Part shown: piece by piece, positions 1-64,000 of the stretch
How positions within the stretch are numbered: position 1 is the stretch's first letter
Layout: the number at the start of each line of letters is the position of its first letter
DNA from: Escherichia coli
Lineage (GTDB): Bacteria; Pseudomonadota; Gammaproteobacteria; Enterobacterales; Enterobacteriaceae
Assembly (NCBI RefSeq): GCF_050920415.1
Contig: NZ_CP169309.1
Length of the DNA stretch: 64,000 nucleotides
Strand: one strand, 5' to 3'
Notes under the pieces: model-generated
What the model was told of the DNA's origin: nothing
Seen by the model: only the letters and a program-made list of their open reading frames with translations
Database searches by the model: none
Position numbers and translations under genes: made by a program

Positions 1-100
1 CTTTCGCTGAAAGAATTTTTAATGAAGGCGGCGCTGGTGCAAAAAATCACGCAATTGTCGATTTAGGTAACGGTTTTATTGATATTGTTAGAATCAAATA
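1..100 (+). CDS. hypothetical protein, 3' end only (5'-partial at window edge)
   Basis: Open frame 3 runs from the window edge to TAA at 98-100 and is followed by a stem-loop plus T-run; convergent with the phage structural genes. Confidence 0.3.
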
Positions 101-108
101 AGACAAAC

Positions 109-130
109 GCCCGGATCTACCGGGCTTTTT
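109..130. terminator. bidirectional rho-independent terminator-like hairpin
   Basis: GCCCGG-ATCTA-CCGGGC stem-loop followed by TTTTT on the plus strand, lying between convergent ORFs. Confidence 0.5.
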
Positions 131-803
131 CTTGCTCACGATTTTTCATTCTTTCGAGTACCTTTTTAGCGGCCTCCATTTGCTCGTCATAAGCACGTTT
201 ATTTATGTGAACGTTTGGTTTGCTTCTTTCGTTTCTTTCGTCTGGCGGCGTTTTAGCACGCACAGCGGCCCTGTATCCGGTCATAGTCATATTCCATGCT
301 TCGGATTCTGATAACCCCAGGTGAGCTACGGCAGAATAAACGAATTCAAGAACGTCAAATGTCGGCTTATACTCCCCCTCCCGGATCTCCCCGACGTCTT
401 CTTCCGGGCCGTCTCCGATTAATCCATGGTACATGCAATGCTGCGCCAGCGTGATAACGTCATCAGTAGGCATCAAACCGGGCTTTAGTCGTAACTTGCC
501 TGAAGGGGTAAACCTACATTCGCCCAATAACGAGCCTATTTCGTCGTCTGAGCAACATTTAAGGATGTGCATAGATGTTTGCACCATCTCACCATAACAC
601 CGCGCCAGAATACGATTGCGTAGGTCTGGATCTGCTGGCAAGCGTGATGGATATTTGCCACCGTGGATTGTTGCGAAGTATTCGACCAGTTCGCTGTCAC
701 CACCGATCTTAGCCATTGCAGCGAAGCACGGATTGAATACATAACGCTTGCCGTCTACCACCGCAGCGAATTGCCCGGTACGAACATGAATCATAATTAT
801 CAC
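117..803 (-). CDS. hypothetical phage protein (possible tail assembly protein)
   Basis: 228-aa ORF downstream of the putative tail tube gene in a co-directional structural operon; no recognisable motif. Confidence 0.35.
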   Translation of the reverse strand: MIIMIHVRTGQFAAVVDGKRYVFNPCFAAMAKIGGDSELVEYFATIHGGKYPSRLPADPDLRNRILARCYGEMVQTSMHILKCCSDDEIGSLLGECRFTPSGKLRLKPGLMPTDDVITLAQHCMYHGLIGDGPEEDVGEIREGEYKPTFDVLEFVYSAVAHLGLSESEAWNMTMTGYRAAVRAKTPPDERNERSKPNVHINKRAYDEQMEAAKKVLERMKNREQEKAR

Positions 804-848
804 CCTAAAAGAAAGGGGCCAAATGGCCCCGATTATTGATCTTGTTTG

Positions 849-1325
849 TTATTCTACCGGGATATCGCCTACCGTTACCTGGCCCGCGCTTTCGCACTCA
901 ATAGACCAGGTGGAAACGTCGTCGTGTGGATCTTCTTCTTTGAAGGTCGTGCAAAGGAACGGACCTTCAGTTACGTCTACAGGAGAAACAATCTTCAGCC
1001 ATACATAAGGTTGCGCTCCGGTGGCTTCACCTGGCGTCATTACGTGGCGTTTCAGCGCTTTCTGATTATGGATTTCTTCAGTACGGGATACGCCGTCGCC
1101 GGAGAAAGAAACGGATTTGTAAGTAACCATTGATTCTTTCGTGTAATCGGCTGATTTATCGGCGGTGGCGTCTGCGGTTTCCCATTCAACGGAAAGTGTT
1201 TTACCACGCATCATGCCTAACGCTTTGTACGCTCCAGCTTCCGGCTTCGCATTTGGACAAGCGATAGCGAAGAATACAGCAACGTCACGGCCTGTAAACG
1301 TGCCTTTTTCGCAAGTCTGAGACAT
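849..1325 (-). CDS. putative phage major tail/tube protein
   Basis: 158-aa ORF; position after neck/tail-completion genes and composition typical of siphovirus tail tube proteins. Confidence 0.4.
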   Translation of the reverse strand: MSQTCEKGTFTGRDVAVFFAIACPNAKPEAGAYKALGMMRGKTLSVEWETADATADKSADYTKESMVTYKSVSFSGDGVSRTEEIHNQKALKRHVMTPGEATGAQPYVWLKIVSPVDVTEGPFLCTTFKEEDPHDDVSTWSIECESAGQVTVGDIPVE

Positions 1326-1337
1326 GTTAATTACCTC

Positions 1338-1724
1338 TTATCTTGATATGATGGTTTGAAAAGCTACGGTAAAAATAAAGCGCCCTTCTCTTGTCTGTAT
1401 TGCAGGAATAGCGCCAACTGGCTTCATGTGTGTAATTTTATCAGTTTTATATTCTGTTAACATACTTTGGCGGATGGCGTCAGCAAGGTCTTCCACTTCA
1501 CTGATATTTGCATCATTACGCGCCGAAATAACCAGGATGCGGAAATAATCACGGGTTATTGATTCTTCACCAGCCGCGCCGCCGTTCTGCTGGATCACGA
1601 TGTATCTGTCATTATTCGAATTACTTCGCTCATTCCAGAAACGGGCCTGCAAAATATAGCCCTCATCGTATCCGTGAGACTGTATCCAGTCTCTTATATT
1701 GTCGTAGACTTCGCTGCGTTTCAT
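1338..1724 (-). CDS. phage tail/neck component
   Basis: 128-aa ORF, start/stop overlap with neighbours in the structural operon. Confidence 0.35.
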   Translation of the reverse strand: MKRSEVYDNIRDWIQSHGYDEGYILQARFWNERSNSNNDRYIVIQQNGGAAGEESITRDYFRILVISARNDANISEVEDLADAIRQSMLTEYKTDKITHMKPVGAIPAIQTREGRFIFTVAFQTIISR

Positions 1725-2185
1725 ACTTTGTAACCTTCTACAATCTCTTTATAAATATCGTCGGCGTTGTTTGGATCTTCGAATGCCTTACGCAAAAATT
1801 CCGGCTCCGCGTTTGGGTCCCAATATTTACCTTTGCCAGTACCGCCGCCGAACTCAATTACCTGTTTCGGGCCGAAATCTGAAAGGTTATTGGTTTTCCC
1901 GAAATGTTCGCGCGGCTGGCCTTTTAATGTGCCCGGCATATTGTGCACCCATTCAGCATAGCGGGCCGTGTATCCAAGACGTAATTGCAAACCGTCCGCC
2001 GTGTTACCTATATACTGAAATTGACTGTTAATTAAAAACCCCGTATCGACCGGGGTCATGTTCGCCGCGAAGCCACCAGCCAGCATCCCTACTCGCCATA
2101 ACACCTCATGAGTTTTCTTATCTGTGATTTCCTTTAGCTCCTGCTTTAATCGCTCCCTGACACGTTTAACACCCTTGATAGGCAT
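1721..2185 (-). CDS. phage head-tail joining / tail completion protein
   Basis: 154-aa ORF in the structural operon, 4-nt overlap with the downstream gene. Confidence 0.35.
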   Translation of the reverse strand: MPIKGVKRVRERLKQELKEITDKKTHEVLWRVGMLAGGFAANMTPVDTGFLINSQFQYIGNTADGLQLRLGYTARYAEWVHNMPGTLKGQPREHFGKTNNLSDFGPKQVIEFGGGTGKGKYWDPNAEPEFLRKAFEDPNNADDIYKEIVEGYKV

Positions 2186-2187
2186 GA

Positions 2188-2556
2188 TTAACCCCCTGTC
2201 ACGATCTTATAATCCGGCGTGTCGTTAAACATGCTCATGTCCCATTCAACGATCCCGGTAATAACGTTGGCCCCAGCCGCCAGCGGGTCGGAAATATTAG
2301 TAGTGTCGCCAGTGGCAATCATCCAGCCGTTTTTCGGGCGCTGCACTGGCTGCATATTATGAAGCAGTTCGGTAAATACGGTTATTGTATTGCTAACCTC
2401 ATTGCCGTTTGTGTCTGTTGCAGTGCCGTCGGTGCGCTCCCATGCGCAGTTAATCAGGTATGGTGCGCCGTATACGTCGGCGTTTGTCCAGTCGTCATGC
2501 GTTACGGGGTAGATGGTGGCTAATGCCTTGTAACTGAATCGCGCAATCTTACTCAT
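2188..2556 (-). CDS. phage structural protein (head-tail adaptor-like)
   Basis: 122-aa ORF, position between capsid and tail genes. Confidence 0.3.
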   Translation of the reverse strand: MSKIARFSYKALATIYPVTHDDWTNADVYGAPYLINCAWERTDGTATDTNGNEVSNTITVFTELLHNMQPVQRPKNGWMIATGDTTNISDPLAAGANVITGIVEWDMSMFNDTPDYKIVTGG

Positions 2557-2734
2557 AGCCGTAACTCCAGCTAATGACCTTTGGATGATTTTTCGCCACG
2601 CGCGGGCAAAGAATCACCCATTCACCAGCATCATTGAGATATGCCGCCACCTGTCGCCCGGTGTCAGTCTTCACCCATACGCGGGTAAACGGCTTCGGCA
2701 TTAGTGGCTTCGGTAGTGTTAGGTCGTTCCACAT
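2549..2734 (-). CDS. small hypothetical phage protein
   Basis: 61-aa ORF with coupled start/stop in the structural operon. Confidence 0.3.
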   Translation of the reverse strand: MWNDLTLPKPLMPKPFTRVWVKTDTGRQVAAYLNDAGEWVILCPRVAKNHPKVISWSYGYE

Positions 2735-2736
2735 TG

Positions 2737-3123
2737 TTACATCCTCCTACTCTTACCGATCCATAGTCCGGCGTGCGCGGTGGCTTCGGGATCTGCCGGG
2801 ATTAGTTCGGCTGTGCAATTATGTTTGTCAATTGAACGAAGCAACGAGCAAGCTGCCTTCCATCTTTTATTAAAATCGACATAGCGGTAGGACTGGCTCG
2901 CGCCGTTCGGCCCTGTCTGTGAGGAAATGTATTTATCAGCCTGAGTTAGTCCTAACAGGCCAATGAGATAAAGCTGAATTAATGTTGCAGTGGAGGCCGG
3001 ATAATTGGCATCAAGGCATTCGTTTACGCTATTAGCCTGCTCCACCAGCAAAGATAAGATAATGTCTGGCAGGTCAATACCCTGGCTTTCAAGATATTCC
3101 CGTGCCTGTTCTGTAGTGACCAT
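2737..3123 (-). CDS. phage head-tail connector-like protein
   Basis: ORF starting MVTTEQAREYL with a GGAG SD, immediately downstream of the capsid-gene terminator. Confidence 0.35.
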   Translation of the reverse strand: MVTTEQAREYLESQGIDLPDIILSLLVEQANSVNECLDANYPASTATLIQLYLIGLLGLTQADKYISSQTGPNGASQSYRYVDFNKRWKAACSLLRSIDKHNCTAELIPADPEATAHAGLWIGKSRRM

Positions 3124-3141
3124 TTTGTTTGCTCCACATAC

Positions 3142-3169
3142 AAAAAAAATCCCCGGCATTGCGCCGGGG
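3142..3169 (-). terminator. rho-independent terminator after the major capsid gene
   Basis: Minus strand CCCCGGCGCAATGCCGGGG hairpin followed by T8. Confidence 0.6.
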
Positions 3170-3189
3170 AGTTACAGGAAACGTTCTAA

Positions 3190-4245
3190 TTAAGATTTTT
3201 TACCGTAAACGACACCGGAACGGCCTAACATGTCGCTGGTGATCTGTAAGCCTTCTGCTGACATGATGCGGAAGTTGTAGTTATCGGTAGGCATGAGGCG
3301 CGGTAGCGGAACTACACCAGTAGTCATACCGATCAGCGGGGTAATCACTGATTTCTGGCGCTGGTAAGCGATGAACTCGTTACCTTTCAGTGCGAAGGTC
3401 TGACGAATTTCACCAACCGGGATGTACGGTTTAATTACATCCAGGACGCGACCAACAACCGCACCATTAACGACGTGAGGCGCGGCAAGGTTAGCCATGA
3501 TTTCAGGGGATACCCACATAACATCGTATTTAGCTACGAAGTTGTTGCGGGCCAGAGTACCGAAAGCGCCAGTAGTAAAGAATGCGATAATTTCCTGGAA
3601 GGTCATCGTAGTGAGATCTTCATTGGTCATCTTTAACTGCTGGGTATTGCGGTGATTTTTGATACCCTGTGCTTTTTTGCCTTCAACGACGATACGGTCG
3701 CTCCCTTCAAGGTAGAAGCGAACACGTTCTTTGTTGAATTTTTTCAGTTTCAGGCGCTGGCTATCCAGAGCAAGGTCGACACCAACGGTGTTTAAACCTG
3801 CTGCGTGACGCCAGTTAACCCCGTAACCTGCCGTGAACATCGGAATCGGATCGCCATCGCTACCGTATTCAGTATGATCGAAGCCATGAGGGGCTTGACC
3901 ATCCATAGAAATGACGACTTCATCATTGATGTCACCTGCTACGCTGTACATTTTCAGTGTTTTACCGATTGGCAGTACAGTCTGCACCCCCATCAGGTCG
4001 TTTACGATCTCGATACCAATTTCTTCGGTGTTTAGTTCGATGATCTGGTTGTCAATTTCCTGCCAGAACTCACGGGCAAAACCGCCAACGGCGTTACATG
4101 CCAGCATTTCAGGGGTCATATTGGCACGGTTAGCAGCAATCATAGAATCATGCTGCTGATTAAAGATGTTACGTTGCGCCCACATTTCTTGCCAGTGACT
4201 TTGCATACGGGCGTTAGTAGCAAGGTTTTCCCTAGTAAAATACAT
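3190..4245 (-). CDS. major capsid protein
   Basis: 351-aa ORF downstream of scaffold/decoration-like genes and followed by a strong attenuating terminator. Confidence 0.5.
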   Translation of the reverse strand: MYFTRENLATNARMQSHWQEMWAQRNIFNQQHDSMIAANRANMTPEMLACNAVGGFAREFWQEIDNQIIELNTEEIGIEIVNDLMGVQTVLPIGKTLKMYSVAGDINDEVVISMDGQAPHGFDHTEYGSDGDPIPMFTAGYGVNWRHAAGLNTVGVDLALDSQRLKLKKFNKERVRFYLEGSDRIVVEGKKAQGIKNHRNTQQLKMTNEDLTTMTFQEIIAFFTTGAFGTLARNNFVAKYDVMWVSPEIMANLAAPHVVNGAVVGRVLDVIKPYIPVGEIRQTFALKGNEFIAYQRQKSVITPLIGMTTGVVPLPRLMPTDNYNFRIMSAEGLQITSDMLGRSGVVYGKKS

Positions 4246-4260
4246 TATGTATACCTCTCG

Positions 4261-4683
4261 TTATGCAATACGGACGCGAATAAAGTCAACTTCTCCCAGG
4301 GTTACGTTTTCCTGGCAGTAGGCGACAGCAATTTCAGGTGTTTCTGCTTCTGCATTAACCAGACGGAAGCCAGTTGCATCAATGGTGATAGCTGCGTCTT
4401 TGACGTAATCGCCAGCCGGGAGACGGATTGCGAACTCACGCCCCTCTTCCATGTAGTCAGCGACCATCATTTCATCTTTTGCGATCTTGTCACCAATGCC
4501 TTTACCCTGGTGATAAGCAGGCATAGCAACATATAAACGACCTTCTCCTTTGGTTGCCGGAGTGAATTTGCCGTTAGCGATAACAACAGGTGCGCCAGGT
4601 TGAACGTCAGCGGCTGCTAGATAGCTTTCGGTAATGGATTTACCGTCAATATTTACACGACGAAAACGAAACATTGTTATCAC
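4261..4683 (-). CDS. phage head structural protein (decoration-like)
   Basis: 140-aa ORF between the scaffold-like and capsid genes. Confidence 0.35.
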   Translation of the reverse strand: MITMFRFRRVNIDGKSITESYLAAADVQPGAPVVIANGKFTPATKGEGRLYVAMPAYHQGKGIGDKIAKDEMMVADYMEEGREFAIRLPAGDYVKDAAITIDATGFRLVNAEAETPEIAVAYCQENVTLGEVDFIRVRIA

Positions 4684-4686
4684 CCC

Positions 4687-5961
4687 TTATGCTTTGAAAT
4701 AGGTGTTAAAGTCCGGGACTTCGCCTTTTTTACCTTCGTTTGCTGCGTTGGTTGCCATCGGCGCGGCTTTGCCCAGGGATTTAAACATTGCATCGAGCGC
4801 ATCACCGCTTAATGCGTTAGCAACAATTTCGCCGTGTACTTTCGCAACTGCGGCGCGTTTTTCTGCTTCTTCTTTATTTGCGTTGGCTGCAATTTTTTCT
4901 TTAATTGCTTTCTGGTTGGTCTGTAATTCTTCCACGCTTGCCTGTACTGGTTTCAATGCCTCTGCTACTGCATTAGCGATATTGGCTGATAAGCCTTCGT
5001 TAATTTCTTTTACCAGTTCGGCGCGTTCTTCTTTGGTCAAAGGCATGGGATCGTCCTCCGATTTATTGGCCTTAATTTTTTCATTCAGGGAGAAAAGATT
5101 AGAAAGGTGTTCAGCGAACTGCGTAAACCAGGATTTACTTTCCTCGTTGGTTGCAAGCTCGCCATTATTGAGAATAATTTTATCAGCCTGTTTTTCATAT
5201 GCGCAAACTTGAGCACTTTCTGTATTAGTGGCGATCGTCACCTCTTTATCAGTAAAGTCCACTACATACACATAATCAGCATCAGGGAATAATTCCCGCG
5301 CCGCGTCGGTTAATTGTTTCTCAAGTGTGCGGTAGCTGTTTTCTTTCATTGCCACTGCCATTAACGGTCTCGCCTGGTCAGTATTAACCATCAGGCCAAC
5401 CCCTTGCTCAGGTGATGCGGCGGGCGGCTCATGCAGCAAAATAGCGTCATGGTCGATCGACATGATTTTCACTACATGATCAGCACCCTGGGCTTTCATT
5501 TCTTCGGTGGCTGGCATACGCTGGCGATATACAGCGACGGAGGACCAGATCGGATCCTTGCTTTCACCTTTTTCCAGTGCTTCCAGTCGGGTTAATAATT
5601 CGCGCCCCTGTTCTGAATGGCTGGCTGTTTCAATATCCACCCATTTTTCCACATAAACACGATTGCCGCGTAATTCAACGTTTCTGTTCCACGCTCCACA
5701 AAAACCCGTATTCAATCCTTCAGGGCTAAATGCGGAAACAAATTTACCGTCCACGGTAGGATGGCCCAGCGGGGCAAGCGTACCCTCCAGTGACTGGTAA
5801 TTAGCGATAATTTCAGCTTCCGGGTAATATTCCCGATTCATTACGATGTTAAAGGGTAACGTGTAGGACGGGACAACAATATGTTCACGCCCGTTATACG
5901 TTTCACGGCGGATTGTATTAGCGGTTAATTTTGTATTAACCTGAATCAATTCTTTACTCAC
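4687..5961 (-). CDS. phage scaffolding/prohead protein
   Basis: 424-aa ORF with a long charged coiled-coil-like C-terminal half (EEAEKRAAVAKV...), position before the capsid gene. Confidence 0.4.
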   Translation of the reverse strand: MSKELIQVNTKLTANTIRRETYNGREHIVVPSYTLPFNIVMNREYYPEAEIIANYQSLEGTLAPLGHPTVDGKFVSAFSPEGLNTGFCGAWNRNVELRGNRVYVEKWVDIETASHSEQGRELLTRLEALEKGESKDPIWSSVAVYRQRMPATEEMKAQGADHVVKIMSIDHDAILLHEPPAASPEQGVGLMVNTDQARPLMAVAMKENSYRTLEKQLTDAARELFPDADYVYVVDFTDKEVTIATNTESAQVCAYEKQADKIILNNGELATNEESKSWFTQFAEHLSNLFSLNEKIKANKSEDDPMPLTKEERAELVKEINEGLSANIANAVAEALKPVQASVEELQTNQKAIKEKIAANANKEEAEKRAAVAKVHGEIVANALSGDALDAMFKSLGKAAPMATNAANEGKKGEVPDFNTYFKA

Positions 5962-5967
5962 GGTTTT

Positions 5968-6912
5968 TTACTCCCAATCTTCGCCATATTTAGCGTGCGC
6001 AACTTTATAGTTTTCTTGCGCCCGATTTAATATTCGTTCGTTTAATATGTTACCGTCTTCGTCAACTAATACGGTAATCGTGCTACATTTGCAGTTAATA
6101 GAATTTGGGGATCTGCTCCACCATTCGCGCTGCTCATCTATGGTGTATGTTTTCCCGTGCCGTTGCGCGTGCGATAGCCTGGTTGTCGGTGACAATGCCG
6201 AAATGTGCATTTGCATAGTGCGCAGATTAAATTCTTCTGTCGCCGCTTCTGCCTCATCCATACGCGCTGTGCGTAACGCTGTGCATATTTCAGTTCGGGC
6301 AATACGTTTGCATCTGTATAGCGGTAACTGCGTATCCTGATTCAATGTGCGCGCTATTTCCAGTGGATTTAAACCACGGGCCATGCCTTCAGTTAATCGG
6401 CGGGCCATATCCTTTTTTATCTGTGCGGTCAGACCGCGCATCTCTTCAAATACACGGGTACGCACCAGGGCAAGGCGTGTGCGGTAAGTTGTGCTGGATA
6501 GCACGGCGGATACATCAGGATAAGCGCTTGAATATGTGACAGACTGGTTAGCAAGGTTGGCGTATTCCTGCGCGGTCCCTCGCTGATATGCAACCTTCAC
6601 GTACTCCTGCCAAAACCAAAAACTTTCCGGGTCGGTTAGCTCGAATATCTCATCAATCATGTTGCTGGCATCCTCCAGCATGTCGTGCAATTCATCCATG
6701 TAAATCTGGAAGGTGTATTTCTTATTAACAGCCAGGCTATATTGTATTCTGTCCAGTATGGCGATATATGGATCGGCTATTTTCTTCAGGCAGGATTTAA
6801 AACGCTTAATAGCGCCCGACCGCAACTTACCTGTCATGGTCGGGTCTTCGGTGTTAGATGGCATTATCGCGGAGGGCGGTATTCTCCTGATTATTTTCTT
6901 CACCTTCATCAT
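5968..6912 (-). CDS. phage head morphogenesis protein (Mu F / SPP1 gp7-like)
   Basis: 314-aa ORF directly after the portal gene; true start possibly internal (table start overlaps the portal gene end). Confidence 0.4.
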   Translation of the reverse strand: MMKVKKIIRRIPPSAIMPSNTEDPTMTGKLRSGAIKRFKSCLKKIADPYIAILDRIQYSLAVNKKYTFQIYMDELHDMLEDASNMIDEIFELTDPESFWFWQEYVKVAYQRGTAQEYANLANQSVTYSSAYPDVSAVLSSTTYRTRLALVRTRVFEEMRGLTAQIKKDMARRLTEGMARGLNPLEIARTLNQDTQLPLYRCKRIARTEICTALRTARMDEAEAATEEFNLRTMQMHISALSPTTRLSHAQRHGKTYTIDEQREWWSRSPNSINCKCSTITVLVDEDGNILNERILNRAQENYKVAHAKYGEDWE

Positions 6913-8227
6913 CGTTTTCCTCGTCTTCCAGTTCTACTTCACTAGCTGGGCCATCGTATCCGGCAGCTTCGCGGATCTCATCGCCGCTAAATATTTCCTC
7001 ACCAGTAGCGAGACATGCCTGATTGATTTGCGCCATCTTGTGTGCCGCTTCCAGTAGTTCGGCTTTTGTCATAGCATTCAGGTCATCCCATAAAACTGAT
7101 ATATCGACTGGCATACTGATAAGGCGTAGATCTGCCATCTTGCGGAATAGTTCTTCAAGCTCGCCTCCGATTTCCTCACGACGGGTCATACAGCGATTAT
7201 TGAAGTAGCGGAGGTCTTCAGTTGATGCGCGTTCACCCTGCTGATTGCCAACCAGAATACGCGTTGGAATGTCGATACCAGCGGCGGCGGTTTGCAGGTT
7301 GACGTCATAGGTTGCAGATGGATCGGCTACGGCAGTGACCAGCGGGCTAACGGTAGCTCCCTGTAATGCCATCATCACATCATTACCTTTGTTTATATCC
7401 TCTGCCGCTTCATTGAATTTTTCGCGTAGCTCTGTAACGTCGCAACCGTATGTTGCAGCCAGAGAACGGAAATCAATCTCTTTGTCGAATGAGATAGCTA
7501 GTTGACGTGCGGCGTTTTTAAGGAATGACTCACCGCTACCACCTTCCACTTTCTCCAGCGAAACGAAAGCGTTATAGGATGGCTCAAGGAAAGCGATAGC
7601 ATCATCAGAATAGTCACCAAATATAAAGATCCGGTCTGGATGGATTTTCCTTGCTATGGTCTTATTGTTGATGCGTTCTTTGTATTCCCACCATGTCGGC
7701 AGGCCATAGTTTTCATTATCCGGGTTTTCTTCGAAGTCCTTCGGCGTCAGAGCGCCAGCCCACACAGGGGTGAATTTGGCAATGCCTGCACCTTTCGTCA
7801 CTGGCTTATCCCACGGCTGGCTATCTCTGACATGAATTAACAGGCCCGCATAACGACCGATGAGGCGGCGGCGATCACATTCAGCTATGACGCGCCAGAA
7901 TCGATTATCGAATCGTTTTTTGATTTCTCTTTCCCACGGCGTTTCCTTTTCTGCTTTCTCGTCTTCCGTGCCTTCAATCATCGCTGGCCTGGTGCGCCAA
8001 CACGTCGTGATAATCTTTTCAATAGCACCGTGAGCGATACCACCGCGACGATACAGCTTATAAAGATCATCATAGGTGATCTCTTCTTTGAATCCGTATT
8101 CACTCCAGGCGGCATCACGCTTTGCATCAATACCCATTGAGAAAGGATGCGCGGCGGCATAGCGTGCAAAGGCCACCTGACGTTGTGACAAGGCAGCATT
8201 AACCGCCAATTCTAAATTGGATGGCAT
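6854..8227 (-). CDS. phage portal protein
   Basis: ~457-aa ORF immediately downstream of terL; start chosen at MPSNLE with an AGGAG SD. Confidence 0.45.
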   Translation of the reverse strand: MPSNLELAVNAALSQRQVAFARYAAAHPFSMGIDAKRDAAWSEYGFKEEITYDDLYKLYRRGGIAHGAIEKIITTCWRTRPAMIEGTEDEKAEKETPWEREIKKRFDNRFWRVIAECDRRRLIGRYAGLLIHVRDSQPWDKPVTKGAGIAKFTPVWAGALTPKDFEENPDNENYGLPTWWEYKERINNKTIARKIHPDRIFIFGDYSDDAIAFLEPSYNAFVSLEKVEGGSGESFLKNAARQLAISFDKEIDFRSLAATYGCDVTELREKFNEAAEDINKGNDVMMALQGATVSPLVTAVADPSATYDVNLQTAAAGIDIPTRILVGNQQGERASTEDLRYFNNRCMTRREEIGGELEELFRKMADLRLISMPVDISVLWDDLNAMTKAELLEAAHKMAQINQACLATGEEIFSGDEIREAAGYDGPASEVELEDEENDDEGEENNQENTALRDNAI

Positions 8228-8306
8228 AATGTTTACTCCTGAATGCATGTTTACGCGTTGCTACGCGAAAAATAGAAAAATTCGTGATGGATTTGTGAGA
8301 TGGTTT

Positions 8307-9791
8307 TTAAAATCCGCGCAGGCGCTTAGGTAACATAAGGCCCATTGCCTGAGGCTGGCTTAATTCAGTGATACCCCATACCATTGCGTCGAGGCGGTCC
8401 GGGGATTTTTTAGCGGTAGCTGGCACGTATTCCATCATTTGATTTTCCAGCGTGTACAGGCTGCCTGTGTGGGCCACCCTTCCCTGTGCATACAGTGCCG
8501 ATATTGGCTCGGCGCGGGCGAATTTACCTTTGCTTGCGTGCACCTTAACAATGCGGCCTTTGAATCCGGCATTACGTAGCGTGGCTTCCGCCATCTCCCC
8601 GCCCTGGTTTGTTTCGATAACTATCGCGTCAGCTTCATGGATCTCATAAGCGTTCATTGCGGCTTGCGCCCAGTCGTTAGGAGACATGCGGCCTGAGTAG
8701 TCGCCGTCTACTGAATATTGCGCGTGCTTACCACCACCATAAGCGGAACAAGCCATAATCCCTGTTTCGTCAGACTCTTCCGATGATGTTGTTGCCGGGT
8801 CAATGGCTATCACCGTGCGGATCTTGTCCTGCGTTATCTGCATCCGGTGAGCGGCGGTTATCATCGCTTCAGTCCATAACGCGCCTTCTTCGTCGAATTT
8901 ACGCGGGCGCTGCATGTACTGGGCCTCAAATGACCGTCTGTGCGCCTTCAGTCCGGCTTCATGGCTGTCATTGTGCTTTTTAGGCCATAGCCAGCCGTCC
9001 GGCAGGTTGTGAGCAATAGGGATGGCGAATTCGTTTTCCGGGTACAGATCCCAATAGTCGATGCTATTGTCGATCTTCACTGGCAGGTTAAGGTGATACC
9101 ATTTCTCACCACTGCCACCGCGTAACAGGTAGCCGGACAAATCATCGTAGTGGATGCGCTGCATAATGACGATCACGGGCGTGGTTTGCACTGCCAGACG
9201 TGAAGCCAGCGTGTCGTTATAGTTGGTCTTTACCTTCTCCCGCATCACATCAGAGTAAGCGTCAGCGGGCTTTAATGGGTCGTCGATAATCATCGCGCCG
9301 TTAAAGCCTGGCTCCATGTAACCAGCACGAAAACCCGTAATCTGACCGTGTGACGATGCGGCATATATCCCGCCGCCCTGTTCCGTCCACCACATCGATT
9401 TACTGTTGGCATCGTTGCGGATCTTCATGGGCCATAGCTTTTGGTATTCCTGCGAACAAACCATGCTTCTGACTGTCGATGAATTGAGTAATGCCAGATT
9501 GTCGGAATAGGAAACATGAAGGAAGCGTGTGCGGGGATTTATTGCGAGGGACCGCGCCATCATATTGATGGTTGCGATCATGGTTTTACCGTACCCTGGG
9601 GGGATGTTAATGATGAGGCGGGTAATCTCACCATTAATAACACGCTGTAGCGCATCACGGATGGCTATGTGGTGTCCTGAGATTAACATCTTCGTTCCGT
9701 TTGCTTGCTTGTAGAAGTAACGGTTGAAGAACAGGCCATCGTTTTCACATTTTGACTGAATAACCCTTTCTTTGATGGACAACATAATCAC
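8307..9791 (-). CDS. terminase large subunit
   Basis: 494 aa; Walker A-like PPGYGKT motif near the N-terminus, nuclease-like C-terminal half; follows terS. Confidence 0.6.
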   Translation of the reverse strand: MIMLSIKERVIQSKCENDGLFFNRYFYKQANGTKMLISGHHIAIRDALQRVINGEITRLIINIPPGYGKTMIATINMMARSLAINPRTRFLHVSYSDNLALLNSSTVRSMVCSQEYQKLWPMKIRNDANSKSMWWTEQGGGIYAASSHGQITGFRAGYMEPGFNGAMIIDDPLKPADAYSDVMREKVKTNYNDTLASRLAVQTTPVIVIMQRIHYDDLSGYLLRGGSGEKWYHLNLPVKIDNSIDYWDLYPENEFAIPIAHNLPDGWLWPKKHNDSHEAGLKAHRRSFEAQYMQRPRKFDEEGALWTEAMITAAHRMQITQDKIRTVIAIDPATTSSEESDETGIMACSAYGGGKHAQYSVDGDYSGRMSPNDWAQAAMNAYEIHEADAIVIETNQGGEMAEATLRNAGFKGRIVKVHASKGKFARAEPISALYAQGRVAHTGSLYTLENQMMEYVPATAKKSPDRLDAMVWGITELSQPQAMGLMLPKRLRGF

Positions 9792-10273
9792 ACCTCGTCT
9801 TCTACTTCCTGGACGATGCGGGCGATCTCTTCTTTCGTGACTTCAACCTGGACGGGCGCTTCTTCCTTGTTGCCAATAATCTCTTGTGTGACGCGTTCGC
9901 CATATTTACGCGGTTGCAGTTTTGCCAGTAACCATTTGCGCGTTTCAATCATTAGTTGGTGGCGGCGTAGTTGGTCTTTATCAACGTTTTTAGCATCATC
10001 AGCAATGTCGATGATTTCATCAGCTAATACCTCGAAACCGATCTCCTTCGCGCGCATATACATGTCCGAAAATTCAGGCACATCCCTAAACCACTTAAGA
10101 ATTGTTGAACGTGATGGCATACCAGGCATCTTCGAAATTTTGTTAACGCTCTGACCGTCCGCCACCAGCTCACAAATCTCTAACGCCTTTTCTTCGGTAT
10201 AACCATGCGGACGGCCCACCTTTTTAGCGGCTGGCTTTTTGTCGTCAGCATTTGCCTTTTTAGTGCGGGCCAT
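9788..10273 (-). CDS. terminase small subunit
   Basis: 161 aa, N-terminal HTH-like segment, acidic C-terminus, 4-nt overlap with terL. Confidence 0.5.
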   Translation of the reverse strand: MARTKKANADDKKPAAKKVGRPHGYTEEKALEICELVADGQSVNKISKMPGMPSRSTILKWFRDVPEFSDMYMRAKEIGFEVLADEIIDIADDAKNVDKDQLRRHQLMIETRKWLLAKLQPRKYGERVTQEIIGNKEEAPVQVEVTKEEIARIVQEVEDEV

Positions 10274-10283
10274 ATTTCACCTC

Positions 10284-10367
10284 TCAATATTTATTGATGA
10301 TATATACGCAAGCTACAAAACTTGCACAGTATGTTAATACTTCCAACCAGTCGAATAGCTCTTTCAT
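10284..10367 (-). CDS. small hydrophobic peptide 1 (27 aa, MKELFDWLEVLTYCASFVACVYIINKY)
   Basis: ATG 10367 to TGA 10284; single predicted TM helix; first member of a nine-gene tandem array. Confidence 0.4.
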   Translation of the reverse strand: MKELFDWLEVLTYCASFVACVYIINKY

Positions 10368-10377
10368 TGTTTACCCT

Positions 10378-10449
10378 TTACATAATCGAAAGCGCCCAGG
10401 TAATAAGGACGATAGCCAAAACCATGCAGATAAAATCTGACTCTCTCAT
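10378..10449 (-). CDS. small hydrophobic peptide 2 (23 aa, MRESDFICMVLAIVLITWALSIM)
   Basis: AAGGTGG SD 7 nt upstream of the ATG; single TM helix; 10-nt gap to the next ORF. Confidence 0.45.
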   Translation of the reverse strand: MRESDFICMVLAIVLITWALSIM

Positions 10450-10524
10450 ATTGTCCACCTTGTTTACGCGAAGAAAACAATAACAGCTAACAGCGTGCAT
10501 ATAGCCATAATTAAGAAATCACTA

Positions 10525-10599
10525 TCAGACATTGATAATCACTCCCACGATAATTAACGCTGCTATACATACGAACAATACAGCTTCGATAACATCCAT
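10525..10599 (-). CDS. small hydrophobic peptide 3 (24 aa, MDVIEAVLFVCIAALIIVGVIINV)
   Basis: AGGTGAG SD upstream; single TM helix. Confidence 0.45.
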   Translation of the reverse strand: MDVIEAVLFVCIAALIIVGVIINV

Positions 10600-10607
10600 T
10601 CGCTCAC

Positions 10608-10676
10608 CTATTGAGTTAGCGCGGTCATGGTAAGAACAATCGCAACGATCAGGAAAAAGAAATCAAGCCATTTCAT
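10608..10676 (-). CDS. small hydrophobic peptide 4 (22 aa, MKWLDFFFLIVAIVLTMTALTQ)
   Basis: GGGAG SD; start overlaps the stop of peptide 5 (ATGA); single TM helix. Confidence 0.45.
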   Translation of the reverse strand: MKWLDFFFLIVAIVLTMTALTQ

Positions 10677-10753
10677 TTTTTAAACTCCCGATAAACATCT
10701 ACGGCAATCACTGTAATAACAGCCACCAGCAATAGCATTTCATATGCGTTCAT
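10673..10753 (-). CDS. small hydrophobic peptide 5 (26 aa, MNAYEMLLLVAVITVIAVDVYREFKK)
   Basis: AGGTGAA SD; single TM helix; translationally coupled to peptide 4. Confidence 0.45.
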   Translation of the reverse strand: MNAYEMLLLVAVITVIAVDVYREFKK

Positions 10754-10761
10754 GCTTTCAC

Positions 10762-10836
10762 CTATACAACGTTATTCCACCAGAAATAGATAATGACTGC
10801 GACCAACGACCACCAGATGAGATCGTAAATGTTCAT
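10762..10836 (-). CDS. small hydrophobic peptide 6 (24 aa, MNIYDLIWWSLVAVIIYFWWNNVV)
   Basis: Single TM helix, Trp-rich; 8-nt gap to peptide 5; weak SD. Confidence 0.35.
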   Translation of the reverse strand: MNIYDLIWWSLVAVIIYFWWNNVV

Positions 10837-10848
10837 GATTAAATACCG

Positions 10849-10923
10849 TCAGCTCTCAATGAATATCATGATCGCCAGCCATACAGCGACGCAGGCAGAA
10901 AGAACAATAAGCGGATCAATCAT
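10849..10923 (-). CDS. small hydrophobic peptide 7 (24 aa, MIDPLIVLSACVAVWLAIMIFIES)
   Basis: GGGTGG-like SD; single TM helix. Confidence 0.4.
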   Translation of the reverse strand: MIDPLIVLSACVAVWLAIMIFIES

Positions 10924-10935
10924 ATTGCCACCCAT

Positions 10936-11031
10936 CTAATATTTGCTCATTACGGTTATAAGCACGGCGATAACGAAGCCAACCAGAAATATAGATATAC
11001 CTATTAATCCGGCGATGATGCTTTCGTCCAT
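10936..11031 (-). CDS. small hydrophobic peptide 8 (31 aa, MDESIIAGLIGISIFLVGFVIAVLITVMSKY)
   Basis: Single TM helix; start 2 nt after the stop of peptide 9. Confidence 0.4.
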   Translation of the reverse strand: MDESIIAGLIGISIFLVGFVIAVLITVMSKY

Positions 11032-11033
11032 AA

Positions 11034-11123
11034 CTAATCCTGCATAGACATAACCACCAGAAACAAGCAAAGGATGAATCCAGCCGCCATCCCACCGATG
11101 AAAGTTAGTATTGATGCGATCAT
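11034..11123 (-). CDS. small hydrophobic peptide 9 (29 aa, MIASILTFIGGMAAGFILCLFLVVMSMQD)
   Basis: Starts 2 nt after the stop of the upstream 176-aa gene; GAGG SD; single TM helix. Confidence 0.4.
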   Translation of the reverse strand: MIASILTFIGGMAAGFILCLFLVVMSMQD

Positions 11124-11125
11124 AA

Positions 11126-11656
11126 TCAGCCTCGTTTAAAGCTCATAACACGCGGTACAAGCGCTTCTTTTGCTTTCGGCTTACGTTTGCCTTTCTTTGC
11201 GGGTTTTTCTTCCTTCGGCTGTTCTAATGCCTGCTCGACGACTTCAGCCGCCTGCATTGCCGCTACTTGTGCTTCGTTTGATTCAGCCAGGATAGGGAAA
11301 AATGCATCGAAGATACGGCCTACCATGTAAGCGTAAGTCTCATTCGCCGGGTGAGTTGGATCAGTGATCGCCACGACGCCAACATCACTTAAAACGTGGA
11401 ATGTAGTGTGAGCGCATTCATGTACCAGCGTTCCTAACTCATTGTCGAATACTGCGATCACGTAGAAGTTACCGCCTTTCTCACCAGTGCAAGTAAGCGT
11501 CAATCCTCCAGCCAGTTCGAAATCAGGTTCGATTGGAATTCCTGCCTTTTCGCAAAATTCATAAAACATCTCGCGGGTCGGGCAAAAGAAAACGGTTGTA
11601 TGCTCAAAGAGCGGGATCTTGAATTGAGGCAACTTAATGCCTTTAGCCTTAGCCAT
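11126..11656 (-). CDS. hypothetical protein with HExxH motif (possible SprT-like zinc-metallopeptidase fold), basic C-terminal tail
   Basis: 176 aa; AGGAG SD; motif LVHECAHTTFH; lysine-rich C-terminus. Confidence 0.4.
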   Translation of the reverse strand: MAKAKGIKLPQFKIPLFEHTTVFFCPTREMFYEFCEKAGIPIEPDFELAGGLTLTCTGEKGGNFYVIAVFDNELGTLVHECAHTTFHVLSDVGVVAITDPTHPANETYAYMVGRIFDAFFPILAESNEAQVAAMQAAEVVEQALEQPKEEKPAKKGKRKPKAKEALVPRVMSFKRG

Positions 11657-11983
11657 CAGAATAATCTCCTGTCTGGTTTGCTTTTACTTCCTGTTTATAC
11701 AGCGGAAGGAATGACATAAAACACTGAAAACGGCGCTTCATCAGTACCGTTTCCAGAATTTTATAAAACTGGACCTGCTTAACATCTCTGATAAACAGAT
11801 CCGGGCGCTCGTCCTACGCATGGCAGGTGAGTGAATGGCGCTTTCTTCTACCCGGGTAGCGCCGACCTGTTAATGGGATGGATGATCCGGTATTACGTGT
11901 TTTTGACTATTCCGCCGTCGCTCGCGGGAAGGATTGCCCCGGTTATGGCTGGCTGGCGGAAACGGCGACACGTCCACGCGCTG

Positions 11984-12454
11984 TTATTTTTTGCGTAAGC
12001 ACTGCGTTTTGATATAGCTCTGAAGTCCGGTGATCTTCGCGTCTTTCTCTTTTAGTTGTTCTCTGAGGGATAGATAAGCCGATTCAGCGTCGGGAGTGAG
12101 TCTACAGGTGGCTCCATCAATGCGGCTGGCGGTTCCGGTATTGTCGAGTAATCGCACTGGCTCGGCGTTGACGTGCAACCGGATAGTACCGCTATCAATG
12201 CCTGCACGCAGATCGGCAATGTCAGATCTGATAGCTTTAATTTCATCGTGATACCTCTTATCAAGTTTTGACAGTTCGGCGTTTCGCTCCTTCATCTGCT
12301 GAATAGTGTTACTTGCTGTTTTTAGTGCGCCTTGCGTCACCGTGACTTCTTCCTGTAACCTTGCCGCCTCACCGTGGTAATAACATGTAACGGCAGCTAG
12401 CCCGGCAATAATGCAAACAACAACGGCGATGATTAACGCCTTTACCTTGTCCAT
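11984..12454 (-). CDS. i-spanin (Rz-like)
   Basis: 156 aa; N-terminal TM anchor, coiled-coil periplasmic domain; overlaps the endolysin 3' end; embedded Rz1 frame. Confidence 0.6.
12052..12246 (-). CDS. o-spanin (Rz1-like lipoprotein) embedded in the Rz frame
   Basis: Alternate frame inside Rz; signal peptide with LSGC lipobox; proline-rich mature part. Confidence 0.5.
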   Translation of the reverse strand: MKLKLSDLTLPICVQALIAVLSGCTSTPSQCDYSTIPEPPAALMEPPVDSLPTLNRLIYPSENN

Positions 12455-12933
12455 GTTTCACCCCATTCGCAAACGGCATATTCAACATCACGGCGATTGA
12501 TTAAACCTTGCCACTGCTTACCGCCAGCATAGATCCAGCGTTTAAGCTGTGCGCACGCTTCTGATTTCTTGCCGTCATTGAGTAGCTTCAATAAGGTTGA
12601 TGTTTTGAAATTGGTTGCGCCTACGTTATAGGCGAATGAATAAAGCGCCGCGCGGGTAAAATCTGATATTTCGACTTTAATATACGGGTCAATCGCTTTT
12701 GCGGTCTTGTGGAGATCTTTGTTTAACAAAGCATCGCATTCTGATTGCGTGTAAGTCTTACCAAGCATGATGTCTTTTCCGGTGTGACCATAGCAAACAG
12801 TCCATACACCGATAACATCACGATACGGATCGTACTCCACGCCTTCTAATGGTTTAACCATCACAGCCGCAATAGCGATCGCCCCACCAGCCGCCGCAGC
12901 AATAATCTTATTCTTCAGCGATTGGCTAATCAT
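12442..12933 (-). CDS. SAR endolysin (T4-lysozyme-like, phage 21 R-type)
   Basis: N-terminal Gly/Ala-rich SAR helix [17 protein letters not shown] then [18 protein letters not shown] catalytic region; start at MISQSL, 1 nt after the holin stop. Confidence 0.7.
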
Positions 12934-12934
12934 G

Positions 12935-13135
12935 TTACTTATTCCCCATTCGCGCGTCGTGTTCCTCTTGCGCTCGTTTGTTCTCCTGTGATTTGAAGTA
13001 ATAATTAACGGCAAATGTGCCTATGGTTGATAAGATACCCACAAATACAGCAACATCATTAATGGTTATCGCACCAAAAAAGGCCGTTACGGCCCCTACT
13101 GCATACGCGCACACCTCCCGTATTTTGTCGAACAT
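12935..13135 (-). CDS. pinholin-type holin (S21-like)
   Basis: 66 aa, two hydrophobic helices, charged C-terminus [15 protein letters not shown] resembling S21; GGAGG SD. Confidence 0.6.
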
Positions 13136-13153
13136 AGATTTACCTCCAACAAA

Positions 13154-13177
13154 GCAAAAACCCGGCGCGGGGCCGGG
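13154..13177 (-). terminator. rho-independent terminator just upstream of the holin (tR'-like)
   Basis: Minus strand CCCGGCCCCGCGCCGGG hairpin followed by TTTTT, about 20 nt before the holin RBS. Confidence 0.5.
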
Positions 13178-13413
13178 TAATTACAATTTCGCATTGTTAG
13201 GAAATATTTTAATCTATTTGTTTTTTATGCGCGATTATGGCTACAGTTTCTTAATTAATAGCCCATTATCAAGTAATAATTGCATTTGCTCGCGGCTCAT
13301 TAGTGAATCTTTCCAGTATGGGTCATCAATAGTCATAATCATCACTTTGTCGCCTTTTAGCATGTAGGCTATACCGAACAAAGTATGTGAATAAACACCA
13401 TCTTCGATCTCAT

Positions 13414-13596
13414 TCATAGTCCGCTAACCCTTACCACATCGCCGTTATAAAGCATGATTTCAATCATTGCTCGCGTCATCTCGATGAATGGCTTCCTCCA
13501 GTCACCACCATCAATACAGACACGAATATCATCACCTTCCACGCGGTAAAACATCTCGTCGATTAGTGTTACGGCGTATATACCATCTTCAATCAT
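13414..13596 (-). CDS. hypothetical protein, paralog of the adjacent gene
   Basis: 60 aa; shares a YR(V/L)EG...PF(I/L)(E/T)MT...I(I/E)(A/I)M core with the next ORF. Confidence 0.4.
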   Translation of the reverse strand: MIEDGIYAVTLIDEMFYRVEGDDIRVCIDGGDWRKPFIEMTRAMIEIMLYNGDVVRVSGL

Positions 13597-13866
13597 TTAA
13601 CTATCCTCTTTGAATAGCCTAAATTTAATATCGCCAATCTTGCGCCAGTATCCGTGATTAAACATCGCGATGATCTCCGCAGATGTCATAGTTAAAAACG
13701 GTTCATGCCACGGCTCAAGCTGGTGTAATCGCATCATTACGTGTTCACCTTCAAGGCGATAATAAGCGCGTGACGCCAATGACTGATAAACACCGTCATA
13801 TTTATGGTCGCTATTTCCCATTTTTACGCCCCTTAATGGCTCTTTTGATCTGCGTGCGCGTGGCAT
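13597..13866 (-). CDS. hypothetical protein, paralog of the adjacent gene
   Basis: 89-aa ORF, start uncertain; tandem duplicate of 13414-13596. Confidence 0.35.
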   Translation of the reverse strand: MPRARRSKEPLRGVKMGNSDHKYDGVYQSLASRAYYRLEGEHVMMRLHQLEPWHEPFLTMTSAEIIAMFNHGYWRKIGDIKFRLFKEDS

Positions 13867-14011
13867 CGACGAAAGCGATAAACACCGCTACAGGCCAGAA
13901 AGGAATCTCAAGGCCACCACGATCGAGATCATTAGATTTGATAAAACAATACATCAGGATAGCGCCAGCGATATAAAGGAGAAACACAGCAATGATAAGA
14001 CATTCAATCAT
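13811..14011 (-). CDS. small membrane protein
   Basis: 66 aa, two hydrophobic helices; GAGG SD; start overlaps the upstream ORF. Confidence 0.4.
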   Translation of the reverse strand: MIECLIIAVFLLYIAGAILMYCFIKSNDLDRGGLEIPFWPVAVFIAFVDATRTQIKRAIKGRKNGK

Positions 14012-14144
14012 CCTCTTTCTCCCCGCCTAAATATTGATATATTTCTTCAGCATTTTCCCCGCGCTCAAAACAATAATGTTCAAACATGCGCCAGTGTTCA
14101 CTAAGAAACATAACAATAAAATTGTTAACGTATTCGTCATCCAT
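14004..14144 (-). CDS. hypothetical small protein (46 aa, not in the ORF track)
   Basis: ATG 14144 with AGAGGA SD; fills the gap between flanking genes. Confidence 0.35.
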   Translation of the reverse strand: MDDEYVNNFIVMFLSEHWRMFEHYCFERGENAEEIYQYLGGEKEDD

Positions 14145-14146
14145 AG

Positions 14147-14398
14147 TTAATCATCCTCTTCATCGTCTTCTTGTTCAGCCAGGAAATCATCGACGGCACG
14201 GTAAGTGACTGGCGGGACGTATTCGAAATCATCACTATCAAGATCGAGCGTCCGGCTGTCGCCGTCGTCGTCCATCGTGTTCATCCCCAGCTCACCGAAA
14301 GGACCGTATCCAATGTGGCCCAGGTATTCGCAACCAGTCGTAAAGCCAGGGTATTCACCTTTACAACGGATTTTGTAAGGTTTATTTGATGCGCTCAA
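14147..14398 (-). CDS. highly acidic small protein (candidate DNA-mimic / anti-restriction)
   Basis: 83 aa with Asp/Glu-rich stretches (DDDGD, DLDSDD, EQEDDEEDD). Confidence 0.4.
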   Translation of the reverse strand: MSASNKPYKIRCKGEYPGFTTGCEYLGHIGYGPFGELGMNTMDDDGDSRTLDLDSDDFEYVPPVTYRAVDDFLAEQEDDEEDD

Positions 14399-14705
14399 TT
14401 TTTGAGTCTCCGTCTTCTGTCGGGGTTATTTTGTATTCTGCCGCCAGTTCTGCACCAACCAATTCAACCTCGATTTCAGGGAAAGGATTAAGCATCAGTG
14501 CGGCAAAAACAAAATGTTTAACGTGATTTGCATATTCAAGGTGTTTCACGTCAAAAGGTGGTTCCGATACGTGGAAGCATTTAACGTGCGCGTCGTCTTC
14601 AGTAGCTACACGGAAACATACGCCAGGTTGCCCGGCGAATTTGCCATTTTTTTCATCTTCTGAAATAGTGCCACGGAAAACTTTAACGCTGATAAATTTA
14701 GACAT
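14382..14705 (-). CDS. hypothetical protein
   Basis: 107-aa ORF in the co-directional array. Confidence 0.35.
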   Translation of the reverse strand: MSKFISVKVFRGTISEDEKNGKFAGQPGVCFRVATEDDAHVKCFHVSEPPFDVKHLEYANHVKHFVFAALMLNPFPEIEVELVGAELAAEYKITPTEDGDSKIERIK

Positions 14706-14708
14706 TGT

Positions 14709-14963
14709 TTATTCTCCTTCGTAAAAAACAGCTACCAGTTCAGGATTGTTTAATGGGTTGGAGCAAGAATAAAAACCACTTCGCAATAATCCTCTAAGCG
14801 CCTTTATTTTTCTGTGCGCCGGGATTGACTCGCTTAAATAGAAATCATCTTTCCTTTTGTCATAAGGTAGCTCGTAAAACCTACCATAATTGACGAATTG
14901 AACGACGCGGCTGTACTCACCATCAATCCTACTAACGCCGCGCCAAATCCTAAATACAACCAT
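14709..14963 (-). CDS. hypothetical protein
   Basis: 84-aa ORF, 3-nt gap to the downstream gene. Confidence 0.35.
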   Translation of the reverse strand: MVVFRIWRGVSRIDGEYSRVVQFVNYGRFYELPYDKRKDDFYLSESIPAHRKIKALRGLLRSGFYSCSNPLNNPELVAVFYEGE

Positions 14964-14965
14964 AA

Positions 14966-15265
14966 TTAAAACTCCGCACCAGGTAAGCTACGCGCTTCGT
15001 TAATATCGTCCTTTTCAATCCATTTCTTAGCGTGTATATCCATTACGGATATAGCGGCAACTGGCGCATAGTTATTTACTGAGTTGATGTGAAACAATTG
15101 GTTTTTGGTAAAAATCATGTCGTCGTCTGTTATATATAACCAGTCGCCGCGCTTACCAACAACAGTATGAGATCTTCCTAAGCTGTCTTTAAATTCATAA
15201 TTGCAGAAAACATCATCATTAGGCACTTCAACAAAACAGCACGCAATGAATTTAGCACTTTTCAT
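14966..15265 (-). CDS. hypothetical protein
   Basis: Start at MKSAKF with a GAAGGGTG SD; the longer table ORF would run through an intergenic hairpin. Confidence 0.35.
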   Translation of the reverse strand: MKSAKFIACCFVEVPNDDVFCNYEFKDSLGRSHTVVGKRGDWLYITDDDMIFTKNQLFHINSVNNYAPVAAISVMDIHAKKWIEKDDINEARSLPGAEF

Positions 15266-15308
15266 AATTACACCCTTCTGGTTTGATGGGGCCATCCGGC
15301 CCCGTGTT

Positions 15309-15449
15309 TTATTCTTCTTCGTCTCCTTTGAATCCTAAACACTCCGCGTATTCGTCAATGCTTAATGCTTCTTCCCCTGGTGCCAGTAATTCAAAATAGC
15401 GGGCGTATAACTCAAAAACCCAGGCCGGATATTTAGCGTTAGCGTTCAT
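15309..15449 (-). CDS. hypothetical small protein (46 aa, not in the ORF track)
   Basis: ATG 15449 preceded by an AAGGGGGTG SD. Confidence 0.35.
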   Translation of the reverse strand: MNANAKYPAWVFELYARYFELLAPGEEALSIDEYAECLGFKGDEEE

Positions 15450-15460
15450 GGTTCACCCCC

Positions 15461-15733
15461 TTAAGCCATGCGTGCGAATTCAAGCGCTTTGCATTCATAG
15501 TCTTCTTCTGCCTGTTCCACTACACGGATAATCATCTGATCGGCGTTTTCGAAGCCATAACCTTTAGCGAATTCATTAGCACCGCCTTCGTGGTCATGTT
15601 CTGCGTTCATCGCTTCCACATAGTGGAACTCAAGATTGTTAAGGTAGGGACTAGAAACGCCGTCCTCTTTTTCAATCAGATCCCAAATTGCATTGAATCG
15701 GGACTCTGTTTCTTCGTTAATCCAGCGTTTCAT
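15461..15733 (-). CDS. hypothetical acidic protein
   Basis: 90 aa; GGAGGG SD; preceded by a 108-bp intergenic region with an inverted repeat and a G13 tract. Confidence 0.4.
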   Translation of the reverse strand: MKRWINEETESRFNAIWDLIEKEDGVSSPYLNNLEFHYVEAMNAEHDHEGGANEFAKGYGFENADQMIIRVVEQAEEDYECKALEFARMA

Positions 15734-15774
15734 TTTTCTGCCCTCCGCATCGTTCTCTCTTCAGCTTCTTTATA

Positions 15775-15808
15775 ACAAAATGGCACTGCCGAAACAATGC
15801 CATTTTGT
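15775..15808. promoter_or_regulatory. inverted repeat ACAAAATGGCA-N12-TGCCATTTTGT (operator/promoter-like)
   Basis: Perfect 11-bp arms at 15775-15785 and 15798-15808; overlaps a TGTTATAAA extended -10-like element on the minus strand. Confidence 0.4.
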
Positions 15809-15815
15809 AAACTTT

Positions 15816-15828
15816 GGGGGGGGGGGGG
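15816..15828. repeat. homopolymeric G13 (C13 on the coding strand) tract
   Basis: 13 consecutive G at 15816-15828 in an intergenic region directly next to the inverted repeat. Confidence 0.9.
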
Positions 15829-15841
15829 TAGATCACGCTTT

Positions 15842-16057
15842 TTATTCGTCCTGCTTGAAGGCCACTACAACCGCGCGATCTTTGTTCTGAATCAACCACC
15901 AGCCACGCGCCTTGCTTGGCGCTGCATACCATAAGTGACCGTAAGTGTCTGTGACAACTAAAAACGGGTTTTTCTGTAATCCGCCTGGCTTTTCCGCTTC
16001 GTACTGGCAACCGTCCTCAAAACAATCAAGATCAGATCCGTGACACGTTAAAATCAT
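15842..16057 (-). CDS. hypothetical protein
   Basis: 71-aa ORF. Confidence 0.35.
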   Translation of the reverse strand: MILTCHGSDLDCFEDGCQYEAEKPGGLQKNPFLVVTDTYGHLWYAAPSKARGWWLIQNKDRAVVVAFKQDE

Positions 16058-16066
16058 ATTGCCCCC

Positions 16067-16279
16067 TTAATAACGCTCAAAACTGGCGGAAAAATCAATG
16101 CCTGATATCTCACCGCCACGATAAGTTGGCATAAATCCCCACACATCATCATGATCATCAATCAATACAAGCGCCACGCCAACATCGCTAATCCCATTGC
16201 CATAAACAATGTGAACATCATAAATACGCCCAGGAGTGAAAACGCTGTCATTACTTGAGTATGTGCATTTAACTTGCAT
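16067..16279 (-). CDS. hypothetical protein
   Basis: 70-aa ORF. Confidence 0.35.
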   Translation of the reverse strand: MQVKCTYSSNDSVFTPGRIYDVHIVYGNGISDVGVALVLIDDHDDVWGFMPTYRGGEISGIDFSASFERY

Positions 16280-16553
16280 TATCAGCCACCTTTAAATAAT
16301 TTTTTACATCAACATCAGCCGGATATCTGGAAAATTGCGCTAACCATTGTCCGGTAATGTTTTTCACCAGTGCATAATCAAGATCGCCGCAGTAGAATAC
16401 CTGGTACATTGCCCCTTCGTTATCACTCATAACGAATACCATCTGGTCAGTAGTCGCATTGCGCAATCTGTGAATTGTGTACGCCTGCCCCGTGGTAAAT
16501 TTATATTCGTTACAAGTTGTGCGGCAAAACATCCGGTCAAAATAGCTTTCCAT
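16269..16553 (-). CDS. hypothetical protein
   Basis: 94-aa ORF overlapping its neighbours. Confidence 0.35.
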   Translation of the reverse strand: MESYFDRMFCRTTCNEYKFTTGQAYTIHRLRNATTDQMVFVMSDNEGAMYQVFYCGDLDYALVKNITGQWLAQFSRYPADVDVKNYLKVADNAS

Positions 16554-16798
16554 CAGAAAACCCCTTTATAATCGACCGTGTATTTTGCTATCAGGTTCCA
16601 GTCGCAATAATTAAGCATGTCTCGCGGTTGCCAGCCTTTCATCCCGACCGCCCGCCGCGCAGCGTGACGGCGATAATCATCGTTATAGTCAGCTATGCAC
16701 CACGGCTGGAGAACAAACATATAATTTGCTTCATTAACCAGGATAGCCACCCGCTTTCCTGTTGCCTTGTCTTTTGCCCTGAAATAATTCACTTTCAT
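16553..16798 (-). CDS. hypothetical protein
   Basis: 81-aa ORF, ATGA-type overlap. Confidence 0.35.
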   Translation of the reverse strand: MKVNYFRAKDKATGKRVAILVNEANYMFVLQPWCIADYNDDYRRHAARRAVGMKGWQPRDMLNYCDWNLIAKYTVDYKGVF

Positions 16799-17010
16799 TT
16801 TAATACCTCGTCGATCAACATTTCTTCTTCCAGGTTAGCCGGACGTTTACGGAATATCCCGGCAAAAACCAGATCGTCGAGTAGGTCTTTACGCTTAAAT
16901 AACCACTCTTTCATTATTACCCCGTCATCGCTGCGATATACGACGCCGTTTTTCAGAAAATAAAAAGTGCGGGTATTTGTCTGAAGGTATAAATCTTCGT
17001 AAACGTCCAT
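16795..17010 (-). CDS. hypothetical protein
   Basis: 71-aa ORF. Confidence 0.35.
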   Translation of the reverse strand: MDVYEDLYLQTNTRTFYFLKNGVVYRSDDGVIMKEWLFKRKDLLDDLVFAGIFRKRPANLEEEMLIDEVLK

Positions 17011-17014
17011 GATA

Positions 17015-17242
17015 TTAACCCTCGACTATTTGCAGACCGCGCCCCTTGTCACCCACGAAGTCACCAAGACTGAACGTATACGACCACGCCGGATTGATAT
17101 AATGGTCATCAGCACCAGCGGCAATGAGATCAGCACCATTAATCATGCAAGTAACATCATCGCTATGAACTACATTAACTACCTTACCAACAACCTGTTT
17201 TAATGACGGGTATCCGTGATCGTGCAAGAATTTAACTTTCAT
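17015..17242 (-). CDS. hypothetical protein
   Basis: 75-aa ORF. Confidence 0.35.
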   Translation of the reverse strand: MKVKFLHDHGYPSLKQVVGKVVNVVHSDDVTCMINGADLIAAGADDHYINPAWSYTFSLGDFVGDKGRGLQIVEG

Positions 17243-17472
17243 TCCACTGTCTCCCAGCGGTCAATGCTGATTAAAAAATCCCGGATAGCGTGGCGTTCGT
17301 CGCGCGTTGGCTTGCGCTTCCGGTAAATCTTGAAATCGAACCATTCTTTTTCTTGTTCGAAATCCAGATCGTAAGCAAGCGCCTCAATATATCCGCATTC
17401 GTGATACTGGTACGCCACGCCAGCACGAACAAAAAAGCGGGTTTTATCCCGCTTGTGTTCATAAATACGCAT
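17239..17472 (-). CDS. hypothetical protein
   Basis: 77-aa ORF. Confidence 0.35.
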   Translation of the reverse strand: MRIYEHKRDKTRFFVRAGVAYQYHECGYIEALAYDLDFEQEKEWFDFKIYRKRKPTRDERHAIRDFLISIDRWETVE

Positions 17473-17482
17473 ATTTACCCCG

Positions 17483-17713
17483 TTATGCAGTTGTGTAGCT
17501 GTCTACCAGCTTTTCATCCTTCATTCTGGCAAGCTGTGCGATGTTCATCGTGTAGCCGCCATCAGAGAAAAGCCACTCCGCCGCCTTGCGACGAAAAGTA
17601 ATATCATCATGGTTGCGCGTCCATGTGGCGATCACCACGCGCTTTCCGTCAGTGGCAAACATAGATAATTCATTATCAACTACGTCGATAGCCTGCCAGA
17701 TTTTTAGCTCCAT
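17483..17713 (-). CDS. hypothetical protein
   Basis: 76-aa ORF. Confidence 0.35.
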   Translation of the reverse strand: MELKIWQAIDVVDNELSMFATDGKRVVIATWTRNHDDITFRRKAAEWLFSDGGYTMNIAQLARMKDEKLVDSYTTA

Positions 17714-18069
17714 GATTTATCCCCGTAAATTTTGAATAATTCCCGTGCTTCCTGATCTTCGAATAACTTCATATGCAGATCATGCAGGCGTCGCATTGTG
17801 CGGAAGCGTGGTCTGAATTCTTGACCCCTTTTAATGTATTTATCGCCAATTGAATAAATATGACCGTATGAATACCATCTATTACCGACCCAAATTAGAT
17901 AAATTTCACCCTCATAATTAAATTTGATTGTAAGCTCGTCAACCTCCATTATTAATCCTTTATCGAGTATATCATTTAGCATATCATCCCATTCTTTGAG
18001 GAATGGTTGTTGATAAAAACCGAAAAGAGTATTTACAGCGTGGCAAAGGTAATCAAGGATTATTTGCAT
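17704..18069 (-). CDS. hypothetical protein
   Basis: 121-aa ORF. Confidence 0.35.
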   Translation of the reverse strand: MQIILDYLCHAVNTLFGFYQQPFLKEWDDMLNDILDKGLIMEVDELTIKFNYEGEIYLIWVGNRWYSYGHIYSIGDKYIKRGQEFRPRFRTMRRLHDLHMKLFEDQEARELFKIYGDKSWS

Positions 18070-18073
18070 ATTA

Positions 18074-18289
18074 TCACCACATCATATAATAAACGTTATC
18101 GTTAGCTACTTCGTCGGCTTGTTCTTGTGTTAATAGCGGTGCGCTTTCCATAAAAGCATCAGAGTAATGCCACTCATAAACAAGCATACGCGCCCATTTG
18201 CGGCGCTGGCGCTTATTGTGTCGCAGATCATCAAAAGCCTTTAACGCTTTGTCATACGCCCTTACCAGGCGTTTACGGTTACTTTTCAT
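18074..18289 (-). CDS. hypothetical protein
   Basis: 71-aa ORF. Confidence 0.35.
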   Translation of the reverse strand: MKSNRKRLVRAYDKALKAFDDLRHNKRQRRKWARMLVYEWHYSDAFMESAPLLTQEQADEVANDNVYYMMW

Positions 18290-18299
18290 TTATTACACC

Positions 18300-18635
18300 T
18301 TAAAATCTGTATTGCCAGTAAATATCACACTTTATTGCGAATACCTTCACAGGATCAGGGCCGAATAGTGGATGTTGAATCGACTTGATTTCGTACCCCA
18401 TATAAGGCAATACGATAATCCGGTCTTTCTCATCATCAGATGGATAACCCCATTTAATGATTAATCTTGTGTACTCCCGCCCCTCAAGGCGTTTGCGCCA
18501 ATAGTCATTATAAAGCCGGTATTCCTCCACCTTCTTTCCAGCCCTGATAGCGTGGAAGTATTCTCCTTTTAAATTCAAATGCAGGTGCTTACTTGCCATT
18601 GCTATGATCCTGTAAACAGTCGTTATAGCCTTCAA
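18300..18635 (-). CDS. hypothetical protein (possible ASCH/PUA-like fold)
   Basis: 111-aa ORF; start uncertain; fold assignment is a weak impression only. Confidence 0.3.
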   Translation of the reverse strand: MKAITTVYRIIAMASKHLHLNLKGEYFHAIRAGKKVEEYRLYNDYWRKRLEGREYTRLIIKWGYPSDDEKDRIIVLPYMGYEIKSIQHPLFGPDPVKVFAIKCDIYWQYRF

Positions 18636-18870
18636 TGTATCCGGTTAATCCGGTGTTACTCACTGACCATTCAGCCGTCCGGCGCTTGATGGCTTCGTCC
18701 ATCGTGATTTCGCCACCTGGCCCGCCTGGCTCAATATATTTTTTTAAATCTCTTGCTATCCACGCCCTTAATTGTTGTGTATCACGGCACAACCTCGCGG
18801 ATAATGTCAGGTCATTAACCAGCTTTGCAAATAGATGTTCTTTTAATTTAGGCTTCATCATCGTCACCAC
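18589..18870 (-). CDS. hypothetical protein
   Basis: 93-aa ORF, start uncertain. Confidence 0.3.
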   Translation of the reverse strand: MVTMMKPKLKEHLFAKLVNDLTLSARLCRDTQQLRAWIARDLKKYIEPGGPGGEITMDEAIKRRTAEWSVSNTGLTGYIEGYNDCLQDHSNGK

Positions 18871-19048
18871 GCTTGTAAATTTTCACAGGCTTAATAGGGA
18901 TGGCGGGTAATTCACCTTCATTTAACGCGCTTGCCATACCCAATATTAAACGCGCTTCAGCACCAGTGACTTTTTTGCACCATGCGCCGCCTGTTTTATC
19001 TTCGAATAAGATAACGGCAAACTGATCGTTTATTTCCAGCTTATCCAT
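18848..19048 (-). CDS. hypothetical protein
   Basis: 66-aa ORF whose ATG overlaps the Q-like stop codon (TAATG). Confidence 0.35.
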   Translation of the reverse strand: MDKLEINDQFAVILFEDKTGGAWCKKVTGAEARLILGMASALNEGELPAIPIKPVKIYKRGDDDEA

Positions 19049-19770
19049 TATTCACCCCGTGTTACTCGTTTAATCTCACTTTCCGCGCGGGCCTCTTCTT
19101 TGAATAGCTCAGCTATGGCGTCTTCATAGAAAACCCGGTATTTTTTCCACCATGTTGATCGGCTTACCGGAAAGACAAGCTGGTTAACCGCCTGCCGGAC
19201 AAGATCTACCGGGAAACGCGAGTACCCGCGCCCGCCGCAGTGTTGGCACGTTTTGAATACTGGCATTTCCGCCGCTTCGCTGGCTGCTTTATCCGGTATC
19301 TCGCCGCGACCTTTGCATTGTTTACAATGATTGCGAACCTTTCCATGCCCCTTGCATTTTTTGCAAAGGTGTTTTTCTCCGTAGTCGTCAAACGTAAATT
19401 TATATCCGCCGCACTCCATACAAGTTTTTTCCGTCGCGGCGCTTTGGCAATAATCCCGAAACGCGAAAACGGCAACAAGAATAATAAGATCATTGCGTTG
19501 TTCTTCATTTAATTCCATCACGTATTCGTAATCTTTCGCCATAGCTCTTAAACGCTCTGTAAGTAATACTACGGCCCTGTGTTTTTCGGCTTGCGATAGT
19601 TCCATCTTCCCTAAAAAAGCGCTATATCCAAGCTCTACGCGCGATTGCGCCATACCAGCGGCGGTAAGCGCATCCGTCGTATTAAGTGCATCAGGTGATG
19701 TTCCCCGGCTTTCGTCTGATAATCGCGGTGATTTTGGGAAGTGGAATTTAAGAATGGATTCTAAATTCAT
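19048..19770 (-). CDS. antitermination protein Q-like
   Basis: 240 aa, cysteine-rich zinc-binding region (CMECGG...CKKCKGHGK...CKQCKGRG...CQHCGGRG), position after ninG/rusA as in lambdoid phages. Confidence 0.55.
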   Translation of the reverse strand: MNLESILKFHFPKSPRLSDESRGTSPDALNTTDALTAAGMAQSRVELGYSAFLGKMELSQAEKHRAVVLLTERLRAMAKDYEYVMELNEEQRNDLIILVAVFAFRDYCQSAATEKTCMECGGYKFTFDDYGEKHLCKKCKGHGKVRNHCKQCKGRGEIPDKAASEAAEMPVFKTCQHCGGRGYSRFPVDLVRQAVNQLVFPVSRSTWWKKYRVFYEDAIAELFKEEARAESEIKRVTRGE

Positions 19771-19952
19771 TATTTGCCCTCATAACGTGCCGCCAGCCGT
19801 TTACGATCAGAAATGGATTGCACCAGCTTTCTTTCAAACTCTTTCAGCGCAAGTAATTCGCGCATGTGGAAAGCCTGGATTTGTCTGACCGTCTCTAAAT
19901 CACGCTCGTCGCGCTGAATATCTATTTGCAGATCTTTAACTTCGTTTTTCAT
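19770..19952 (-). CDS. small hypothetical protein
   Basis: 60 aa, charged helical; coupled between rusA and the Q-like gene. Confidence 0.35.
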   Translation of the reverse strand: MKNEVKDLQIDIQRDERDLETVRQIQAFHMRELLALKEFERKLVQSISDRKRLAARYEGK

Positions 19953-20356
19953 TGCTCACCCCACATATTCGTCGCGTATTCGTCAATATCCGGTAGCAGG
20001 TCGCCGCGTTCGCGTACCTTGATAAACAATCGCCCGCCTTTTACCTTCCGGCAGCGTACAATTTTTATTGAGTCGATTTGTCCGTCGTCAGTCCAGAATC
20101 CGGCGTAAGTAAGGCTATCAAAAAGGCATTTGGGGATATTATCCAGATCTCTGATCCGGTTATCCGGCGGCGCGGCATAAATGGCGATTGCCAGTCGGCA
20201 AGATAGGTTAATGTCTAAATTTAATAATTCGATGATGTCTTTTACTTGCTCCCGGTATTCCTTCCCCACTTTGCTGATATAGTGAAAACCGCGCGAATGT
20301 CGGTAATAGCGGTTATTCGATGGCGGGTAAGGCAGGCTAAAAGTATATTCATTCAT
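19949..20356 (-). CDS. rusA: Holliday junction resolvase RusA
   Basis: 135 aa; N-terminal LPYPPSNNRYYRH and downstream RDLDN match the RusA family. Confidence 0.75.
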   Translation of the reverse strand: MNEYTFSLPYPPSNNRYYRHSRGFHYISKVGKEYREQVKDIIELLNLDINLSCRLAIAIYAAPPDNRIRDLDNIPKCLFDSLTYAGFWTDDGQIDSIKIVRCRKVKGGRLFIKVRERGDLLPDIDEYATNMWGEQ

Positions 20357-20958
20357 GCCGCCTTTCTCCTTAAGGCGTCCAATTTTGCCTGATAGATGTT
20401 TATTAGCTCCTTACATTCTGCGATCGTCCATTTGTGCGTATCGTTGTTGTTCTCCAGTGCTACCACCCTGGCGAGGCCAATTTTTCGAATCAGCGCCGGG
20501 CGATACCCTCCGATGTTGCCGTCTAGTGTCTGGTTGCAGTGCCTGCATTGCTTGTGACAATTATCCTCGTTGAAGCGAAGGTGTCCGGCGGCGGCTACCG
20601 TCCTGTAATGGCCTGCATCCCACCCGCATTGCTCACCGTAGTAAGTCCCGCATGATATGCACGGCAATCGCGCGTCACGCTCGCGTATATAAGCGTTAAA
20701 AACGTTTTGCGCCTGTTTAATCCAGTAGCTACGCGGATTTAACTGCTTCCGCTTCCGGTTGCGTTCTTCCCGCTGGCTATCACGGCGTTTCTTCCGTTCC
20801 ATAGCCTTCATAGCCTTCTCACGGTCGCGGCATAGCTGATCAAACTTCAGTTCTTCCAGACATTCATCGCTGCACCACGTTTGATTGTGATATTTAGGCT
20901 CAAAAAAAACGCCGCAGCATTTGCAACGGCGTCTTATGGGTTTTTTAGGGTTCTGCAT
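20353..20958 (-). CDS. ninG: NinG (Rap) recombination protein
   Basis: RSYWIKQAQ...AYIRERD...PCISCG...WDAGHYRT...LRFNE...HKQC closely matches lambda NinG; start at MQNPKK with a GGGGTGG SD. Confidence 0.75.
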   Translation of the reverse strand: MQNPKKPIRRRCKCCGVFFEPKYHNQTWCSDECLEELKFDQLCRDREKAMKAMERKKRRDSQREERNRKRKQLNPRSYWIKQAQNVFNAYIRERDARLPCISCGTYYGEQCGWDAGHYRTVAAAGHLRFNEDNCHKQCRHCNQTLDGNIGGYRPALIRKIGLARVVALENNNDTHKWTIAECKELINIYQAKLDALRRKAA

Positions 20959-20972
20959 AAAAACCACCCCTA

Positions 20973-21149
20973 TTATTTTTGATTCTCTGTTTCGTTCAGC
21001 CTTTCGGCGTGTCCGGCCCTTAGCCGATGATCTAAGCATTCGTTGCACTCGTTACGGCCTCCTTTCTTCGTGCTGCATACATTGCACATTGCACGCATGA
21101 CGCTCTCTCGTTCATAGTCGTCATGCCATTGGTAATCATCAAAAGACAT
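20973..21149 (-). CDS. ninF: NinF-like small zinc-ribbon protein (58 aa, absent from the ORF track)
   Basis: AAGGAGAG SD; ESV(M/E)RA..C..C motifs and length equal to lambda NinF; directly upstream of ninG. Confidence 0.5.
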   Translation of the reverse strand: MSFDDYQWHDDYERESVMRAMCNVCSTKKGGRNECNECLDHRLRAGHAERLNETENQK

Positions 21150-21270
21150 AATGCTCTCTCCTTTTCAGGTGATTTCTACGCATTTCAGCGCTGCCGGATT
21201 TTTAAAGAGCATTTCGTTTGCTTGAAGTATACAAAATGGATGCACCTGAACAAGGCAAAAAGCGCCATTA

Positions 21271-21286
21271 TGTGACCAAAATCACA
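21271..21286. promoter_or_regulatory. CRP-like palindrome TGTGA-N6-TCACA
   Basis: TGTGACCAAAATCACA in the intergenic region upstream of ninF, 8 bp from a GCCATTTTGTAAACTTT element. Confidence 0.4.
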
Positions 21287-21308
21287 CAATGACGCCATTT
21301 TGTAAACT

Positions 21309-22067
21309 TTAGTCCGGTAAAACGCGGTTAAGCGTAGTCCGCGTGATGGCCCGGTCGTTAGCCAGGAATACAGCACGGGCGAAGCCGCGCGGCGTTAGTG
21401 ACCGGATCATCTTTGTTCGCTTTGCCCGGCCTCCGGTTTTCGCCCACCCAGGGTTATCACCAGAGTTAAGATCTACAGGTCTAAAAATCGGCTGTTTAAA
21501 TCCGTTGCCGCACCAGATGCAAGTTTTCTTCGTGTACGCGTCGCGCGCCGGGTAAACATCCGGGAAAGCAGGATGCTTGTCATCTTCCGGCAGATAGCCA
21601 CCGTAAGCGCACGGATTGAAGATAAAATCTGGTTTACGCCATAACGTTGACAGTGCTCCTACCGGATTTTCCACCATCCACGGGACGTTATACATGTCAG
21701 CCAGTGTTTCGACCAGTTTCGCGTTATATGCCGCCTTCACCTGGAAGTCAGGATCTTTTTCACGCTTGCTGGAGAACCAACGAGCGCCGGACACGGCGAG
21801 ATCGTCGCATGGTGGGAAGGCAAAAATAATGTCAGGATCTGGATAAACAGACAATTCAGGGGAGAATATTACCAGGAAATGGCTATCAATCCAGACATTG
21901 ACATATTCAATATTGGGATGAATTACTTTTACTCCGTCATAATCCCCGTGATTAGCGCCGTCATAGTTGAAGCAATAGCACTTATATCCAGCTTCAGCCC
22001 AATCTTTAACGGCGTACCCGCTGCCATCGTAAAGCGACCATACCACCCAATTTTTAAGACTGCTCAT
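21309..22067 (-). CDS. DNA cytosine-5 methyltransferase-like protein (compact, PCD variant)
   Basis: 252 aa with motif I-like LYDGSG, motif IV-like FPPCDDLAVSG (D where C5-MTases have Q), motif VI-like ENPVG. Confidence 0.45.
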   Translation of the reverse strand: MSSLKNWVVWSLYDGSGYAVKDWAEAGYKCYCFNYDGANHGDYDGVKVIHPNIEYVNVWIDSHFLVIFSPELSVYPDPDIIFAFPPCDDLAVSGARWFSSKREKDPDFQVKAAYNAKLVETLADMYNVPWMVENPVGALSTLWRKPDFIFNPCAYGGYLPEDDKHPAFPDVYPARDAYTKKTCIWCGNGFKQPIFRPVDLNSGDNPGWAKTGGRAKRTKMIRSLTPRGFARAVFLANDRAITRTTLNRVLPD

Positions 22068-22573
22068 CTTCTACCCTCAAACGTAAAATAGCGGCGCATG
22101 ATGATAGTAATCACCGTTACCGCTGCCATTTTTGAGATGAATTGCATAGCTGATATTTCAGGCATGAATGCCATAAACGATAGCGTAGGAAAAATTAACG
22201 CATCGCCAATGGCGGACGCTATATTTGCAGGCCAGCGTTTTGAATCGAAATCACCAGGTAAAACCCGGTAAACGCCGCCAGAAATAAGCGCACCGGAAAC
22301 AACCGCGACGAATGACGCGATCGCCACCATCCCGGCGTCGTAATTTATCAGCACCGTGATTGCGCCAGCGGCGGCGCATGTTGTAGCCGACCATTTCAGG
22401 CCGCCGTCATATAACAAGAAGTCACGAATCATCATATTGACGCACACAGCGGCTACCGTGGTGATCGGAATTACCCACGGGCCGCAATGGTTAACAATAA
22501 GATTAATGATCACGAAAACGGCGACATAAACGCAGGCTAATAACCTGTCAATTGTCACCTTTTCCATTTGGAT
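22064..22573 (-). CDS. integral membrane protein (4-5 predicted TM helices)
   Basis: Hydrophobic ORF between the two methyltransferase-like genes; start uncertain. Confidence 0.4.
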   Translation of the reverse strand: MQMEKVTIDRLLACVYVAVFVIINLIVNHCGPWVIPITTVAAVCVNMMIRDFLLYDGGLKWSATTCAAAGAITVLINYDAGMVAIASFVAVVSGALISGGVYRVLPGDFDSKRWPANIASAIGDALIFPTLSFMAFMPEISAMQFISKMAAVTVITIIMRRYFTFEGRR

Positions 22574-23060
22574 CATACCTCTTATCGCGAATAGCTTCTG
22601 ATCTATCAAACTTCACATTAAGCCGATTAGTGGCCTCACCGTTAAACATCACAGTATGGATTGTTTTTCCTGGAATAAGCGACGGATCCGGCCCTGATAA
22701 ATCATCGTAAAGTTTTATCCCTCCGCCAATTGGGAGATCAAAAACAGCTTGTTTCTTCCTTTGTTCTTCCTCACGCTCCGTTAATATTTGTTCAGCTTTT
22801 AGTGCGCTGTAGCTAATCAAATCGATTAACGTATCAGTAGGGTCGCTTCCATTGCTTAAAATGGCCTCTAATCGCGCTTCCTTAAGGCAAATCATTAGAT
22901 CCCATACATCAAGCGGGGTTAAATCTGCTCCCTTCTTAGCGTTGTAAATAGCGGCTATTTTTGGCGCTGATTTTTCCTCTTTTTTGTCGTAGCCGTTTTG
23001 TTTGCCTCTTTGCTCTATTGTTTCCGCTGCAAGTCTTAACAAGTCTGTTGCCTTAGTCAT
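22548..23060 (-). CDS. hypothetical protein
   Basis: Start at MTKATDLL with an AGAGGTG SD; about 170 aa. Confidence 0.35.
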   Translation of the reverse strand: MTKATDLLRLAAETIEQRGKQNGYDKKEEKSAPKIAAIYNAKKGADLTPLDVWDLMICLKEARLEAILSNGSDPTDTLIDLISYSALKAEQILTEREEEQRKKQAVFDLPIGGGIKLYDDLSGPDPSLIPGKTIHTVMFNGEATNRLNVKFDRSEAIRDKRYDPNGKGDN

Positions 23061-23592
23061 TATTCGCACCTCTTGCATATAGCTCTTTACGTGTTATCTG
23101 CGTGAAAATACATTCATGTCTGCACCGTGGATGCCAGATTAAAAACAAGCTCCCCTTATTATTCCCGCTCGCTGGCTTACCAGTAGCGGCATTAATAAAC
23201 GCCAGCCGCCCGCGCGTAATTAATCGGCATTCGTTTGCCGTCTCCACGCCGTTCATAAACCAGCCAACAGAAATGTCGGCTGGCAATAACATTACGCATC
23301 CGATATGGTTTCGGTTGTGTTCAAGCGCCGCTTTATCAACGAATGGCCCCGGATTAGAATATGGTGGATTAAGCCAGACATACTCACCAGGCATTGCCAC
23401 CGCTCCCCACGGATAATGCAACGTGTCCATTTCTTCGGTTATATATCGCGGAACTAATGCGTTTGCTTTGTTTGCCGCCACGTCCGCGACGAATTCGAAT
23501 TCCCGATCCATTCCTCTAAAAACTGGTTTTGGCGTTTGCCATAAGTCTTTTATTTCTTTCGGCGTATGGCTGCCGCCGTAATCATTTTTCAT
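23053..23592 (-). CDS. DNA N6-adenine methyltransferase (phage Dam-like orphan MTase)
   Basis: 179 aa with the catalytic NPPY motif (WLNPPYS) and Dam-family size. Confidence 0.6.
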   Translation of the reverse strand: MKNDYGGSHTPKEIKDLWQTPKPVFRGMDREFEFVADVAANKANALVPRYITEEMDTLHYPWGAVAMPGEYVWLNPPYSNPGPFVDKAALEHNRNHIGCVMLLPADISVGWFMNGVETANECRLITRGRLAFINAATGKPASGNNKGSLFLIWHPRCRHECIFTQITRKELYARGANND

Positions 23593-23601
23593 TACGCCCC
23601 C

Positions 23602-23835
23602 TTAGAAATAATCCTGATCTGTTCCCCAGCGGTTATTCAGATACCCCACCAACCACACAAAACGCTCAATACTGATTAGCGGGGCGACCTTGCGATAATG
23701 CTTGTCGAGTATCAGCCGCGTGGCTTTATCGCTGTAGCCGTTCTTTTCTACCTCCGCTTTGCAGGCCGAAAGCGCGGCGCGTGCGGCAGTCTTTACGGCG
23801 TTAAATTGCGGCTCAGACATATTAAATAAAGCCAT
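23602..23835 (-). CDS. hypothetical protein
   Basis: ORF in the array; start codon uncertain. Confidence 0.3.
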   Translation of the reverse strand: MALFNMSEPQFNAVKTAARAALSACKAEVEKNGYSDKATRLILDKHYRKVAPLISIERFVWLVGYLNNRWGTDQDYF

Positions 23836-23839
23836 AGGA

Positions 23840-24091
23840 TCACCATGTATCATCCCAATCCGGCGCGGCAGTCCAGCAAAAACCAATGAATGCGCTCACA
23901 GCCAATAAAGCGCGGGCTGCAAAAAGAATATTCCCAATGTCGTTAAATTCAGGCAGCGACCACGTAATAAACATAGCCCCAAGCATGACAACACCGATAA
24001 CAGTCAGGGCCGCAAGGAAAACAAAAAGCGTAGCCAAAAGCCACGCCCCCAACCAGTTAAAAAAGCTCTTAAGCATTTTAAACGTCCTCAA
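23840..24091 (-). CDS. small membrane protein
   Basis: 83 aa, two to three hydrophobic helices. Confidence 0.4.
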   Translation of the reverse strand: MRTFKMLKSFFNWLGAWLLATLFVFLAALTVIGVVMLGAMFITWSLPEFNDIGNILFAARALLAVSAFIGFCWTAAPDWDDTW

Positions 24092-24281
24092 TTACCCCGC
24101 CTTTCACGCGTTCTTTAATATCCCATACGTGAGGCTTGCATATTTCTTGATAATAGCGATCCGGCCTGCTGCCGAAATACCATTTACCATCCATATAAAA
24201 ATAAACGCCAGAAAAATTACCAGGTGCGGCCTTTGTTGCTGATTCTGGAATTTTCCATTCTCTGTAATTTTTAAATCGCAT
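24078..24281 (-). CDS. hypothetical protein, paralog of the adjacent gene
   Basis: 67 aa; G(N/G)FSG(V/C)Y(F/Y)Y motif shared with 24271-24465. Confidence 0.35.
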   Translation of the reverse strand: MRFKNYREWKIPESATKAAPGNFSGVYFYMDGKWYFGSRPDRYYQEICKPHVWDIKERVKGGVIEDV

Positions 24282-24465
24282 GTAATGACACCTCCCTGAT
24301 AAGTTTGCTTAACTCAATGTTTATTAATCTGCGGAAATGTTGCTTTCCATCAGCAAAGTGCACCAAGTAAATATCACCAACAATGTTATAGTAGTAACAG
24401 CCGCTAAAACCAATTCCTGCCAATTTAGCGTTATCAGGCAACGTATAACCGCCAACATTTTTCAT
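24271..24465 (-). CDS. hypothetical protein, paralog of the adjacent gene
   Basis: 64 aa; GAGGTGA SD. Confidence 0.35.
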   Translation of the reverse strand: MKNVGGYTLPDNAKLAGIGFSGCYYYNIVGDIYLVHFADGKQHFRRLINIELSKLIREVSLHAI

Positions 24466-24468
24466 ATA

Positions 24469-24561
24469 TCACCTCATATGGTATTCAATAAACCACCTGA
24501 TAAACAGGCATAAGGCAATAAAACCCCAGCAACAGCACATATAAAACAATGTGTCGTCCAT
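24469..24561 (-). CDS. small hydrophobic peptide (30 aa, MDDTLFYMCCCWGFIALCLFIRWFIEYHMR)
   Basis: ATG 3 nt after the upstream stop; TGAGG SD; single TM helix; not in the ORF track. Confidence 0.35.
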   Translation of the reverse strand: MDDTLFYMCCCWGFIALCLFIRWFIEYHMR

Positions 24562-24563
24562 AA

Positions 24564-24782
24564 TTAAGCCTCAATAACACCGTAATCAAACGTGCCTAAA
24601 TACCGTTCGATACTTACAACCTCAATACCATCAATGCACCGTTTCCACACAGACACCTGGCTTTCATTTTCTCTGAAGTGCATATTAGAAAGCACTTCAT
24701 CGGCTGGATAGCCTTTCCCAGCGGCGTAGGCATCGTGACCTACGCCACCTTCTACGCAATAAAGCATGAATTCGCGTTCCAT
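24564..24782 (-). CDS. hypothetical protein
   Basis: 72 aa; GGAGG SD. Confidence 0.4.
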   Translation of the reverse strand: MEREFMLYCVEGGVGHDAYAAGKGYPADEVLSNMHFRENESQVSVWKRCIDGIEVVSIERYLGTFDYGVIEA

Positions 24783-24863
24783 TTTTGCTTCCTCCGCACC
24801 GTAAACCTTTTGATTTCGGATTACAAAACGGATATGCGATTACAATACATAATGTATATTCAT

Positions 24864-24879
24864 GTGATCGGAATCACTC
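24864..24879. promoter_or_regulatory. CRP-like palindrome TGTGA-N6-TCACT
   Basis: TGTGATCGGAATCACT in the intergenic region upstream of gene 24564-24782, flanked by an ATACAT-A-ATGTAT palindrome. Confidence 0.35.
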
Positions 24880-24881
24880 GG

Positions 24882-25501
24882 TTAATGCAGTACACGTTTT
24901 CCCTGTTCAGGCATCGGCTGTGCGTTTTTCCTTGCATCGTTAAGCGTAGCGATAGCTGCCTGTACTCCCAAAACACTAGCGCGCATATCATCGCCAACAA
25001 AATTACCGTAAAGCACAGGAATAAAAGCCTTAATGTTATCTTCTTCGTGTCCTTCCTCAATAAATTTCTGCAACATCTTAACTTCAAATATTTTTTCATC
25101 ATTCCGCGAATAGAATACAAAGAAGCGCTACCCATTCTGTTTTCATCAATAGGGAAGATAACAGCACTACCAAAAGCCATAGGATCAACATCTTCAGGCA
25201 CTGGAACGCGTCCGAATTCTTCCTCCATGCGTTTTACAAAAGAAAGGCAGAATACATAACGCGCCACCGTTGTTTTTTCTTCCAGGCTTAAAGACACGTA
25301 ATCGCGGATTGACGCATCCATCATAATATCAACAATATGTAGCGCCAGGTTTAAATCACCGTCATACACGCCAGCATCCATATCTTTTAATACTTCGTGA
25401 TAATCCTTAGTTACCACTTCGTGAAAGCTCGCGTCTTCTGTGTAGCGAGTGATTAACATGCCTTCGCTGCCGAGTGAATAAGCTGTTTTGATGTTGTTCA
25501 T
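24882..25501 (-). CDS. hypothetical protein with an apparent -1 frameshift at an A6 run (programmed shift or pseudogene)
   Basis: N-terminal ~135 aa in one frame; a protein-like C-terminal 64-aa ORF in the -1 frame ends just before the intergenic region; frames join near A6 at 25091-25096. Confidence 0.35.
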
Positions 25502-25514
25502 GATATTTATCCTT

Positions 25515-25847
25515 TTATAGTGGGTGATGCCATTTCATTTCTGTTTCTGAATTAAACGGGTTTCCTTCGCTTGAAAGGAATAAATCACGCTCCCGTTTCA
25601 GTTCTTCCGGGCTTATTTCTATTTCATCAATCTGACCGAACGATCCCGGCATCATTCTTTTTAAATCAGATAGCGGACGCATAAGGCCGCAACCGCGTAA
25701 CAGCATATCGACCGCGAATTGTCTACGTCCGGCGGCGTCATTAAAGCGCCGTGCCCAGGGCACAACCACGATCCGGCGTTCGAATTCGATAAATAGTGAT
25801 AGCTTGTTTGTTTCGCTATCATATGCTTTATGGAATTTAATTTTCAT
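25515..25847 (-). CDS. hypothetical protein
   Basis: 110-aa ORF. Confidence 0.35.
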   Translation of the reverse strand: MKIKFHKAYDSETNKLSLFIEFERRIVVVPWARRFNDAAGRRQFAVDMLLRGCGLMRPLSDLKRMMPGSFGQIDEIEISPEELKRERDLFLSSEGNPFNSETEMKWHHPL

Positions 25848-26028
25848 TTAACACCTCGACGTATTGCTCAAGATGCCATTTACCAACTTCATCCATGTTT
25901 TCGTCGTATATAATGACCTCTCCGCCTTGCCTGAATCTGAAAGCAGTAGCTGTAAATTCACGGCCCCACCACGCCTTTAAGCGCTCCCCGCCTTTCAGGT
26001 GTTTAACCTTTACTTCTTTTATAGCCAT
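25837..26028 (-). CDS. hypothetical protein
   Basis: 63-aa ORF. Confidence 0.35.
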   Translation of the reverse strand: MAIKEVKVKHLKGGERLKAWWGREFTATAFRFRQGGEVIIYDENMDEVGKWHLEQYVEVLNEN

Positions 26029-26291
26029 ACGCCAAACATCCCATTCAGTCCGGCGAACAATTTCCGCCAGTGGTTTTCAGCATAAGCCCGGAACGGCTTA
26101 ACGCGAACATTGCGGGCCTTCAGTTCAATCTTGTCGAAGAAACGCGGCTCTATAATTGTTCCGTCCAGATATTTAACCAGGATCGGGCGCTCAAGATCGT
26201 TATAAGTCTTGTTCAGCACGACCAGGCCAGGGTCGCTACGATATTCTGGCAAAATAACAAGATCGCCCTCTTTTGCATTCCAAGTAACCAT
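26019..26291 (-). CDS. hypothetical protein
   Basis: ATG at 26291 overlaps the stop of the upstream small peptide ORF. Confidence 0.35.
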   Translation of the reverse strand: MVTWNAKEGDLVILPEYRSDPGLVVLNKTYNDLERPILVKYLDGTIIEPRFFDKIELKARNVRVKPFRAYAENHWRKLFAGLNGMFGVWL

Positions 26292-26410
26292 CACATCACC
26301 CCCTTACCAATAAAAGCCAATACCGCAGCAAGTGCTCCACAAAATACAACCGTAAACAGGAAACAAATAACGCAAAACGCGACATTCACAATGTCCTTAC
26401 CGACTTTCAT
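26291..26410 (-). CDS. small hydrophobic peptide (39 aa)
   Basis: MKVGKDIVNVAFCVICFLFTVVFCGALAAVLAFIGKGVM; GAGG SD; not in the ORF track. Confidence 0.35.
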   Translation of the reverse strand: MKVGKDIVNVAFCVICFLFTVVFCGALAAVLAFIGKGVM

Positions 26411-26418
26411 GATTAACC

Positions 26419-26532
26419 TCACATATTAGTAATCAGTTTTATGATCGCTACCGTGATATAAAGAGAAGCAGCAAGATAAGCAACAGCTATTGCAACTCCA
26501 GCGGATAACGCTGCTATTTTGATTATGTTCAT
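26419..26532 (-). CDS. small hydrophobic peptide (37 aa)
   Basis: MNIIKIAALSAGVAIAVAYLAASLYITVAIIKLITNM; GGAGG SD; ATGA overlap with the upstream gene. Confidence 0.4.
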   Translation of the reverse strand: MNIIKIAALSAGVAIAVAYLAASLYITVAIIKLITNM

Positions 26533-26780
26533 TTTTCAGCCTCCGCAATAAATCTATCCAACCATTTATTATTCGCCAGGCGTTCGGCATCTTCGCCAAA
26601 TGATTTACGATCGCTTAATTCCTGTCGAGTAGGGAAAGGCCATTTATCAACCCAGCCCGCAGACGTTTCGAATTCATAGTTGCCGCCGCCGAAATCAACA
26701 AATACATCACTATCATCAAGGCTTTCAGCAGTTCTCTGAAAACCTCTACCGTTATTTTCGCTTAATGTTGTAGCTGTCAT
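26529..26780 (-). CDS. hypothetical protein
   Basis: About 83 aa starting MTATTLSENN; table start is probably too long. Confidence 0.3.
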   Translation of the reverse strand: MTATTLSENNGRGFQRTAESLDDSDVFVDFGGGNYEFETSAGWVDKWPFPTRQELSDRKSFGEDAERLANNKWLDRFIAEAEK

Positions 26781-26793
26781 GATTAACACCTCA

Positions 26794-27072
26794 TTAATCG
26801 TTAATAACCTGGCCCATACGCCCGCGATATTTGCGCATACGTGGATCGACATATTCAGGCCAATGCATATCCGGTTTTCTTTGCAGTGGGTAAAAACTTG
26901 CCTGCCAGTTGTCGAACCATATTTGCTTTGCGTACAGGTCACTAAATCTTTTTGCCATCCGATCCGCTGCCGTGCCGCATAAAAAAAGCCCGCGATCGAT
27001 TTGATCACGGGCTTCTTTTAATACTTGCTCTTTTGTTCGTGGTTGCGGTGGCGGTTTTAGATAATCACTCAT
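26794..27072 (-). CDS. hypothetical protein
   Basis: About 92 aa starting MSDYLKPPPQ; the upstream extension overlaps ssb. Confidence 0.3.
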   Translation of the reverse strand: MSDYLKPPPQPRTKEQVLKEARDQIDRGLFLCGTAADRMAKRFSDLYAKQIWFDNWQASFYPLQRKPDMHWPEYVDPRMRKYRGRMGQVIND

Positions 27073-27088
27073 CGCTAACGCATTGATT

Positions 27089-27508
27089 CTAAAAAGGAAT
27101 ATCGTCGTCGAAGTCCATCGGAGGCGGATTATTCCCGTTATTATTCTGCTGCTGCGGCGGCGCTTTCTGCTGCTGTCCTTGCTGCTGGCCTTGTTGGTTA
27201 ACATTCATGAATTCAAATTCGTTAACCGCCACTTCTACCGCAGTCCCCTTCGTGCCGTCGTTCCGGTCATATTGCCGAACATCCAGGCGACCGCTTACCA
27301 CTATTTTTCCACCCTTGCGGATATGTGGCGCTAATTTTTCCGCACGCTCGCCAAATACCAGACAAGTGATCCACATTACCCGCTTATTATCACCGTAGCC
27401 ATTCGTTACAGCTAACGGGAAGCTACCGATCGCTTTACCGCTTTGCGTGTAGCGGACTTCCATGTCATTTCCGATATTCCCGCCCAGCGTAATTGAATTT
27501 AAGCTCAT
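27089..27508 (-). CDS. ssb: single-stranded DNA-binding protein
   Basis: 139 aa; OB-fold region, Gln/Gly/Pro-rich linker and acidic C-terminal tail MDFDDDIPF. Confidence 0.75.
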   Translation of the reverse strand: MSLNSITLGGNIGNDMEVRYTQSGKAIGSFPLAVTNGYGDNKRVMWITCLVFGERAEKLAPHIRKGGKIVVSGRLDVRQYDRNDGTKGTAVEVAVNEFEFMNVNQQGQQQGQQQKAPPQQQNNNGNNPPPMDFDDDIPF

Positions 27509-28149
27509 TAACCCATCTCCCCGTTAAGCTCTGATTTTCTGATCTGGTATACGTCGCTCGCTTTCTGTCGTTGCTCTGAGTTTTCAGGTAATAACTTCCA
27601 GCATTTAGCAAAAATATCTTTAAGTGCTTTTTCGTCCTGCGCTTTCGCTGCCGCATCACAGAAACGTGCTAATACTTCATCAGGATTTGGCGGCGCTTTC
27701 TGCTGCTGCGGTTGTTGTTTTGGTGGGTTTTTCTGTTGTCGCGGCTGCTGGCCTGTCTGCTTCGCGTAAGCATCAGTATCAGGATCGCGAGCATCATCTA
27801 TACAGAATAAACCGTTCAAAGCATATTTCCGCGCGTAACTTGATGTTGCTCCTGTTAGCTGGCTGGCGTCCATACCCTTCTTGCTTTCTTCCTCCCTGGC
27901 ATAAGCAGTTACCGCTATTACGTCTTCACCGTCGCTTAGCGTCGCCGTAGCTTTCACATAATAGCGATTGCCGATCAGGACAATTTCATCACTAACAGTC
28001 AGCGTGATATTTTGAAGCAGTGGTTTAACCGCCTCTAAAATATCCTCCGCCGACCTGTAATTATACCCGCCAAAATTATTACGCTGATTTTTCGGCGCGT
28101 TCAGCGTTTGCTGAATCGTCCATAGTTTTTTATGTAACTCTGTTTTCAC
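27508..28149 (-). CDS. Erf-family single-strand annealing protein
   Basis: 213 aa; N-terminal LNAPKNQ...FGGYNYRSAEDILEAVKPLL resembles P22 Erf; followed by ssb. Confidence 0.55.
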   Translation of the reverse strand: MKTELHKKLWTIQQTLNAPKNQRNNFGGYNYRSAEDILEAVKPLLQNITLTVSDEIVLIGNRYYVKATATLSDGEDVIAVTAYAREEESKKGMDASQLTGATSSYARKYALNGLFCIDDARDPDTDAYAKQTGQQPRQQKNPPKQQPQQQKAPPNPDEVLARFCDAAAKAQDEKALKDIFAKCWKLLPENSEQRQKASDVYQIRKSELNGEMG

Positions 28150-28298
28150 CCTTTAATCTCCTTCGCTGTTAACACTACGTATAAGGCTTTATTCGCGGCG
28201 CTCCACATTTCGGCATCGTGAAGCATTTCCGCTACCGCCAGTTTGAATTGAAGCGCCCGAATAACCATAATGTCACCTCCGGATGTTTACATTTTGTA

Positions 28299-28589
28299 TT
28301 AATGGTAGCGGACTTTATCCAGGGGTTTTTCCCCTAAATGGCGTGGTTGCGTTGCGTGGTAGTAGCTGCCGCTTTCATTTTCCGTATACCATTTTACTGG
28401 TCCTTTGCGACGTTCTTTAATGCTATTTGGTTTGCATCTTTCCTCGTTTGCAAATCGAATAGCTTTATCCACATTGTCTGTTTTATTGATTGCAGGTGAT
28501 GATTTTCTTTCGTTTTCTCTTTTTATCCTTCTGCGTTCCCTGGCATTCAGTTTACTGTCACATTTGCCATACATAATTGTAACGCTCAT
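28299..28589 (-). CDS. N-like transcription antitermination protein
   Basis: 96 aa with an arginine-rich motif NARERRRIKRENERK near the N-terminus; first gene after pL; boxA/boxB nut site in its leader. Confidence 0.5.
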   Translation of the reverse strand: MSVTIMYGKCDSKLNARERRRIKRENERKSSPAINKTDNVDKAIRFANEERCKPNSIKERRKGPVKWYTENESGSYYHATQPRHLGEKPLDKVRYH

Positions 28590-28644
28590 AATCTGATCTC
28601 CGTATATCCTTGATGAAACTTAATAAAAATCATCTTCGTTAATT

Positions 28645-28682
28645 GCCGCACTTCCAGCGGCTGACCAGATTGTTAATGAGCG
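28645..28682 (-). promoter_or_regulatory. nutL-like site (boxA CGCTCATTAACAA + boxB hairpin)
   Basis: Minus strand CGCTCATTAACAA, then TCTGGTCA, then GCCGC-TGGAAGT-GCGGC, ~60 nt upstream of the N-like ATG. Confidence 0.5.
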
Positions 28683-28936
28683 GCTTAACATCTTTCAACT
28701 AATCCCGCAATCATCGCCGTTCCCGGCGTGACCTTGCTCACTCCAAGCAAGCTGACTCGTCGCCTTGCGTGCGGTTTCGTGGGGGATGTAACGCTTTAAA
28801 CACCCCATGCGCCTTGTTATCAGTGCCGCTTTCGGTCCCCCATCGGGGAGTTACTCCACGGTTGACAAGGTGTTAAGCCTGATTTTTAAAGTGCCAGGAA
28901 GTTGCTTTTGTTACCTGCGCCCTTCCTTTGACTCGC

Positions 28937-28965
28937 AATATACGCCCCGTAAAACACCGAGTCAA
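28937..28965 (-). promoter_or_regulatory. pL-like sigma-70 promoter
   Basis: Minus strand TTGACT, 17-bp spacer, TATATT; two CATTTTGTAT motif copies immediately upstream. Confidence 0.45.
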
Positions 28966-29057
28966 TCCATTTTGTATACTTTTTTAAAACATTTTGTATG
29001 CTATTGATATTTAAGCAATAAATAACGCTTCCTGTTTACGTTTTGGTGTTTTCCGGG

Positions 29058-29082
29058 CAAAGAAAAGCCGCCATCCGGCGGC
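29058..29082 (-). terminator. rho-independent terminator downstream of the repressor gene
   Basis: Minus strand GCCGCC-GGAT-GGCGGC hairpin followed by TTTTCTTT, 7 nt after the CI stop. Confidence 0.6.
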
Positions 29083-29088
29083 TAATGT

Positions 29089-29736
29089 TTATGGCAGGTT
29101 TACGATCTTCGCATCAACCACCACACCTATGATTTTTGATTCTGGATTCATAGGGATTGGCGGATACAGAGGGTTGAGCGAACGTAAAAGCCTTTGACCT
29201 CCATCAATAATCAACTGTTTAAACGTCGGTATCTGCCCTTCCTCAAGCTGGGCTATAACCAGTTTGCCGTCAATAGCTGGCGCGTGCGGATCGACAAGTA
29301 TCATCGTCCCCGCTGGTATACTCAATCCTTGCGGCGCGTTCATTGATTCGCCTTTAGCTACCAGCCAATAACTATCATCTGAACAAATAACGCTAGTCGT
29401 AACGTGTGGTAATGTTGATCGCCTTGTATCATCCATATTGTTTACTGTGTCCTTCCAGTCAACAACCGGGTAACTGCCTAAATCACGCTGCGGCGCTCCC
29501 GGTAACGTGTTAGAAACAGAATCATCAATGACCATTCCATCATGTGTAACAGTGAATTGCCGACGACCAAGCGCCCGCATAATCCGCGCAATATCTTCAA
29601 GATTTGGCTCGCGGCGACCGTTAAGCCAGTGTGACAGGCCGCCTTTAGTTATCCCCATGAGATCCGCGAGTGAATCCTGGCTCATGCCTTGCGCTCGCAT
29701 GAGCTGCTTTGCTAAGTCATACCATTTTGTTTTCAT
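29089..29736 (-). CDS. CI-type prophage repressor (HTH + S24 LexA-like peptidase domain)
   Basis: 215 aa; N-terminal XRE-type HTH (QDSLADLMGITKGGLSHWLNGRR), C-terminal AKGESM serine and downstream Lys of S24 self-cleaving repressors. Confidence 0.75.
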   Translation of the reverse strand: MKTKWYDLAKQLMRAQGMSQDSLADLMGITKGGLSHWLNGRREPNLEDIARIMRALGRRQFTVTHDGMVIDDSVSNTLPGAPQRDLGSYPVVDWKDTVNNMDDTRRSTLPHVTTSVICSDDSYWLVAKGESMNAPQGLSIPAGTMILVDPHAPAIDGKLVIAQLEEGQIPTFKQLIIDGGQRLLRSLNPLYPPIPMNPESKIIGVVVDAKIVNLP

Positions 29737-29795
29737 GTCGCTACCCTATAACCTCAAAAAGTTTGATACAAGTCACAAAATGTATTTTTCAAGTC

Positions 29796-29823
29796 TTGAC
29801 CTAAAAACGCCATTCTGTAAACT
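29796..29823 (+). promoter_or_regulatory. pR-like sigma-70 promoter overlapping an operator-like motif
   Basis: TTGACC, 16-bp spacer, TAAACT; GCCATTCTGTAAACTT overlaps the spacer and -10. Confidence 0.45.
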
Positions 29824-29900
29824 TGCAGACAAGGTAGGGCCATAGTTGCAAAGACGCAAGAAAAAAGATAACGGAATAGCACAAAAAGGCGCATACCTTA

Positions 29901-29933
29901 TGCTCTTTAATAATCTGGTGTCGCTGCGAAGCG
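29901..29933 (+). promoter_or_regulatory. nutR-like site (boxA TGCTCTTTAATAA + boxB hairpin)
   Basis: TGCTCTTTAATAA, then TCTGGTGT, then CGCT-GCGAA-AGCG in the pR leader. Confidence 0.5.
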
Positions 29934-30041
29934 AAAAACAAATATCACGCAACGGCGGGATCTGTTAAGCGGTCAATCACTGCTACCTAATACTAATGGG
30001 ATACCCGCCCGCGCGTTCACTCTAACATAGGAGAAAACACA

Positions 30042-30296
30042 ATGAGTATGCACATGATGAATGAAGTATGGAAATTAAAACTTAACAGCCCTATTCAAAA
30101 ACTTGTCTTAATGGCGATGGCTGAAAAGGCAGATAACAAAGGACGGGTACATGTATCACGCAAAGAAGTAGCCGCAATGTGTGAACTTCCTGTTTATACG
30201 GTACATGATGCCTTCGCCGCGTTAATGGATAAAGGATTTGTTTGTCGTCTTGATGCATTCAGTGATGTCTATGTAGTGATGTTGCCGGAGGAATGA
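30042..30296 (+). CDS. winged-HTH DNA-binding protein (Cro-position, replication-associated HTH)
   Basis: 84 aa; first gene of the rightward operon with an AGGAG SD; directly precedes the replication initiator gene. Confidence 0.4.
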   Translation: MSMHMMNEVWKLKLNSPIQKLVLMAMAEKADNKGRVHVSRKEVAAMCELPVYTVHDAFAALMDKGFVCRLDAFSDVYVVMLPEE

Positions 30297-30299
30297 TCC

Positions 30300-31400
30300 A
30301 TGAAGTGGTTTAAGCATGATAGCGATGCGAACCGCGATGAAAAGCTCCAAAACGTTTTGCTTGATTATGGTCTGGAAGGATACGGGCTTTACTGGTATTG
30401 CATCGAGTTAATAGCTTATGAAGTAGATCAACATAATCTGACATTCGAACTAAAACACGATGCGAGAATTATTGCCCGTAACGTCGGATCAACTCCGAAA
30501 CGTGTAGAAGAAATGATGAGATACTTCATCGAAGTTGGCTTGTTCGATTGCTCGCATGGCGTTGTAAGATGCCTGTCGTTAGCAAAAAGACTTGATCAAT
30601 CAATGGCTTCATCAAAAAGCGAATTTAGGGAAGCAATTAAAAGGCTAAACGTCAAAAAAAATAAAAAGTTAGATAATCCTTTAGTGGAAGTAAATAATTC
30701 ACCAGATACAGAAAAAGAAAAAGAAAAACCATGGCACAACCATGATGCAGCCATGGCACAACCATGTCATAGCCATGGATTAGAAGTAGAAGTAGAAGAA
30801 GAAATAGAAAAAGATATATACACTTCGTGTATTAGCGAAAATGGACAAAAAACGGTCAATCAGGACGGTGTAAGCGAAGCTGCCTTGCGTTGCCTGGCTT
30901 TCTACAACGAAAAGGCAGGATGCAAGTGTCGTGATACTAAGCCATTCATCGAACTACTGACAGAAACAAAAACACGTAAGGCATATACGGAGGAAGAGAT
31001 CACATTAGTAATTGAGTGGGCTTTAACCCAATGGCGTAGCCGTGGTGGAGTACCTAAGCCTATCAACATTTGCCGGGTAACTAAGTTTGATGGGTATCTG
31101 GCTGATGCTGAACAATGGCGCAAGTTATCAGCTACTGTAAACGCTGCCGACGTGGTGGGAGAATTTAACAGCACGTTTGACGGCCTGTTACCACCTGCCG
31201 AACTGGATCGGGATCTTGAACGCAAGATCTATGCGTTCACTGACTACCTGAAAGACAAAAGTATTAACGGCTTTGTCGCCTACTTCGAAACGTTCAAAAA
31301 CACGGCTTCAGATTTTTACTTCGGCAATGGCTTCACTGCGACACTTGATTTTCTGCTTAAACCAAAAACGCTACGTGATACACGCGCTGGCGTTCTTTGA
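30300..31400 (+). CDS. phage replication initiation / replisome organiser-like protein
   Basis: 366 aa; N-terminal MKWFKHDSDANRDEKL segment typical of phage replisome organisers; acidic repeat-containing middle; position upstream of the helicase. Confidence 0.4.
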   Translation: MKWFKHDSDANRDEKLQNVLLDYGLEGYGLYWYCIELIAYEVDQHNLTFELKHDARIIARNVGSTPKRVEEMMRYFIEVGLFDCSHGVVRCLSLAKRLDQSMASSKSEFREAIKRLNVKKNKKLDNPLVEVNNSPDTEKEKEKPWHNHDAAMAQPCHSHGLEVEVEEEIEKDIYTSCISENGQKTVNQDGVSEAALRCLAFYNEKAGCKCRDTKPFIELLTETKTRKAYTEEEITLVIEWALTQWRSRGGVPKPINICRVTKFDGYLADAEQWRKLSATVNAADVVGEFNSTFDGLLPPAELDRDLERKIYAFTDYLKDKSINGFVAYFETFKNTASDFYFGNGFTATLDFLLKPKTLRDTRAGVL

Positions 31401-31533
31401 CCAACCACGATCCGCAAAAATCCAAAATTACCCATAAAACAACCTCACCAGCGAGCTAAATAGCATATGCTGCTACACTTGCTTACCTTTTTGCGATTAG
31501 CTCGTTATAGAGCGTTACAGAGAGGATTTTAAA

Positions 31534-31635
31534 ATGGACGGTAAACACGTTTTCGCCCTGGCCTTTGCCATCGCTGCGGCAATCGCTGTTAACGTCGCTT
31601 TGTTCGGCGGTTTGTACCTTCTCGTTAATCCATAA
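31534..31635 (+). CDS. small hydrophobic peptide (33 aa, MDGKHVFALAFAIAAAIAVNVALFGGLYLLVNP)
   Basis: GAGAGGA SD 7 nt upstream; single TM helix; in the intergenic region after the initiator gene. Confidence 0.4.
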   Translation: MDGKHVFALAFAIAAAIAVNVALFGGLYLLVNP

Positions 31636-31796
31636 CCTACCTACCAGTCTGTAAATCGAAAATTAGCCACCTGATAGCGCCTCTGGCGCAAAAAAGACAC
31701 TGCACCCTTACAAGTGGGTTACGCGGTGGAATTTTGCGTTGTAGCGCGTTTTACGGAAAATAAATATACATTCTGTAAACATGAGGAAGTAACATT

Positions 31797-32915
31797 ATGT
31801 CGCAAAGAAAGATCAGCGATGAGGAATTAATCGCTGAGTACAAGAAGGGGAAAACTTACAAGCAAATAGCCGAAGAATATGGAATGGCAAAACGCAACGT
31901 CGAACGACTGGGCGCGCGGTTGGCGAAACGCGGTTTAATATCCACGCGTCGCGCGCCGGGTTTTGGCGTCAATGGTGAGTCTTTGCTCGTTGATAAAGAT
32001 GGCAATGTAATCATGCGCTGGATTAAAACAGCCCGTGACCGTGATGAAATGGAAAGGCTAATGCAAGCGGCTTGCGATGCTTTCACGGAAGAAATACCCC
32101 GAGCGGAGGCCGTGCCAGTGCCGGAAATTGATTTTCAAAAAAGTCTGGCCCTTTATCCGGTATTCGATTTGCATATAGGGGCGCTTGCTCATAAAGCTGA
32201 GTGCGGCGAAAGCTACGACACCGGGATCGCTGAACGCGTGCTAAATGATTTCTTTGACTACGCGGTAGGCGCTGCGCCAATGTCTGAAAAGGCTGTTTTG
32301 CTTCTCGGCGGTGATGTGCTTCACACTGACGGCCTGTTACCAGTGACGCCATCAAGTAATCACGTTTTAGATTGTGATTCACGCTACGCAAAACTGGTTT
32401 ATGTGGCGATCCGGTCGGTCCGGCGTGCGGTCGGGAAGATGTTACTAAATCATAAGGATGTCGAGATCCAGGTATTATCCGGTAATCACGACCAATCAGG
32501 TATGATCTGGCTACGTGCTGCGCTTGCGGCTTTTTACGAAGATGAGCCGCGTGTGACTGTTGACGTGTCACCTGCCATTGTCCACCACACACAGTACGGC
32601 AAAACATTCCTTGCTTACCACCACGGGCACACTATCAAAAAGCCAGAAAATTTACTTTCTGCCTGCGTTTCTGACTGGCGGGAGGATTTCGGCAAGTCGT
32701 CGGCGGTTTACGCTCATTGCGGGCACTGGCATCATCAACGGCTGATTGAATCATCGTTAGGCGTTGTCGAGTATCACGGCACATTAGCTGGCAAAGACGC
32801 TTATTCAACGAATGGCGGCTGGCGGTCGCGGAGGCTGGCGGCGGTAATAATTTACAGTCCTGATCACGGGGAGATCGGGCGCTTTGTTTATTACCCTGAA
32901 TATTCCATTTTGTAA
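31797..32915 (+). CDS. HTH-domain / calcineurin-like metallophosphoesterase fusion protein
   Basis: N-terminal HTH (KTYKQIAEEYGMAKRNVERL); C-terminal phosphoesterase motifs DLH, GGDVLH, GNHD, GHWHH; GAGGAAG SD. Confidence 0.5.
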   Translation: MSQRKISDEELIAEYKKGKTYKQIAEEYGMAKRNVERLGARLAKRGLISTRRAPGFGVNGESLLVDKDGNVIMRWIKTARDRDEMERLMQAACDAFTEEIPRAEAVPVPEIDFQKSLALYPVFDLHIGALAHKAECGESYDTGIAERVLNDFFDYAVGAAPMSEKAVLLLGGDVLHTDGLLPVTPSSNHVLDCDSRYAKLVYVAIRSVRRAVGKMLLNHKDVEIQVLSGNHDQSGMIWLRAALAAFYEDEPRVTVDVSPAIVHHTQYGKTFLAYHHGHTIKKPENLLSACVSDWREDFGKSSAVYAHCGHWHHQRLIESSLGVVEYHGTLAGKDAYSTNGGWRSRRLAAVIIYSPDHGEIGRFVYYPEYSIL

Positions 32916-32933
32916 ACCTGAGGAAATACCATA

Positions 32934-34355
32934 ATGGTGACTGAGCAAGTAAACTCATTACGCCAGGAACGGGAAGCTGCTGTGATAGGTGGACTCCTGT
33001 TAGGCGGGCTTACTCCTAACGCGCAAGATGTTCTTGCTACGCTCGATCCTGAAGTCTTCACCATTCCACTATATAAACGAGCGTTTGAGATCATCCGGGC
33101 GCAAGCCAGAAACAGAAACCTTATTGACGCGCTGATGGTCGGTGATGAAATCGGTAACGAAAATTTTGTCCCGCTAATGCAAACTGCGCGATCGTGTCCA
33201 TCTGCCGCCAACCTGAAGGGGTACGCCGCGCTATTGCAGGAGGAATATCAGCGGCGGCAAATGCTGGAACTAATGGACGATATACGCTACAACCTGGAAA
33301 CCGGGACACTTGAATCTGTCAGGGAGACGATGAAATATTTTGATTCCCGGTATTCAAAATTAAAGGTAACAAAAGATCAGATTATCCCGGTGCTGTTGCG
33401 CGATGCTGTCCAGGAATACACGGAAGTGCTAAGTAAACGCATGGAGTGTGGCGTGAACTCTGACAACATCAAAACAGGGATTGACCCACTCGACGAAATG
33501 TTAGGCGGCATTAACGCTACTGATCTGGTGCTTATAGCTGGACGCCCAGGGTCTGGTAAATCTGCGTTGGCGTTGGCAATTGCCCGCGCGGCGGCTGAAC
33601 GTCCATACCCTGGCAGCGAAGGTCAACGGGTCGGCGTTTTGCTGTTCACGCTTGAAATGTCGCTCGATCAGATGACTGAACGAGCTATCGCTGGCGCTGG
33701 GAATTTATCAACGGATTGCCTACGTAATCCGGTAAAACTGGATGACGAAGGATGGGCGCACGTTGCCCAGGGGATGAGCGCCCTTGCCGATCTCGATGTG
33801 TGGATTGTTGACGCATCGCAGTTAACGGTTGAGGAAATACGCGCCACCGTCGAACGGATGAAACAGGACCATCCTAATCTTGGAATGGTGATGATTGACT
33901 ACATCGGGTTAATGAAACTGGCTAAGGCCGAACGTCATGATCTCGCCGTAGGGCAATTGTCGTGGTCATTGAAAATGATGGCGAAAGAGTTGCGCGTGCC
34001 AGTGGCGGCGCTGGCGCAATTATCCCGCCGCGTTGAAGAACGACCGAACAAGCGCCCGAACAATTCTGATCTGCGTGATTCCGGTAATCTTGAACAAGAC
34101 GCAGACCGGATCATCATGGTCTACCGCGACGGCTACTACAACGAACAATCAGTTGCCCGCGAATACATGGAGATCATCGTTTCAAAAAACCGTCACGGGA
34201 AAACGGGGACTGTTTACCAGCGGTTTGACGATAACGGCAACATCATTCCATGCGACCAGGCTCGCGCGGCGTCCGCCTGCATCCAGTCAATGCAACAACG
34301 TCCGGCAGCAAGCCGATTCTCCCCACGAAATAACCAGAATAACTCATCCTTTTAA
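32934..34355 (+). CDS. replicative DNA helicase (DnaB family)
   Basis: 473 aa; Walker A GRPGSGKSALAL, Walker B VMIDYIGLM, C-terminal LAQLSR...RPNNSDLRDSG...ADRIIMVYRD motifs. Confidence 0.8.
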   Translation: MVTEQVNSLRQEREAAVIGGLLLGGLTPNAQDVLATLDPEVFTIPLYKRAFEIIRAQARNRNLIDALMVGDEIGNENFVPLMQTARSCPSAANLKGYAALLQEEYQRRQMLELMDDIRYNLETGTLESVRETMKYFDSRYSKLKVTKDQIIPVLLRDAVQEYTEVLSKRMECGVNSDNIKTGIDPLDEMLGGINATDLVLIAGRPGSGKSALALAIARAAAERPYPGSEGQRVGVLLFTLEMSLDQMTERAIAGAGNLSTDCLRNPVKLDDEGWAHVAQGMSALADLDVWIVDASQLTVEEIRATVERMKQDHPNLGMVMIDYIGLMKLAKAERHDLAVGQLSWSLKMMAKELRVPVAALAQLSRRVEERPNKRPNNSDLRDSGNLEQDADRIIMVYRDGYYNEQSVAREYMEIIVSKNRHGKTGTVYQRFDDNGNIIPCDQARAASACIQSMQQRPAASRFSPRNNQNNSSF

Positions 34356-34434
34356 TTAACTTGAGCAAACGGCTTACCGGAAAGTTGATCTCTTTCTGGT
34401 GGCTGTTTTCGCGCTTAAAACGAGGCGAAAAACA

Positions 34435-34992
34435 ATGAGCATTGAACTTGAAACAAAAGTTATCAATATCCTTGAACTGGACGGCATCGCAACAATGCAC
34501 CAGCTACGCCAGAAAACCGGATTATCAGCGGAATATGACGAAGCCGGATGTTTGCCTGAGACAATTAAACACTTGATTGATACTGGTATTGTCGAGCGTG
34601 TATATACATATTTCGGACCGCGCCGCAGATTATTGGGGTATCGAATTAAATATTTGTATGCACAACGTCGTGATCGTGTGGCGGCGTTATTTAGTGACTA
34701 CAGCGTTAAGAAGCGTATGCGTGACATTAGCGCGGAAACTGGTATCCCGTGGAATTACCTGTCGCGCACGCTGCGTTTAATGGTACTTGATGAAACGCTT
34801 TGCATAGACACCAATAAACACGGCCTTAACTTTTACTCACTGTTTAAACCTGGTCGCTTTGGTCACGCTAATGATCTCGCGTTTGATTTTGACAGCCGCC
34901 TGAATGAATACCGGAAAAATAACGGCCTGTTACCGGATAAACCAGTATTTGAGATCGAAAAACTTAACGGTGAAACGGGGTTAGAATTATGA
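34435..34992 (+). CDS. hypothetical protein (N-terminal winged-helix-like)
   Basis: About 185 aa starting MSIELETK; unknown function. Confidence 0.35.
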   Translation: MSIELETKVINILELDGIATMHQLRQKTGLSAEYDEAGCLPETIKHLIDTGIVERVYTYFGPRRRLLGYRIKYLYAQRRDRVAALFSDYSVKKRMRDISAETGIPWNYLSRTLRLMVLDETLCIDTNKHGLNFYSLFKPGRFGHANDLAFDFDSRLNEYRKNNGLLPDKPVFEIEKLNGETGLEL

Positions 34993-35195
34993 GACGGGTA
35001 ATCTTTTATTCAGTTGAAACGTTTGTCGACGATACGCGCGTTTATTATCCGTGGGAAGTATACGACGCAAAGGTGTATACACCGCCACTGATGCGGAAAT
35101 ATAAACACGTAAAATTTAACCGGGTTTTTGTGCCAATGCGCGATGCATTGCGGGCGCTGCGCGGGGAATTACGAAACACAATGCGGATTGTGTAA
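34989..35195 (+). CDS. hypothetical protein
   Basis: 68 aa, 4-nt overlap with the upstream gene. Confidence 0.35.
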   Translation: MRRVIFYSVETFVDDTRVYYPWEVYDAKVYTPPLMRKYKHVKFNRVFVPMRDALRALRGELRNTMRIV

Positions 35196-35206
35196 GGAGG
35201 GGATTA

Positions 35207-35403
35207 TGAACAAGGATTTAGAATTGACCGTGGAGGATTTAAGCACGATTGCGGAATACATGCGCGGCGATGATCCTGATAAACCTGTCACTGTTGACAT
35301 GAAATATTTAAAAGGCGCTTACATGACAAGCTCGCGGCTAATTTCTTTGCAGGCGATTATGTATGCGCGGGCGCAATGGAAAAATAGCAACGGTGTATTA
35401 TGA
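35207..35403 (+). CDS. hypothetical protein
   Basis: 65 aa starting MNKDLELT with an AGGAGG SD; overlaps the ninB start. Confidence 0.4.
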
Positions 35404-35831
35404 GGCAAATTAGATTTGAAGTAGTTAATGACGCCGTGAAAGAAAATGCTATCAGGCAGATAAGGGAAATACAGCCTGATAGCAAAAGCCCGCTGATAAT
35501 TACCATCCAGGAGAAAACCCGCTCACTAAGCCAAAATGCGTTGCTTTGGGCGCTGCTAACCGACATTAGCGATCAGGTTAATTGGTACGGCAAGAAGCTG
35601 TCTCCGGAAGACTGGAAAGCGGTATTCACTGCCGGACTTAAGAAATATGGCGTCGTCCCTAACCTGGATAAATCCGGCTTCGTTGTATTGGGAACGTCTA
35701 CAAGCCGGATGAGCAAATCGGAATTCAGTGAACTAATCGAATTAATTTACTCGTTCGGTGCTGAACATAATGTCCAATGGTCGGGTGATACGAAATTAAA
35801 TGAGGAATTCATAAAACGCTGGGGGCAATAA
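35400..35831 (+). CDS. ninB: NinB recombination protein
   Basis: 143 aa; IQEKTRSLSQNALLWALL...VPNLDKSGFVVLGTSTSRM closely parallels lambda NinB. Confidence 0.75.
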   Translation: MRQIRFEVVNDAVKENAIRQIREIQPDSKSPLIITIQEKTRSLSQNALLWALLTDISDQVNWYGKKLSPEDWKAVFTAGLKKYGVVPNLDKSGFVVLGTSTSRMSKSEFSELIELIYSFGAEHNVQWSGDTKLNEEFIKRWGQ

Positions 35832-36007
35832 TGGCGCGTTATTATATGGCTAAACCTACCGGAATTTTGTATAAGGTTGATGGCGAATACGTTTTTTATT
35901 TTCACAACCAGGCGCGAGAGTGGCGATTGTGTCACGCGCACTTTCAGCACGAAATAGAAAACCACCCTGAATATTTTATTAAGGTTGACAATGTAACGGT
36001 GGCGTAA
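35831..36007 (+). CDS. hypothetical protein (58 aa, not in the ORF track)
   Basis: ATG overlaps the ninB stop (TAATG). Confidence 0.35.
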   Translation: MARYYMAKPTGILYKVDGEYVFYFHNQAREWRLCHAHFQHEIENHPEYFIKVDNVTVA

Positions 36008-36022
36008 CTGAGGATAGGCAAA

Positions 36023-36667
36023 ATGAATAAACTTAAAGCAATTGGCGTAATTCGCCATCGTGTAGACCCGGACTACCCTTCTTTTGAGGTTGCCACATAC
36101 CGCAACGAATACCAATATGGATCATCTTTCCTTGTGGGTGTTCGCGCTGATACTGGCGGCACTTATTCAGTTATGGCGGCTTCATGTGTTTTTGAAGAAT
36201 ATAAAAATATAGATGATGACGGCATGAATAAAGAAAGCGAAATTATTGATGAATTAATCGAAGATGAGCGGCATGATTGCGATGCGCCGAAAGTCACGGA
36301 ATGGAAACCAGGAGAAAAGCCTCCGTGCGGCGTGTGGCTTGATTGTTATTATCCTGATGGCTATCACATTGGGATTTTAATGTTTAAATTTATCGGTGAT
36401 AAATACGGGGTATACACAGAAAAAGGCAGTATACAGAAAGAAAATGCTATTGAATGGGGTTTTTATAATTATTATTTATACGTTGATCCGAAAGAAAAAG
36501 CACTGGCACAAATTGCGTTTGCGTTGGCTGCTAAGGTTATTGGTGAGGATGCGGCAGGAGAAATAAATTTCAATCGTGATAATGATTATTCGCGTGATTA
36601 TCGGAATATGGCAAAAGCCATTATTAATGGGGATATCCCGCTAACTAAATATAACGGGGATAAGTGA
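36023..36667 (+). CDS. hypothetical protein
   Basis: 214 aa; GAGG SD; unknown function. Confidence 0.4.
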   Translation: MNKLKAIGVIRHRVDPDYPSFEVATYRNEYQYGSSFLVGVRADTGGTYSVMAASCVFEEYKNIDDDGMNKESEIIDELIEDERHDCDAPKVTEWKPGEKPPCGVWLDCYYPDGYHIGILMFKFIGDKYGVYTEKGSIQKENAIEWGFYNYYLYVDPKEKALAQIAFALAAKVIGEDAAGEINFNRDNDYSRDYRNMAKAIINGDIPLTKYNGDK

Positions 36668-36897
36668 TGGATAAAACCGCGACATTGTTATTGACTACGG
36701 CACGAATAAGGGAAATGCTCGGAGGAATAAGTAGGACAACATTCAGAGTATGGAAAATGAAATGGGAAGCGGCTGGAACACCATTTCCTGAACCGCTTCA
36801 CGAATTATCAACTACGTCGCGCCCTGTATATCGTTATCAAGATGTAATGCAGTTCTTTAAGTCAGTAGGCTTGCTTTCTGATACTGATAAAACGTAA
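36664..36897 (+). CDS. AlpA/Xis-family DNA-binding protein (putative excisionase)
   Basis: 77 aa; IREMLGGISRTTFRVW...FPEP...RPVYRYQDVMQFF fits the AlpA-type HTH pattern; adjacent and convergent to the integrase. Confidence 0.55.
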   Translation: MMDKTATLLLTTARIREMLGGISRTTFRVWKMKWEAAGTPFPEPLHELSTTSRPVYRYQDVMQFFKSVGLLSDTDKT

Positions 36898-38057
36898 TTA
36901 GCCCATAATTCCGCAGCGTCTTTCTGTTCTTCTACATAATCATATCTGTCATAAACTCCTAATACTCCGCCCAGGGTATGGCCCAACATTTTTTCGGCTA
37001 CCTGGGCGGTCACGCCTAATGCCGCTAAATGCGTGCGGCACGTCCGGCGCAAATCATGCGCAGTAAAACCCGCCTTAAATCCAATTTCATTACTAAGCCT
37101 TGTCGCTAGTCTTGTGCACACAGCTTTATCCATTGGTTTACCATCCAGCGACAATACCGCAGGGAAAACTATGTCGAAGTTGTGACAATTAAACATCATG
37201 CTTAATAGCTCGACGCTTAACGTTGACAGGCCGCGCGTAAACCGCTTTTTGTTTTTGGATAGTTCCGCAGGAATATTCCATACCCTGTTATTGAGATCAA
37301 AATGTTCACGCTTTGCTAGCCTCAATTCTACCGTCCTGCATCCTGTTAATAGCAGTAGTCTGAAGAATGTCATATTGGCCTTAGACATAAAATCGCCAGT
37401 CGTAAAACGCCAGAATTCCCCTACTTCCTCGCCAGATAAATATCTGTCGATCTTGCGCGGCGGTTTGCCAACGTCTTCCACTCGCAACAAGCGGATCTCG
37501 TTGTCTTTTACTATCCCTTTCCTTTGCGCCATAGCGACAATGGATTTCATGCGTCGTAACATCGCGCCAGCCTGTACCGGATGGCCCGCTTTCGTTATCT
37601 CTGAGAATATTGCCTCCCACGCCCTTGCGTTAATGTCATCCACAATAAAATCGCCATACCTCTTGATTATGTGCTTTTGTAAGTTTTGCTTGATCTCTTT
37701 GTATCCCTTAATTTCCCTGGTCGTCTGTTTATTAAGATAGTTGTTAACGATATCGCTAACGGTTGCTCTCGCCCTCGCCTCTTCAATGCGCTGCTTCTTA
37801 GCAAGTCCGGGATCTTTGCCGTCTGCTAATATCGCCTTGCACTCAATTACCGCTAGCCTGGCTTCCTTTAGCGTCATTATGCCATAGTTGCCTAGCTTCA
37901 TTCTTTTAGGCTTCCCGTCATACCTGTAGCGATACTGAAACGTAATTACGCCTTTCGGGCTTACCCTTACTGACAGACCGCCGCCATCCGGGATCTCGAC
38001 CGGACCATCATAACTTTTACCGTGGATGCTTCTTAACTTAGTGTCAGATAACGCCAT
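36837..38057 (-). CDS. tyrosine-type site-specific integrase (P4-like)
   Basis: 406 aa; C-terminal catalytic region with HDLRRT and LGHT...Y; lies at the prophage-chromosome junction. Confidence 0.8.
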   Translation of the reverse strand: MALSDTKLRSIHGKSYDGPVEIPDGGGLSVRVSPKGVITFQYRYRYDGKPKRMKLGNYGIMTLKEARLAVIECKAILADGKDPGLAKKQRIEEARARATVSDIVNNYLNKQTTREIKGYKEIKQNLQKHIIKRYGDFIVDDINARAWEAIFSEITKAGHPVQAGAMLRRMKSIVAMAQRKGIVKDNEIRLLRVEDVGKPPRKIDRYLSGEEVGEFWRFTTGDFMSKANMTFFRLLLLTGCRTVELRLAKREHFDLNNRVWNIPAELSKNKKRFTRGLSTLSVELLSMMFNCHNFDIVFPAVLSLDGKPMDKAVCTRLATRLSNEIGFKAGFTAHDLRRTCRTHLAALGVTAQVAEKMLGHTLGGVLGVYDRYDYVEEQKDAAELWANYVLSVSESKPTDLKNCITS

Positions 38058-38404
38058 AATCGCCCCTTATTTGGTGCACAACATGGTACACAAATCATGG
38101 TTTACGCAATATAACGCAAAAGCGCGCTTGTTTACAGCGAAAACCAGTAAATCTACTAAATTCATGGCGTTAGGGGTGATTTTGCTTGCGTATGTTTACG
38201 CTTGTGCGCGGTATGTAGCATTAGAAAGAGAAATGCTGCTGACCAACAGCGCACAACACGTGACTGAAACAGAGTGCTTCATAAGTTACCCTCAAACCTG
38301 CGTTAATAATCATGCGTAATTATTTGTTTCGCCTTAAAGAAATGCAAACAACTTCCGGCAAAAAAGTGATACGAGATCGATAACATAGCGTTGAAGAAAA
38401 GGAT
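38058..38404. mobile_element. prophage right attachment junction (exact att core not determinable)
   Basis: Non-coding region between the integrase 5' end and host mpaA; no tRNA recognised. Confidence 0.35.
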
Positions 38405-38464
38405 TTGATAATCCGCAAAATTTGCACAACACTGCCTGTAATACTTCCTGAACCAGAGACGATC

Positions 38465-39193
38465 ATGACCGTAACTCGCCCACGCGCCGAACGCGGCGCA
38501 TTTCCGCCCGGTACAGAACATTACGGACGTTCATTATTGGGCGCGCCTTTGATCTGGTTTCCGGCCCCAGCCGCCAGTCACGAAAGTGGTTTGATTCTGG
38601 CTGGCACCCACGGTGATGAAAACTCTTCGGTCGTGACCCTCTCCTGTGCTCTGCGGACATTGACACCTTCTTTGCGCCGCCATCATGTGGTGCTGTGTGT
38701 GAATCCTGACGGCTGCCAGTTAGGGTTACGGGCCAATGCTAATGGCGTGGATTTAAATAGAAACTTTCCGGCAGCAAACTGGAAGGAAGGTGAAACGGTT
38801 TATCGCTGGAACAGCGCCGCTGAAGAACGTGATGTCGTTTTACTGACAGGTGACAAACCTGGCTCCGAACCTGAAACTCAGGCGCTGTGCCAGCTTATAC
38901 ATCGCATTCAACCTGCCTGGGTGGTCTCATTCCACGATCCACTGGCCTGTATTGAAGACCCCAGACACAGCGAATTAGGTGAATGGCTGGCCCAGGCGTT
39001 TGAATTGCCACTGGTAACCAGCGTCGGTTATGAAACGCCTGGCTCTTTCGGCAGTTGGTGTGCAGATCTGAACTTGCATTGCATCACCGCAGAGTTTCCG
39101 CCCATCTCCTCCGACGAAGCCAGCGAAAAATATCTCTTTGCGATGGCAAACTTGCTGCGCTGGCATCCTAAAGATGCAATTCACCCGTTGTGA
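38465..39193 (+). CDS. mpaA: murein peptide amidase A
   Basis: 242 aa starting MTVTRPRAERGAF, matches E. coli MpaA. Confidence 0.8.
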   Translation: MTVTRPRAERGAFPPGTEHYGRSLLGAPLIWFPAPAASHESGLILAGTHGDENSSVVTLSCALRTLTPSLRRHHVVLCVNPDGCQLGLRANANGVDLNRNFPAANWKEGETVYRWNSAAEERDVVLLTGDKPGSEPETQALCQLIHRIQPAWVVSFHDPLACIEDPRHSELGEWLAQAFELPLVTSVGYETPGSFGSWCADLNLHCITAEFPPISSDEASEKYLFAMANLLRWHPKDAIHPL

Positions 39194-40133
39194 ACTGAAG
39201 CGCCGGTTCCACATCTACCGCCAGCCAGGTCGGTCCGTCAAGATCGGCGAAACTGACCTGCGGCACCAGCGGTAAAGCGGCGCTAATGGCACGAGAGGTA
39301 CACAACATGCAGCCCAGCATCAGACTAAAACCTTGTGCACGTGCTTCAGTCGCCAGCGCCAGCGCTTCCGTCAGGCCACCCGTTTTATCGAGCTTAATGT
39401 TAACCATCTCATAGCGCCCTTGCAGCGCCTTCAGATTGCTACGAGTATGACAACTTTCATCTGCACAAATCGGTAACGGATGAATAAAATTCTCCAGTGC
39501 CGCATCGTCCTGCGCAGGAAGCGGTTGTTCAAGCATCGCAACGCCTAAATCCGCCAATAGCTGGCAACGCGCCGCCAACCCTTCTGAACGCCAGGATTCA
39601 TTTGCATCAACGATCAGCGTCGCATCGGGCACAGCTGTGCGAATTGCCACCATCCGCTCACTGATAAGATGGTTATCCAGCTTCACTTTCAGTAATTTCG
39701 CGCCTGCCTGCCAGAGTGTTGATGCACTATTGGCCATCTGATCAGGCGTACCGATGACTACCGTCTGGGCAGTGGTGACTGTCTCGGGAAGCGTTATGCC
39801 GATCAAATCAGCCAGCGATTGCTGCTGTTTTCGCGCCGCCAGATCCCACAATGCACAATCCAGCGCATTACGTGCTGCGCCGGCAGGGAGAATTTTTTGC
39901 AACTCCTCCCGTGTCAGCCCTTTCTCTAATTGCGGCACGACGCTCATAATTTGCGCCATTACCGAGGCATCACTTTCTCCATAACGCGGATACGGCGTGC
40001 ATTCACCGGTGCCTTTAATACCTTCTTCTTCCAGTTCAACCACCACCACGCGCGCTTCACTACGACTTCCCCGAGCAATCACAAACGGGGTATGTAAGGG
40101 CCAGGCTTCCTCAAATACCTTAACGGTTCTCAT
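39168..40133 (-). CDS. ycjG: L-Ala-D/L-Glu epimerase
   Basis: 321 aa starting MRTVKVFEEAWPLH, enolase-superfamily; conserved neighbour of mpaA and tpx. Confidence 0.8.
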   Translation of the reverse strand: MRTVKVFEEAWPLHTPFVIARGSRSEARVVVVELEEEGIKGTGECTPYPRYGESDASVMAQIMSVVPQLEKGLTREELQKILPAGAARNALDCALWDLAARKQQQSLADLIGITLPETVTTAQTVVIGTPDQMANSASTLWQAGAKLLKVKLDNHLISERMVAIRTAVPDATLIVDANESWRSEGLAARCQLLADLGVAMLEQPLPAQDDAALENFIHPLPICADESCHTRSNLKALQGRYEMVNIKLDKTGGLTEALALATEARAQGFSLMLGCMLCTSRAISAALPLVPQVSFADLDGPTWLAVDVEPALQFTTGELHL

Positions 40134-40251
40134 CTTTACTCCTTGTTGTCGCGGTGGTCTGCAGATTAAGCGCAAATAGCGTTTGCTGTGTTATTGACAG
40201 TTAGCATAAACTAGGTGTGACGTTAACTATATGTAAACAGGAAAGATAATC

Positions 40252-40758
40252 ATGTCACAAACCGTTCATTTCCAGGGCAACCCGGTTACAGTCGCCAATT
40301 CCATCCCGCTGGCGGGTAGCAAAGCGCAGACTTTTACTCTCGTGGCAAAAGATCTGTCTGACGTCACCCTCGGTCAGTTTGCGGGTAAACGCAAAGTGCT
40401 GAACATTTTCCCGAGTATTGATACCGGTGTTTGCGCCGCATCAGTACGTAAGTTTAACCAACTGGCAACCGAGATCGACAACACCGTTGTGCTGTGTATC
40501 TCTGCTGATCTGCCGTTCGCCCAGTCTCGTTTCTGCGGCGCAGAAGGTCTGAACAACGTTATCACCCTCTCCACTTTCCGTAACGCTGAATTCCTGCAAG
40601 CCTACGGTGTGGCAATTGCTGATGGCCCACTGAAAGGTCTGGCAGCGCGTGCCGTTGTGGTTATCGATGAAAATGACAATGTGATTTTCAGCCAGCTGGT
40701 TGATGAAATCACCACCGAGCCGGATTACGAAGCAGCTCTGGCTGTACTGAAAGCATAA
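40252..40758 (+). CDS. tpx: thiol peroxidase
   Basis: 168 aa, matches E. coli Tpx. Confidence 0.9.
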
Positions 40759-40764
40759 GTTAAT

Positions 40765-40793
40765 ATGCCTGATGGTGTTGCACCATCAGGCAT
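40765..40793. terminator. bidirectional terminator hairpin between tpx and tyrR
   Basis: ATGCCTGATGGTG-TTGC-ACCATCAGGCAT perfect palindrome. Confidence 0.6.
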
Positions 40794-40801
40794 ATTCGCG
40801 C

Positions 40802-42343
40802 TTACTCTTCGTTCTTCTTCTGACTCAGACCATATTCCCGCAACTTATTGGCAATCGCGGTATGCGAAACGCCGAGACGTTTTGCCAGTTTGCGCGTGCT
40901 GGGATAATTGCGATAAAGCTGACTTAATACCGAGCGTTCAAAACGGCTGGTAATTTCGTCCAGCGAACCTTCCATCGCATCTTCGCCCACGGCTACCGTT
41001 GCGGCGTCATAATCCGGCAACAAAATATCCTGAGGACGCAGCTCATAGCCGTCCAGTTGTGTCAGTGCGCGATAGATAGCGTTCTTTAACTGCCGCACAT
41101 TTCCCGGCCACGCATAACGCGTAAGTACAGTATTCAGGTCAGCGGCCAGTTTCGGACGCGGCACGCCCTGCTCGTCGGCAAAGCGGGCGACGAACAGCTC
41201 GGTTAACGGCATGATGTCCTGCGGACAGTCACGTAACGGCGGCAGATTGAGCGTCAACACGTTCAGACGATAATAGAGATCTTCACGGAACACGCCTTTT
41301 TGCACCAGTTCGACCAAATTCTTCTGCGTAGCGCAAATAACCCTTACATCGACATGCACTTCATGATCTTCACCAACTCGACGGAAAGTACCATCATTAA
41401 GGAAACGCAGTAATTTCGCCTGCATCCTTGGCGACATCTCGCCTATCTCATCTAACAGCACCGAACCACCGTTCGCCTGCTCAAAGAACCCTTTTTTACC
41501 TTCCGGAGCATGACCAAACAGTTCACTCTCGACCGCATCTTCCGGTATAGACGCGCAGTTCAGCGCCAGATAAGGTTTGCCCGCTCGTGGGCTTGCCTGA
41601 TGGCAGGCGTAGGCAAAGAGATCTTTACCTGTACCGGTGTCACCCGTAATCAGCAACGGCGCGCTTAGCATCGCCAGTTTCTGCGCCTGTTCGACAACAT
41701 GCTTCATTTTCGGGCTGACGGCGACAATTTGACTGAAGGCACTGACGTCCTGTGCAGCGACATTCTGCAACTGACGACCCATACGAATCGTCGAGCGCAA
41801 CATCACCACCGCACCGGTCAGAACGTGTTGATCATTTTCATCCTGAAGATAAACAGGCGTAATCTCCATCAGGAAATTCTGCCCATTAATAACGACATGC
41901 TCGTTATGCGAGTCTTGCGGTTCGCTTTCCAGCCAGCGTAAAAAATTAAAGCCGTTAATTAATTGCGCGGCGGTATGGTTGCGCAGGCGATCCAATTTTT
42001 GCCCAAAAAGCTGACAGCTCGCCGGGTTCGCCATATCCACTTTGCTTTTCATATCAACAGAAAGCACAGGCTCAGGCAACGCCTCCAGTAACGCGCTCAA
42101 CGCCAGATGCTCACGTTCGGAAGGCATCCACGGAACAGTGCGCACATCGGTAACACCTGCAATACGGCGTATTTCGGCCATCAGACTGCTGAAACTTTCA
42201 AATTCCAGTTCGGCAAAATTGAGGTAGATTCGCCCAATGGGGTCAATCTCAATACCGCGTAAATCAATACCTCTTAGCACGAGTAGATCGAGTAATTCGC
42301 GGGTCAGACCGAGTCGGTCTTCACAAAAGACTTCCAGACGCAT
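40802..42343 (-). CDS. tyrR: transcriptional regulator TyrR
   Basis: 513 aa starting MRLEVFCEDRLG; sigma-54-type AAA+ core and C-terminal HTH. Confidence 0.9.
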   Translation of the reverse strand: MRLEVFCEDRLGLTRELLDLLVLRGIDLRGIEIDPIGRIYLNFAELEFESFSSLMAEIRRIAGVTDVRTVPWMPSEREHLALSALLEALPEPVLSVDMKSKVDMANPASCQLFGQKLDRLRNHTAAQLINGFNFLRWLESEPQDSHNEHVVINGQNFLMEITPVYLQDENDQHVLTGAVVMLRSTIRMGRQLQNVAAQDVSAFSQIVAVSPKMKHVVEQAQKLAMLSAPLLITGDTGTGKDLFAYACHQASPRAGKPYLALNCASIPEDAVESELFGHAPEGKKGFFEQANGGSVLLDEIGEMSPRMQAKLLRFLNDGTFRRVGEDHEVHVDVRVICATQKNLVELVQKGVFREDLYYRLNVLTLNLPPLRDCPQDIMPLTELFVARFADEQGVPRPKLAADLNTVLTRYAWPGNVRQLKNAIYRALTQLDGYELRPQDILLPDYDAATVAVGEDAMEGSLDEITSRFERSVLSQLYRNYPSTRKLAKRLGVSHTAIANKLREYGLSQKKNEE

Positions 42344-42490
42344 GGGAACCTTCACCTGAAAAAAGAACAATTAATATGATGATATGACACTATTTGGATA
42401 GCAGGAAGGTTTCTGTCAACAATCATTGACACAAAGACGGAAAAACGGGCACTTCGGCGTAAAGATATCCGGTCAGCACCCGATATTGCA

Positions 42491-43552
42491 TTATTTTTCG
42501 CTGGGCGTTTTGCCTTTTTGCAGCGTCTCTTTCACCTGACCGATAAGCTGACGACGGAAATCCCCGAGGCGAGGTTTGTCATCGTCAATCCACGGCAGCG
42601 GGCGGCAAAGCTCCATAGCTTTAATCCCCAGTCGTGCCGTCAGAAGTCCAGCACCAATTCCCTGAGCTGCGCGGGTAGACAAACGCGCAGCGAGATCTTG
42701 CGACATCCAGTCCATCCCCACTTCGCGCACCAATTCGCTGGCTCCGGCAAAAGCGATATTCAGCAATACCAGCTTAAACAGGCGCAAACGGCTGTAATAT
42801 CCCAGTTCAATGCCATACAGCGTGGCGATGCGATTGATCAAACGCAGATTGCGCCAGGCGATAAATGCCATATCCACCAGCGCCAGCGGGCTAACGGCGA
42901 TCATTAACGTTGATTCCGCCGCTGAGCGACTGATTTCGCGCCGCGCCTGGGCATCTAAAACCGGCTGGACCAGATGAGCATACAGGCTGACCACTTCACG
43001 ATCGTTCTGCGTTTCATGGATTGAGGCATACCAGCGTTGCAGTGCCGGATGCGACTGGTCGATGCCCGCCTGCTGCGCCAGTTTTTCGCAGAATGCACGG
43101 CCTTTACCCGTGCCGTGGCTGTGCAACAAATCGCGCGCTTCGTCGCGTTCATGGGCGCGCTGTCGCAAGCGCCATAAGCGCCGCCACTCTGTTACCACAG
43201 AACCTACGCCAGCGCCGATAATCAATGCCCCAGCGGCACAGCCGCCCAGGGCCACCCAGTCCTGAGTTTGCCAGGCGTTCATCGTCCACTGCACACCCTG
43301 ACCAACAACGCTTGCACCAAACAGAGCCAACCCGCCCATCACCATTTTGCGCCACAGGCTGCGTTTCGGACGTAACGCTGCGTCCATCACCGCTTCAACT
43401 TGCCCCTCTTCTTCCTGCGCTTCGTCGAGCGTGGCCGGGGCAAAATTTTGCGCCTGATTTTCGTCAAAGGTCTGCTGCGCCCTGAATTTTGGATTCTGAT
43501 CGACCTCCAGTGGACCGTCGAAATCAATACGTGGTTTTAACGGTTCGGTCAT
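42491..43552 (-). CDS. ycjF: UPF0283 inner membrane protein YcjF
   Basis: 353 aa; conserved partner of ycjX. Confidence 0.8.
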
Positions 43553-44946
43553 CGCAATTTATCTCCTATTAAAAATTCCAGCGCAGCATCAAGGCGAATA
43601 TGCGGCAACGGTTTGTCGACATCCATTACCTGCGGGCGAAACGCCTCAAACTGGAAGCCTTGCTTATCCCAGAACGCCTGGCCAGGCAAACGTGCGGGAA
43701 CTTCGCCAGGATACACAGTGAGCGGTGCGCCATCGCTGAGTCGATTACCGCGCAGCGCCGGGATTTTCTCACCGTTAACATCAATAATGCCGCTGGTGGT
43801 CGCCTGAACTGACGCCAGCCCCAGGCAGTCCATGCTGATCCCTTCGAACGCCGCATTTTGCCAGGCATCCTGAATCAGTTGTTGCAGTAATGAAACCATA
43901 TTGGCGTGCTGATCGATGGTCACATGATCCGCTTTAGTGGCAGCAAACAATAGCTTATCGATAACCGGCGAAAACAAGCGCCGGAACAAGGTACGCTGCC
44001 CGTAGTGGAAGCTTTGCATCAGCTGCGTCAGCGCCAGACGCATATCATTGAATGCTTGTGGTCCACTGTTGAGAGGTTGCAGGCAATCCACCAGCACAAT
44101 CTGCCGATCAAAGCGCAGAAAATGATTTTTATAGAATCCCTTCACCACTTTCTCGCAGTAATAATTAAATCGTTCGCGCAGCATTCCGGCATTGGTGTGC
44201 TTGTCGGCTTGTGCTAGTTTTGATTCGCCCCAGGCATCGACATCTGGCCACGGGAAGAATTGCAGCGCGGGCGCACCTGCCATATCGCCCGGCAAGACAA
44301 AACGCCCAGGCTGAATAAAGTGCAGCCCCTGCTGTTTGCAGTGGTGGAGATAATCGGTCCATGCGGCAGCAATGTCTGCAAGACGGTTTTCGTCGGCAGG
44401 TGCTAGTGGGTCCAGCCCTTCGCACATCATTCGCCATTTTGCCGACCATTCGCCGCGCTGACCATTGAGTAAGCCCGTCATCTGGCGCGACCAGCTTAAA
44501 TAGTCCTGCGCCAACATCGGCAAGTCGAGTAACCATTCGCCAGGATAATCCACTATCTCCAGATACAACGTGGAAGTGTCTTTGAAGTGACGCAACAGCG
44601 AATCGTTCGATTTATAGCGTAGCGCCAGGCGAATCTCACTGACGCCGCGTGTTGGGGTTGGCCAGGCGGGAGGATCGCCATATAACTGCGCCAGCCCTTC
44701 ATCGTAGGTGAAGCGCGGAATGCCAAAGTCACGCTGGGGAATGCGTTTTACGCCCAGCAGGCGCTCTTCACGCACCGCACTTAATAGCGGCAAGCGTGCT
44801 CCGGCATGAATATTGAGCAACTGATTGACCATCGCAGTGATAAACGCGGTTTTGCCGCTGCGGCTAAGTCCGGTTACAGCGAGGCGCAGATGTCTGTCGA
44901 CACCCCGATTCACCAGCGCATTAAGTTCATTTTTAAGTCGCTTCAT
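43549..44946 (-). CDS. ycjX: P-loop NTPase YcjX
   Basis: About 465 aa from MKRLKNELN; Walker A GLSRSGKT. Confidence 0.8.
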
Positions 44947-45090
44947 TGCTGTCCTGTGGACCAGAAAAAAATCATTCGTAAGGATATGAATGTGGGGGCC
45001 ATGCCCTTGATTATCAACTGCCCGTGTTGTCATCTTGAGGCGAACTCCATAAGATGTGCAGCATTCACGTTCGGACGGAGTTCCTGACCT

Positions 45091-46089
45091 ATGTCCCCTA
45101 CTATTTATGATATTGCCAGGGTTGCCGGCGTATCAAAATCCACCGTATCACGCGTGCTGAATAAGCAAACCAATATCTCCCCGGAAGCGCGCGAAAAAGT
45201 GTTACGGGCCATTGAAGAATTACAGTATCAGCCAAATAAACTGGCCCGCGCGCTGACCTCTTCGGGCTTTGATGCCATTATGGTGATTTCTACCCGCTCG
45301 ACCAAAACTACGGCGGGTAACCCGTTTTTCTCCGAAGTTTTGCATGCCATTACCGCCAAAGCGGAAGATGAGGGTTTCGACGTGATATTGCAGACGTCGC
45401 ACAACCCGGCTGAAGACTTACAAAAATGTGAAAGCAAAATTAAGCAGAAAATGATTAAAGGCATTATTATGCTAAGTTCGCCAGCAGATGAGTCTTTTTT
45501 CGCCCAACTCGATAAATACGATATTCCGGTGGTAGTAATTGGCAAAGTTGAAGGTGAATATGCCCATGTTTATTCTGTCGATACCGATAATTTTGGCGAC
45601 AGTATTGCGCTGACCGATGCATTAATTGAAAGTGGACATAAAAATATTGCCTGCCTGCATGCTCCGCTTGATGTTCATGTTTCGGTTGATCGCGTTAATG
45701 GCTATAAGCAAAGTCTGGAAGATCATAATATTGCAGTGCGCAGTGAGTGGATCGTTGACGGCGGTTATACCCATGAGACAGCATTAAAAGCCGCACGGCA
45801 ATTATTAAGTCAGTCACCGTTGCCTGAGGCAGTGTTTGCTACTGACAGCCTGAAATTAATGAGCATTTATCGTGCGGCGGCAGAGAAAAACATTGCTATT
45901 CCGCAGCAGTTAGCGGTGGTGGGTTATAGTAATGAAACGCTGTCGTTTATATTAACGCCTGCACCGGGCGGCATCGATGTTCCGACGCAGGAGTTAGGTC
46001 AACAAAGCTGCGAGTTATTATTCCGCTTAATTGCCGGAAAACCGTCACCACAAAATATTACCGTTGCCACGCATATGTCGTTGAAATAA
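45091..46089 (+). CDS. ycjW: LacI-family transcriptional regulator YcjW
   Basis: 332 aa; N-terminal LacI HTH ([21 protein letters not shown]). Confidence 0.85.
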
Positions 46090-46109
46090 ATGCCAGCTAC
46101 GTTGCCTGA

Positions 46110-46186
46110 ATGCCGGATGCGATGCTGGCGCATCTTATCCGGCCTACATTTATAAACCGGATAAAGTACTCGCGCCGCATCCGGCA
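46110..46186. repeat. REP/BIME-type extragenic palindromes
   Basis: GCCGGATGCGATGCTGGCGCATCTTATCCGGCC and CGCGCCGCATCCGGCA copies. Confidence 0.55.
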
Positions 46187-46199
46187 ATTTAGCACATTA

Positions 46200-47105
46200 T
46201 CAGAACGCGTAATTCACACCGACACCTGCATAATGGAATTTATCGCTGTCGCCTTCATCGTGATCCTGCCACTCAAACGCGTATTCCAGCGAAACGGAAA
46301 GACCATTCTGGAAATCATAACCGTAAAACAAACCAAGACGGTTAAAATCATGGCCTTCACGTTCGATATCATCCTGCCAGTCCCAGTTACTCCAGCGATC
46401 CAACCCAATGCGCGTATACGGTGTTACCGAGTGATTGCCGAGCGTCAGCGGTAAATAGGCGCGAATTTCTTGCGTGGAGAATTCACCGTTATTGCGGCTG
46501 TCGTCCATATTGAAGCCGCGCTCGAGATAATAGTTCACCCGCAAGGCAACCGTTTCGTTGAAGGTATATTGCAGACCCGTTTCCGTTTCGACACGGGTAT
46601 CAGCATAACCGGTCGTATTCAGATCGTTGGCAAATTTATACATCGACAGCCAACCGTTGAAACGTAAATCGTCAGTCAGTTTCACATCCCAGTCTGGCGC
46701 GATTTTCCAGCGCTGCATATTTGCCGTGTCTTTACCCGGTTCATCAACGTAGTGATAACCATAGTTACGGAAACCACCGGTCAGGCCGAAACTGAAATCA
46801 TCGCTTTCGAGAAACTGATAATGCACTTCCAGTTCCGGGCGATCAAACCAGGTTCCACGTTTACCCGCGCTATAATCTACCGGCCCTTCCTGGTAATAAG
46901 CCAGCGATATTCTCCACGGCCCATTGGCAGCATTAAAATAGACGGAAGGCTCCGCCAGCCCGTCCATATCTTCGCCATAACCCTCAACGTTTTCTATTTC
47001 GTACATCGCGCCGATATTAAAGTGCCAGTCTTTTTTTTCCTCAGCCTGTGCGCAGGCCATTCCCGCACACATCACCAGTGCGGTACAGGGTAATAACTTT
47101 TTCAT
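46200..47105 (-). CDS. ompG: outer membrane porin OmpG
   Basis: 301 aa with signal peptide; matches OmpG. Confidence 0.9.
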   Translation of the reverse strand: MKKLLPCTALVMCAGMACAQAEEKKDWHFNIGAMYEIENVEGYGEDMDGLAEPSVYFNAANGPWRISLAYYQEGPVDYSAGKRGTWFDRPELEVHYQFLESDDFSFGLTGGFRNYGYHYVDEPGKDTANMQRWKIAPDWDVKLTDDLRFNGWLSMYKFANDLNTTGYADTRVETETGLQYTFNETVALRVNYYLERGFNMDDSRNNGEFSTQEIRAYLPLTLGNHSVTPYTRIGLDRWSNWDWQDDIEREGHDFNRLGLFYGYDFQNGLSVSLEYAFEWQDHDEGDSDKFHYAGVGVNYAF

Positions 47106-47149
47106 TATTGTTCCTTGTATTATCCTGGGGGAATGCCTTCCCCCTGTAT

Positions 47150-48232
47150 TTAGCGAATTGCTATTTCCGTTTCTGCATCAAAGAAATGACATTTGGTCAT
47201 ATCAAAATGAATAGTGACGTTTTCTCCTGCATGATAATCATTTAACGCACCGGCACGGACCACCAGCTCGTGCCCCCCAACCGTGGTGTAGAGCATAAAT
47301 TCCGCACCGGTTAATTCCGCCACGCTAATTTTGGCGGAAATGTTATTTTCCTCTTGCGCATCCGGATGAATATCCTCCGGGCGTATTCCCATCACGATGG
47401 GTTTATGCAAACTTTCCTGCGTTTTCAGAACGGCTAATTTATCTTCGGGAATGGTTAATTTAAGCGTTTCCGTAACGAATTTATCGCCATCGATCGTGCC
47501 GCGAATAAAATTCATTGCTGGTGACCCAATAAATCCGGCAACAAACATATTCGCCGGTTGGTTATAGACCGTTTTCGGCGCACCGACCTGCTGAACAATC
47601 CCATCCTTCATAATGACAATCCGCGTCGCCATGGTCATCGCTTCGGTCTGATCGTGGGTCACGTAGATCATGGTGGTGTTCAGTTTCTGATGCAGCTTGC
47701 TGATTTCCGCGCGCATTTGTACGCGCAGCTTGGCATCCAGGTTAGAGAGCGGTTCATCCATCAAAAACACGCCCGCTTCACGCACAATCGCCCGTCCGAG
47801 CGCCACACGCTGGCGTTGCCCGCCGGAAAGCGCCCCCGGCTTGCGTTTCAGGTACTCACGCAGGCCGAGGATTTGCGCCGCCCAGTTAACCCGCTCATCA
47901 ATCACCTCTTTGGCGATTTTTTGCATCTTCAGGCCAAACGCCATGTTGTCGTAGACCGTCATATGCGGATACAGCGCGTAGTTCTGGAAAACCATCGCAA
48001 TATTGCGCGCTTTGGCCGGAACGTCATTCATTCGTTTGCCGTCGATCAACAGATCGCCGCCGCTGATCTCCTCAAGCCCGGCAATCATACGCAGCGTCGT
48101 CGATTTACCGCAGCCCGACGGACCGACAAACACGATGAACTCTTTATCGGCAATCTCCAGGTTGAAGTCCTTCACCACATGCACCTGGTTATCGTAGATC
48201 TTTTGAATATGTTGTAACGAAAGCTGTGCCAT
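47150..48232 (-). CDS. ycjV: ABC transporter ATP-binding protein YcjV (intact)
   Basis: 360 aa; Walker A GPSGCGKST, signature LSGGQRQR; MalK-like. Confidence 0.85.
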   Translation of the reverse strand: MAQLSLQHIQKIYDNQVHVVKDFNLEIADKEFIVFVGPSGCGKSTTLRMIAGLEEISGGDLLIDGKRMNDVPAKARNIAMVFQNYALYPHMTVYDNMAFGLKMQKIAKEVIDERVNWAAQILGLREYLKRKPGALSGGQRQRVALGRAIVREAGVFLMDEPLSNLDAKLRVQMRAEISKLHQKLNTTMIYVTHDQTEAMTMATRIVIMKDGIVQQVGAPKTVYNQPANMFVAGFIGSPAMNFIRGTIDGDKFVTETLKLTIPEDKLAVLKTQESLHKPIVMGIRPEDIHPDAQEENNISAKISVAELTGAEFMLYTTVGGHELVVRAGALNDYHAGENVTIHFDMTKCHFFDAETEIAIR

Positions 48233-48245
48233 GTTGATTCCTTTG

Positions 48246-48905
48246 CTATACGTTTTGCCAGAAGGCCGATAACCGCGGCCAGGTCAGAGATTCCGTTGAG
48301 GGCAGCAACAGTTGCGCCCCGGTTAAGCTCGTGCCGATCCCCACCGAGCGCATACCGCTGGCGTTAATGGCGTCAATGCCCGCCTGCGCATCTTCAATGC
48401 CAATGCAGGCCTGTGGAGGCACGCCCAGCCCGGCACAGGCGGCGAGAAAGATTTCCGGATCCGGTTTCGAGTGTTTAAGTTGGGAAGCGTCCGCGCAGAA
48501 GGTGAAAAACTCGCGCAGCTCCAGCGCCGCTAAAATTGTTGGGGCATTCAGAGAGACGGAGGCCAGCCCTACCGGGATGCCTTGCGCCCGAAGATCTGCC
48601 AGCAAAGGCCGAATTCCCGGCAGAACAGCGTTAACCGTCAGTTCGCGCAGTGAGTGGACGTAGAGCAGATTTTTGCGATACGCCAGTTGCGCCCGCTCTT
48701 GCACGTTAAAGTCGCCCTCTTTGCCCCCGTGTTGCAGAATGCGCCGCAGGGACTCATCGCGGCTGATCCCTTTTAACGTCTCGTTAAATTGCGCATCGAT
48801 GCTGATGCCGATTTCGGCGGCAATCTGCTGCCATGCCTGGAAGTGCAGATGTGCGGTGTCGGTGATCACGCCATCCAGATCGAAAATTACCCCTTGTAGT
48901 TTCAT
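48246..48905 (-). CDS. ycjU: beta-phosphoglucomutase
   Basis: 219 aa; HAD motif [10 protein letters not shown]. Confidence 0.85.
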
Positions 48906-51169
48906 TCATCCTCCTGATGTTTGGTAGCGGTCCCATTGAAGGGCAAAATAAAATCACCCAAACAGAAAACAGATTCTTCAGTCACGGAAATAAGCTGACC
49001 GTTCAACCGCATTGAAACGGGCGCAGAAGTTCGAATCGCAATACGCTGCGCGTCGAGAGTGACCTGTAATTCGCAGCCCTGCCAGAACAAAGGGAAAGAT
49101 AACTGTTGCCACTGCTCAGGTAACGCTGGGTTCAGATGTAATTCGCCGTCGCGCACGCTGACTCCGGCAAAACCCTGAATCGCCCCCAGCCAGATAGCGC
49201 CAGTTGCGGCGGCATGGATACCGTCATCGCAGCTATGCGGATCAGCACCAAGATCGATTTCACTCCCCTCGCGCCAGAACGGGTAACTCTGCGCAAGCAA
49301 GCCACAACGCGCGGCAACAATGCCGTGGATCGCTTTACTCAATGACGAGTCGTGAATGGTGCGCGGTTCATAAAATTGCAGATTGGCGAGACAAGAGGCC
49401 GCTGAAAATTGTTCTGGTAGCATGTAATTGAGCATCACCACATCGGCCTGCTTGAGGATCTGCATCTCGTTCACTTCTGCGCGTGAATAATCCAGCAGAA
49501 TGGTTTGTTTGCCTGCCGCCGCTTTGTATTTCGCCAGATCTATCGCCGGTTTCGCCATAAACGAATCATCCTGCGGCAAAACGCCGTCGGGCTGAATTTC
49601 TGGCATCCACAGCTCTTTGAGGAACATGTCGGCACGATGAATAAACGCATCGTCGCTACAGCCAAACTGGCGAGCAATATTCAGTGCCTGTTGGACGTTG
49701 TAGCAGGCCATATAACTTGTGTATGCGTTATTGTTAACGTGTTCGGTATATTCGTCTGGCCCAATAACATCATGAATTTCCAGACGATCGTTAACCCTTA
49801 CCGCGCGGCTAATCCAGAACTTTGCGGTCTCCAGCAGTAGCGCCATGCCTTCGTGAGCAACGAAGCTTTCATCCCCCGTTACCTGCCAGTATTGAATAAC
49901 CGCCCAGGCGATATCGGCAACCAGATGATGTTCCGCCTGCGCTGAGGCCACTTTTTGCCGTAGCCCGGTACGAATGTTTATGGCGGCAAATTCCGGGGTC
50001 TCTTCTTCGCCGCTGCGTGCGCTTTCCCACGGAAATAGCGCGCCCTGCCAGCCATTGCGTCGCGCTTTCTCCTGCGCCCCCGGTAAGTTGTGCCAGCGAT
50101 AGCGCAGCAAACTCCGGGCAATCGTCGGTTCGCTAAACAGATGGAACGGCAGCAGGAACACTTCCGTATCCCAGAAAACATGGCCTTTGTAGCCTTCCCC
50201 GGTTAAGGCTTTTGCCGCAATGCTGCTACGCTCGTCGTGGGCGGGCGTCATAATACGCAAATGATAAAGCGCATAGTCTAACGCCCGCTGATCGTGCGTA
50301 TCGCAACTCTTTACCGTGATACGACGTTTCTGCCACCATTGCTGCCAGTTTTCTGTCGATGCTGCAAGAAGTTGGTCATAACTCTGTTGTGTACACATTT
50401 CAAGCTGGCGAAGCGACGCACTGCCCCACTCGTCTAAAGCGGCTTGTCGGTCATCCCGCCAGTCAATCCACACCCGCTTTTGCAAGGTCAGTGTTTCACC
50501 TGTGCGAAGTTGCGCGCTGGTATGTTGCAGCAAACGGCGCTCTTTGGCGGTATAGCACTGCTGAACGTCACCACTCGCCTGACAGTGACAACTGATTGCC
50601 ACATCACTGCGCCCATCCTGGGTGGTGTAGATCCCCTGCATCAAATGCTGACCAAACACCCGGACCTGGGTTTCATCCAGATGCTGGCGACCGTGGTTGG
50701 TTTGCGTGGCGTTAATGCCTGTTGAGATCAGCACTGATGCCTCGGCGTCCAGCGGGGTAATACTGATTTCCAGCGCGATCAGCGGCAGTTGATCTGTCGA
50801 AACAAAACGACGACTTGCAAGGGTAAACCGTGCGCCGTCGCTGCTGCGCCAGATAACACTGCGGCGTAATTCTCCACTGGCAAAGTCAAGCTCACGCTGC
50901 CACGCTTCGCGGGATAACGAAAAAATCTCGCCGTTTAGGGTAATTTCCATTCCCACCACGTCTGGCAGATTCACCAGTTCGTTGATTTCTCCTTTCCCGG
51001 CTCGATGATAAAGCCCTGCCAGATACATGCCGCGCGTCTGCCGCGTGTAATCTTCTTCATGGCTGGCACGAAGCCCAAGATAGCCGTTCCCCTGCGCCAT
51101 TAATGAGGCATATTTATTCAGGGTATGCTGGCTGAATTGGGGTTCCGTTAATGTTACTGGCCTGGTCAT
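48902..51169 (-). CDS. ycjT: kojibiose phosphorylase (GH65)
   Basis: 755 aa; conserved ycj operon position. Confidence 0.85.
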
Positions 51170-52221
51170 AATTCCACACGCATCCCTGTTTCTGCGGATT
51201 GATACAGCGCCGCCACCAGTTGCTGGATGATGTACCCTTGCTCGGCGTCGGCAATCATCACAGGCTTGCCCTGTACGTGATTGATAAAGGCTTCCATGCT
51301 GCGCAAATGACGGTTGTCGTCGGCCAGTTCCCGTTGCATCAGCGTCATTAATTCACCGTTGTTATCGGTGTAGATATGCGCCGGAAACAGCGTGGCTCCC
51401 GCTTTATCGCCGCAAAAGCTGACGTTCATCATCGACTGTTCGCGGATGTTGAGTGCAAATGATGTCTCCAGCAAAAGAATGCCGCCGTTATGAAATTCAA
51501 TGGTGCCAAACAGCGAATCTTCGACGCTGTAGGTTGCCGGGTCCCACTCACCAAATTGACCACAGCTCTTTTGAGTACCTATTTTCTGAAAGCTGTGCGC
51601 CGTGACGCTTTTCACCGCCGGAAAGCCCAGCACATACATCGCGGCATCCAGCATATGAATGCCAATGTCGATCAGCGGGCCGCCACCCTGCAGTTCTTTA
51701 TTGGTAAAGACACCCCAGCCGGGAACGCCGCAGCGACGCAGGGCGCGGGCGGTCGTGACGTAAATCTCACCCAAAACGCCGTTGGTCACCTGTTCACGCA
51801 ATTGTTGCGTATCAAGGGCAAAACGATGGTGAAAGTCGTAGGCCAGCACCTTGCCCCGTTTGCGCGCGGTATCACACATCTCCCGCGCCTGTTCTGGTGT
51901 CATGGCGGGCGGTTTCTCGCACATCACATGGCAGCCTGCCTCCAGCGCCATCAGGGTATGCTCGTAATGAAAACGGTTAGGTGAACAGACGCTTACCACG
52001 TCAGGTTTTACCGCCAGCAGCATGGCCTGCGGATCGTCCCACACGGATGCGTTCCCGTATTTCTCTGCCAACGCCTGCGCCTGGGAAAGGCGGCTGTCAC
52101 AGACAGCCACCAGTTCCAGATCGTTGCGGGTGCAGTAGTACGAAGCATGAACCTTATCCGCCACCTGGCCCGCGCCTATTATCGCGACCCGCAGCGGAGA
52201 GCTTGTCATTGCACTTTTCAC
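51166..52221 (-). CDS. ycjS: Gfo/Idh/MocA-family sugar dehydrogenase
   Basis: 351 aa; N-terminal Rossmann motif VAIIGAGQVA. Confidence 0.85.
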   Translation of the reverse strand: MKSAMTSSPLRVAIIGAGQVADKVHASYYCTRNDLELVAVCDSRLSQAQALAEKYGNASVWDDPQAMLLAVKPDVVSVCSPNRFHYEHTLMALEAGCHVMCEKPPAMTPEQAREMCDTARKRGKVLAYDFHHRFALDTQQLREQVTNGVLGEIYVTTARALRRCGVPGWGVFTNKELQGGGPLIDIGIHMLDAAMYVLGFPAVKSVTAHSFQKIGTQKSCGQFGEWDPATYSVEDSLFGTIEFHNGGILLLETSFALNIREQSMMNVSFCGDKAGATLFPAHIYTDNNGELMTLMQRELADDNRHLRSMEAFINHVQGKPVMIADAEQGYIIQQLVAALYQSAETGMRVEL

Positions 52222-52230
52222 AAAGACCTC

Positions 52231-53019
52231 TTAGCAGGTGCGCAACCAGGCCAAAGAATCACGGTACGCCTGAGCAGGATCTTCTGCCCGAATGCGCCCT
52301 TCATACACCACATAGCCCTGATAGTTATCGGCGCGCAGCTGTTCAAACAGCGCGTGGAAATCGAGGGTGCCGCTGCCCGGCTGATAGCGATGGTTATCGG
52401 CAATATGCACATGACCAAGCAGGTCACGGTTGTCATGCAGCGCCTGCGCCAGGTTATCCTCTTCGATGTTCATGTGATAGAAATCGCCGATAATCTGCAC
52501 ATGTTTAAGGTTGTTTTCGACGATGTAACGACGAGCATCGGCGAGCGTGTTGATCATGTGGTCCTGATAGCGGTTTAGCGGTTCGAGATACACCACCGTT
52601 CCGGTACGCGCGGCCACCTTTTCCAGGAAACGCAGGGAATCGCTCACCATTTGACGATCGCCGTCCAGGCTGCGCGGTGAGGTCATCGGCGGTAAGCGGA
52701 AGGTAAACATGCCCCACGCAGCCGGAACGACAATACCTTTACCGCCCACTTCCGCCAGCGCCTCAAGAATGCGCTCGATCTGCTTTAAACCATTAAGACG
52801 ACGCTCTTCGATAAAGTCGCCAATCCAGCCGTCATAGCCGCCGCAGGCGGTGGTCACCGGTAAACCGGTTTCTTTGATCGCTGCTTTGACTTCTTCGAGA
52901 TTGTTGACCAGCAGTTTGCCGTCAATCTCAAAACCATCAAAACCCATCTCTTTGATATAACGAAATTTCTCCAGAATATTTTCCGGAAAGAAGGCCTGAT
53001 TCTGTGTGCCGATTTTCAT
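52231..53019 (-). CDS. ycjR: sugar-phosphate isomerase/epimerase (xylose-isomerase-like TIM barrel)
   Basis: 262 aa; conserved operon position. Confidence 0.85.
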   Translation of the reverse strand: MKIGTQNQAFFPENILEKFRYIKEMGFDGFEIDGKLLVNNLEEVKAAIKETGLPVTTACGGYDGWIGDFIEERRLNGLKQIERILEALAEVGGKGIVVPAAWGMFTFRLPPMTSPRSLDGDRQMVSDSLRFLEKVAARTGTVVYLEPLNRYQDHMINTLADARRYIVENNLKHVQIIGDFYHMNIEEDNLAQALHDNRDLLGHVHIADNHRYQPGSGTLDFHALFEQLRADNYQGYVVYEGRIRAEDPAQAYRDSLAWLRTC

Positions 53020-53035
53020 TTTTCCGTCCTTAGAA

Positions 53036-54088
53036 TTAAAAAGTTACGCCCATTTTGATGCTCTGTTCCGGATGCTGGTCGACATACTGCATGTAGCTTT
53101 CCGGGCTGTTAGCAAAGGTCACCACCGGGTCGATTAAATCTTCACAATTGAGATAACCGTTCATCAGCAGTTCCCAGCAGGTTTCTTCAATACGCTTGCG
53201 GCTCCAGCGCGGATAATCCGGGTTCGGTTCACTGCACGCACGAGAGAAGACAATTTTGGCGTTGTTGAAATGCGCTTCGCGTCCGAGGTTAAAACCTTCG
53301 GCAAATGGTTTGGCAAATGCGACATACGAGATGGTGCCGCCATAAGCCAGGCCGCGCAGTGCCGATTGCAGCGCGTCGGCGTAGCCGCTGGTTTCGATAA
53401 TCACATCGGCACCCTGCTTGCCGGTCAGCGTTTTAATCTCTTTGCCTACATCCGTGCCAATGGGGTTAAGGCAGAAATCCGCCCCGTGGCGACGGGCAAT
53501 ATCACAGCGATGAGCGATAGGATCGACACCAATCACCACCGACGCGCCAGCGCGTTTTGCCAGTTGAATGGCAATTTGACCAATCGCGCCAAGCCCGACT
53601 ACCACCACAAAATCGCCCACACGCACGTTGGCATCGCGCACGCCGCTCATGGCAAACTGCGCCGGGTCGTAACAGACGGCGTTTTTCCACGAGCTACCTT
53701 GCGGCATTTTGCGCAGTTTGTAGTTATTCACCGCGTTAATGATGACCGTTTCGGAAAGCGGGCCGTAGCCGCATACGCTGTCGCCCACCGCGTAGTCGGT
53801 AACCTCGCTGCCGCACTCGATAATGTCGCCAACCACCATGTTGCCAAGCTGGAACTTGCCAAACTCAATGCCGCGCGGCGCATCTGCCGGACGGGGGGTG
53901 AACATCTGCCATTCGCCATTAAAGTCTTCATTAATAAACGGGCTGGCGGCGCGGAAATCGACCACTTCCGTCCCGTGTTTCGGCGCGCCGAACCGCACGC
54001 GGATCTTCACTTCATTGGCTGAAATCGCCCTGTCTTCATACTCCACCAACGCGGCAACGCGCGGTGCTGTGGCTACTAACTTTTTCAT
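53036..54088 (-). CDS. ycjQ: zinc-type alcohol/sugar dehydrogenase
   Basis: 350 aa; MDR family GLGAIGQ NAD-binding motif. Confidence 0.85.
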   Translation of the reverse strand: MKKLVATAPRVAALVEYEDRAISANEVKIRVRFGAPKHGTEVVDFRAASPFINEDFNGEWQMFTPRPADAPRGIEFGKFQLGNMVVGDIIECGSEVTDYAVGDSVCGYGPLSETVIINAVNNYKLRKMPQGSSWKNAVCYDPAQFAMSGVRDANVRVGDFVVVVGLGAIGQIAIQLAKRAGASVVIGVDPIAHRCDIARRHGADFCLNPIGTDVGKEIKTLTGKQGADVIIETSGYADALQSALRGLAYGGTISYVAFAKPFAEGFNLGREAHFNNAKIVFSRACSEPNPDYPRWSRKRIEETCWELLMNGYLNCEDLIDPVVTFANSPESYMQYVDQHPEQSIKMGVTF

Positions 54089-54118
54089 GTAAAACTCCTT
54101 GTCAAGAAACTGGCCGCT

Positions 54119-54961
54119 TTAGCCCTTCACGCCACCGGCGGTCAAACCACTCTTAATAAAACGTTCCGAAAGTGCATACATAATCACCACCGGCAATGCG
54201 GTCACCAGCGAGGCCGCCATCATTCGGCCCCAGATGTAATCAGGGGTACTGAACAGCGCGTTCAGGCCTACCGGTAAAGTGAAATTGCTGGCGCTGGAGA
54301 GGAAAATCGAGGCAAACAGATAGTCGTTCCACGCCACCATAAAGCAGTAGACGAACACGGATATCAGCCCGGACATCGCCAGCGGTACCGTGATGCGGAA
54401 GATGATTTGCAGCCGGTTGAGGCCATCCATCATCGCCGCTTCTTCGATTTCATCGGGGATGGTGTCGAAGTAGCTTTTCAGCATAAACACAGCGGTAGGC
54501 AGGGTTTGCGTCACCATGGTGATGATCAGCGCCATCTCGGTGTCATAAACGCCAAGCGCGGTGATGATTTTGAACAGCGGCACCACCAGCAAAATGCCGG
54601 AGAACATGTACACCGTGTAAAAGCTGGCGTTGATGGTCATTCGCCCTTTAAAGCGCAGGCGGGAAAGCGCGTAAGCCCCGAGAATGCCGAGAAATACTGC
54701 TATCACGGATGAAACTACCGACACCACCAGGCTGTTACGGAAATAATCGACAAACGGGAAAATCACCGGGTTAAAAATGTCGACGTAATGCTCCAGCGTC
54801 CACTGCTGTGGCAGCAGCGTAGGATGCAGCGAGATCGCCTCTTTCGCGCTTTTGAACGAGGTCATCAGCATCACAAAAAAGGGAAACAGCGTGATGATGA
54901 GAAACAGCGCCAGCCCGCAGTAAAAACCGATGCGACTGAGTGTGCGTTTATTTGTTGCCAT
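54119..54961 (-). CDS. ycjP: ABC transporter permease
   Basis: 280 aa; MalG-like multi-TM permease. Confidence 0.85.
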   Translation of the reverse strand: MATNKRTLSRIGFYCGLALFLIITLFPFFVMLMTSFKSAKEAISLHPTLLPQQWTLEHYVDIFNPVIFPFVDYFRNSLVVSVVSSVIAVFLGILGAYALSRLRFKGRMTINASFYTVYMFSGILLVVPLFKIITALGVYDTEMALIITMVTQTLPTAVFMLKSYFDTIPDEIEEAAMMDGLNRLQIIFRITVPLAMSGLISVFVYCFMVAWNDYLFASIFLSSASNFTLPVGLNALFSTPDYIWGRMMAASLVTALPVVIMYALSERFIKSGLTAGGVKG

Positions 54962-55829
54962 TGAGGTTCACCCGTTTTCTGGTCAGCAGAATGACAGCGA
55001 AAATAATGATGAAGAGCACCACTGAGATCGCCGCCGCTTTCCCTAAGTCATTAAAGGCAAAGGCGGTTTTGTAGAGATAGACGCCGAGAATATCGACCTT
55101 GGTCGTCAGCAAATAAACGTCAGCGAACATGTAGAACATCCAGATGGTACGCAGAGTCACCACCGTCGCCAGGACCGGCATAATCGCGGGCAGCGTGACG
55201 ATGCGAAACCGTTGCCAGGCATTCGCGCCGTCCATCTCTGCCGCTTCGTACAGCGATTTATCAATGGTCTGCAAAATCGCCAGAAACGAGATAAAGGCAT
55301 ACGGGAAGTAGCGCCAGATGGCGAACAGCACCACCAGCACAAAACTACTGCCCGGGTTATCGAACCACAGCGGCGCCTGCTCATAGAGATGCAGAAGATC
55401 GACGCCGAGGTAGTTCACAATGCCGTAGCCGTTGTTGAACATGTATTTCCAGGCGAACACCAGCGAAATGGACGGCGTTACGTAGGAGAGGATTACCAAC
55501 GAACGCGCGGTTTTGCGCAGGCGAAACTCGCGGTTGAAAAACATCGCCACCGCCAGGCCGAGCACGGTGCTACCTGCCACCACCAGCGCGGTATACCAGA
55601 CCGTCATCCACAGCGAGTGCCAGAAGCCGGGATCGGAGAGAATACGCACATAGTTGCTCACCCCAACAAACGTTGCCTCGATGTTGGGATTGAGCGGCAG
55701 ACGTAAAAAACTAATTTCGATATTCGACACCATTGGCCACGCCACCAGACCGCCCAGCAGTAATAAGCTGGGCGCGAGAAGCAGCAGCGCAAAGGGCATA
55801 TCGGAACGACCTGAAAAAAGCCTGTTCAT
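54948..55829 (-). CDS. ycjO: ABC transporter permease
   Basis: 293 aa; MalF-like permease. Confidence 0.85.
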   Translation of the reverse strand: MNRLFSGRSDMPFALLLLAPSLLLLGGLVAWPMVSNIEISFLRLPLNPNIEATFVGVSNYVRILSDPGFWHSLWMTVWYTALVVAGSTVLGLAVAMFFNREFRLRKTARSLVILSYVTPSISLVFAWKYMFNNGYGIVNYLGVDLLHLYEQAPLWFDNPGSSFVLVVLFAIWRYFPYAFISFLAILQTIDKSLYEAAEMDGANAWQRFRIVTLPAIMPVLATVVTLRTIWMFYMFADVYLLTTKVDILGVYLYKTAFAFNDLGKAAAISVVLFIIIFAVILLTRKRVNLNGNK

Positions 55830-55849
55830 TGCGGATTCCTGTCCTGGGA

Positions 55850-57142
55850 TTAGTGCTGTTCGATCAGTTCATCCAGCTTTTTCTGGCTCGCTTGCAGCGT
55901 GGTTGAGAGATCGGCTTTCCCCACGGTGACGTTATGCACCATTGAACTCACCACACCAGACCCCGTCACATCGCCCATGCGGGTAAAGTTTTTGTCCCCT
56001 ACCGCACCAAAGACCTGAATGTTTGGCAGTTCGCTAATCAACTGATTCGGCAAGTCTCCCAGCGCCTTAATCACGTCGTTATCTTTCCAGGTGGCAGTCG
56101 TCACAACCGCTTTGTTCACCGGCAGCGCCGCGCCTGGCGACATCATCACCCAGTCGGCAATGTTGTCCGCCTGCTCCATAAAGGTGACAAATTTTTCTGC
56201 CGCTTCCGTCTCTTCGCTCTTTTGCCCGGCGGTAATGGTCAGCGAGGTCAACATGCCGTAGACCGCCGAGTTTTTCTCGGTTGGCACCACGAAACCGACA
56301 TTTTTCGGGTCACCTTCTTTAATCACAGCCGGAAGGATATAGGTGGAGTAAATCGCCATCGGCGCGGTGCCGTTCATAAAGGCGTCTTTCACTTCCATAA
56401 TGTCGTTAGAACCCGGCATGGTGTTGGCAGCAAGGTCGCGGTAATAGGTCAGCGCCTGCATCATCTCCGGCGTATCAAGGGTGATTTTGCCTTCGGCGTT
56501 AAAAACGTTGGCCTGATTGGATAACGCAAACTGAGAGAACGATTGTTCCGTCAGTACGCTTTCTGCCGTCGGCAGTGCAATACCGTATTTTTTATTCGCC
56601 GGATCGTTCAGTTTCTGTGCGACATCCAGCAACTGTTGCCAGTTTTTCGGCTCATCCAGCCCGGCTTTTGCCAGCACATCTTTGCGATACCAGATACCGC
56701 CAATCCATGCGCTGACAGGAACACCGGTCCAGGCGCTACCATCTTCGGTGCGCACAATCCGCAGAACGCCGTCATAAAACGCGCCTTCACCGACATTACT
56801 GATGACCGTAGCAACCGCTTTGCGATCGATAAGCTGTTCTTTGTCCATCACTTTCGCGTAGTCATGGCTGGTTTCGATCACTTCCGGCAGCGAGCCGCTA
56901 CGGGAAAGGGTGATGACTTTGGTGTTATAGGCATCTTCTTCCACCGGCACTTGTTTAACAGTGATGCCTGGGTTTTCTTTTTCAAAACGCGCAATTAAAT
57001 GACTAATTACCGCCTGGCGTTCCTGTTCCACCGAAGAATGCATAAACTCGATGGAAACATTCGTTTTATTTTCTTCTTTACAACCTGAAATCAGGGCGCA
57101 GGAAACCAGTGCTGATAACAGCACGATTTTTGATTTAATCAT
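55850..57142 (-). CDS. ycjN: ABC transporter periplasmic sugar-binding protein
   Basis: 430 aa with signal peptide/lipobox-like N-terminus. Confidence 0.85.
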   Translation of the reverse strand: MIKSKIVLLSALVSCALISGCKEENKTNVSIEFMHSSVEQERQAVISHLIARFEKENPGITVKQVPVEEDAYNTKVITLSRSGSLPEVIETSHDYAKVMDKEQLIDRKAVATVISNVGEGAFYDGVLRIVRTEDGSAWTGVPVSAWIGGIWYRKDVLAKAGLDEPKNWQQLLDVAQKLNDPANKKYGIALPTAESVLTEQSFSQFALSNQANVFNAEGKITLDTPEMMQALTYYRDLAANTMPGSNDIMEVKDAFMNGTAPMAIYSTYILPAVIKEGDPKNVGFVVPTEKNSAVYGMLTSLTITAGQKSEETEAAEKFVTFMEQADNIADWVMMSPGAALPVNKAVVTTATWKDNDVIKALGDLPNQLISELPNIQVFGAVGDKNFTRMGDVTGSGVVSSMVHNVTVGKADLSTTLQASQKKLDELIEQH

Positions 57143-57155
57143 GAGATGTTCCTTT

Positions 57156-58835
57156 TTATTTAATCCACATAACCTGCCAGGGGCGCAGCGTTATTTCATT
57201 ATCCACTATATCAACTTCACTAATCAGATCCCGACCGTGCAGGTCAGTAATATTTATATGCAGAATATTTTCACTGACATTAAACAACCCCGTCAGACAA
57301 TCACCAGTTGCAGTGCTTCTTCGAATACGCATTACAGATGAATTAACCGTATCGATGGTAAAACTATTATCCGGATGAAATTCTTTATGCCGGCGACGAA
57401 GCGTAATTAAATGCGACAACTGATGATATACTGCGTGCCTGAGTGTCGTTTCATCGTTCAGTTCACTGGCTATCTCTTCACTACGATATTTCTTACGGTT
57501 AATCGCACGGTTATATCCCGGCTTTTCGACACCAGCGTAATCATTACGTGAACCCAGAATACTTTGAATATAGACAGCAGGCACACCGGGAAAGGTTAAC
57601 AATATGGCATGAGCAAGAATAAACCGGGCACAGCGTTCTTCGTCACTGCAATCGCGATGGCTCAATGCGTCCATGTAGGTCACATTCATTTCATACGGAC
57701 TGCGCGTACCATCGGGATTATTTTTCCAGTTTACTAATGCCCCTTCCTGCTGTAACGCCTCGACTAGCGCTAATATCTCGCTTTCAGGCAACAAGCCTCG
57801 CAGTGGGTTAAGTCCAATACCATCATGAGACGCGAGGAAGTTAAACCAGGTGGTTTTGCTGGAAGGCAACGTCAGACTTTGCGCCCACTGGCACAGCGCC
57901 TGGACGTTCTGTTTTTGCACCGCATGTAACACCAGCGGCGGCAGTGAGAACTGGTACACCATATGCGCTTCGTCATCGCCGTTGCCAAAGTAAGCAATGT
58001 TGTCTTTATGCGGGACATTGGTCTCAGTAATGATGACCGTCCCCGGCGCGACGCTGTCAGTAATGGCGCGTAACAGTTTGATAATTTGATGTGTTTTATC
58101 CAGGTGGATGCAACTCGTTCCCGGCTCTTTCCACATAAAGCCAACGGCATCCAGACGGACATACTCTGCGCCTTTTTCCAGGTAACACATCAGCACATCT
58201 ACCATCGCCAGTAATACATCTGGGCTGCGATAATTGAGGTCAATTTGATCGTCGCTAAAGGTCGTCCATAAATGGCGCATTGAATTATCGTGCATTTTAA
58301 ACGGCGTTAATAAGGGTAACGCGCGTGGGCGAGTGACGGCGCTAAGATCGGTTTGCGGGTCAACAGCAATGAAAAAGTCTTCAAAGCCTGGCTTTTGTTG
58401 TAAATAGTTTTTAAACCATTCACTTTTAGCCGACATGTGGTTGCAGACAAAATCAAACATTAAATGACTGCATTCACCGAGTTGCTGAATATCCTGCCAC
58501 TCCCCCGCTTCACTGGCGACCTGATGATAATCAATTACCGAAAAGCCATCATCAGATGACCATGGATAAAACGGCAATAAATGAACATGTGAAAAAATGC
58601 TTTGCAGCCAGTGATGGTAAAACTGATTAAATGTGGGTAGTGGTTTTAAATCATTACTGTGAAATTGATCGGCATAGGTAATTAACACGACATCACTTTC
58701 ATCCCAGTGTTTTTTACGTCGCTGTGTAATTAATCTTTTCGCACTCTCAAGACGCGTTACAAGTTTCTGTAAATGAGTCGCGGTAAATGTTCCACCGTAG
58801 ATTTCGTCCAGGTAATCCGTAATTTTCTGTTTCAT
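57156..58835 (-). CDS. ycjM: sucrose-phosphorylase-family glycoside phosphorylase
   Basis: About 559 aa from MKQKITDYLDEIYG; GH13_18-like. Confidence 0.8.
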   Translation of the reverse strand: MKQKITDYLDEIYGGTFTATHLQKLVTRLESAKRLITQRRKKHWDESDVVLITYADQFHSNDLKPLPTFNQFYHHWLQSIFSHVHLLPFYPWSSDDGFSVIDYHQVASEAGEWQDIQQLGECSHLMFDFVCNHMSAKSEWFKNYLQQKPGFEDFFIAVDPQTDLSAVTRPRALPLLTPFKMHDNSMRHLWTTFSDDQIDLNYRSPDVLLAMVDVLMCYLEKGAEYVRLDAVGFMWKEPGTSCIHLDKTHQIIKLLRAITDSVAPGTVIITETNVPHKDNIAYFGNGDDEAHMVYQFSLPPLVLHAVQKQNVQALCQWAQSLTLPSSKTTWFNFLASHDGIGLNPLRGLLPESEILALVEALQQEGALVNWKNNPDGTRSPYEMNVTYMDALSHRDCSDEERCARFILAHAILLTFPGVPAVYIQSILGSRNDYAGVEKPGYNRAINRKKYRSEEIASELNDETTLRHAVYHQLSHLITLRRRHKEFHPDNSFTIDTVNSSVMRIRRSTATGDCLTGLFNVSENILHINITDLHGRDLISEVDIVDNEITLRPWQVMWIK

Positions 58836-59004
58836 GTTGCCTTTCCGTGGTAGCGGTCCCATGAGACGAGAGACTACTCCGCAGAAAATAAACTGTCAAT
58901 TGAGCACAAGGGTTTTAGTCACGCAGGAAATCATTTTTTACCAGGGAAAAAGCGTATTTGTGAACTGACGCAAATAATCTATGGGGATGTAAATAAGGTG
59001 TGAC

Positions 59005-59031
59005 AGAAAAAGTAAACGGCGCATAAGCGCC
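59005..59031 (-). terminator. rho-independent terminator of the psp operon
   Basis: Minus strand GGCGCTTATGCGCC hairpin followed by a T-rich run, just downstream of pspE. Confidence 0.55.
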
Positions 59032-59048
59032 GCTTAGGGGGGATTCTT

Positions 59049-59363
59049 TTAACCTTTGACCTTCGGCATTGCGATGTCTTTCAGGCCGCCAGCGTTCTCA
59101 ACGTGGGTATATCCCATCTCGCTAAGGATCTCTTTTGCCTGCCCTGACTGGCGTCCGGCATTGCAATACACTTTCACGGTGTCGTTTTTATCCGGAACGG
59201 CGGTGGCAATGCGCTCTTTCACTTCCTTCAGGGGAATATTGATGGCTCCCTGAACGTGCTCTTGCTGATACTGCTCTGGAACACGAACATCGATCCAGTG
59301 TTCAGCGGCGAAAACGGGCAGTGAAAACACCAGTGTCAGAGCAAGTAAGCCTTTTTTAAACAT
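59049..59363 (-). CDS. pspE: thiosulfate sulfurtransferase PspE (rhodanese)
   Basis: 104 aa with signal peptide; matches PspE. Confidence 0.9.
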   Translation of the reverse strand: MFKKGLLALTLVFSLPVFAAEHWIDVRVPEQYQQEHVQGAINIPLKEVKERIATAVPDKNDTVKVYCNAGRQSGQAKEILSEMGYTHVENAGGLKDIAMPKVKG

Positions 59364-59437
59364 GTAAGCGTCCTTCTATGGATGAAAATTGCCATCCATA
59401 ATACGCCTTAGCTTTAACAATTTTTGCGAAACTCCCC

Positions 59438-59659
59438 TCACCTTTTATAACGCTGCGCCAGTTTATTGGCAGCCCGACTTAACAGCGGTTCCAGCGCCAC
59501 GGCCAGCAACATTTTCAGCGGTCGGCGAGCAACTGATTTTATCGCCCAGCCAGCTACACCTGCCGGGCCATAGCGCAGTGCGGTAAGAAGTACCAGCTTG
59601 CCTGCTAATTTGAAACCAGGCTTCACCTTTTGCCCGGCCTGTTGCCAGCGAGTATTCAT
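59438..59659 (-). CDS. pspD: phage shock protein D
   Basis: About 73 aa from MNTRWQQAG. Confidence 0.8.
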
Positions 59660-59667
59660 AACTTTCC

Positions 59668-60027
59668 TCACAGTTGACGGAAACGGCTACGTAACGTGAA
59701 AGTATCGGAAGTGACATAACGTTCCATCTCGCGTAAACGCGTTTCACTTGCCGCCAGTTCACGGTCGACATCATCCAGCAATTCGCTGCTGGAAGGTAGC
59801 TGCTCACCAAAGGCCATGTTGTCCGGCATTGGATCAAGCGCAAATGACAAAATGATGTAAGCAACCAGGGTAAACAGCGCCAGGCCGAAGAAAATCGACA
59901 GCACCACCAGGATACGTACCAGTTTTACCGGTACATCAAAATAGTTGGCAATCCCGGCGCAGACGCCACGTACCATGCCCTGCTGTGGAATACGCCATAA
60001 TTTTTTATTGAGATTAATACCCGCCAT
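59668..60027 (-). CDS. pspC: phage shock protein C
   Basis: 119 aa; membrane anchor. Confidence 0.9.
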
Positions 60028-60251
60028 TAGCGATCCCTCCAGTTCGGATGTTCTGCATCAAGAATGGATTCCAGTGCCTGAATACGTTCGCGCATCCGTT
60101 TTGCTTCATCAGCCAGTTGCGCTAATCGTTGCTGCTCACTTTGCGACAATTCACCGCGACCGGAACGATTGCTGTAATGCAGCCATAACCAGATCGGTAA
60201 AACAAACAGCACAAAAATGGTTAACGGAATAGCCAGAAATAGCGCGCTCAT
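60027..60251 (-). CDS. pspB: phage shock protein B
   Basis: 74 aa, matches PspB. Confidence 0.9.
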   Translation of the reverse strand: MSALFLAIPLTIFVLFVLPIWLWLHYSNRSGRGELSQSEQQRLAQLADEAKRMRERIQALESILDAEHPNWRDR

Positions 60252-60304
60252 AAGGACTCCTTAGACGATGAGCGGCGGCGCGTTCGGACGCCGCCTGGAT
60301 GTTA

Positions 60305-61045
<741 letters not shown>

Positions 61046-61139
61046 TTATCTTTTTGATTTATAAAGATCTGATTGAAGAATCAACAGCAACATGCCAGGA
61101 TGAGTTAGCGAATTACACTAACAAGTGGCGAATTTCATC

Positions 61140-62117
61140 ATGGCAGAATACAAAGATAATTTACTCGGTGAGGCGAACAGCTTTCTCGAAGTGCTGGAAC
61201 AGGTTTCGCATCTCGCACCGCTGGACAAACCGGTGCTCATCATCGGCGAGCGCGGCACAGGTAAAGAGCTGATTGCCAGCCGTCTGCATTATCTCTCCTC
61301 CCGTTGGCAGGGGCCGTTTATTTCCCTTAACTGCGCGGCGTTAAATGAAAATCTGCTGGATTCCGAACTGTTTGGTCACGAAGCGGGCGCGTTTACCGGT
61401 GCGCAAAAACGTCATCCAGGGAGATTTGAACGTGCCGACGGCGGTACGCTATTTCTTGATGAACTCGCTACGGCACCGATGATGGTACAGGAGAAATTAT
61501 TGCGCGTGATTGAGTACGGTGAACTGGAGCGCGTTGGCGGCAGCCAGCCATTGCAGGTGAATGTGCGGTTGGTATGCGCGACGAATGCCGATCTCCCGGC
61601 GATGGTCAATGAAGGTACTTTTCGCGCTGACCTGCTCGACCGGCTGGCTTTCGATGTAGTGCAACTGCCGCCCCTGCGCGAGCGCGAAAGCGACATTATG
61701 CTGATGGCAGAACACTTTGCCATTCAGATGTGTCGGGAAATCAAGCTGCCTCTGTTCCCGGGTTTTACGGAGCGCGCCAGAGAAACATTGCTGAATTATC
61801 GCTGGCCAGGAAATATTCGTGAATTGAAAAACGTGGTGGAACGTTCGGTGTATCGCCACGGCACCAGCGATTATCCGCTTGATGACATTATTATTGATCC
61901 CTTTAAACGGCGTCCGCCTGAAGACGCTATCGCCGTTTCAGAAACCACCTCGCTTCCAACGCTGCCGCTGGATTTACGTGAGTTTCAGATGCAGCAGGAA
62001 AAAGAGTTGCTGCAACTCAGTTTGCAACAAGGGAAATATAACCAGAAGCGCGCGGCTGAATTACTGGGGTTAACCTATCATCAGTTCCGCGCGTTGTTGA
62101 AAAAGCACCAGATTTAG
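61140..62117 (+). CDS. pspF: psp operon transcriptional activator PspF
   Basis: 325 aa from MAEYKDNLLGEANSF; sigma-54 AAA+ activator with GAFTGA. Confidence 0.9.
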   Translation: MAEYKDNLLGEANSFLEVLEQVSHLAPLDKPVLIIGERGTGKELIASRLHYLSSRWQGPFISLNCAALNENLLDSELFGHEAGAFTGAQKRHPGRFERADGGTLFLDELATAPMMVQEKLLRVIEYGELERVGGSQPLQVNVRLVCATNADLPAMVNEGTFRADLLDRLAFDVVQLPPLRERESDIMLMAEHFAIQMCREIKLPLFPGFTERARETLLNYRWPGNIRELKNVVERSVYRHGTSDYPLDDIIIDPFKRRPPEDAIAVSETTSLPTLPLDLREFQMQQEKELLQLSLQQGKYNQKRAAELLGLTYHQFRALLKKHQI

Positions 62118-62136
62118 CGAAGTTGGGCAATACAAC

Positions 62137-62218
62137 TTGCCGGATGCGGCGTGAACGCCTTATCCGGCATACATAATGAATACGTCGTTTGCAGGCCTGA
62201 TAAGCGCAGCGCATCAGA
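62137..62218. repeat. REP-type extragenic palindromes
   Basis: GCCGGATGCGGCGTGAACGCCTTATCCGGC and GCAGGCCTGATAAGCGCAGCGCATCAG copies between pspF and puuE. Confidence 0.55.
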
Positions 62219-62236
62219 CATTATTGCGTTGGGCTA

Positions 62237-63502
62237 TTAATCGCTCAGCGCATCCTGCAATATTTTCATTGCCGCATCGAATTGCGCATCCGGGATGGTC
62301 AGCGGATACAGGAAGCGAATCACGTTGCCGTATGCACCACAGGTCAGCAGGAGCAGCCCCTGCGCCAGCGCGCGTTGCTGGATTTTCTGTGCAATCGCCG
62401 CTGACGGCTCGCCCGTTTGCGGATCGTTAAACTCTGCCGCAATCATCGACCCCAGACCGCGTACCGCCGCGATGGCCGGAACGCTTTCTTTGGCATCAAT
62501 CAACGTATTTGTCAGACGCTGGCCCAGTTGATTAGCGCGTTCACAGAGTGATTCTTTGTCGATAATGTTGAGCACCGCGTGCGCGGCAGCCACCGCCAGC
62601 GGGTTCCCGGCGTAGGTACCACCAAGTCCGCCCGGCGCGGGCGCGTCCATAATATTCGCGTTACCGACCACGCCCGAAAGCGGCATCCCGCCCGCGAGGC
62701 TTTTCGCCATTGTCATTAAGTCCGGCTTATCGGCGTAGTGATCCATGGCAAACAGTTTACCGGTACGCGCAAAGCCGCTTTGCACTTCATCGGCAATCAT
62801 CACAATACCGTGCTCGTCGCACAGGCGGCGAATGGCGGCAACCAGCTCTTTTGGCGCAACGTTGAAACCGCCTTCGCCCTGCACCGGTTCGAAAATAATC
62901 GCCGCCACCTGCTTCGCTTCAATGTCCGATTTAAACAAGCGTTCGATGGCATCGAGGGAGTCCTGCGTTGAAACGCCATGTAAATCTGACGGATAAGGTA
63001 CGTGATACACCGAACCGGGGAACGGGCCGAAGCCGATTTTGTACGGCGCGACCTTTCCGGTCAGCGCCATGGTCATATATGTACGACCGTGGAAGCCGCC
63101 GCTAAACGCAATCACGCCAGGGCGTCCGGTATGGGCGCGGGCGATTTTCACCGCGTTCTCCACCGCTTCCGCATCGGTGGTGAAGAACGCGGTTTTAGCC
63201 TGCCCGCTCACCGGGGCAAGGGCGTTGATTTTCTCCGCCAGGGTGACGTAGCTTTCGTACGGCACAATCTGATACGCCGTGTGGGTAAACTGTTGCAATT
63301 GCTGCTCCACCGCCGCGACCAGATCAGGGTGGCGATGCCCGGTATTCAGCACCGCAATGCCTGCGGCGAAATCGATATATTCGTTGCCCTCTACATCCTT
63401 CAGCGTGGCGTTTTCTGCCGACTGGGCGAAGAAGTTACACATCACGCCAACCCCGCGTGGGGTAGCAGAAAGACGACGCTGATGGAATTCATTGTTGCTC
63501 AT
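62237..63502 (-). CDS. puuE: 4-aminobutyrate aminotransferase PuuE
   Basis: 421 aa class-III PLP aminotransferase, matches PuuE. Confidence 0.9.
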   Translation of the reverse strand: MSNNEFHQRRLSATPRGVGVMCNFFAQSAENATLKDVEGNEYIDFAAGIAVLNTGHRHPDLVAAVEQQLQQFTHTAYQIVPYESYVTLAEKINALAPVSGQAKTAFFTTDAEAVENAVKIARAHTGRPGVIAFSGGFHGRTYMTMALTGKVAPYKIGFGPFPGSVYHVPYPSDLHGVSTQDSLDAIERLFKSDIEAKQVAAIIFEPVQGEGGFNVAPKELVAAIRRLCDEHGIVMIADEVQSGFARTGKLFAMDHYADKPDLMTMAKSLAGGMPLSGVVGNANIMDAPAPGGLGGTYAGNPLAVAAAHAVLNIIDKESLCERANQLGQRLTNTLIDAKESVPAIAAVRGLGSMIAAEFNDPQTGEPSAAIAQKIQQRALAQGLLLLTCGAYGNVIRFLYPLTIPDAQFDAAMKILQDALSD

Positions 63503-63539
63503 GTTTCACACCTTTTGACTCTTCACTGTTAATCGGAAA

Positions 63540-64000
63540 TTAAACGCCCAGACGATCGCGCAGGCTGTAATAAGCCGCGCCCATCGCGGTAAATGGCACG
63601 CGCAGCGTGCGCCCGCCGGGGAACGGGTAATGCGGCAGATTGGCGAAGGCGTCGAAGCGTTCGGCGTCACCGCGCAGCAGTTCAGCAATCAAACGCCCGG
63701 CAAGATGGGTACAGGTGACGCCGTGGCCGCTGTAACCCTGCATGTAATAGATGTTGGTATCAAGGCGATCGAACTGCGGCATGCGCGACAAGGTCAGCAG
63801 GAAGTTGCCCGTCCAGCGGTAATCAATTTTCACGCCCTTCAGCTGCGGGAAGGTTTTCAGCAGTTTCGGCACCACAAGACGCTCAACGTCATCCGGGTCG
63901 CGCGCGCCGTAGACCACGCCGCCGCCGTACAGCAGGCGGTTATCGGCAGTCAGGCGGTAGTAATCAAGAAGATAGTTACAGTCTTCCACACAGTAGTTTT
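63540..64000 (-). CDS. puuB: gamma-glutamylputrescine oxidase PuuB, 3' part (5' end beyond the window)
   Basis: C-terminal FAD-oxidase-like sequence reading to the window edge. Confidence 0.75.
   Translation of the reverse strand, partial: NYCVEDCNYLLDYYRLTADNRLLYGGGVVYGARDPDDVERLVVPKLLKTFPQLKGVKIDYRWTGNFLLTLSRMPQFDRLDTNIYYMQGYSGHGVTCTHLAGRLIAELLRGDAERFDAFANLPHYPFPGGRTLRVPFTAMGAAYYSLRDRLGV

Follow-up and report, generated by a model that had tools for sequence, protein, structure and literature searches.

Very probably, positions 1 to about 38214 of the window (the whole stretch analysed, 64,000 nt of the Escherichia coli contig NZ_CP169309.1) belong to one prophage from the mEp021-like (mEpimmI) group of temperate siphophages of E. 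coli, and its 'split nin' layout, with nin homologues on both early operons, is the normal one for that group. A preliminary description of this DNA had treated the layout as a non-canonical lambdoid arrangement; it is not peculiar to this genome but the fixed architecture of a group classed as non-lambdoid by experiment (PMC11893012). This group was published as "Nus-dependent non-lambdoid", and 48 genomes with a conserved architecture have been described for it (PMC11893012). That paper cites Kameyama 1999 for the group not recombining with lambda.

Extent and relatives of the prophage

The window covers the right-hand part of the prophage, roughly 38 kb, inserted next to pgrR, within the mppA region; the left end (about 16 kb) falls outside. 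Seven free-living phages are collinear with it (mEp021, mEp010, mEp013, mEp044, mEp515, mEp554 and MagusPhagus), and its nucleotide identity to free phages and E. coli prophages is 86–92%. Between 19000 and 37000, the six mEp phages each match at a single place in their record, with 86–88% nucleotide identity over 87–92% of the length, and the collinearity carries on across 1–19000 within the same records. The same region was found, as one chromosomal place, in 34 of 5426 complete E. coli genomes. From 16197 to 38372, three collinear blocks align with a prophage of E. coli O157:H7 LSU61, which shares the integrase type and host flank. Since the best database match reaches only 92.6% identity, the prophage represents a distinct member of the group.

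Gene order and strands agree with both the GenBank annotation of mEp021, a plaque-forming phage with a 54.7-kb genome, and the PGAP annotation of LSU61. The agreement with mEp021 and the mEpimmI group takes in the entire early region and as much of the late region as the window includes, and terminators t1, t4 and t5, like the three nut sites, are common to mEp021 and the prophage. They differ in SSB (58% identical), in the first gene of the replication operon, which has no clear homologue in mEp021 gp14, and in the small ORFs between Q and the holin gene, which span about 5.9 kb here and about 2 kb in mEp021. The layout reaches further than these close relatives: the most divergent N-like homologues on long contigs (67% identical) keep the order CI, N-like, ERF, SSB, Dam, NinG, RusA, and at one of two such loci the Q gene is reached, the other contig stopping inside RusA.

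The minus-strand unit: from the repressor to lysis

The early part of this unit and the adjoining repressor gene comprise the following features.

29089–29736, minus strand: CI-like repressor with HTH and S24 peptidase domains (PHROG 4, E 1e-41)
29066–29083, minus strand: terminator t1, directly after the repressor gene and identical in mEp021
28937–28965, minus strand: best sigma-70 promoter match, TTGACT-17-TATATT (promoter scan, 10/12 positions)
28299–28589, minus strand: N-like antiterminator, homologue of mEp021 Gp17 (PHROG 271, E 1e-11)
27508–28149, minus strand: Erf (PHROG 155)
27089–27508, minus strand: SSB (PHROG 44)
24024–24050, minus strand: terminator-like hairpin at the t3 position, in a variable accessory region (terminator scan)
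21309–23592, minus strand: accessory block with a C5 cytosine methyltransferase, a membrane protein, a DUF6378-like ORF and a Dam methylase (PHROG 757 and 111; LSU61 annotation)

The repressor is 97.7% identical to Rep021 of mEp021, which has been tested and confers immunity (PMC11893012), and 33–39% identical to its lambdoid counterparts. Terminator t1 is among those listed as experimentally shown (PMC11893012). The promoter match is conserved in mEp021 and is a candidate for the early promoter of the N-Erf-SSB-nin-Q operon. The N-like protein is 94.8% identical to mEp021 gp17; its Pfam match is weak (i-E 0.011), and its Arg-rich motif (R17, R19, R20, R21, R24) conserves the arginines published for Gp17 (PMC11893012). 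Erf is 55–58% identical to Erf of HK97, HK022 and P22-like phages. The surroundings of the hairpin at 24024–24050 showed no conservation with mEp021 in the alignment.

Further along the same strand are the distal nin homologues, Q and the start of the lysis cassette.

21261–21296, minus strand: terminator t4 (mEp021 TERM_4), a 16-pair hairpin followed by a T run, aligned with and annotated in mEp021
20973–21149, minus strand: 'NinF', a 58-aa Cys-rich ORF (weak label)
20353–21048, minus strand: NinG/Rap (PHROG 171, E 5e-90)
19949–20356, minus strand: RusA-type Holliday junction resolvase (PHROG 34, E 6e-44)
19048–19770, minus strand: 240-aa Q-like protein, a late antiterminator in the family of lambda Q (PHROG 127, E 2e-78)
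13160–13178, minus strand: intrinsic terminator t5 (mEp021 TERM_5), just upstream of the holin gene (terminator scan and alignment)
12935–13135, minus strand: holin gene, first of the lysis cassette downstream of Q, homologous to the mEp021 class II holin gp46 (ORF list)

The gene identities, strands and layout given in the preliminary description were correct, with NinB after the replication genes and the NinF-like gene, NinG, RusA and Q on the strand of the N-like gene, Erf and SSB. Only its NinF label is weak: the ORF matches the NinF-like gp67 of ES18 (43% identity over 35 aa, E 0.003) and its mEp021 homologue is labelled 'putative NinF', but a Pfam search gave no NinF match and its family, PHROG 30170, has no known function. 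NinG is 52–53% identical to NinG of lambda and ES18, and its true start probably lies near 20958, as in the PGAP model of the LSU61 prophage. RusA is 93% identical to mEp021 gp36. The Q-like protein, 95% identical to mEp021 gp37, contains two Pfam PF03589 Antiterm domains and a zinc-finger motif; its identity to lambda Q is 33.6% over 238 aa, and 34–38% for lambda and ES18 Q together. Terminator t5 is also listed as experimentally shown (PMC11893012). The roughly 125 bp in which it sits are nearly identical to mEp021 and may form a late-control region; where the late promoter lies is likewise presumptive.

The plus-strand unit and the integrase end

Replication genes and NinB are transcribed in the opposite direction, toward the integrase gene.

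30042–34355, plus strand: replication operon (PHROG matches; LSU61 annotation), which also encodes a 372-aa exonuclease-like protein
30042–30296, plus strand: 84-aa winged-HTH protein, not Cro-like, first gene of the operon
30300–31400, plus strand: replication initiator
32934–34355, plus strand: DnaB-type helicase
35400–35831, plus strand: recombination mediator NinB/Orf, encoded at the operon's distal end (PHROG 72, E 7e-44)
36664–36897, plus strand: 77-aa HTH protein, last gene of the unit (PHROG 4745 'DNA binding protein', E 8e-9)
36837–38057, minus strand: tyrosine integrase gene, read from the att end toward the interior (PHROG 1, E 2e-66)

Pfam yields only weak MarR/HTH matches for the first gene. 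NinB is 97% identical to mEp021 gp04 and 51% to NinB of lambda and ES18. The gene for the 77-aa HTH protein overlaps the 3' end of the convergent int gene; its product has only weak Pfam matches, and may be an excisionase. The integrase is 47.5% identical to that of mEp021. This end aligns collinearly (91% nucleotide identity) with the LSU61 prophage, the sole type III integrase member of the published set, in which four integrase types occur across the group (PMC11893012). The match to the host flank starts at about 38214.

nut sites and the route to Q

A boxA-plus-spacer search of the window returned exactly three matches to GCTCWTTAANAATCYGG, against 0.01 expected.

29902–29934, plus strand: nutL-like site, preceding the replication operon and conserved in mEp021
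28645–28681, minus strand: nutR1-like site before the N-like gene, with boxA GCTCATTAA, spacer and a 5-bp hairpin, identical in mEp021
21178–21210, minus strand: nutR2-like site between t4 and NinF, with boxA GCTCTTTAA, spacer and a small hairpin

All three sit at the published positions of mEp021 nutL, nutR1 and nutR2 (PMC11893012), and the 61 bp directly before NinF are 100% identical to mEp021. Folding places a small hairpin after each site, but these are not significantly more stable than those of shuffled sequence (z −0.1 to −1.2); the nut assignments rest on sequence match and position. In PMC11893012, mEp021 Gp17 is reported to act on nutR1, nutR2 and nutL.

In the proposed regulatory scheme, two early transcription units flank the CI-like repressor. 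Genome replication would be the task of the one on the plus strand (nutL, HTH, replication initiator, helicase, NinB and small HTH), whose end faces the integrase gene. The minus-strand unit would start at a promoter just downstream of t1, pass nutR1, then the N-like gene with Erf and SSB, the accessory and methylase genes, t4 and nutR2, and reach the NinF-like gene, NinG, RusA and Q; from Q it would go on, along that strand, into a small-gene array, t5, the lysis genes and the structural genes. With host Nus factors, the N-like protein would let RNA polymerase read through terminators, and Q would therefore be a delayed-early product from the far end of N's own operon, which in turn would switch on the late genes. 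That N-antiterminated transcription reaches Q had been proposed from the letters; this fits the published description of the group, Q being downstream of the N-like gene in the same transcription unit, and the two nut-like sites on the Q strand match mEp021 nutR1 and nutR2. By this reasoning, Q of the prophage is presumably N-dependent.

Comparison with lambda and ES18

Like lambda, the prophage has divergent early units with a CI-type repressor between them, antitermination of the N type at nut sites with boxA and boxB, a lambda-family Q, and NinB together with the replication genes on the unit that diverges from cI; in lambda, NinG is on that unit too. It differs in that the NinF-like gene, NinG, RusA, Q, lysis and structural genes come after N and the recombination genes, whereas in lambda they follow the replication genes; the integrase gene comes after the replication operon and reads inward; there are three nut sites, not two; and no Cro-like or CII-like gene was recognised in the prophage. 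Proteins compared between the two are 33–53% identical.

With ES18 and P22-type phages it shares an N, Erf, SSB and anti-RecBCD operon in the same transcriptional order, the NinB-NinF-NinG set, and a gp23/ES18 gp73-type Q, the closest outside the mEpimmI group (35–38% identity). In ES18, however, Q and the complete set of nin genes come after the replication genes, N/Erf/SSB are on the other strand, and the N operon ends with int-xis; relative to ES18, the two distal ends are exchanged. The departure from the lambda/P22-type layout was thus described correctly, the lambda and ES18 annotations placing ninB, ninF, ninG and Q after the replication genes on one strand. Formally, and only as a description, one early-region inversion plus a flipped integrase converts one order into the other.

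Alternative explanations of the gene order

It is very improbable that a canonical lambdoid prophage recently underwent inversion or recombination in this strain alone. One inversion, from the recombination genes through ninB, does turn the lambda/ES18 map into the observed order, and as a formal description the 'inversion or modular recombination' proposed earlier is valid. A single inversion leaves the integrase orientation unexplained, and nothing indicates a recent event: lambda and ES18 homologues are only 29–53% identical, and across lambdoid phages in general the shared proteins are 29–58% identical. Seven free phages sequenced independently, 34 complete chromosomes and the surroundings of N-like homologues only 67% identical all show this order, which speaks against a strain-specific event, and the collinearity with relatives refutes that reading. 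The same comparison, which the preliminary description had proposed as a check, bears on a faulty assembly or a tandem pair of prophages with separate regulatory circuits. The unusual order and the absence of the left prophage end from the window are what could suggest these, and their probability is negligible, collinearity with the seven phages and 34 chromosomes excluding them. Moreover, integrase, CI-like repressor, replication module, Q and lysis cassette each occur once in the window, and plaque-forming mEp021 has the same order. The joint at 21150–21310 lies inside a continuous 17.7-kb LSU61 alignment and is 95% identical to mEp021; that at 36000–36900 is flanked on both sides by collinear LSU61 matches, and its ORFs occur in mEp021 in the same order. 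The sole part near the joints that does not align to LSU61 is a diverged stretch of about 200 bp (36007–36212).

How the mEpimmI layout itself arose can be addressed tentatively. Possibly, though doubtfully, the early region of a lambda/P22-like ancestor was inverted once, long ago, from the recombination genes through ninB; the inversion would then have become fixed in mEpimmI, with the integrase module replaced later. This view concerns origin only and is compatible with assignment to the mEpimmI group. The N-Erf-SSB order is that of the pL operon of ES18 and P22-type phages, HTH-replication-helicase-NinB corresponds to the proximal and NinF-NinG-Q-lysis to the distal pR operon, one signed inversion on a circular map reproduces the observed order, and integrase modules vary in the group (47.5% identity to mEp021; four types). 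Against it, genomes with an intermediate order were not found, none of the comparisons made here showed a repeat or other scar at either breakpoint, and nutL and nutR2 have only boxA and the spacer in common. Alternatively, and with the same doubt, unrelated temperate phages might have recombined, illegitimately or through short homologies, into a mosaic with a P22-like N/Erf/SSB operon placed before a nin-Q-late module and a replication/NinB module before an integrase. Identity to lambdoid counterparts is uneven (Erf 55–58%, NinB and NinG 51–53%, Q 34–38%, CI 33–39%), accessory regions and the integrase end vary inside the group, and nutR2 lies exactly at the joint before NinF, as if a nut site had come with, or been recruited to, a module boundary; the objections to the inversion hold here too, however, high-identity donors are absent, and the final layout is already present in all 48 published genomes (PMC11893012) and every homologue seen. 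For both origins, 29–58% identity is too deep to tell inversion from stepwise module assembly. The layout was already known, as the conserved, published architecture of the mEp021 (mEpimmI) group.

Gene Content and Order

Genes were identified from the ORF map and from profile searches (PHROG, Pfam) of the window, and these bear out the gene names and strands of the preliminary description, with the exception of the NinF label.

Genes identified in the window (coordinates, strand, product; by profile search unless indicated otherwise)
19048-19770, minus, Q-like antiterminator (PHROG 127, E 2e-78; zinc-finger motif and two Pfam PF03589 domains)
19949-20356, minus, RusA
20353-21048, minus, NinG
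20973-21149, minus, 'NinF', 58 aa (weak label)
27089-27508, minus, SSB
27508-28149, minus, Erf
28299-28589, minus, N-like protein (PHROG 271, E 1e-11)
29089-29736, minus, CI-like repressor with HTH and S24 domains
30042-30296, plus, winged-HTH protein, 84 aa
30300-31400, plus, replication initiator
32934-34355, plus, DnaB-type helicase
35400-35831, plus, NinB
36664-36897, plus, HTH protein, 77 aa
36837-38057, minus, tyrosine integrase, facing the end of the plus-strand operon

The Q-like protein can be placed by its sequence in the lambda-type Q antiterminator family (Pfam PF03589, the two domains scoring E 3e-18 and 5e-10), and is 33.6% identical to lambda Q (238/240 aa, E 2e-40). The NinF label is weak: the ORF at 20973-21149 did not match the NinF profile PF05810 in Pfam and gave only a weak zf-CHY match, and its similarity to the NinF-like gp67 of ES18, a P22-type phage, is marginal (35 residues), though its mEp021 homologue is annotated as NinF as well. 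No NCBIfam family scored over the cut-off for Q, the NinF-like, N-like and two small HTH proteins, or the replication proteins. Pfam returned only weak HTH matches for the 77-aa and 84-aa proteins, and for this reason we do not name them Xis or Cro. Rfam and tRNA scans of the whole window found nothing.

Similarity to mEp021-like Phages

Window positions 19000-37000 matched phages mEp010, mEp013, mEp021, mEp044, mEp515 and mEp554, all of the mEpimmI group of mEp021-like E. coli phages, at 86-88% nucleotide identity over 87-92% of the length and at one place per record. Positions 1-19000 are likewise collinear in the mEp phage records, running into the lysis, terminase, head and tail genes, so that both halves of the prophage have a single collinear place each in mEpimmI records (86-89% identity over 72-92%). 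Among 5426 complete E. coli genomes, 34 carry the 19000-37000 region, each at one chromosomal place. The closest match is a prophage of E. coli O157:H7 LSU61 (~92%, 92.6% identity), which aligns to 16197-38372 in three collinear blocks with gaps of ~20 and ~200 bases. Host DNA (the ycj/tyrR region) starts at ~38214, and the window therefore holds ~38 kb of one prophage, whose left end lies outside it.

A gene-by-gene comparison with mEp021 was collinear. The GenBank annotation of that phage runs integrase, HTH, NinB, helicase, replication protein, HTH, repressor, gp17, Erf, SSB, methylases, NinF, NinG, resolvase, Q, small genes and holin, with the same strands and order as the window, and the PGAP annotation of LSU61 agrees. 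The early region is 85-97% identical to mEp021 apart from SSB, a 214-aa ORF (36023-36667) and the 77-aa HTH protein, which are only 57-60% identical to their counterparts; such proteins inside an otherwise similar region point to allelic module exchange within the group.

The preliminary description had suspected two joints, 21150-21310 and 36000-36900, and had called for alignment with related elements. This gave the same order in LSU61 and in mEp021, an isolated phage with a 54.7-kb genome, and covered both joints. The first lies within an unbroken 17.7-kb LSU61 alignment and is 95% identical to mEp021. At the second, LSU61 matches are collinear on either side, the sole unaligned part being a diverged ~200 bp at 36007-36212, and the surrounding ORFs form the same set in the same order in mEp021. 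The alternative of two tandem elements finds no support in a window where the integrase, the repressor, the replication module, Q and the lysis cassette each occur once. To the extent that sequences can be compared, misassembly and tandem elements are both excluded, and the check clears a suspected misassembly.

Regulatory Sites and Group Membership

Exactly three matches to the pattern GCTCWTTAANAATCYGG, which covers boxA and the spacer, were found in the 64 kb, where 0.01 were expected. Each match is followed by a short hairpin, and all three are kept in the mEp021 alignments.

Nut-like sites, promoter and terminators (coordinates, strand, feature)
29902, plus, nutL-like site, between repressor and replication operon
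29083-29066, minus, terminator t1, immediately after the repressor gene
28965-28937, minus, promoter TTGACT-17-TATATT, best promoter match of the region
28681, minus, nutR1-like site, directly upstream of the N-like gene
24050-24024, minus, hairpin among the accessory genes after Erf and SSB
21296-21261, minus, terminator t4, followed by nutR2
21210, minus, nutR2-like site, between the methyltransferase block and NinF
13178-13160, minus, terminator t5, before the holin gene

In mEp021, nutL lies upstream of the repressor gene, between it and the HTH gene, nutR1 before gp17 and nutR2 after the methyltransferase block (PMC11893012), and the three sites of the window occupy the positions published for these. 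Gp17, the mEp021 N-like protein, is reported to act on all three (PMC11893012). The idea that nutL and nutR2 are the duplicated scar of an inversion was rejected, as by eye they have boxA and spacer alone in common. Of the other mEp021 terminators, the t2 region is well conserved but gave no clear hairpin in the scan, and the t3 region is not conserved, the window having its own hairpin at 24024-24050. A further terminator-like hairpin with an eight-T run (20910-20928, minus) lies downstream of nutR2, where NinF and NinG overlap; were it functional, polymerase would get past this terminator to Q only when loaded at nutR2 or nutR1.

The mEpimmI phages are described as 'Nus-dependent non-lambdoid' coliphages, with 48 genomes of conserved architecture and 50 core genes (PMC11893012). 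They are defined by an immunity group I repressor of the type of Rep021, the mEp021 repressor, ~96% similar across the group, and by a Gp17 N-like antiterminator with conserved arginines 17, 19, 20 and 24, as well as by reliance on host Nus factors and by exclusion through Rep021; Rep021 itself has been shown to confer immunity (PMC11893012). The repressor of the window is 97.7% identical to the mEp021 repressor region over 215 aa, and is by sequence of immunity group I, Rep021 type. The N-like protein, MSVTIMYGKCDSKLNARERRRIKRE, is 94.8% identical to mEp021 gp17 and has R17, R19, R20, R21 and R24 in an arginine-rich motif. All of the features of the group that can be judged from sequence are present, namely similarity and synteny, repressor type, Gp17 motif and three nut sites. 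The prophage adds one more member to a known group and is closest to the LSU61 prophage, at ~92% identity.

The integrase region (36837-38372) is collinear with the LSU61 prophage at 91% nucleotide identity, and the integrase itself shares only 47.5% identity with its mEp021 counterpart. In the published set only LSU61 has a type III integrase, with mppA as its integration site (PMC11893012); the window prophage, which shares its integrase and host flank, would be the second example of this type. Of 5426 complete 'E. coli' genomes, only 7 match the host flank (38214-58000; pgrR side, ycj genes, tyrR) at 99% identity or more, and most match it at 90-95%; we therefore place the host in a divergent Escherichia lineage. 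MFDS1022581, in which the flank is 100% identical, is absent from the 34 genomes that match the prophage region.

Comparison with Lambdoid Phages and Origin of the Layout

The canonical order used as reference in the preliminary description agrees with the records of lambda and ES18, in which the replication genes are followed by all of ninB, ninF, ninG and Q, with N and the recombination genes on the other strand.

Gene order with the late genes drawn rightward (strand in brackets)
Lambda and ES18: int(-) xis(-) recombination(-) N(-) cI(-) cro(+) replication(+) ninB(+) ninF-ninG-Q(+) late(+)
Window: int(+) HTH(-) ninB(-) replication(-) HTH(-) cI(+) N(+) Erf-SSB(+) ninF-ninG-rusA-Q(+) late(+)

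The lambdoid order (int-xis-recombination-N-cI-cro-replication-nin-Q-lysis-structural) is not found in the prophage, where Erf and SSB are followed, on the strand of CI and N, by NinG, RusA, Q and the late genes, and the integrase is beyond NinB. Because of this, and because the group is reported not to recombine with lambda, 'non-canonical lambdoid' is the wrong label: according to Kameyama 1999, as cited in PMC11893012, immunity group I phages gave no viable progeny in co-infection with lambda and did not hybridize to lambda DNA. Judged by homology only, CI-type immunity and N and Q antitermination would be as in lambdoid phages.

The layout had been attributed to inversion or modular recombination. 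This is fair as a formal description, since one inversion, from the recombination genes through ninB, converts the lambda/ES18 order into that of the window, integrase orientation excepted; there is no sign of a recent event. Compared with lambda and ES18, CI is 33-39% identical, NinB 51%, NinG 52-53%, Q 34-38% and SSB 29%; Erf is 55-58% identical to the HK97, HK022 and P22-like Erf proteins, and the nearest Q outside the mEpimmI group is 36.6% identical. In the phage collection, the N-like protein was found only in the seven mEpimmI phage records. Searches with it gave no distant relatives of canonical layout: in a large protein collection, the two long-contig homologues examined that lie furthest from it in sequence (67% identical) have the mEp021 order of CI, N-like, ERF, SSB, Dam, NinG and RusA, with Q reached in one of the two, the other contig ending inside RusA. 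As the group records and these homologues share one order, the layout is fixed across the known range of the lineage. The layout may have arisen by one ancient inversion or, about as plausibly, by mosaic assembly.

Proposed Transcription of Q and the Late Genes

Along the minus strand the order is t1, promoter, nutR1, N-like gene, Erf, SSB, accessory genes, t4, nutR2, NinF-like gene, NinG, RusA, Q, small ORFs, t5 and holin. With the regulatory elements of mEp021 in place in the window, the mechanism is most likely lambda-like in logic and laid out differently. The TTGACT-17-TATATT sequence would be the operon promoter, and early minus-strand transcription, antiterminated by N, would pass t3 and t4 to Q, which would stand at the far end of N's own operon; Q would then activate the late genes further down the minus strand. 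We infer both that Q depends on N in this prophage and where the late promoter lies, and the functions assigned to the N-like protein and repressor are those of Gp17 and Rep021, taken by analogy from the mEp021 literature (PMC11893012). That Q is reached by N-antiterminated transcription, as the preliminary description had supposed, fits the mEp021 account of an N-type protein acting on nut sites en route to Q (PMC11893012). The phage would work much like a lambdoid one despite its layout.

Lambda-type Q antiterminators are characterised by a late promoter beside the Q gene, with a Q-binding element, a promoter-proximal pause and a terminator after it. In the window Q is followed by no intergenic space, as the next ORF begins at its stop codon, and a promoter scan directly after Q and before the holin gene gave no convincing -35/-10 pair. 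The ~125 bp before the holin start codon (13135-13260, minus), t5 included, are nearly identical to mEp021, and the next ORF upstream shows much greater divergence in that alignment. A stretch of ~105 bp with t5 before the holin gene, 5.9 kb downstream of Q, is the only strongly conserved non-coding candidate, and we regard this pre-holin region as a candidate late promoter and Q-utilisation region. The Q-to-holin stretch (13135-19048, minus) is a hypervariable accessory region on the path from Q to the late genes. It has ~25 small ORFs in ~5.9 kb, compared to 8 ORFs in ~2 kb in mEp021; several encode small acidic paralogues (e.g., 13241-13417 and 13414-13596), and 17726-19000 has no megablast match in mEp021 and is present in LSU61.

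A repeated motif, ACAAAATG(G/T), with the extended consensus AAGTWTACAAAATGG, is strongly over-represented; as WACAAAATGK it has 11 copies, with ~1 expected.

Sites of the repeated motif (coordinates)
28967-28976
28989-28998
29722-29731
29774-29783
28289-28298
21230-21239
21295-21304
32905-32914
15774-15783
15800-15809

The -35 of the N-operon promoter directly adjoins two direct copies 22 bp apart, t4 stands between the members of an inverted pair just before nutR2, and one copy is in the repressor/HTH intergenic region. The positions are the same in mEp021 and LSU61, and the motif is absent from the early regions of lambda and ES18. It may be an operator or the binding site of another regulator. 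No Cro-like ORF of credible size occurs in the 306-bp repressor/HTH intergenic region, and no recognisable Cro-like gene in 29737-30296; the 84-aa protein encoded at 30042-30296 is similar to the winged-HTH at the N terminus of replication initiators (PHROG 4617, E 3e-21) and has no clear homology to mEp021 gp14. Operators and a Cro equivalent were not identified in PMC11893012, and the primary Gp17 literature may cover part of this.

A single early promoter precedes N, Q and all of the late genes, which share one strand, and nutR2, a dedicated second nut site, directly adjoins the nin-Q block. Polymerase modified by N and loaded at nutR2 might itself read past t5 into the lysis and structural genes, which would leave the Q step partly redundant or would turn the timing into a single linear N-to-Q-to-late cascade; the repeated motif, at the early promoter and on both sides of t4, would then mark an undescribed regulator that gates the hand-over. 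We consider this improbable.

Significance

The layout noticed in the preliminary description is confirmed as an observation, and its interpretation is supported in part. It has little weight as a discovery, as the layout is the published architecture of mEp021 and its relatives and the regulatory consequence drawn from it is already described for them. For the mEpimmI group, the comparison draws attention to the repressor operators, a Cro equivalent and the place of the Q-dependent late promoter. Phages of the mEp021 type are common in the human gut, and the element can now be named: among mEpimmI prophages it would be the second to carry a type III integrase, here in the mppA region of a divergent Escherichia lineage.

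Follow-up and report, generated by a model that had tools for sequence, protein, structure and literature searches.

Characterised members of the small phage Dam family (PF05869/TIGR01712) produce N6-methyladenine at GATC. Compact C5-cytosine DNA methyltransferases of phages are represented by the Dcm of phage K42 (PHROG 757), which triggers retron Ec86 (10.1101/2023.08.16.553469). In that preprint, LC-MS showed that wild-type K42 Dcm puts 5-methylcytosine (5mC) on msDNA, methylating its DNA part, and that a mutant in C82/E128/K175/K176, employed as loss-of-function control, does not; the 5mC result comes from this one preprint and was obtained by over-expression in a dcm+ host. The CCWGG target of K42 Dcm was assumed from E. 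coli Dcm and not measured (10.1101/2023.08.16.553469), and our literature search for a measured target sequence of the compact Dcm-like family found none. In phages, the YhhQ/VUT preQ0 transporter occurs as a pair with DpdA (Hutinet et al. 2019, PMC6884629).

The window analysed here is a 64,000-nucleotide stretch of Escherichia coli contig NZ_CP169309.1. Four minus-strand ORFs at 21309-23592, with the NPPY and FPPCDDLAVSG motifs that the first-pass annotation had described, were present in it (Table 1). The four genes overlap, Dam and DUF6378 by 8 nt, and the membrane protein gene runs into the Dcm-like gene through a 4-nt ATGA overlap. A terminator-like hairpin begins 13 nt past the end of the Dcm-like gene, and the annotation of phage mEp021 places a terminator, TERM_4, at the equivalent position. 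The block genes are under purifying selection: dN/dS against mEp021 was 0.06 for the Dcm-like gene, 0.03 for the membrane protein gene, 0.20 for the DUF6378 gene and 0.04 for the Dam gene. Because these ratios are low and each of the four has many homologues, the ORFs are real genes.

Table 1. Features of the four-gene block and its terminator-like hairpin in the window
Feature	Coordinates	Strand	Details
Dam-family N6-adenine DNA methyltransferase gene (predicted)	23053..23592	-	179 aa; TIGR01712, PF05869, NPPY
DUF6378 protein gene	22548..23060	-	170 aa from ATG at 23060; ORF to 23078 = 176 aa
Multi-pass membrane protein gene, VUT/YhhQ-like (predicted)	22064..22609	-	181 aa; phrog_4899
Compact Dcm-like C5-cytosine DNA methyltransferase gene (predicted)	21309..22067	-	252 aa; phrog_757
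Intrinsic-terminator-like hairpin, 16 pairs, then T-run	21261..21296	-	consensus scan; ends the four-gene block

The block is located in the delayed-early nin-like region with NinG, RusA and Q downstream, which agrees with the early-operon placement proposed before. The host element is an mEp021-type temperate coliphage, present as an E. coli prophage. No restriction gene was found among the neighbours of the block. When the block was searched with PADLOC, Dam was the only protein matching any model (the orphan methyltransferase model, 4e-24), and no restriction partner was reported. The description of the two methyltransferases as orphans was thus borne out. Both are ordinary phage methyltransferase genes, and phage mEp021 as well as E. 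coli genomes in RefSeq already carry the same annotation of the block.

The 179-aa protein scored 141.5 bits with TIGR01712, above the curated cut-off of 97.05, and matched PF05869 over essentially its full length (3e-51, model positions 1-167 of 169). It carries NPPY at residues 75-78 and was assigned to phrog_111. Judged by these profiles it is predicted to be a phage Dam-family N6-adenine methyltransferase, as had been proposed, and it shows no notable difference from the small phage Dam family. Its target is likely GATC, as in the characterised members.

The 252-aa protein was difficult to reach by sequence. Pfam gave no match even at E<=10, NCBIfam and PADLOC (including the Type II methyltransferase models) gave none, and the PDB, searched by sequence and by profile, returned chance matches only. 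Across 82 members of its family, PF00145 matched 0 at E<=0.001 and 4 weakly at E<=0.1. Aligned by hhalign with M.HhaI, whose sequence agreed with 10mh_A, the family profile matched in motif IV alone, with C87 opposite Cys81, and this match was not significant (E 0.15). Structure, and not sequence, is therefore the basis for relating the protein to canonical enzymes. The AF2 model reached a pLDDT of 91.9, and the top Foldseek matches were DNMT3A/3B (E 7e-7); the model scored 14.7 with DNMT3B, 12.8 with DNMT3A and 11.8 with HhaI. In this model the protein has a class I fold of C5-cytosine methyltransferase topology, with the catalytic Cys and an ENV-type Glu in place, so the earlier reading of C5-methyltransferase-like motifs is well founded in the predicted structure.

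The comparison also showed where the protein departs from known enzymes. Unlike the canonical C5-methyltransferases (PF00145: M.HhaI, M.HaeIII, E. coli Dcm), it fails their HMM and lacks about 100 residues of their length, and a conserved mini-insert stands in for their large variable target-recognition domain (TRD); canonical enzymes have Gln after the catalytic Cys, whereas the compact Dcm-like family has Asp or Thr. The catalytic domain of DNMT3A/DNMT3B is the best structural match, but the sequence identity is just 11-17%, and the 252-aa protein is without PCQ, regulatory domains or a known DNMT3L-type partner.

The protein matched phrog_757 at 2.4e-87 over residues 4-245. The family comprised 2783 homologues in one search and 1251 clusters at 50% identity in another, and the gene was found in 1521 of 50,697 phage records. 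Their usual length is 227-235 aa, so the short length, once taken as a hint of non-canonical activity, is the norm of the family. The FPPCDDLAVSG motif covers residues 84-94, with Cys87 and Asp88. Among 115 diverse members, the catalytic Cys (P85-P86-C87) was kept in 105, and the motif VI-type E133-N134-P135-V136 had its Glu in 110, Asn in 103 and Pro in 113. Cys87, Glu133-Asn134-Pro135, Lys180 (followed by Lys181) and Arg222 are conserved in about 90% or more of diverse members. Arg222 opens a motif IX-like R222-x-x-T-P-R-G-F-A. At the putative motif I position (FxGxG in canonical enzymes, S-L-F-D-x-[TS]-G as consensus of the family), the window protein has L12-Y13-D14-G15-S16-G17, in a loop after the first strand of the model (E8-12).

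Directly after the catalytic Cys, about 92% of the family have Thr and about 6% have Asp, with Asn, Glu and Arg rare; the canonical Gln (PCQ) was absent across the family members compared. Asp88 is really present in place of the PCQ residue, as first reported, but within the PC[T/D]D pattern PCD is the less common form and does not define the family. It recurs in several unrelated clades (P0127, P0129, P0193, P0230, P0260 and others). The idea that PCD marks a transporter-linked clade was rejected, given these unrelated clades and the one recovered context (P0129), which is without a VUT gene. The reported lack of an obvious TRD was correct in so far as no large variable TRD exists; its place is taken by a compact, highly conserved stretch some 65 aa long (residues ~150-215, pLDDT 96-98), in which D176, Y178, K180, T182, W185 and P193 each occur in at least 90% of members.

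The link to experiment runs through phage KarlJaspers (Bas06), whose Dcm-like protein has a near-identical counterpart in K42; the two genomes are 95.4% identical, with a dcm gene of 711 bp in both. The KarlJaspers protein (bas06_0055, 236 aa) is 62% identical to the 252-aa protein over 234 aa (E 3e-106). It carries C82/E128/K175/K176, and these residues of K42 Dcm correspond to C87, E133, K180 and K181 in the window protein. Both are compact early-region phage orphans and have in common the catalytic Cys, ENP Glu and KK pair as well as RSLTPRGFARAVF at the C-terminus. They differ in that K42/KarlJaspers Dcm has PCT and the 252-aa protein PCD, with a tail of about 15 further residues. K42/KarlJaspers is a virulent T1-like phage, whereas the 252-aa gene resides in a temperate mEp021-type phage and, unlike its relative, directly follows a VUT-like transporter gene. 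By analogy with the literature on this 62%-identical relative, the 252-aa protein would form 5mC. Since 5mC formation has been demonstrated for such a close relative, PCD is best read as a harmless family variant and not as new chemistry.

We consider it very probable that two orphan SAM-dependent DNA methyltransferases in the nin-like region mark the phage DNA before packaging, Dam on adenine N6 and the compact enzyme through 5mC. In Dam, NPPY would bind the flipped-out adenine, whose N6 would be methylated. In the compact enzyme, Cys87 would attack C6 of a flipped-out cytosine and Glu133 of the ENP would protonate N3; the methyl group of SAM would go to C5, and beta-elimination would then free 5-methylcytosine. 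The position after the Cys would be a tolerant one, with Asp here, mostly Thr elsewhere in the family and Gln in canonical enzymes. The short conserved insert with Lys180/Lys181 would replace a large TRD, as in DNMT3 enzymes. The expected benefit is protection against methylation-sensitive restriction, and the expected cost may be detection by retron Ec86-type defences; the anti-restriction role, the target sequences and the expression timing of both enzymes are inferred. Against this role, BASEL saw no simple relation in Drexlerviridae between carrying such methyltransferase genes and resisting restriction.

The multi-TM protein of the first-pass annotation is indeed multi-pass. It matched phrog_4899 at 1.3e-46; Pfam Vut_1 was weak (E 0.4), yet covered end to end (6-149 of 152), and 4 of 9 aligned PHROG 4899 members matched Vut_1 at E<=1e-3, the best at 1.2e-9. 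These profile matches predict a YhhQ/VUT-like transporter. In mEp021 the protein is annotated as 170 aa, with a start equivalent to 22576. The VUT genes of PEAT2, Opt-719, LHE71 and other VUT-DpdA phages share PHROG 4899 with it, and a DpdA gene directly adjoins the VUT gene in all of the 8 other phage loci examined. In contrast, the transporter here is without a DpdA partner: tblastn detected no DpdA in the window, and a DpdA HMM built from 7 sequences found nothing when run over every ORF in the window and in the whole MagusPhagus genome (best E 0.51).

A rival reading takes the four genes as one DNA-modification pathway, in which the transporter would bring in a precursor of a base or cofactor, and the Dcm-like protein, the DUF6378 protein or both would turn it into a product other than 5mC. 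The gene overlaps suggest translational coupling, and a relative with only 50-65% amino-acid identity has the same order, Dam-DUF6378-VUT-Dcm. In an unrelated contig, a DUF6378 gene and a Dcm-like gene are found no more than about 1 kb apart. The adjoining of DpdA to the same transporter family and the strong purifying selection on the transporter (dN/dS 0.03) point in the same direction. Against this, the distant relative that keeps the order also has the NinG/RusA/Q synteny, so the conserved gene order may reflect common descent. Moreover, the Dcm-like gene is found in about 1500 phages and the transporter in only 21, so the enzyme does not need the transporter, and K42 Dcm alone gave 5mC in E. 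coli. To our knowledge, no chemistry links a 7-deazapurine transporter to a C5-methyltransferase, which also counts against one pathway. We regard such a pathway as improbable.

Even less probable is an altered cofactor or product in the Asp88 clade, for instance carboxymethyl transfer from Cx-SAM like that of phage CmoX, or another C5 adduct. A non-canonical activity had been suggested from the PCD itself, but Thr is usual and Asp recurrent at this position, and a PCT relative with all four residues is reported to form 5mC. The determinant of CmoX is an Arg for the Asn of motif X, not the residue after the Cys. In addition, Asp88 is scattered across clades of an otherwise uniform family, the remaining active-site signature is the same as in the 5mC-forming K42/KarlJaspers enzyme, and no CmoA- or ligase-type gene is annotated among the neighbours. 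Methylation of RNA (tRNA m5C, as by Dnmt2) in place of DNA has a slightly smaller chance still, as the DNA enzymes DNMT3B, DNMT3A and HhaI score higher with the model and the homologous K42 Dcm methylated the DNA part of msDNA. To an inactive remnant or an unrelated fold, the outcome that had been named as contrary to the first-pass reading, we give practically no chance: the absence of Pfam, NCBIfam, PADLOC and PDB sequence matches would fit it, but the high-confidence model shows a C5-methyltransferase fold, the family has kept its catalytic Cys and Glu, dN/dS is 0.06 and the full-length gene is retained across thousands of phage genomes. No sign of decay or of another fold was found. Marking of the phage DNA by two orphan methyltransferases remains the preferred reading.

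We also entertain, as a conjecture with a rather low chance of being right, that the Dcm-like family is not a CCWGG 'Dcm' but DNMT3-like with a short or relaxed target, and that in mEp021-type phages it perhaps fills the slot of DpdA beside the YhhQ-like transporter. If so, the transporter would have a second, DpdA-independent role in infection; alternatively, a conserved 'anti-restriction slot' would swap unrelated DNA-modifying enzymes.

The practical value of these results is a better annotation of the compact Dcm-like family, which is a genuine C5-cytosine methyltransferase family with intact catalytic residues. About 3% of the phage genomes that have been sequenced carry a member. The family escapes Pfam, NCBIfam and PADLOC, its RefSeq label is often 'hypothetical', and its target sequence has so far been assumed rather than measured. 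These orphan methyltransferases influence the passage of therapeutic or temperate phages across restriction barriers and, according to one preprint, are what retron Ec86 senses (10.1101/2023.08.16.553469).

The remaining gene of the block encodes the DUF6378 protein. A MazG-like nucleotide pyrophosphatase fold had been expected for it, and this found no support in the AF2 model, which was mediocre (pLDDT 62), or in the PDB profile search, which gave no match. Since its homologues are 170 aa long, translation probably begins at the ATG at 23060. The protein consists of a helical N-terminal domain followed by a variable disordered tail.

The 252-aa Dcm-like protein (motif FPPCDDLAVSG, Cys87-Asp88) gave no match in Pfam even at E <= 10; NCBIfam and PADLOC returned nothing for it, and searches of the PDB, run with either this one sequence or the family profile, gave no matches. 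It matched PHROG 757 ('DNA methyltransferase') at 2.4e-87. This family contained 2783 homologues (90%-identity clusters; 1251 clusters at 50% identity) and was found in 1521 of 50,697 phage genome records, including T1-like Drexlerviridae, Webervirus, Dhillonvirus, rV5-like Vequintavirinae and RB49. At the sequence level, its homology to canonical C5-MTases is barely visible. Matches to PF00145 were weak and present in only 4 of 82 members, and hhalign of the family against M.HhaI (sequence checked against 10mh_A) aligned motif IV alone, at E 0.15.

An AlphaFold2 model was built from an 82-sequence alignment, with a mean pLDDT of 91.9 and a pTM of 0.89. When this model was compared with the PDB by Foldseek, the catalytic domains of DNMT3A/3B came out on top (E ~7e-7). 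Nothing pointed to a remnant or to an unrelated fold. Canonical C5-MTases carry a large variable target-recognition domain (TRD), whereas the 252-aa protein has about 65 well-ordered, highly conserved residues in its place; this segment is similar to the short TRD found in DNMT3 enzymes, the closest structures.

A member of the family has been studied in phage K42. Mutants of K42 escaping retron Ec86 were isolated, a 711-bp 'dcm' gene was disrupted in all of them, and expression of this gene triggered the retron (bioRxiv 10.1101/2023.08.16.553469). In the same study, LC-MS detected high 5mC on msDNA with wild-type K42 Dcm but not with the C82A/E128A/K175A/K176A mutant. K42 is 95.4% identical to KarlJaspers/Bas06 (bioRxiv 10.1101/2023.08.16.553469), whose bas06_0055 is likewise 711 bp (236 aa) and has exactly C82, E128, K175 and K176. 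The K42 data and the KarlJaspers match together mean that the compact family already has a characterised member, with reported 5mC-forming activity. bas06_0055 and the window protein shared 62% identity over 234 residues (E 3e-106), and the four KarlJaspers residues aligned with C87, E133, K180 and K181; judged by this alignment, every residue altered in the preprint is kept in the window protein. The relation to the K42 enzyme, reported to form 5mC, supports the prediction that the window protein, with its Asp88, is a C5-MTase.

The PCD motif and the short length had been taken in the first-pass annotation as possible signs of a non-canonical activity. This reading was not supported, since the family as a whole has PC[T/D]D, is normally this compact and includes the relative with reported 5mC formation. 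Among 115 diverse members, Cys87, Lys101, Glu133-Asn134-Pro135, Asp176/Tyr178/Lys180/Thr182/Trp185 and Arg222-x-x-Thr-Pro-x-Gly-Phe-Ala were conserved. The position after the Cys was Thr in about 92% and Asp in about 6%, now and then Asn, Glu or Arg, and never the canonical Gln; Asp was spread over several unrelated clades beyond the mEp021 group. This makes PCD a tolerated variant within the family-wide motif. Compactness is also normal, because members usually have 227-235 aa. In the T1-like Escherichia phage LHE71 (L010), the homologue was split into two adjacent tblastn pieces and annotated as two hypothetical proteins, which points to a frameshift, a pseudogene or an error in sequencing.

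The target of the family may differ from CCWGG or extend beyond it. This is suggested because CCWGG was carried over to K42 Dcm from E. coli Dcm and not measured, because the assays were made in dcm+ MG1655, where the host Dcm gave no retron trigger, and because the authors mention that the phage enzyme itself is toxic (bioRxiv 10.1101/2023.08.16.553469). The block is already annotated as Dam plus cytosine MTase in mEp021 and RefSeq, and is in this respect an ordinary finding. What remains of value is the question of target specificity and an annotation gap: no model of Pfam-A or NCBIfam catches the Dcm-like family, though about 3% of phage genome records contain it.

Coordinates of the block, its terminal hairpin and the loci compared
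Feature	Sequence	Position	Strand	Remark
Four ORFs (179/176/181/252 aa)	window	21309-23592	minus	
Dcm-like gene	window	21309-22067	minus	
Transporter gene	window	22064-22609	minus	adjoins Dcm-like gene
DUF6378 gene	window	22548-23060	minus	
Hairpin	window	21296-21261	minus	16 pairs, then T-run; 13 nt past last gene
DUF6378 locus	L016	3255-5324		
DUF6378 locus	L018	3217-3516		
Transporter/DpdA-like	L005	4004-5229		
Transporter/DpdA-like	L006	4004-5307		
Transporter/DpdA-like	L010	3004-4307		
Transporter/DpdA-like	L011	3001-4301		
Transporter/DpdA-like	L012	2989-4285		
Transporter/DpdA-like	L013	3016-4274		
Transporter/DpdA-like	L014	about 3001-4265		
Transporter/DpdA-like	L015	2282-3474		
Split Dcm-like homologue	LHE71 (L010)	193-887	minus	pieces 627-887 and 193-606

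The 179-aa protein is, by its sequence matches, an ordinary small phage Dam. It scored 141.5 bits against the equivalog model TIGR01712 (phage N-6-adenine-methyltransferase; curated cut-off 97), matched PF05869 end to end (3e-51) and has NPPY at residues 75-78; its top PADLOC model was 'orphan methyltransferase'. Characterised small phage Dam members are specific for GATC. The earlier view of a Dam and a C5-MTase-like protein, both orphan and probably serving anti-restriction, was supported. In the BASEL study, these methyltransferase genes showed no straightforward relationship to resistance against restriction.

The earlier description of the block was correct, with all four minus-strand ORFs found. 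The stop of gene 1 overlaps the likeliest start of gene 2 (ATG at 23060) by 8 nt, genes 3 and 4 are joined by a shared ATGA, and mEp021 has a terminator annotated at the place equivalent to the hairpin. The region showed 87-91% DNA identity to the temperate coliphages mEp021, mEp010/013/044/515/554 and MagusPhagus. In these phages the block has the recombination genes (erf, ssb, abc2) on one side and NinF/NinG/RusA/Q on the other; its setting is the delayed-early nin-like region, transcribed leftward in window coordinates. The block was found in 34 of 5426 complete E. coli genomes, chromosomal in every case, the closest being only 94.4% identical. RefSeq names genes 1-3 'phage N-6-adenine-methyltransferase', 'DUF6378 domain-containing protein' and 'hypothetical protein'; for the 252-aa protein, RefSeq/PGAP varies among E. 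coli genomes between 'DNA cytosine methyltransferase' and 'hypothetical protein'. Against mEp021, dN/dS was 0.04 (Dam), 0.20 (DUF6378), 0.03 (membrane protein) and 0.06 (Dcm-like), indicating purifying selection on all four. Comparison of gene order with MagusPhagus and mEp021 identifies window ~1-38000 as an mEp021-type (mEpimmI group) prophage; it carries structural and lysis genes, Q, the nin-like region, genes for recombination and the immunity/replication region. GC was ~0.44-0.49 up to ~38 kb and ~0.50-0.57 thereafter; 38000-64000 probably belongs to the host chromosome.

The 176/170-aa protein carries DUF6378 (7e-8). A set of polar residues is invariant in its helical N-terminal domain (R18, G19, N22, G23, Y24, D25, E29, K60, R63, D76, D80 and E90), which hints at an enzyme or a ligand-binding site. 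A fold search gave nothing informative. The PHROG label 'phosphofructokinase' on related families (phrog_474, phrog_1167) found no support here and looks like a misnomer. DUF6378 genes recur near the Dcm-like genes of unrelated phage contigs and of Dhillonvirus; the distance is about 0.85 kb in L016 and, from match coordinates, about 2-3 kb in Dhillonvirus.

The 181-aa membrane protein matched PHROG 4899 (1.3e-46), and its Pfam Vut_1 match was weak (E 0.4) yet end to end. Since 4 of 9 aligned PHROG 4899 members reached Vut_1 at E <= 1e-3, it is a predicted YhhQ/VUT-like transporter. YhhQ homologues are encoded by some phages, uncorrelated with their phage groups (Hutinet et al. 2019, PMC6884629), and PHROG 4899 occurred in only 21 phage records. 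The eight loci examined outside the mEp021 group all had a DpdA-like gene, for a 7-deazaguanine transglycosylase (PHROG 887, 'queuine tRNA-ribosyltransferase'), directly beside the transporter. Within the window and the mEp021 group, the Dcm-like gene takes this place, and tblastn and HMM searches for DpdA across the window and the complete MagusPhagus genome found none. The order Dam-DUF6378-VUT-Dcm was kept in a relative at 50-65% amino-acid identity. Functional dependence of the Dcm-like enzyme and the transporter is nevertheless unlikely, because the Dcm-like gene is about 70 times commoner and the K42 enzyme worked alone. The transporter without its DpdA partner is still under strong purifying selection (dN/dS 0.03).

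Follow-up and report, generated by a model that had tools for sequence, protein, structure and literature searches.

Four small hydrophobic ORFs in the early region of an mEp021-like phage are conserved genes for probable single-helix membrane microproteins

Four short open reading frames (ORFs), A to D, in an mEp021-like phage genome are almost certainly real protein-coding genes. No frame loss was found among relatives, the ORFs evolve under purifying selection, each carries a Shine–Dalgarno (SD) motif and a chance origin is excluded; on these grounds together, we judge them genuine. We place a probability of roughly 60% on a fuller reading, in which the four are mutually unrelated genes for early single-pass inner-membrane microproteins that would bind partner proteins. 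The window, a 64,000-nt stretch of DNA, is an mEp021-like (‘mEpimmI’) temperate coliphage or prophage, a group described as common in the human gut and for which published proteomics covers virion proteins only (PMC11893012). An earlier note had proposed the four ORFs as single-helix peptide genes that, together with a separate array, form a broader set of such genes, and our analysis supports this proposal.

The leftward early operon begins with the gene for the N-like antiterminator Gp17 (whose antitermination is described in PMC11893012), followed by erf, ssb and abc2-like genes and then by a long string of accessory genes. The order read from the sequence places ORFs C, B and A within this operon. 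The best σ70-like promoter match, TTGACT-17-TATATT (10/12; 28937..28965, minus strand), lies upstream of the gp17-like gene and is probably the early promoter of the operon carrying C, B and A. ORF C (26419..26532, minus strand) encodes 37 amino acids (MNIIKIAALSAGVAIAVAYLAASLYITVAIIKLITNM) with one helix and a lysine close to both ends. Its ribosome-binding site (RBS), GGAGG (26540..26544), lies 7 nt ahead of the ATG, is kept as GCGGAGG in all loci, and its ATG overlaps the stop codon of the preceding gene (ATGA at 26529–26532). ORF B (26291..26410, minus strand) encodes 39 amino acids counted from its ATG (MKVGKDIVNVAFCVICFLFTVVFCGALAAVLAFIGKGVM), with one helix and a basic N-terminal flank; the longest ORF in this frame opens with GTG at 26422. 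Its RBS, GAGG (26417..26420), is also 7 nt ahead of the ATG and overlaps the stop codon of C, forming a TGAGG conserved in most loci. ORF B starts 8 nt past the stop of C, and its TGA overlaps the ATG of the following gene (TGATG). ORF A (24469..24561, minus strand) encodes 30 amino acids (MDDTLFYMCCCWGFIALCLFIRWFIEYHMR) with one hydrophobic helix. Its RBS, GAGG (24569..24572), has the same 7-nt spacing and is found in 20/21 A1-type loci, with AAGG in LSU61 (L003). The stop codon of the upstream gene is at 24564–24566, so that A starts 2 nt past it, and A ends 3 nt before the next ATG, with the SD motif of the downstream gene lying within its last codons (AGGTGA).

ORF D (31534..31635, plus strand) encodes 33 amino acids (MDGKHVFALAFAIAAAIAVNVALFGGLYLLVNP) with one Ala-rich helix. 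Its RBS, GAGAGGA (31520..31526), is 7 nt ahead of the ATG and is found in nearly all relatives, with GAGGGGA in L007 and GAGGGAGGA in L045. The ORF stands alone in a 400-nt intergenic stretch, 133 nt past a replication gene and 161 nt ahead of the next gene, and given these gaps it is not translationally coupled to its neighbours. Thus the coordinates and lengths first proposed for the four ORFs are all accurate and good ribosome-binding sites precede each of them, but the tight coupling claimed for all four applies to A, B and C and not to D.

The four ORFs have largely escaped annotation. The PGAP and original mEp021 annotations place no genes at these stretches; C and D fall in unannotated PGAP gaps in every prophage copy examined, B is skipped in almost all (RefSeq annotates it in few genomes, as WP_000868625.1), and A is absent from the PGAP copies examined, with older GenBank records listing it. 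PHANOTATE and Pharokka annotations of relatives call all four as ‘hypothetical protein’, and the exact peptides are deposited under the same name on 55–456 contigs. None of the four matches a family in Pfam, PHROG, NCBIfam or PADLOC, none has a relative that we could find outside the mEp021-like group, and none has a neighbouring gene with a known function.

To describe their conservation, we compared 25 loci (7 phages, 16 E. coli prophages and 2 further assemblies) with 72–99% nucleotide identity over the four ORFs, together with additional IMG/VR contigs (28 for D, 39 for C and B). Wherever a relative contains the region, all four frames are open and begin with the ATG, the SD is retained almost without exception, and lengths differ by no more than 4 codons. 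The earlier note had named a lack of conservation of these frames among related phages as a refuting outcome; it was looked for and not seen. ORF A is intact in 26/26 relatives and occurs as two allele types, A1 (30 amino acids) and A2 (29 amino acids), that share 41–48% identity. ORF B is intact in all relatives, including the 39 IMG/VR contigs, at 38–40 amino acids, ORF C in all annotated relatives and 39/39 IMG/VR loci at 35–39 amino acids, and ORF D is 33 amino acids long in 22/22 annotated loci and 28/28 IMG/VR loci. The gap from C to B is always 7–9 nt, except in L058, in which C is longer by 2 codons, and in L019, in which a KilA-N gene is inserted between the two ORFs and both are still intact.

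The substitution pattern is that of accepted genes. Within allele types, dN/dS was 0.15–0.16 for A (A1; 0.15 is the figure set beside the others), 0.31 for B (B1), 0.17 for C (C1) and 0.11 for D, giving a range of 0.11–0.31 that compares with 0.04–0.27 for Dam, SSB, Erf, cI and other accepted neighbours. Shifted sense frames gave 0.7–2.7, with stops in nearly all. Substitutions fall mostly at third codon positions and indels avoid the ORFs; in D, variable columns are distributed 12/10/23 over the three codon positions, and there are no indels inside it and many just outside. The pS values of the four ORFs (0.27–0.42) are the same as those of the flanking genes, indicating that the constraint lies on the protein rather than on DNA or RNA. 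Constraint also extends across deep allele types, between which synonymous divergence approaches saturation (pS 0.58–0.81, pN 0.15–0.30, dN/dS 0.10–0.26): dN/dS was 0.18–0.26 for A1 versus A2 (pS 0.64–0.70), 0.15 for B1 versus B2 and 0.10–0.18 for C1 versus C2. Many residues are fixed while their codons vary, including RW(F/V)IE in A, the nearly invariant C-terminal half of C (SLYITVAI(I/V)KLIT), C13 and the small-residue face G25-A26-x-A28-A29 of B (invariant in both allele types), and the mid-helix Asn20 and a GG pair in D. As judged from these alignments, the residue constraint exceeds what generic hydrophobicity would need.

These patterns bear on whether the stretches are instead non-coding on this strand and conserved as RNA or DNA features, such as a terminator, a nut site or an origin, or as opposite-strand genes. 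A terminator is predicted within ORF C in the mEp021 record, but the hairpin at 26499–26513 has a T-run only on the antisense strand, and we found no strong sense-strand terminators inside any of the four ORFs and no Rfam family in a scan within them. On the opposite strand, a 119-aa ORF (26070–26429, plus strand) overlaps B, and one antisense frame across D is free of stops in 21/21 sequences. Low dN/dS is also seen in the antisense frame whose third positions coincide with those of the sense frame, but the signal is always weaker there, as for every real gene tested; antisense frames score worse throughout and behave like the mirror frames of accepted genes. Within D, the open antisense frame yields no ORF of at least 20 amino acids that has a start codon, the sole antisense overlap being a 21-aa GTG ORF (31483–31548) over the first 15 nt of D. 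The flanks of D are conserved non-coding sequence, and part of the nucleotide conservation of D could therefore belong to other elements there; these flanks, however, are flat, and third-position periodicity with low dN/dS is confined to the proposed frames. We regard a non-coding origin as largely refuted and its probability as negligible.

A different concern is that the ORFs are translated just to hold ribosomes on the message, through coupling or protection from Rho, with the peptides as by-products. The stop–start overlaps and the SDs within the last codons of the preceding ORFs A and C do represent real coupling, and T-rich DNA readily gives hydrophobic sequence, a point made for intergenic smORFs (PMC11188072). 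However, D is coupled to nothing, B and C are intact even when a KilA-N gene splits them, dN/dS equals that of neighbouring genes, and residues stay invariant despite codon turnover, with length held within 4 codons across near-saturated allele types. That the peptides are by-products is therefore highly improbable.

Each of the four peptides has one membrane-length hydrophobic stretch by hydropathy, in agreement with the single-helix description in the earlier note (mean Kyte–Doolittle value of the best 19-residue window: A, 1.88; B, 2.78; C, 2.36; D, 2.55), and at 30–39 amino acids they have no room for a second helix. The peptides are probably inserted in the membrane. A simple charge count over the very short flanks predicts an N-in topology for B, C and D and, owing to an acidic N-terminus and a basic C-terminal flank, an N-out/C-in topology for A. 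To ask how often such ORFs arise by chance, we counted ORFs of 20–60 amino acids that start with ATG, are preceded by an SD motif and contain a hydrophobic window, both in the sequence and in 300 dinucleotide-preserving shuffles. The region 23000–32000 contains 4 such ORFs against a shuffle mean of 0.04, with 0/300 shuffles reaching 4, and the whole window contains 10 against 0.5 in shuffles; chance is thus excluded as the origin of the four.

The peptide array at 10284–11123 comprises ten hydrophobic ORFs by our recount, and the figure of at least 13 peptides given for the phage therefore holds as a minimum and is, if anything, low. Two-helix proteins are also present in the window, of 66 amino acids (13811–14011) and 79–83 amino acids (23840–24091). 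Comparison with the array peptides, a check suggested in the earlier note, shows that the four ORFs do not extend the array. Smith–Waterman z scores against shuffles for 171 pairs detected no relationship of A–D to the array or to each other: the best score of A–D versus the array was 3.5, and ORF A and the A2 allele reached up to 3.6, whereas true alleles scored 9–17. By sequence comparison, A, B, C and D are four separate families, unrelated mutually and to the array.

We propose that each ORF encodes a single-pass inner-membrane microprotein of 30–39 residues. C, B and A would be translated by coupling on the leftward early operon and D from its own strong RBS on the rightward replication transcript. 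These locations suggest expression of the peptides at an early stage of lytic growth and repression during lysogeny, and early expression is probable on the evidence of gene position. They would insert with the N-terminus inside (B, C, D) or outside (A), and each may then contact a host or phage membrane protein through sequence-specific helix–helix contacts, modulating this partner during host takeover much as transporters, kinases and proteases are modulated by bacterial small membrane proteins. Action by partner binding is the likeliest of the roles considered, but a tentative suggestion. More speculative still is the idea that mEp021-like phages carry a fixed set of at least four unrelated early microproteins and a variable set of about ten by the terminase gene, each binding and switching a different host inner-membrane protein. 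If this were true, these phages would hold a compact, previously unstudied kit of inhibitors of membrane proteins, with which the membrane machinery of E. coli could be probed.

At least for A, the partner might instead be the neighbouring phage protein, with A acting as a membrane anchor or small subunit rather than as a modulator of a host protein. In assemblies from two or more independent sequencing runs, a change of TGA to TGG joins A in frame to the 64-aa protein encoded downstream, a natural fusion of 96 amino acids. The predicted C-in orientation of A would put the fused domain in the cytoplasm, and the stop of A, one codon and the next ATG share one frame in 20/21 A1-type loci. Yet the two genes do not co-vary, one A allele being paired with each of the three divergent allele types of the 64-aa gene, the in-frame layout is missing in A2-type loci and in mEp013, and two loci have TAA. 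The fusion could be a tolerated accident, and nothing comparable was found for B, C or D. An anchor role for A is, on balance, improbable.

The peptides could also act on the membrane itself, damaging it in the manner of type I toxins, viroporins or YohP: they would oligomerize and lower the proton-motive force, for host shutdown or to block superinfection. In size and hydrophobicity they match Hok, Ldr, TisB, DinQ and YohP (for reviews of YohP depolarization and of type I toxins, see PMC12648545 and bioRxiv 10.1101/2025.05.06.652344). Features of helix self-association are present in D (the invariant mid-helix Asn and the GG pair) and in the small-residue faces of B and C. A mid-helix Asn, a GG pair and small-residue faces all favour such self-association. 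Known type I toxins (Hok, Ldr, Ibs, TisB, ShoB, DinQ and ZorO, some of them prophage-borne) resemble A–D in length, hydrophobic helix and mobile-element location, but each forms a separate unit of its own, has an antisense RNA and is kept under tight translational repression. In contrast, A–D have strong, canonical SDs 7 nt upstream, and the stop/start overlaps of A, B and C couple them to the operon, so that the peptides would be co-produced with essential early functions; by their translation signals, they do not belong with type I toxins. Charged amphipathic tails, as are typical of TisB or Hok, are absent from A–D, and they have no toxin-family match or homology in Pfam or NCBIfam. No antitoxin or sRNA family was matched within the ORFs in Rfam at E ≤ 1, and promoter-like sites on both strands of the region number 17 against 17.7 in shuffles, a consensus scan that an antisense RNA may escape. 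We consider membrane damage unlikely, and partner binding remains the reading that we develop here.

Comparison with other membrane proteins of phages and bacteria places the four in context. T4 Imm, HK97 gp15 and lambda SieB act in exclusion, and phiX174 E and phage M LysM are single-gene lysis proteins that block MraY or MurJ. As predicted for A–D, these are short phage-encoded membrane proteins, and the known ones bind or block host membrane machinery; LysM, at 37 amino acids, is in the same size class. However, lysogens transcribe the exclusion genes HK97 gp15 and lambda SieB, whereas A–D lie in repressor-controlled early operons, and single-gene lysis proteins belong to tiny phages without a lysis cassette. 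A–D share no PHROG or Pfam similarity with any of these proteins and were not assigned to a described exclusion or defence family, their best E-values (0.2 in PHROG, 0.099 in PADLOC) being non-significant.

The small membrane proteins AcrZ, MgtS, MgrB, KdpF, CydX and PmrR regulate larger membrane proteins (reviewed in PMC12648545). Proteins of the AcrZ/MgtS/MgrB type and A–D alike have at most 50 residues, a single transmembrane helix (predicted for A–D), no enzymatic domain and conservation on particular helix faces, and both are overlooked by standard annotation. They share no sequence similarity, and the former are chromosomal, stress-regulated and often encoded beside the partner gene, whereas A–D sit in phage early lytic operons. 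The closest precedents for our verdict are catalogue-level: the small-gene families predicted in phage genomes by Fremin et al. 2022 and a survey of the Enterobacteriaceae intergenic microproteome (PMC11188072) likewise report short, mostly hydrophobic ORFs supported by conservation and purifying selection, and reach the same verdict of real genes with function unknown. A–D fall within a well-known class, the small membrane proteins of phages listed as ‘hypothetical’, and do not point to a novel type of system. No part of a phage genome is dropped by standard pipelines more often than its small hydrophobic ORFs, and to this known category A–D add four clean, testable cases, whose strict retention, gene-like evolution and residue-specific constraint make them good wet-lab candidates for early manipulation of the host membrane by temperate phages.

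The segment at 23000–32000 matches the mEpimmI coliphages mEp010, mEp515, mEp021, mEp554, mEp044 and mEp013 at 86–89% identity, and phage MagusPhagus at 92.6%. Prophages of 34 among 5,426 complete E. coli genomes match it too, at 85–93%. The mEpimmI coliphages are Nus-dependent and non-lambdoid; their nut sites and their antitermination by Gp17 have been described along with the group itself (PMC11893012). Gene order in the window is that of this group. To the left of a LexA-like cI repressor (29089–29736, minus strand) lie, on the minus strand, a homologue of the N-like antiterminator gp17 (28299–28589), erf, ssb, an abc2-like gene, many small accessory genes and, last, a Dam methylase gene; to the right, on the plus strand, lie a helix-turn-helix gene, a Lin1244/Lin1753-type replication gene (30300–31400) and more replication genes.

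Besides a nine-gene array, an earlier note had listed four tightly coupled open reading frames (ORFs) for single-helix peptides, which fall in this region. All four are present where it placed them: A (24469–24561, 30 amino acids), B (26291–26410, 39 amino acids) and C (26419–26532, 37 amino acids) on the minus strand, and D (31534–31635, 33 amino acids) on the plus strand, each starting with ATG and preceded, 7 nt upstream, by GAGG, GGAGG or GAGAGGA. The tight coupling holds for A, B and C, which show stop/start overlaps or gaps of 2–8 nt, but not for D. The ATG of C overlaps the stop of the preceding 74-amino-acid gene (ATGA); the ribosome-binding site (RBS) of B overlaps the C stop (TGAGG), with the B ATG 8 nt past that stop, and the stop of B in turn overlaps the ATG of the next gene (TGATG), which encodes 90 amino acids (26019–26291, minus strand). 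A starts 2 nt past the preceding stop, its end is 3 nt short of the next ATG, and its final codons (AGGTGA) form the RBS of the next gene. D has a good RBS and is uncoupled, lying 133 nt past the replication gene and 161 nt ahead of the next gene. Just downstream of D, at about 31760–31796, is a swap slot that holds Ant, Rha, KilAC, BRO, a zinc-ribbon protein or DUF559 in relatives (loci L010–L023) and no insert in the window.

Each of the four peptides has one 19-residue window with a mean hydropathy of 1.9–2.8 and is too short for a second helix. To gauge chance expectation, ATG ORFs of 20–60 codons with a Shine–Dalgarno (SD) motif and a hydrophobic window of this kind were counted and compared with dinucleotide shuffles. 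The 9 kb at 23000–32000 holds four, against 0.04 in shuffles (none of 300 reaches four), and the whole window holds ten, against 0.5.

The corresponding region was collected for 7 phages and 16 prophages of E. coli, and the counterpart of each ORF located in it. The frames are conserved: A–D are open in every locus holding the region, with an ATG in all and an SD motif almost always. Lengths vary little, at 30 amino acids for A (29 for A2, a diverged allele type 41–48% identical to A), 38–40 for B, 35–39 for C and 33 without exception for D. A scan of IMG/VR yielded 28 additional contigs with a 33-amino-acid D and 39 with an intact C followed, 7–9 nt on, by an intact B; the spacing is 2 nt in a single contig whose C is two codons longer. 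The IMG/VR contigs carrying C and D are mostly 50–57 kb, as in the mEpimmI group, size alone being compared.

The substitutions among relatives follow the codon structure of the ORFs. Variable columns at the three codon positions number 6/6/15 in A, 14/8/23 in B, 11/10/28 in C and 8/5/23 in D, and pooled pairwise dN/dS is about 0.15–0.16 for A, 0.31 for B, 0.17 for C and 0.11 for D; accepted neighbours (Dam, SSB, Erf, gp17-like, cI and others) give 0.04–0.27 by the same calculation. Shifted sense frames give 0.7–2.7, with stops in nearly all. The antisense frame sharing third positions has a low dN/dS for every real gene, as expected, and stands at 0.38 versus 0.15 in sense for A and 0.20 versus 0.11 for D. 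Between the deep allele types, pS is 0.58–0.81, near saturation, and pN is 0.15–0.30. Non-coding stretches, or coding on the antisense strand, are excluded as an account of A–D by this frame-specific pattern, and we give that account almost no weight. As pS in the small ORFs (0.27–0.42) is on par with that in neighbouring genes, there is no sign of added nucleotide-level constraint. Judged from these comparisons, A, B, C and D are very probably protein-coding genes under purifying selection; we put the gene call at about 0.93.

The surroundings of D vary differently: its flanks have 62–66% of columns variable, no periodicity and many indels, whereas in the same comparison the ORF has 45% of columns variable in a 12/10/23 pattern and zero indels from ATG to stop. 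Majority identity in the non-coding 31401–31533 and 31636–31750 is about equal to that of D, and this conserved DNA may hold a promoter, an origin or a nut-like element. A hairpin, GCGCC-TCT-GGCGC, near 31677–31689 is followed by an A-run, with no T-run.

Searches within A, B, C and D turned up neither an Rfam family nor a convincing terminator on the sense strand. The mEp021 record (locus L004, 3800–3816) puts a predicted terminator inside ORF C; in the window, the hairpin at 26499–26513 (CAGCGGATAACGCTG) has a T-rich tail on the plus strand only, antisense to the operon, and could at most stop antisense transcription. A 119-amino-acid GTG-start ORF (26070–26429, plus strand) runs antisense to B and the 90-amino-acid gene. 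We read this ORF as a mirror-frame ‘shadow’, because the third-position-sharing antisense frame is low in dN/dS for every accepted gene tested, the 90-amino-acid gene included.

In E. coli STEC308 (locus L019, 3531–4244), C and B are separated by an inserted gene with a KilA-N domain, yet each is intact and has its own RBS. The survival of B and C despite this separation, the isolated position of D and the protein-level constraint all contradict the reading of A–D as pure coupling spacers, which we hold to be very unlikely.

The junction of A with the 64-amino-acid gene downstream (24271–24465, minus strand) invites a further reading. In 20 of 21 loci of the A1 allele type, the ATG of the next gene follows the TGA of A in frame, one codon on (window 24466–24471), and in loci L055 and L056 (1501–1791) TGA has become TGG, giving a 96-amino-acid fusion of A with the 64-amino-acid protein that is present in the assemblies of two or more independent sequencing runs. 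This natural fusion would suit A as an anchor or subunit; however, the alleles of the two genes do not co-vary and the in-frame layout is not conserved, leaving such a role improbable. Programmed readthrough of the TGA was also rejected, as the layout is missing from A2-type loci and mEp013 and two loci have TAA.

A2 genomes carry an additional 32-amino-acid hydrophobic ORF (MWLIDLILACWLIVLVGFVGYFAWEEGKHNGR) immediately upstream of A2, except at L019 (1771–1860), where the scan found A2 only. In L025 and L026 (3586–4177), this ORF is fused with A2 into a 58-amino-acid protein, and four A2 genomes also have a 60-amino-acid membrane ORF farther upstream. Judging by these loci, which include L022 (1766–1943 and 2176–2358), small membrane genes seem to come and go at this spot.

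PHANOTATE/Pharokka annotations of relatives call all four ORFs ‘hypothetical protein’ (for example, mEp010_37, _30, _29 and _14); PGAP mostly leaves gaps at their positions, with B annotated in a few genomes, and the original mEp021 record lacks A–D. Peptides identical to A–D or closely similar are on record as hypothetical proteins in tens to hundreds of contigs from E. coli and phages, so as gene calls they are not new; what had not been argued before is their reality as genes. Small hydrophobic peptides are not mentioned in the mEpimmI paper or its supplements (PMC11893012), and the A–D peptides have no significant match in Pfam, PHROGs, NCBIfam or PADLOC. A profile of A searched against 1.84 billion representative proteins retrieved nothing but the A2 allele, from within this phage group, and tblastn of B hit 7 of 50,697 phage records, all mEp-like (mEpimmI) phages. 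The earlier note had suggested clustering A–D with the array peptides; pairwise comparison brought out no kinship: true alleles score z of 9–17 against shuffles, whereas the best cross-family z involving A–D is about 3.5 among 171 comparisons, which place them in separate families and show A–D to be mutually unrelated. Lipoprotein and signal-peptide readings were set aside by eye, with no lipobox ahead of any Cys and no mature domain after the helix. The observation of the earlier note is confirmed and its reading upheld, subject to correction on two points: D is uncoupled, and A–D form families apart from the array. The finding is sound but ordinary, adding four well-supported members to a known class, small phage membrane proteins without assigned function.

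The array (10284–11123, minus strand), in which we count ten consecutive hydrophobic ORFs of 22–31 amino acids, lies immediately upstream of the gene for the small subunit of terminase (9788–10273). Its conservation among mEp phages is partial, and about 110 nt of it (about 11029–11137, spanning the 29-amino-acid ORF 11034–11123) has about 77% identity to rV5-like lytic phages. Two further minus-strand genes encode membrane proteins with two predicted helices each, of 66 amino acids (13811–14011) and 79–83 amino acids (23840–24091). In several prophages PGAP names the latter ‘cell division protein FtsK’, and in many it gives the 90-amino-acid gene that follows B the name ‘toxin-antitoxin system toxin subunit’; neither name was kept as a functional lead, the first having no Pfam or NCBIfam support and the second no match there and only a PHROG without assigned function.

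At many positions in A–D, one amino acid is kept through two to five codons. The C-terminal half of C (SLYITVAI-KLIT) is nearly invariant; C13 and a G25-A26-x-A28-A29 face are common to both alleles of B; Asn20 and a Gly-Gly pair inside the helix are constrained in D; and a CWG...LF-RW-IE pattern is common to A1 and A2. Read from these alignments, selection targets specific residues beyond hydrophobicity alone. Small-residue faces and a mid-membrane Asn are usual marks of specific helix–helix association. Membrane-damaging toxins or viroporins would fit the size and self-association motifs of A–D, but the strong, coupled translation predicted within essential early operons fits them poorly and no toxin–antitoxin features were found, making this reading unlikely.

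The mechanism is constrained by that residue-specific selection and by the predicted setting of the genes in repressor-controlled early operons, where they would be produced in step with recombination and replication functions. We propose that A–D are early single-pass inner-membrane microproteins that would bind membrane partners. Insertion in the membrane is likely and early expression nearly as much so; action through membrane partners is tentative. Judging by the distribution of charges, insertion would be N-in for B, C and D and N-out for A, whose basic RWFIEYHMR tail would lie in the cytoplasm. The partner binding proposed for A–D would resemble that of the host proteins AcrZ, MgtS and MgrB, and the way in which certain small proteins of phages obstruct membrane enzymes of the host or the entry of DNA.

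Follow-up and report, generated by a model that had tools for sequence, protein, structure and literature searches.

The feature under study is a gene of 620 nt on the minus strand (24882 to 25501) of the window, by which we mean the whole 64,000-nucleotide stretch of Escherichia coli contig NZ_CP169309.1 (assembly GCF_050920415.1) that was analyzed. A listing of open reading frames (ORFs) with translations gives two here, a 213-aa ORF reading from 25501 to 24860 and a 64-aa ORF reading from 25076 to 24882. The second lies in the -1 frame of the first, since the offset between their starts (25501 - 25076 = 425 nt) equals 2 modulo 3. The two frames meet at a T6 run on the plus strand (25091 to 25096), which on the coding strand is an A6 run within GGAATGATGAAAAAATATTTG. 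A first-pass annotation had described the two ORFs meeting at the A6 run and their -1 relationship, and both are present as described. The coding strand at the site reads ...CGC GGA ATG ATG AAA AAA TAT TTG AAG..., and codons K136 and K137 of the upstream frame are exactly the A6 run. Translation in the -1 frame, which opens 12 codons before the run, gives ...EKIFEVKMLQKF...KRVLH*.

From position 1 to about 38.2 kb the window is occupied by a prophage of the mEp021/mEpimmI group, which runs past the left window end and is 82 to 92% identical to mEp021, mEp010, mEp013, mEp044, mEp515, mEp554, and MagusPhagus. Positions 38214 to 64000 are E. coli chromosome, comprising the mppA side and then ycj, psp, and puu genes. 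The right prophage/host junction falls at about 38214 to 38224, inside the 5' end of mppA, a gene in which integration of mEpimmI phages has been reported (PMC11893012). In the genome NZ_CP169399.1 (L013), abgT and mppA are annotated as frameshifted pseudogenes, and what the window keeps of mppA matches the copy in that genome exactly, save for 3 mismatches at the junction. The split gene itself is located in the leftward early operon, between the Erf, SSB, and Abc2 genes and a Dam methylase gene. Gene order is the same as for the mEp021_25 family, following a 110-aa gene and preceding a 72-aa gene and the Dam methylase gene, with the difference that the copy in the window is frameshifted.

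Full-length alignment to orthologs identifies the stretch from 24882 to 25501 as a disrupted copy of a 621-nt early-operon gene encoding 206 aa; from the same start to the same stop, there are 620 nt in the window and 621 nt in the orthologs. Codons 1 to 137 (25091 to 25501, minus strand) form the native-frame N-terminal part on the evidence of translation, protein alignment, and predicted structure, and they cover a predicted N-terminal domain, a disordered linker, and the first 12 residues of a C-terminal helical domain. The native-looking part is 137 aa, against an earlier estimate of about 135. The true-frame C-terminal part, I138 to H206 plus the stop codon, lies in the -1 frame at 24882 to 25091 (minus strand) and shares base 25091 with the A run. 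The ORF listing places the out-of-frame tail of the 213-aa ORF, 76 codons and a stop codon, at 24860 to 25090 on the same strand. The true stop codon, TAA, is at 24882 to 24884, and the tail runs 22 nt past it (24860 to 24881). The first-pass annotation had taken this C-terminal tail to run through an intergenic regulatory region, which holds for the last 22 nt; the remainder is the gene's own last third, read out of frame. As for the 64-aa ORF (24882 to 25076, minus strand), both the ORF listing and the protein alignment identify it as the gene's C terminus counted from an internal methionine, Met143. It is not a separate gene, and its start is not conserved, since position 143 is M in some orthologs and A in many others.

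A spacer of 99 nt (24783 to 24881, minus strand) separates the true stop codon from the operon's following gene, which encodes 72 aa (24564 to 24782). Just past the stop codon it holds a palindrome, GTGATTCCGATCAC (24864 to 24877, minus strand; GTGAT-TCCG-ATCAC), that is largely kept in relatives. A scan of the coding strand of the spacer for promoters and terminators gave no promoter-like or terminator-like match. In mEp010, a small CDS (mEp010_35) is annotated over the equivalent of this spacer, and it is probably an over-call.

The corresponding genes of related phages, mEp021_25, mEp010_34, and MagusPhagus CDS0108, are each annotated as a single 621-nt CDS encoding 206 aa. When the sequence repaired by one added A was searched against 5.8 billion protein clusters, 453 homologs were found, and the best 120 of these are all 206 aa in length, save one of 205 aa. 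Members of the family are 76 to 97% identical to the repaired protein. Both pieces of the split gene align end to end with this single 206-aa family, and the alignments show that the split did not arise as a chance arrangement of ORFs. With one A restored, the protein is 96 to 97% identical over its full length to those of the two nearest relatives at the DNA level, L004 (GCA_021504315.1) and L005 (SRR1664384). The repaired junction, MMKKIFEVKMLQ, is exactly as encoded by the closest proteins, P0001 to P0005 (95 to 97% identity), which read ...SIRGMMKKIFEVKMLQKF... at this point, and the 69 amino acids after the shift, taken in the true frame, are identical to those of P0002.

The DNA comparison locates the difference at a single base. 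L004 and L005 both read ATG ATG AAA AAA ATA TTT, with seven A's where the window has six, and the three sequences otherwise agree over about 240 nt around the site, the single gap being inside the A run. That gap is the sole one in the gene against the nearest intact allele. Since the nearest relatives have A7 between identical flanks, the window feature amounts to an A7 tract shortened by one base. Such an A run occurs in the closest subclade only; elsewhere codon 137 encodes K, N, S, C, or E (for example, in DNA reading AAAAAC, AAAAGT, or AAATGC). Exact look-ups of the 213-aa product and of the 64-aa product in protein records gave no entry for either, and the out-of-frame tail had no homolog in the 5.8 billion protein clusters. 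A scan of IMG/VR for A5 to A8 variants with the same flanks likewise found none.

The repaired protein matches the profile phrog_1515 with an E value of 4.5e-54, residues 6 to 206 aligning to profile positions 4 to 203 of 203. By this profile match, the gene is assigned to PHROG 1515 as a mEp021_25-like member, a hypothetical early-operon protein of mEpimmI phages. Pfam gave no domain in the repaired protein, PHROG 1515 is annotated as function unknown, and the paper describing the mEpimmI phages does not discuss the gene (PMC11893012). An exhaustive HMMER search of 1.84 billion representatives recovered one narrow family and a single distant relative at 26% identity. An AlphaFold model built on a 14-sequence alignment (pLDDT 72.7, pTM 0.66) has a confident N-terminal domain at residues 1 to 98, with three strands (5 to 9, 15 to 20, and 27 to 32) and three helices reaching residue 96, followed by a low-confidence linker (99 to 126) and three C-terminal helices (126 to 193). 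Fold searches with this model gave no match in the PDB (best E value, 0.65) or in BFVD (best E value, 0.15). Because the shift after residue 137 lies within the first C-terminal helix, the product of the A6 allele is predicted to be without the C-terminal domain. According to the model, it would carry, directly after the N-terminal part, 76 unrelated residues, among them a hydrophobic stretch.

The split almost certainly reflects a non-programmed loss of a single base, either by mutation or by assembly error. Our preferred reading, to which we give a probability of roughly 55%, is a genuine and very recent mutation in which one A was lost from A7, leaving a young pseudogene in an otherwise intact resident prophage. 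We infer that the loss is present in the DNA of the strain, beyond the assembly, and that it originated by replication slippage. Slipped-strand mispairing during DNA replication would have converted A7 to A6 (ATG ATG AAA AAA ATA to ATG ATG AAA AAA TA). Translation would then leave the correct frame after Lys137, continue through 76 meaningless codons, and stop 22 nt past the real stop codon. The resulting product would retain the N-terminal domain without the C-terminal helical domain, and background-level slippage would supply at most traces of the full-length protein. Such an event would have to be recent, since the 69 downstream codons differ from those of L005 at only 2 positions, both of them synonymous.

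Homopolymer length errors are the commonest residual error of assemblies, and a one-base miscount in a 7-mer is typical of polished long-read assemblies. It is quite possible, though it is not the reading we prefer, that in the strain itself the run is A7 and the 206-aa gene intact, the consensus having dropped one A. An error of this kind stays in consideration since nothing downstream has decayed, which is equally expected from a miscounted base. The A6 allele is also unique to the window sequence among the records searched, and exactly one base differs, in a 7-base homopolymer within an otherwise identical stretch. The rest of the assembly speaks against it, however. The 25.8 kb of neighboring host DNA (38214 to 64000) shows 4 mismatches and 0 gaps against NZ_CP169399, the independent complete genome of MFDS1022581, and all 14 homopolymers of at least 6 bases between 49000 and 64000 are without an indel in that comparison. 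The prophage gives a similar picture. Of 87 MagusPhagus ORFs of at least 70 aa that match the window, the gene described here is the one genuine gene split over two frames, and the other 86 are not frameshifted, although the window holds 70 runs of at least 6 bases. In addition, genuine frameshift alleles of the same gene occur in several independent assemblies, as described below. Since the host DNA is without indels and the other compared prophage genes are intact, a real and very recent mutation is slightly favored over a sequencing error.

The first-pass annotation had named a pseudogene, a sequencing error, and programmed frameshifting or transcriptional slippage as the three options; the first two both stand, while the third failed every test run. 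The layout does resemble that of known -1 sites. A-rich motifs direct -1 frameshifting in dnaX (A_AAA_AAG), in IS911 and IS3 (A_AAA_AAG), and in IS1 (A_AAA_AAC). The window shares with these programmed sites the AAA lysine codons at the junction of overlapping frames that a -1 shift would join. A -1 shift of the ribosome on AAA AAA, or one extra A added to the mRNA by RNA polymerase, would restore the orthologous protein exactly and yield truncated and full-length isoforms. By the published definitions of slippery heptamers and tetramers, A_AA.A is among the tetramers able to shift before a strong pseudoknot, although it is the weakest of the six that respond to one (PMC4066793). In contrast to dnaX, IS911, IS3, and IS1, however, the window is without an in-frame X_XXZ_ZZN heptamer, a Shine-Dalgarno-like stimulator upstream, or a hairpin or pseudoknot downstream. 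The zero frame is AUG_AAA_AAA_UAU, so that the candidate heptamer is G_AAA_AAA, in which X differs from XX, and the weak tetramer A_AA.A is the sole slippery motif in frame. Tetramers lacking a stimulator shifted at 0.147% in reporter assays in E. coli, against 0.112% for controls (PMC4066793). The 60 nt downstream of the site fold at -3.2 kcal/mol (z score, +0.38) and the 100 nt downstream at -16.5 kcal/mol (z score, -0.35), neither better than shuffled sequence, and the 20 nt upstream hold no GGAGG-like sequence. A search of Rfam returned nothing above threshold, its sole hit being PhrS at an E value of 0.18, far below threshold.

Rescue by transcriptional slippage would likewise use an A run in which a one-base insertion in the mRNA restores the frame. 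Thermus dnaX is reportedly rescued by slippage at T9, and a frameshifted tssM gene of Citrobacter rodentium is said to be rescued by slippage on poly-A. Such rescue in E. coli involves A or T runs of at least 9, whereas the run in the window has only 6 bases. The mEpimmI phage group uses the RNA polymerase of the host together with Nus factors (PMC11893012), and slippage by the E. coli polymerase requires at least 7 T's, and longer runs in the case of A (PMC6260861), with efficient slippage documented at runs of 9 (PMC5009743). An A6 run is therefore below the length at which this polymerase slips. The comparative data weigh in the same direction. The split arrangement occurs in no ortholog, those listed being single-frame genes of 206 aa (one of 205 aa), and the two-frame layout is thus not conserved, in contrast to the programmed sites above. 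The A run itself is found only in the closest subclade, with codon 137 variable beyond it. The proposal of two isoforms made by recoding accordingly did not survive the comparison with orthologs, which gave one continuous frame, the outcome that its authors had themselves named as contrary to it. On the strength of these comparisons, programmed recoding appears close to refuted already, and we regard it as highly improbable.

Frameshifts in this gene are not limited to the window, the PHROG 1515 family being repeatedly frameshifted in natural prophages. At a first A run (window equivalent, 25273 to 25278; locus position, about 1725 to 1731), A6 has become A7 in at least 6 contigs from 4 independent samples (L008 to L011), an allele that splits the gene into ORFs of 105 aa and 115 aa. 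A third independent allele, in an ENA metagenome scaffold (L012, locus position about 930), is a 1-nt deletion in GAAGAGGAA that gives a 117-aa product, P0122. In L009 (ERR13369342), other DNA has taken the place of the gene's 3' half and of its usual downstream neighbors (locus position, about 1830 to 2180), and the NinG and RusA genes come immediately after the frameshifted 5' part; this replacement is either further decay or a mosaic deletion. The alleles at the first A run and in L012 indicate that the gene is dispensable in lysogens and that its A runs are prone to mutation. More broadly, the repeated frameshifts in PHROG 1515 genes suggest that these are dispensable, or mildly counterselected, in the lysogenic state.

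These alleles raise the question of a contingency switch, in which the tracts at 25273 to 25278 and 25091 to 25096 would toggle the gene on and off with raised frequency, and selection in some lysogens would favor the off state. Such a scheme places the window at the second tract and the lineage of P0123 at the first. Different lineages carry independent +1 and -1 alleles at the two A runs. Furthermore, the intact MagusPhagus gene differs from the frameshifted L010 by 8 substitutions, whereas the frameshifted L008 and L010 differ from each other by 19, a pattern that suggests recurrence, reversion, or recombination. Together, the two sets of observations make repeated slippage or reversion conceivable, but recombination among mosaic prophages accounts for the substitutions equally well. 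For a phase-variation locus, moreover, tracts of 6 to 7 bases are short. Within the family there is no conservation of the second tract, and the great majority of homologs are intact. In the two nearest backgrounds, the second tract (25091 to 25096) has no recorded A6 or A8 allele, and exact look-ups of the A8 product predicted for these backgrounds found none. We consider a contingency switch unlikely. A crude on/off switch, in which lysogens slipped by one base in either direction would be favored because leaky expression is costly and reversion would follow when the phage needs the gene, seems to us just as doubtful. In a weaker version of the same idea, background -1 slippage on AAA AAA would give traces of full-length protein that are enough for function.

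The preferred reading of a recent single-base loss matters little beyond annotation and is of an ordinary kind, a homopolymer frameshift in a prophage accessory gene. The window resembles other prophage pseudogenes of this class in having a single-base change in a short A or T run relative to intact orthologs, in affecting an early accessory gene not expressed in the lysogen, and in the presence of other decayed alleles of the gene in other strains, L009 included. It differs from ordinary prophage gene decay in that the rest of the prophage looks intact and nothing downstream has decayed. The proper annotation is one frameshifted gene (a pseudogene), neither two genes nor a recoding site; if the strain truly has A7, it is an intact gene of 206 aa.

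Several smaller features of the prophage were recorded in the course of these comparisons. The spacer at 29737 to 30041, between a cI-like repressor gene (29089 to 29736, minus strand) and the first rightward gene, carries three single-base indels relative to MagusPhagus and is most likely noncoding regulatory DNA. In this spacer MagusPhagus has an annotated 96-aa CDS (CDS0002), for which the window has no open frame. One more match that looked like a split ORF, at 29684 to 29984, was rejected because PHANOTATE had over-called it in intergenic DNA of MagusPhagus near cI, and two further flags for split ORFs were antisense ORFs. Elsewhere, a G13 homopolymer occupies 15816 to 15828 on the plus strand, in the spacer between minus-strand ORFs at 15842 to 16057 and 15461 to 15733, and adjoins an inverted repeat of the type AAAATGGCACTGCC...GGCATTTT (about 15780 to 15812). 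No run of this length is expected by chance, and MagusPhagus has GCTGAG at the same place; the tract could be hypervariable or an oddity of the assembly.
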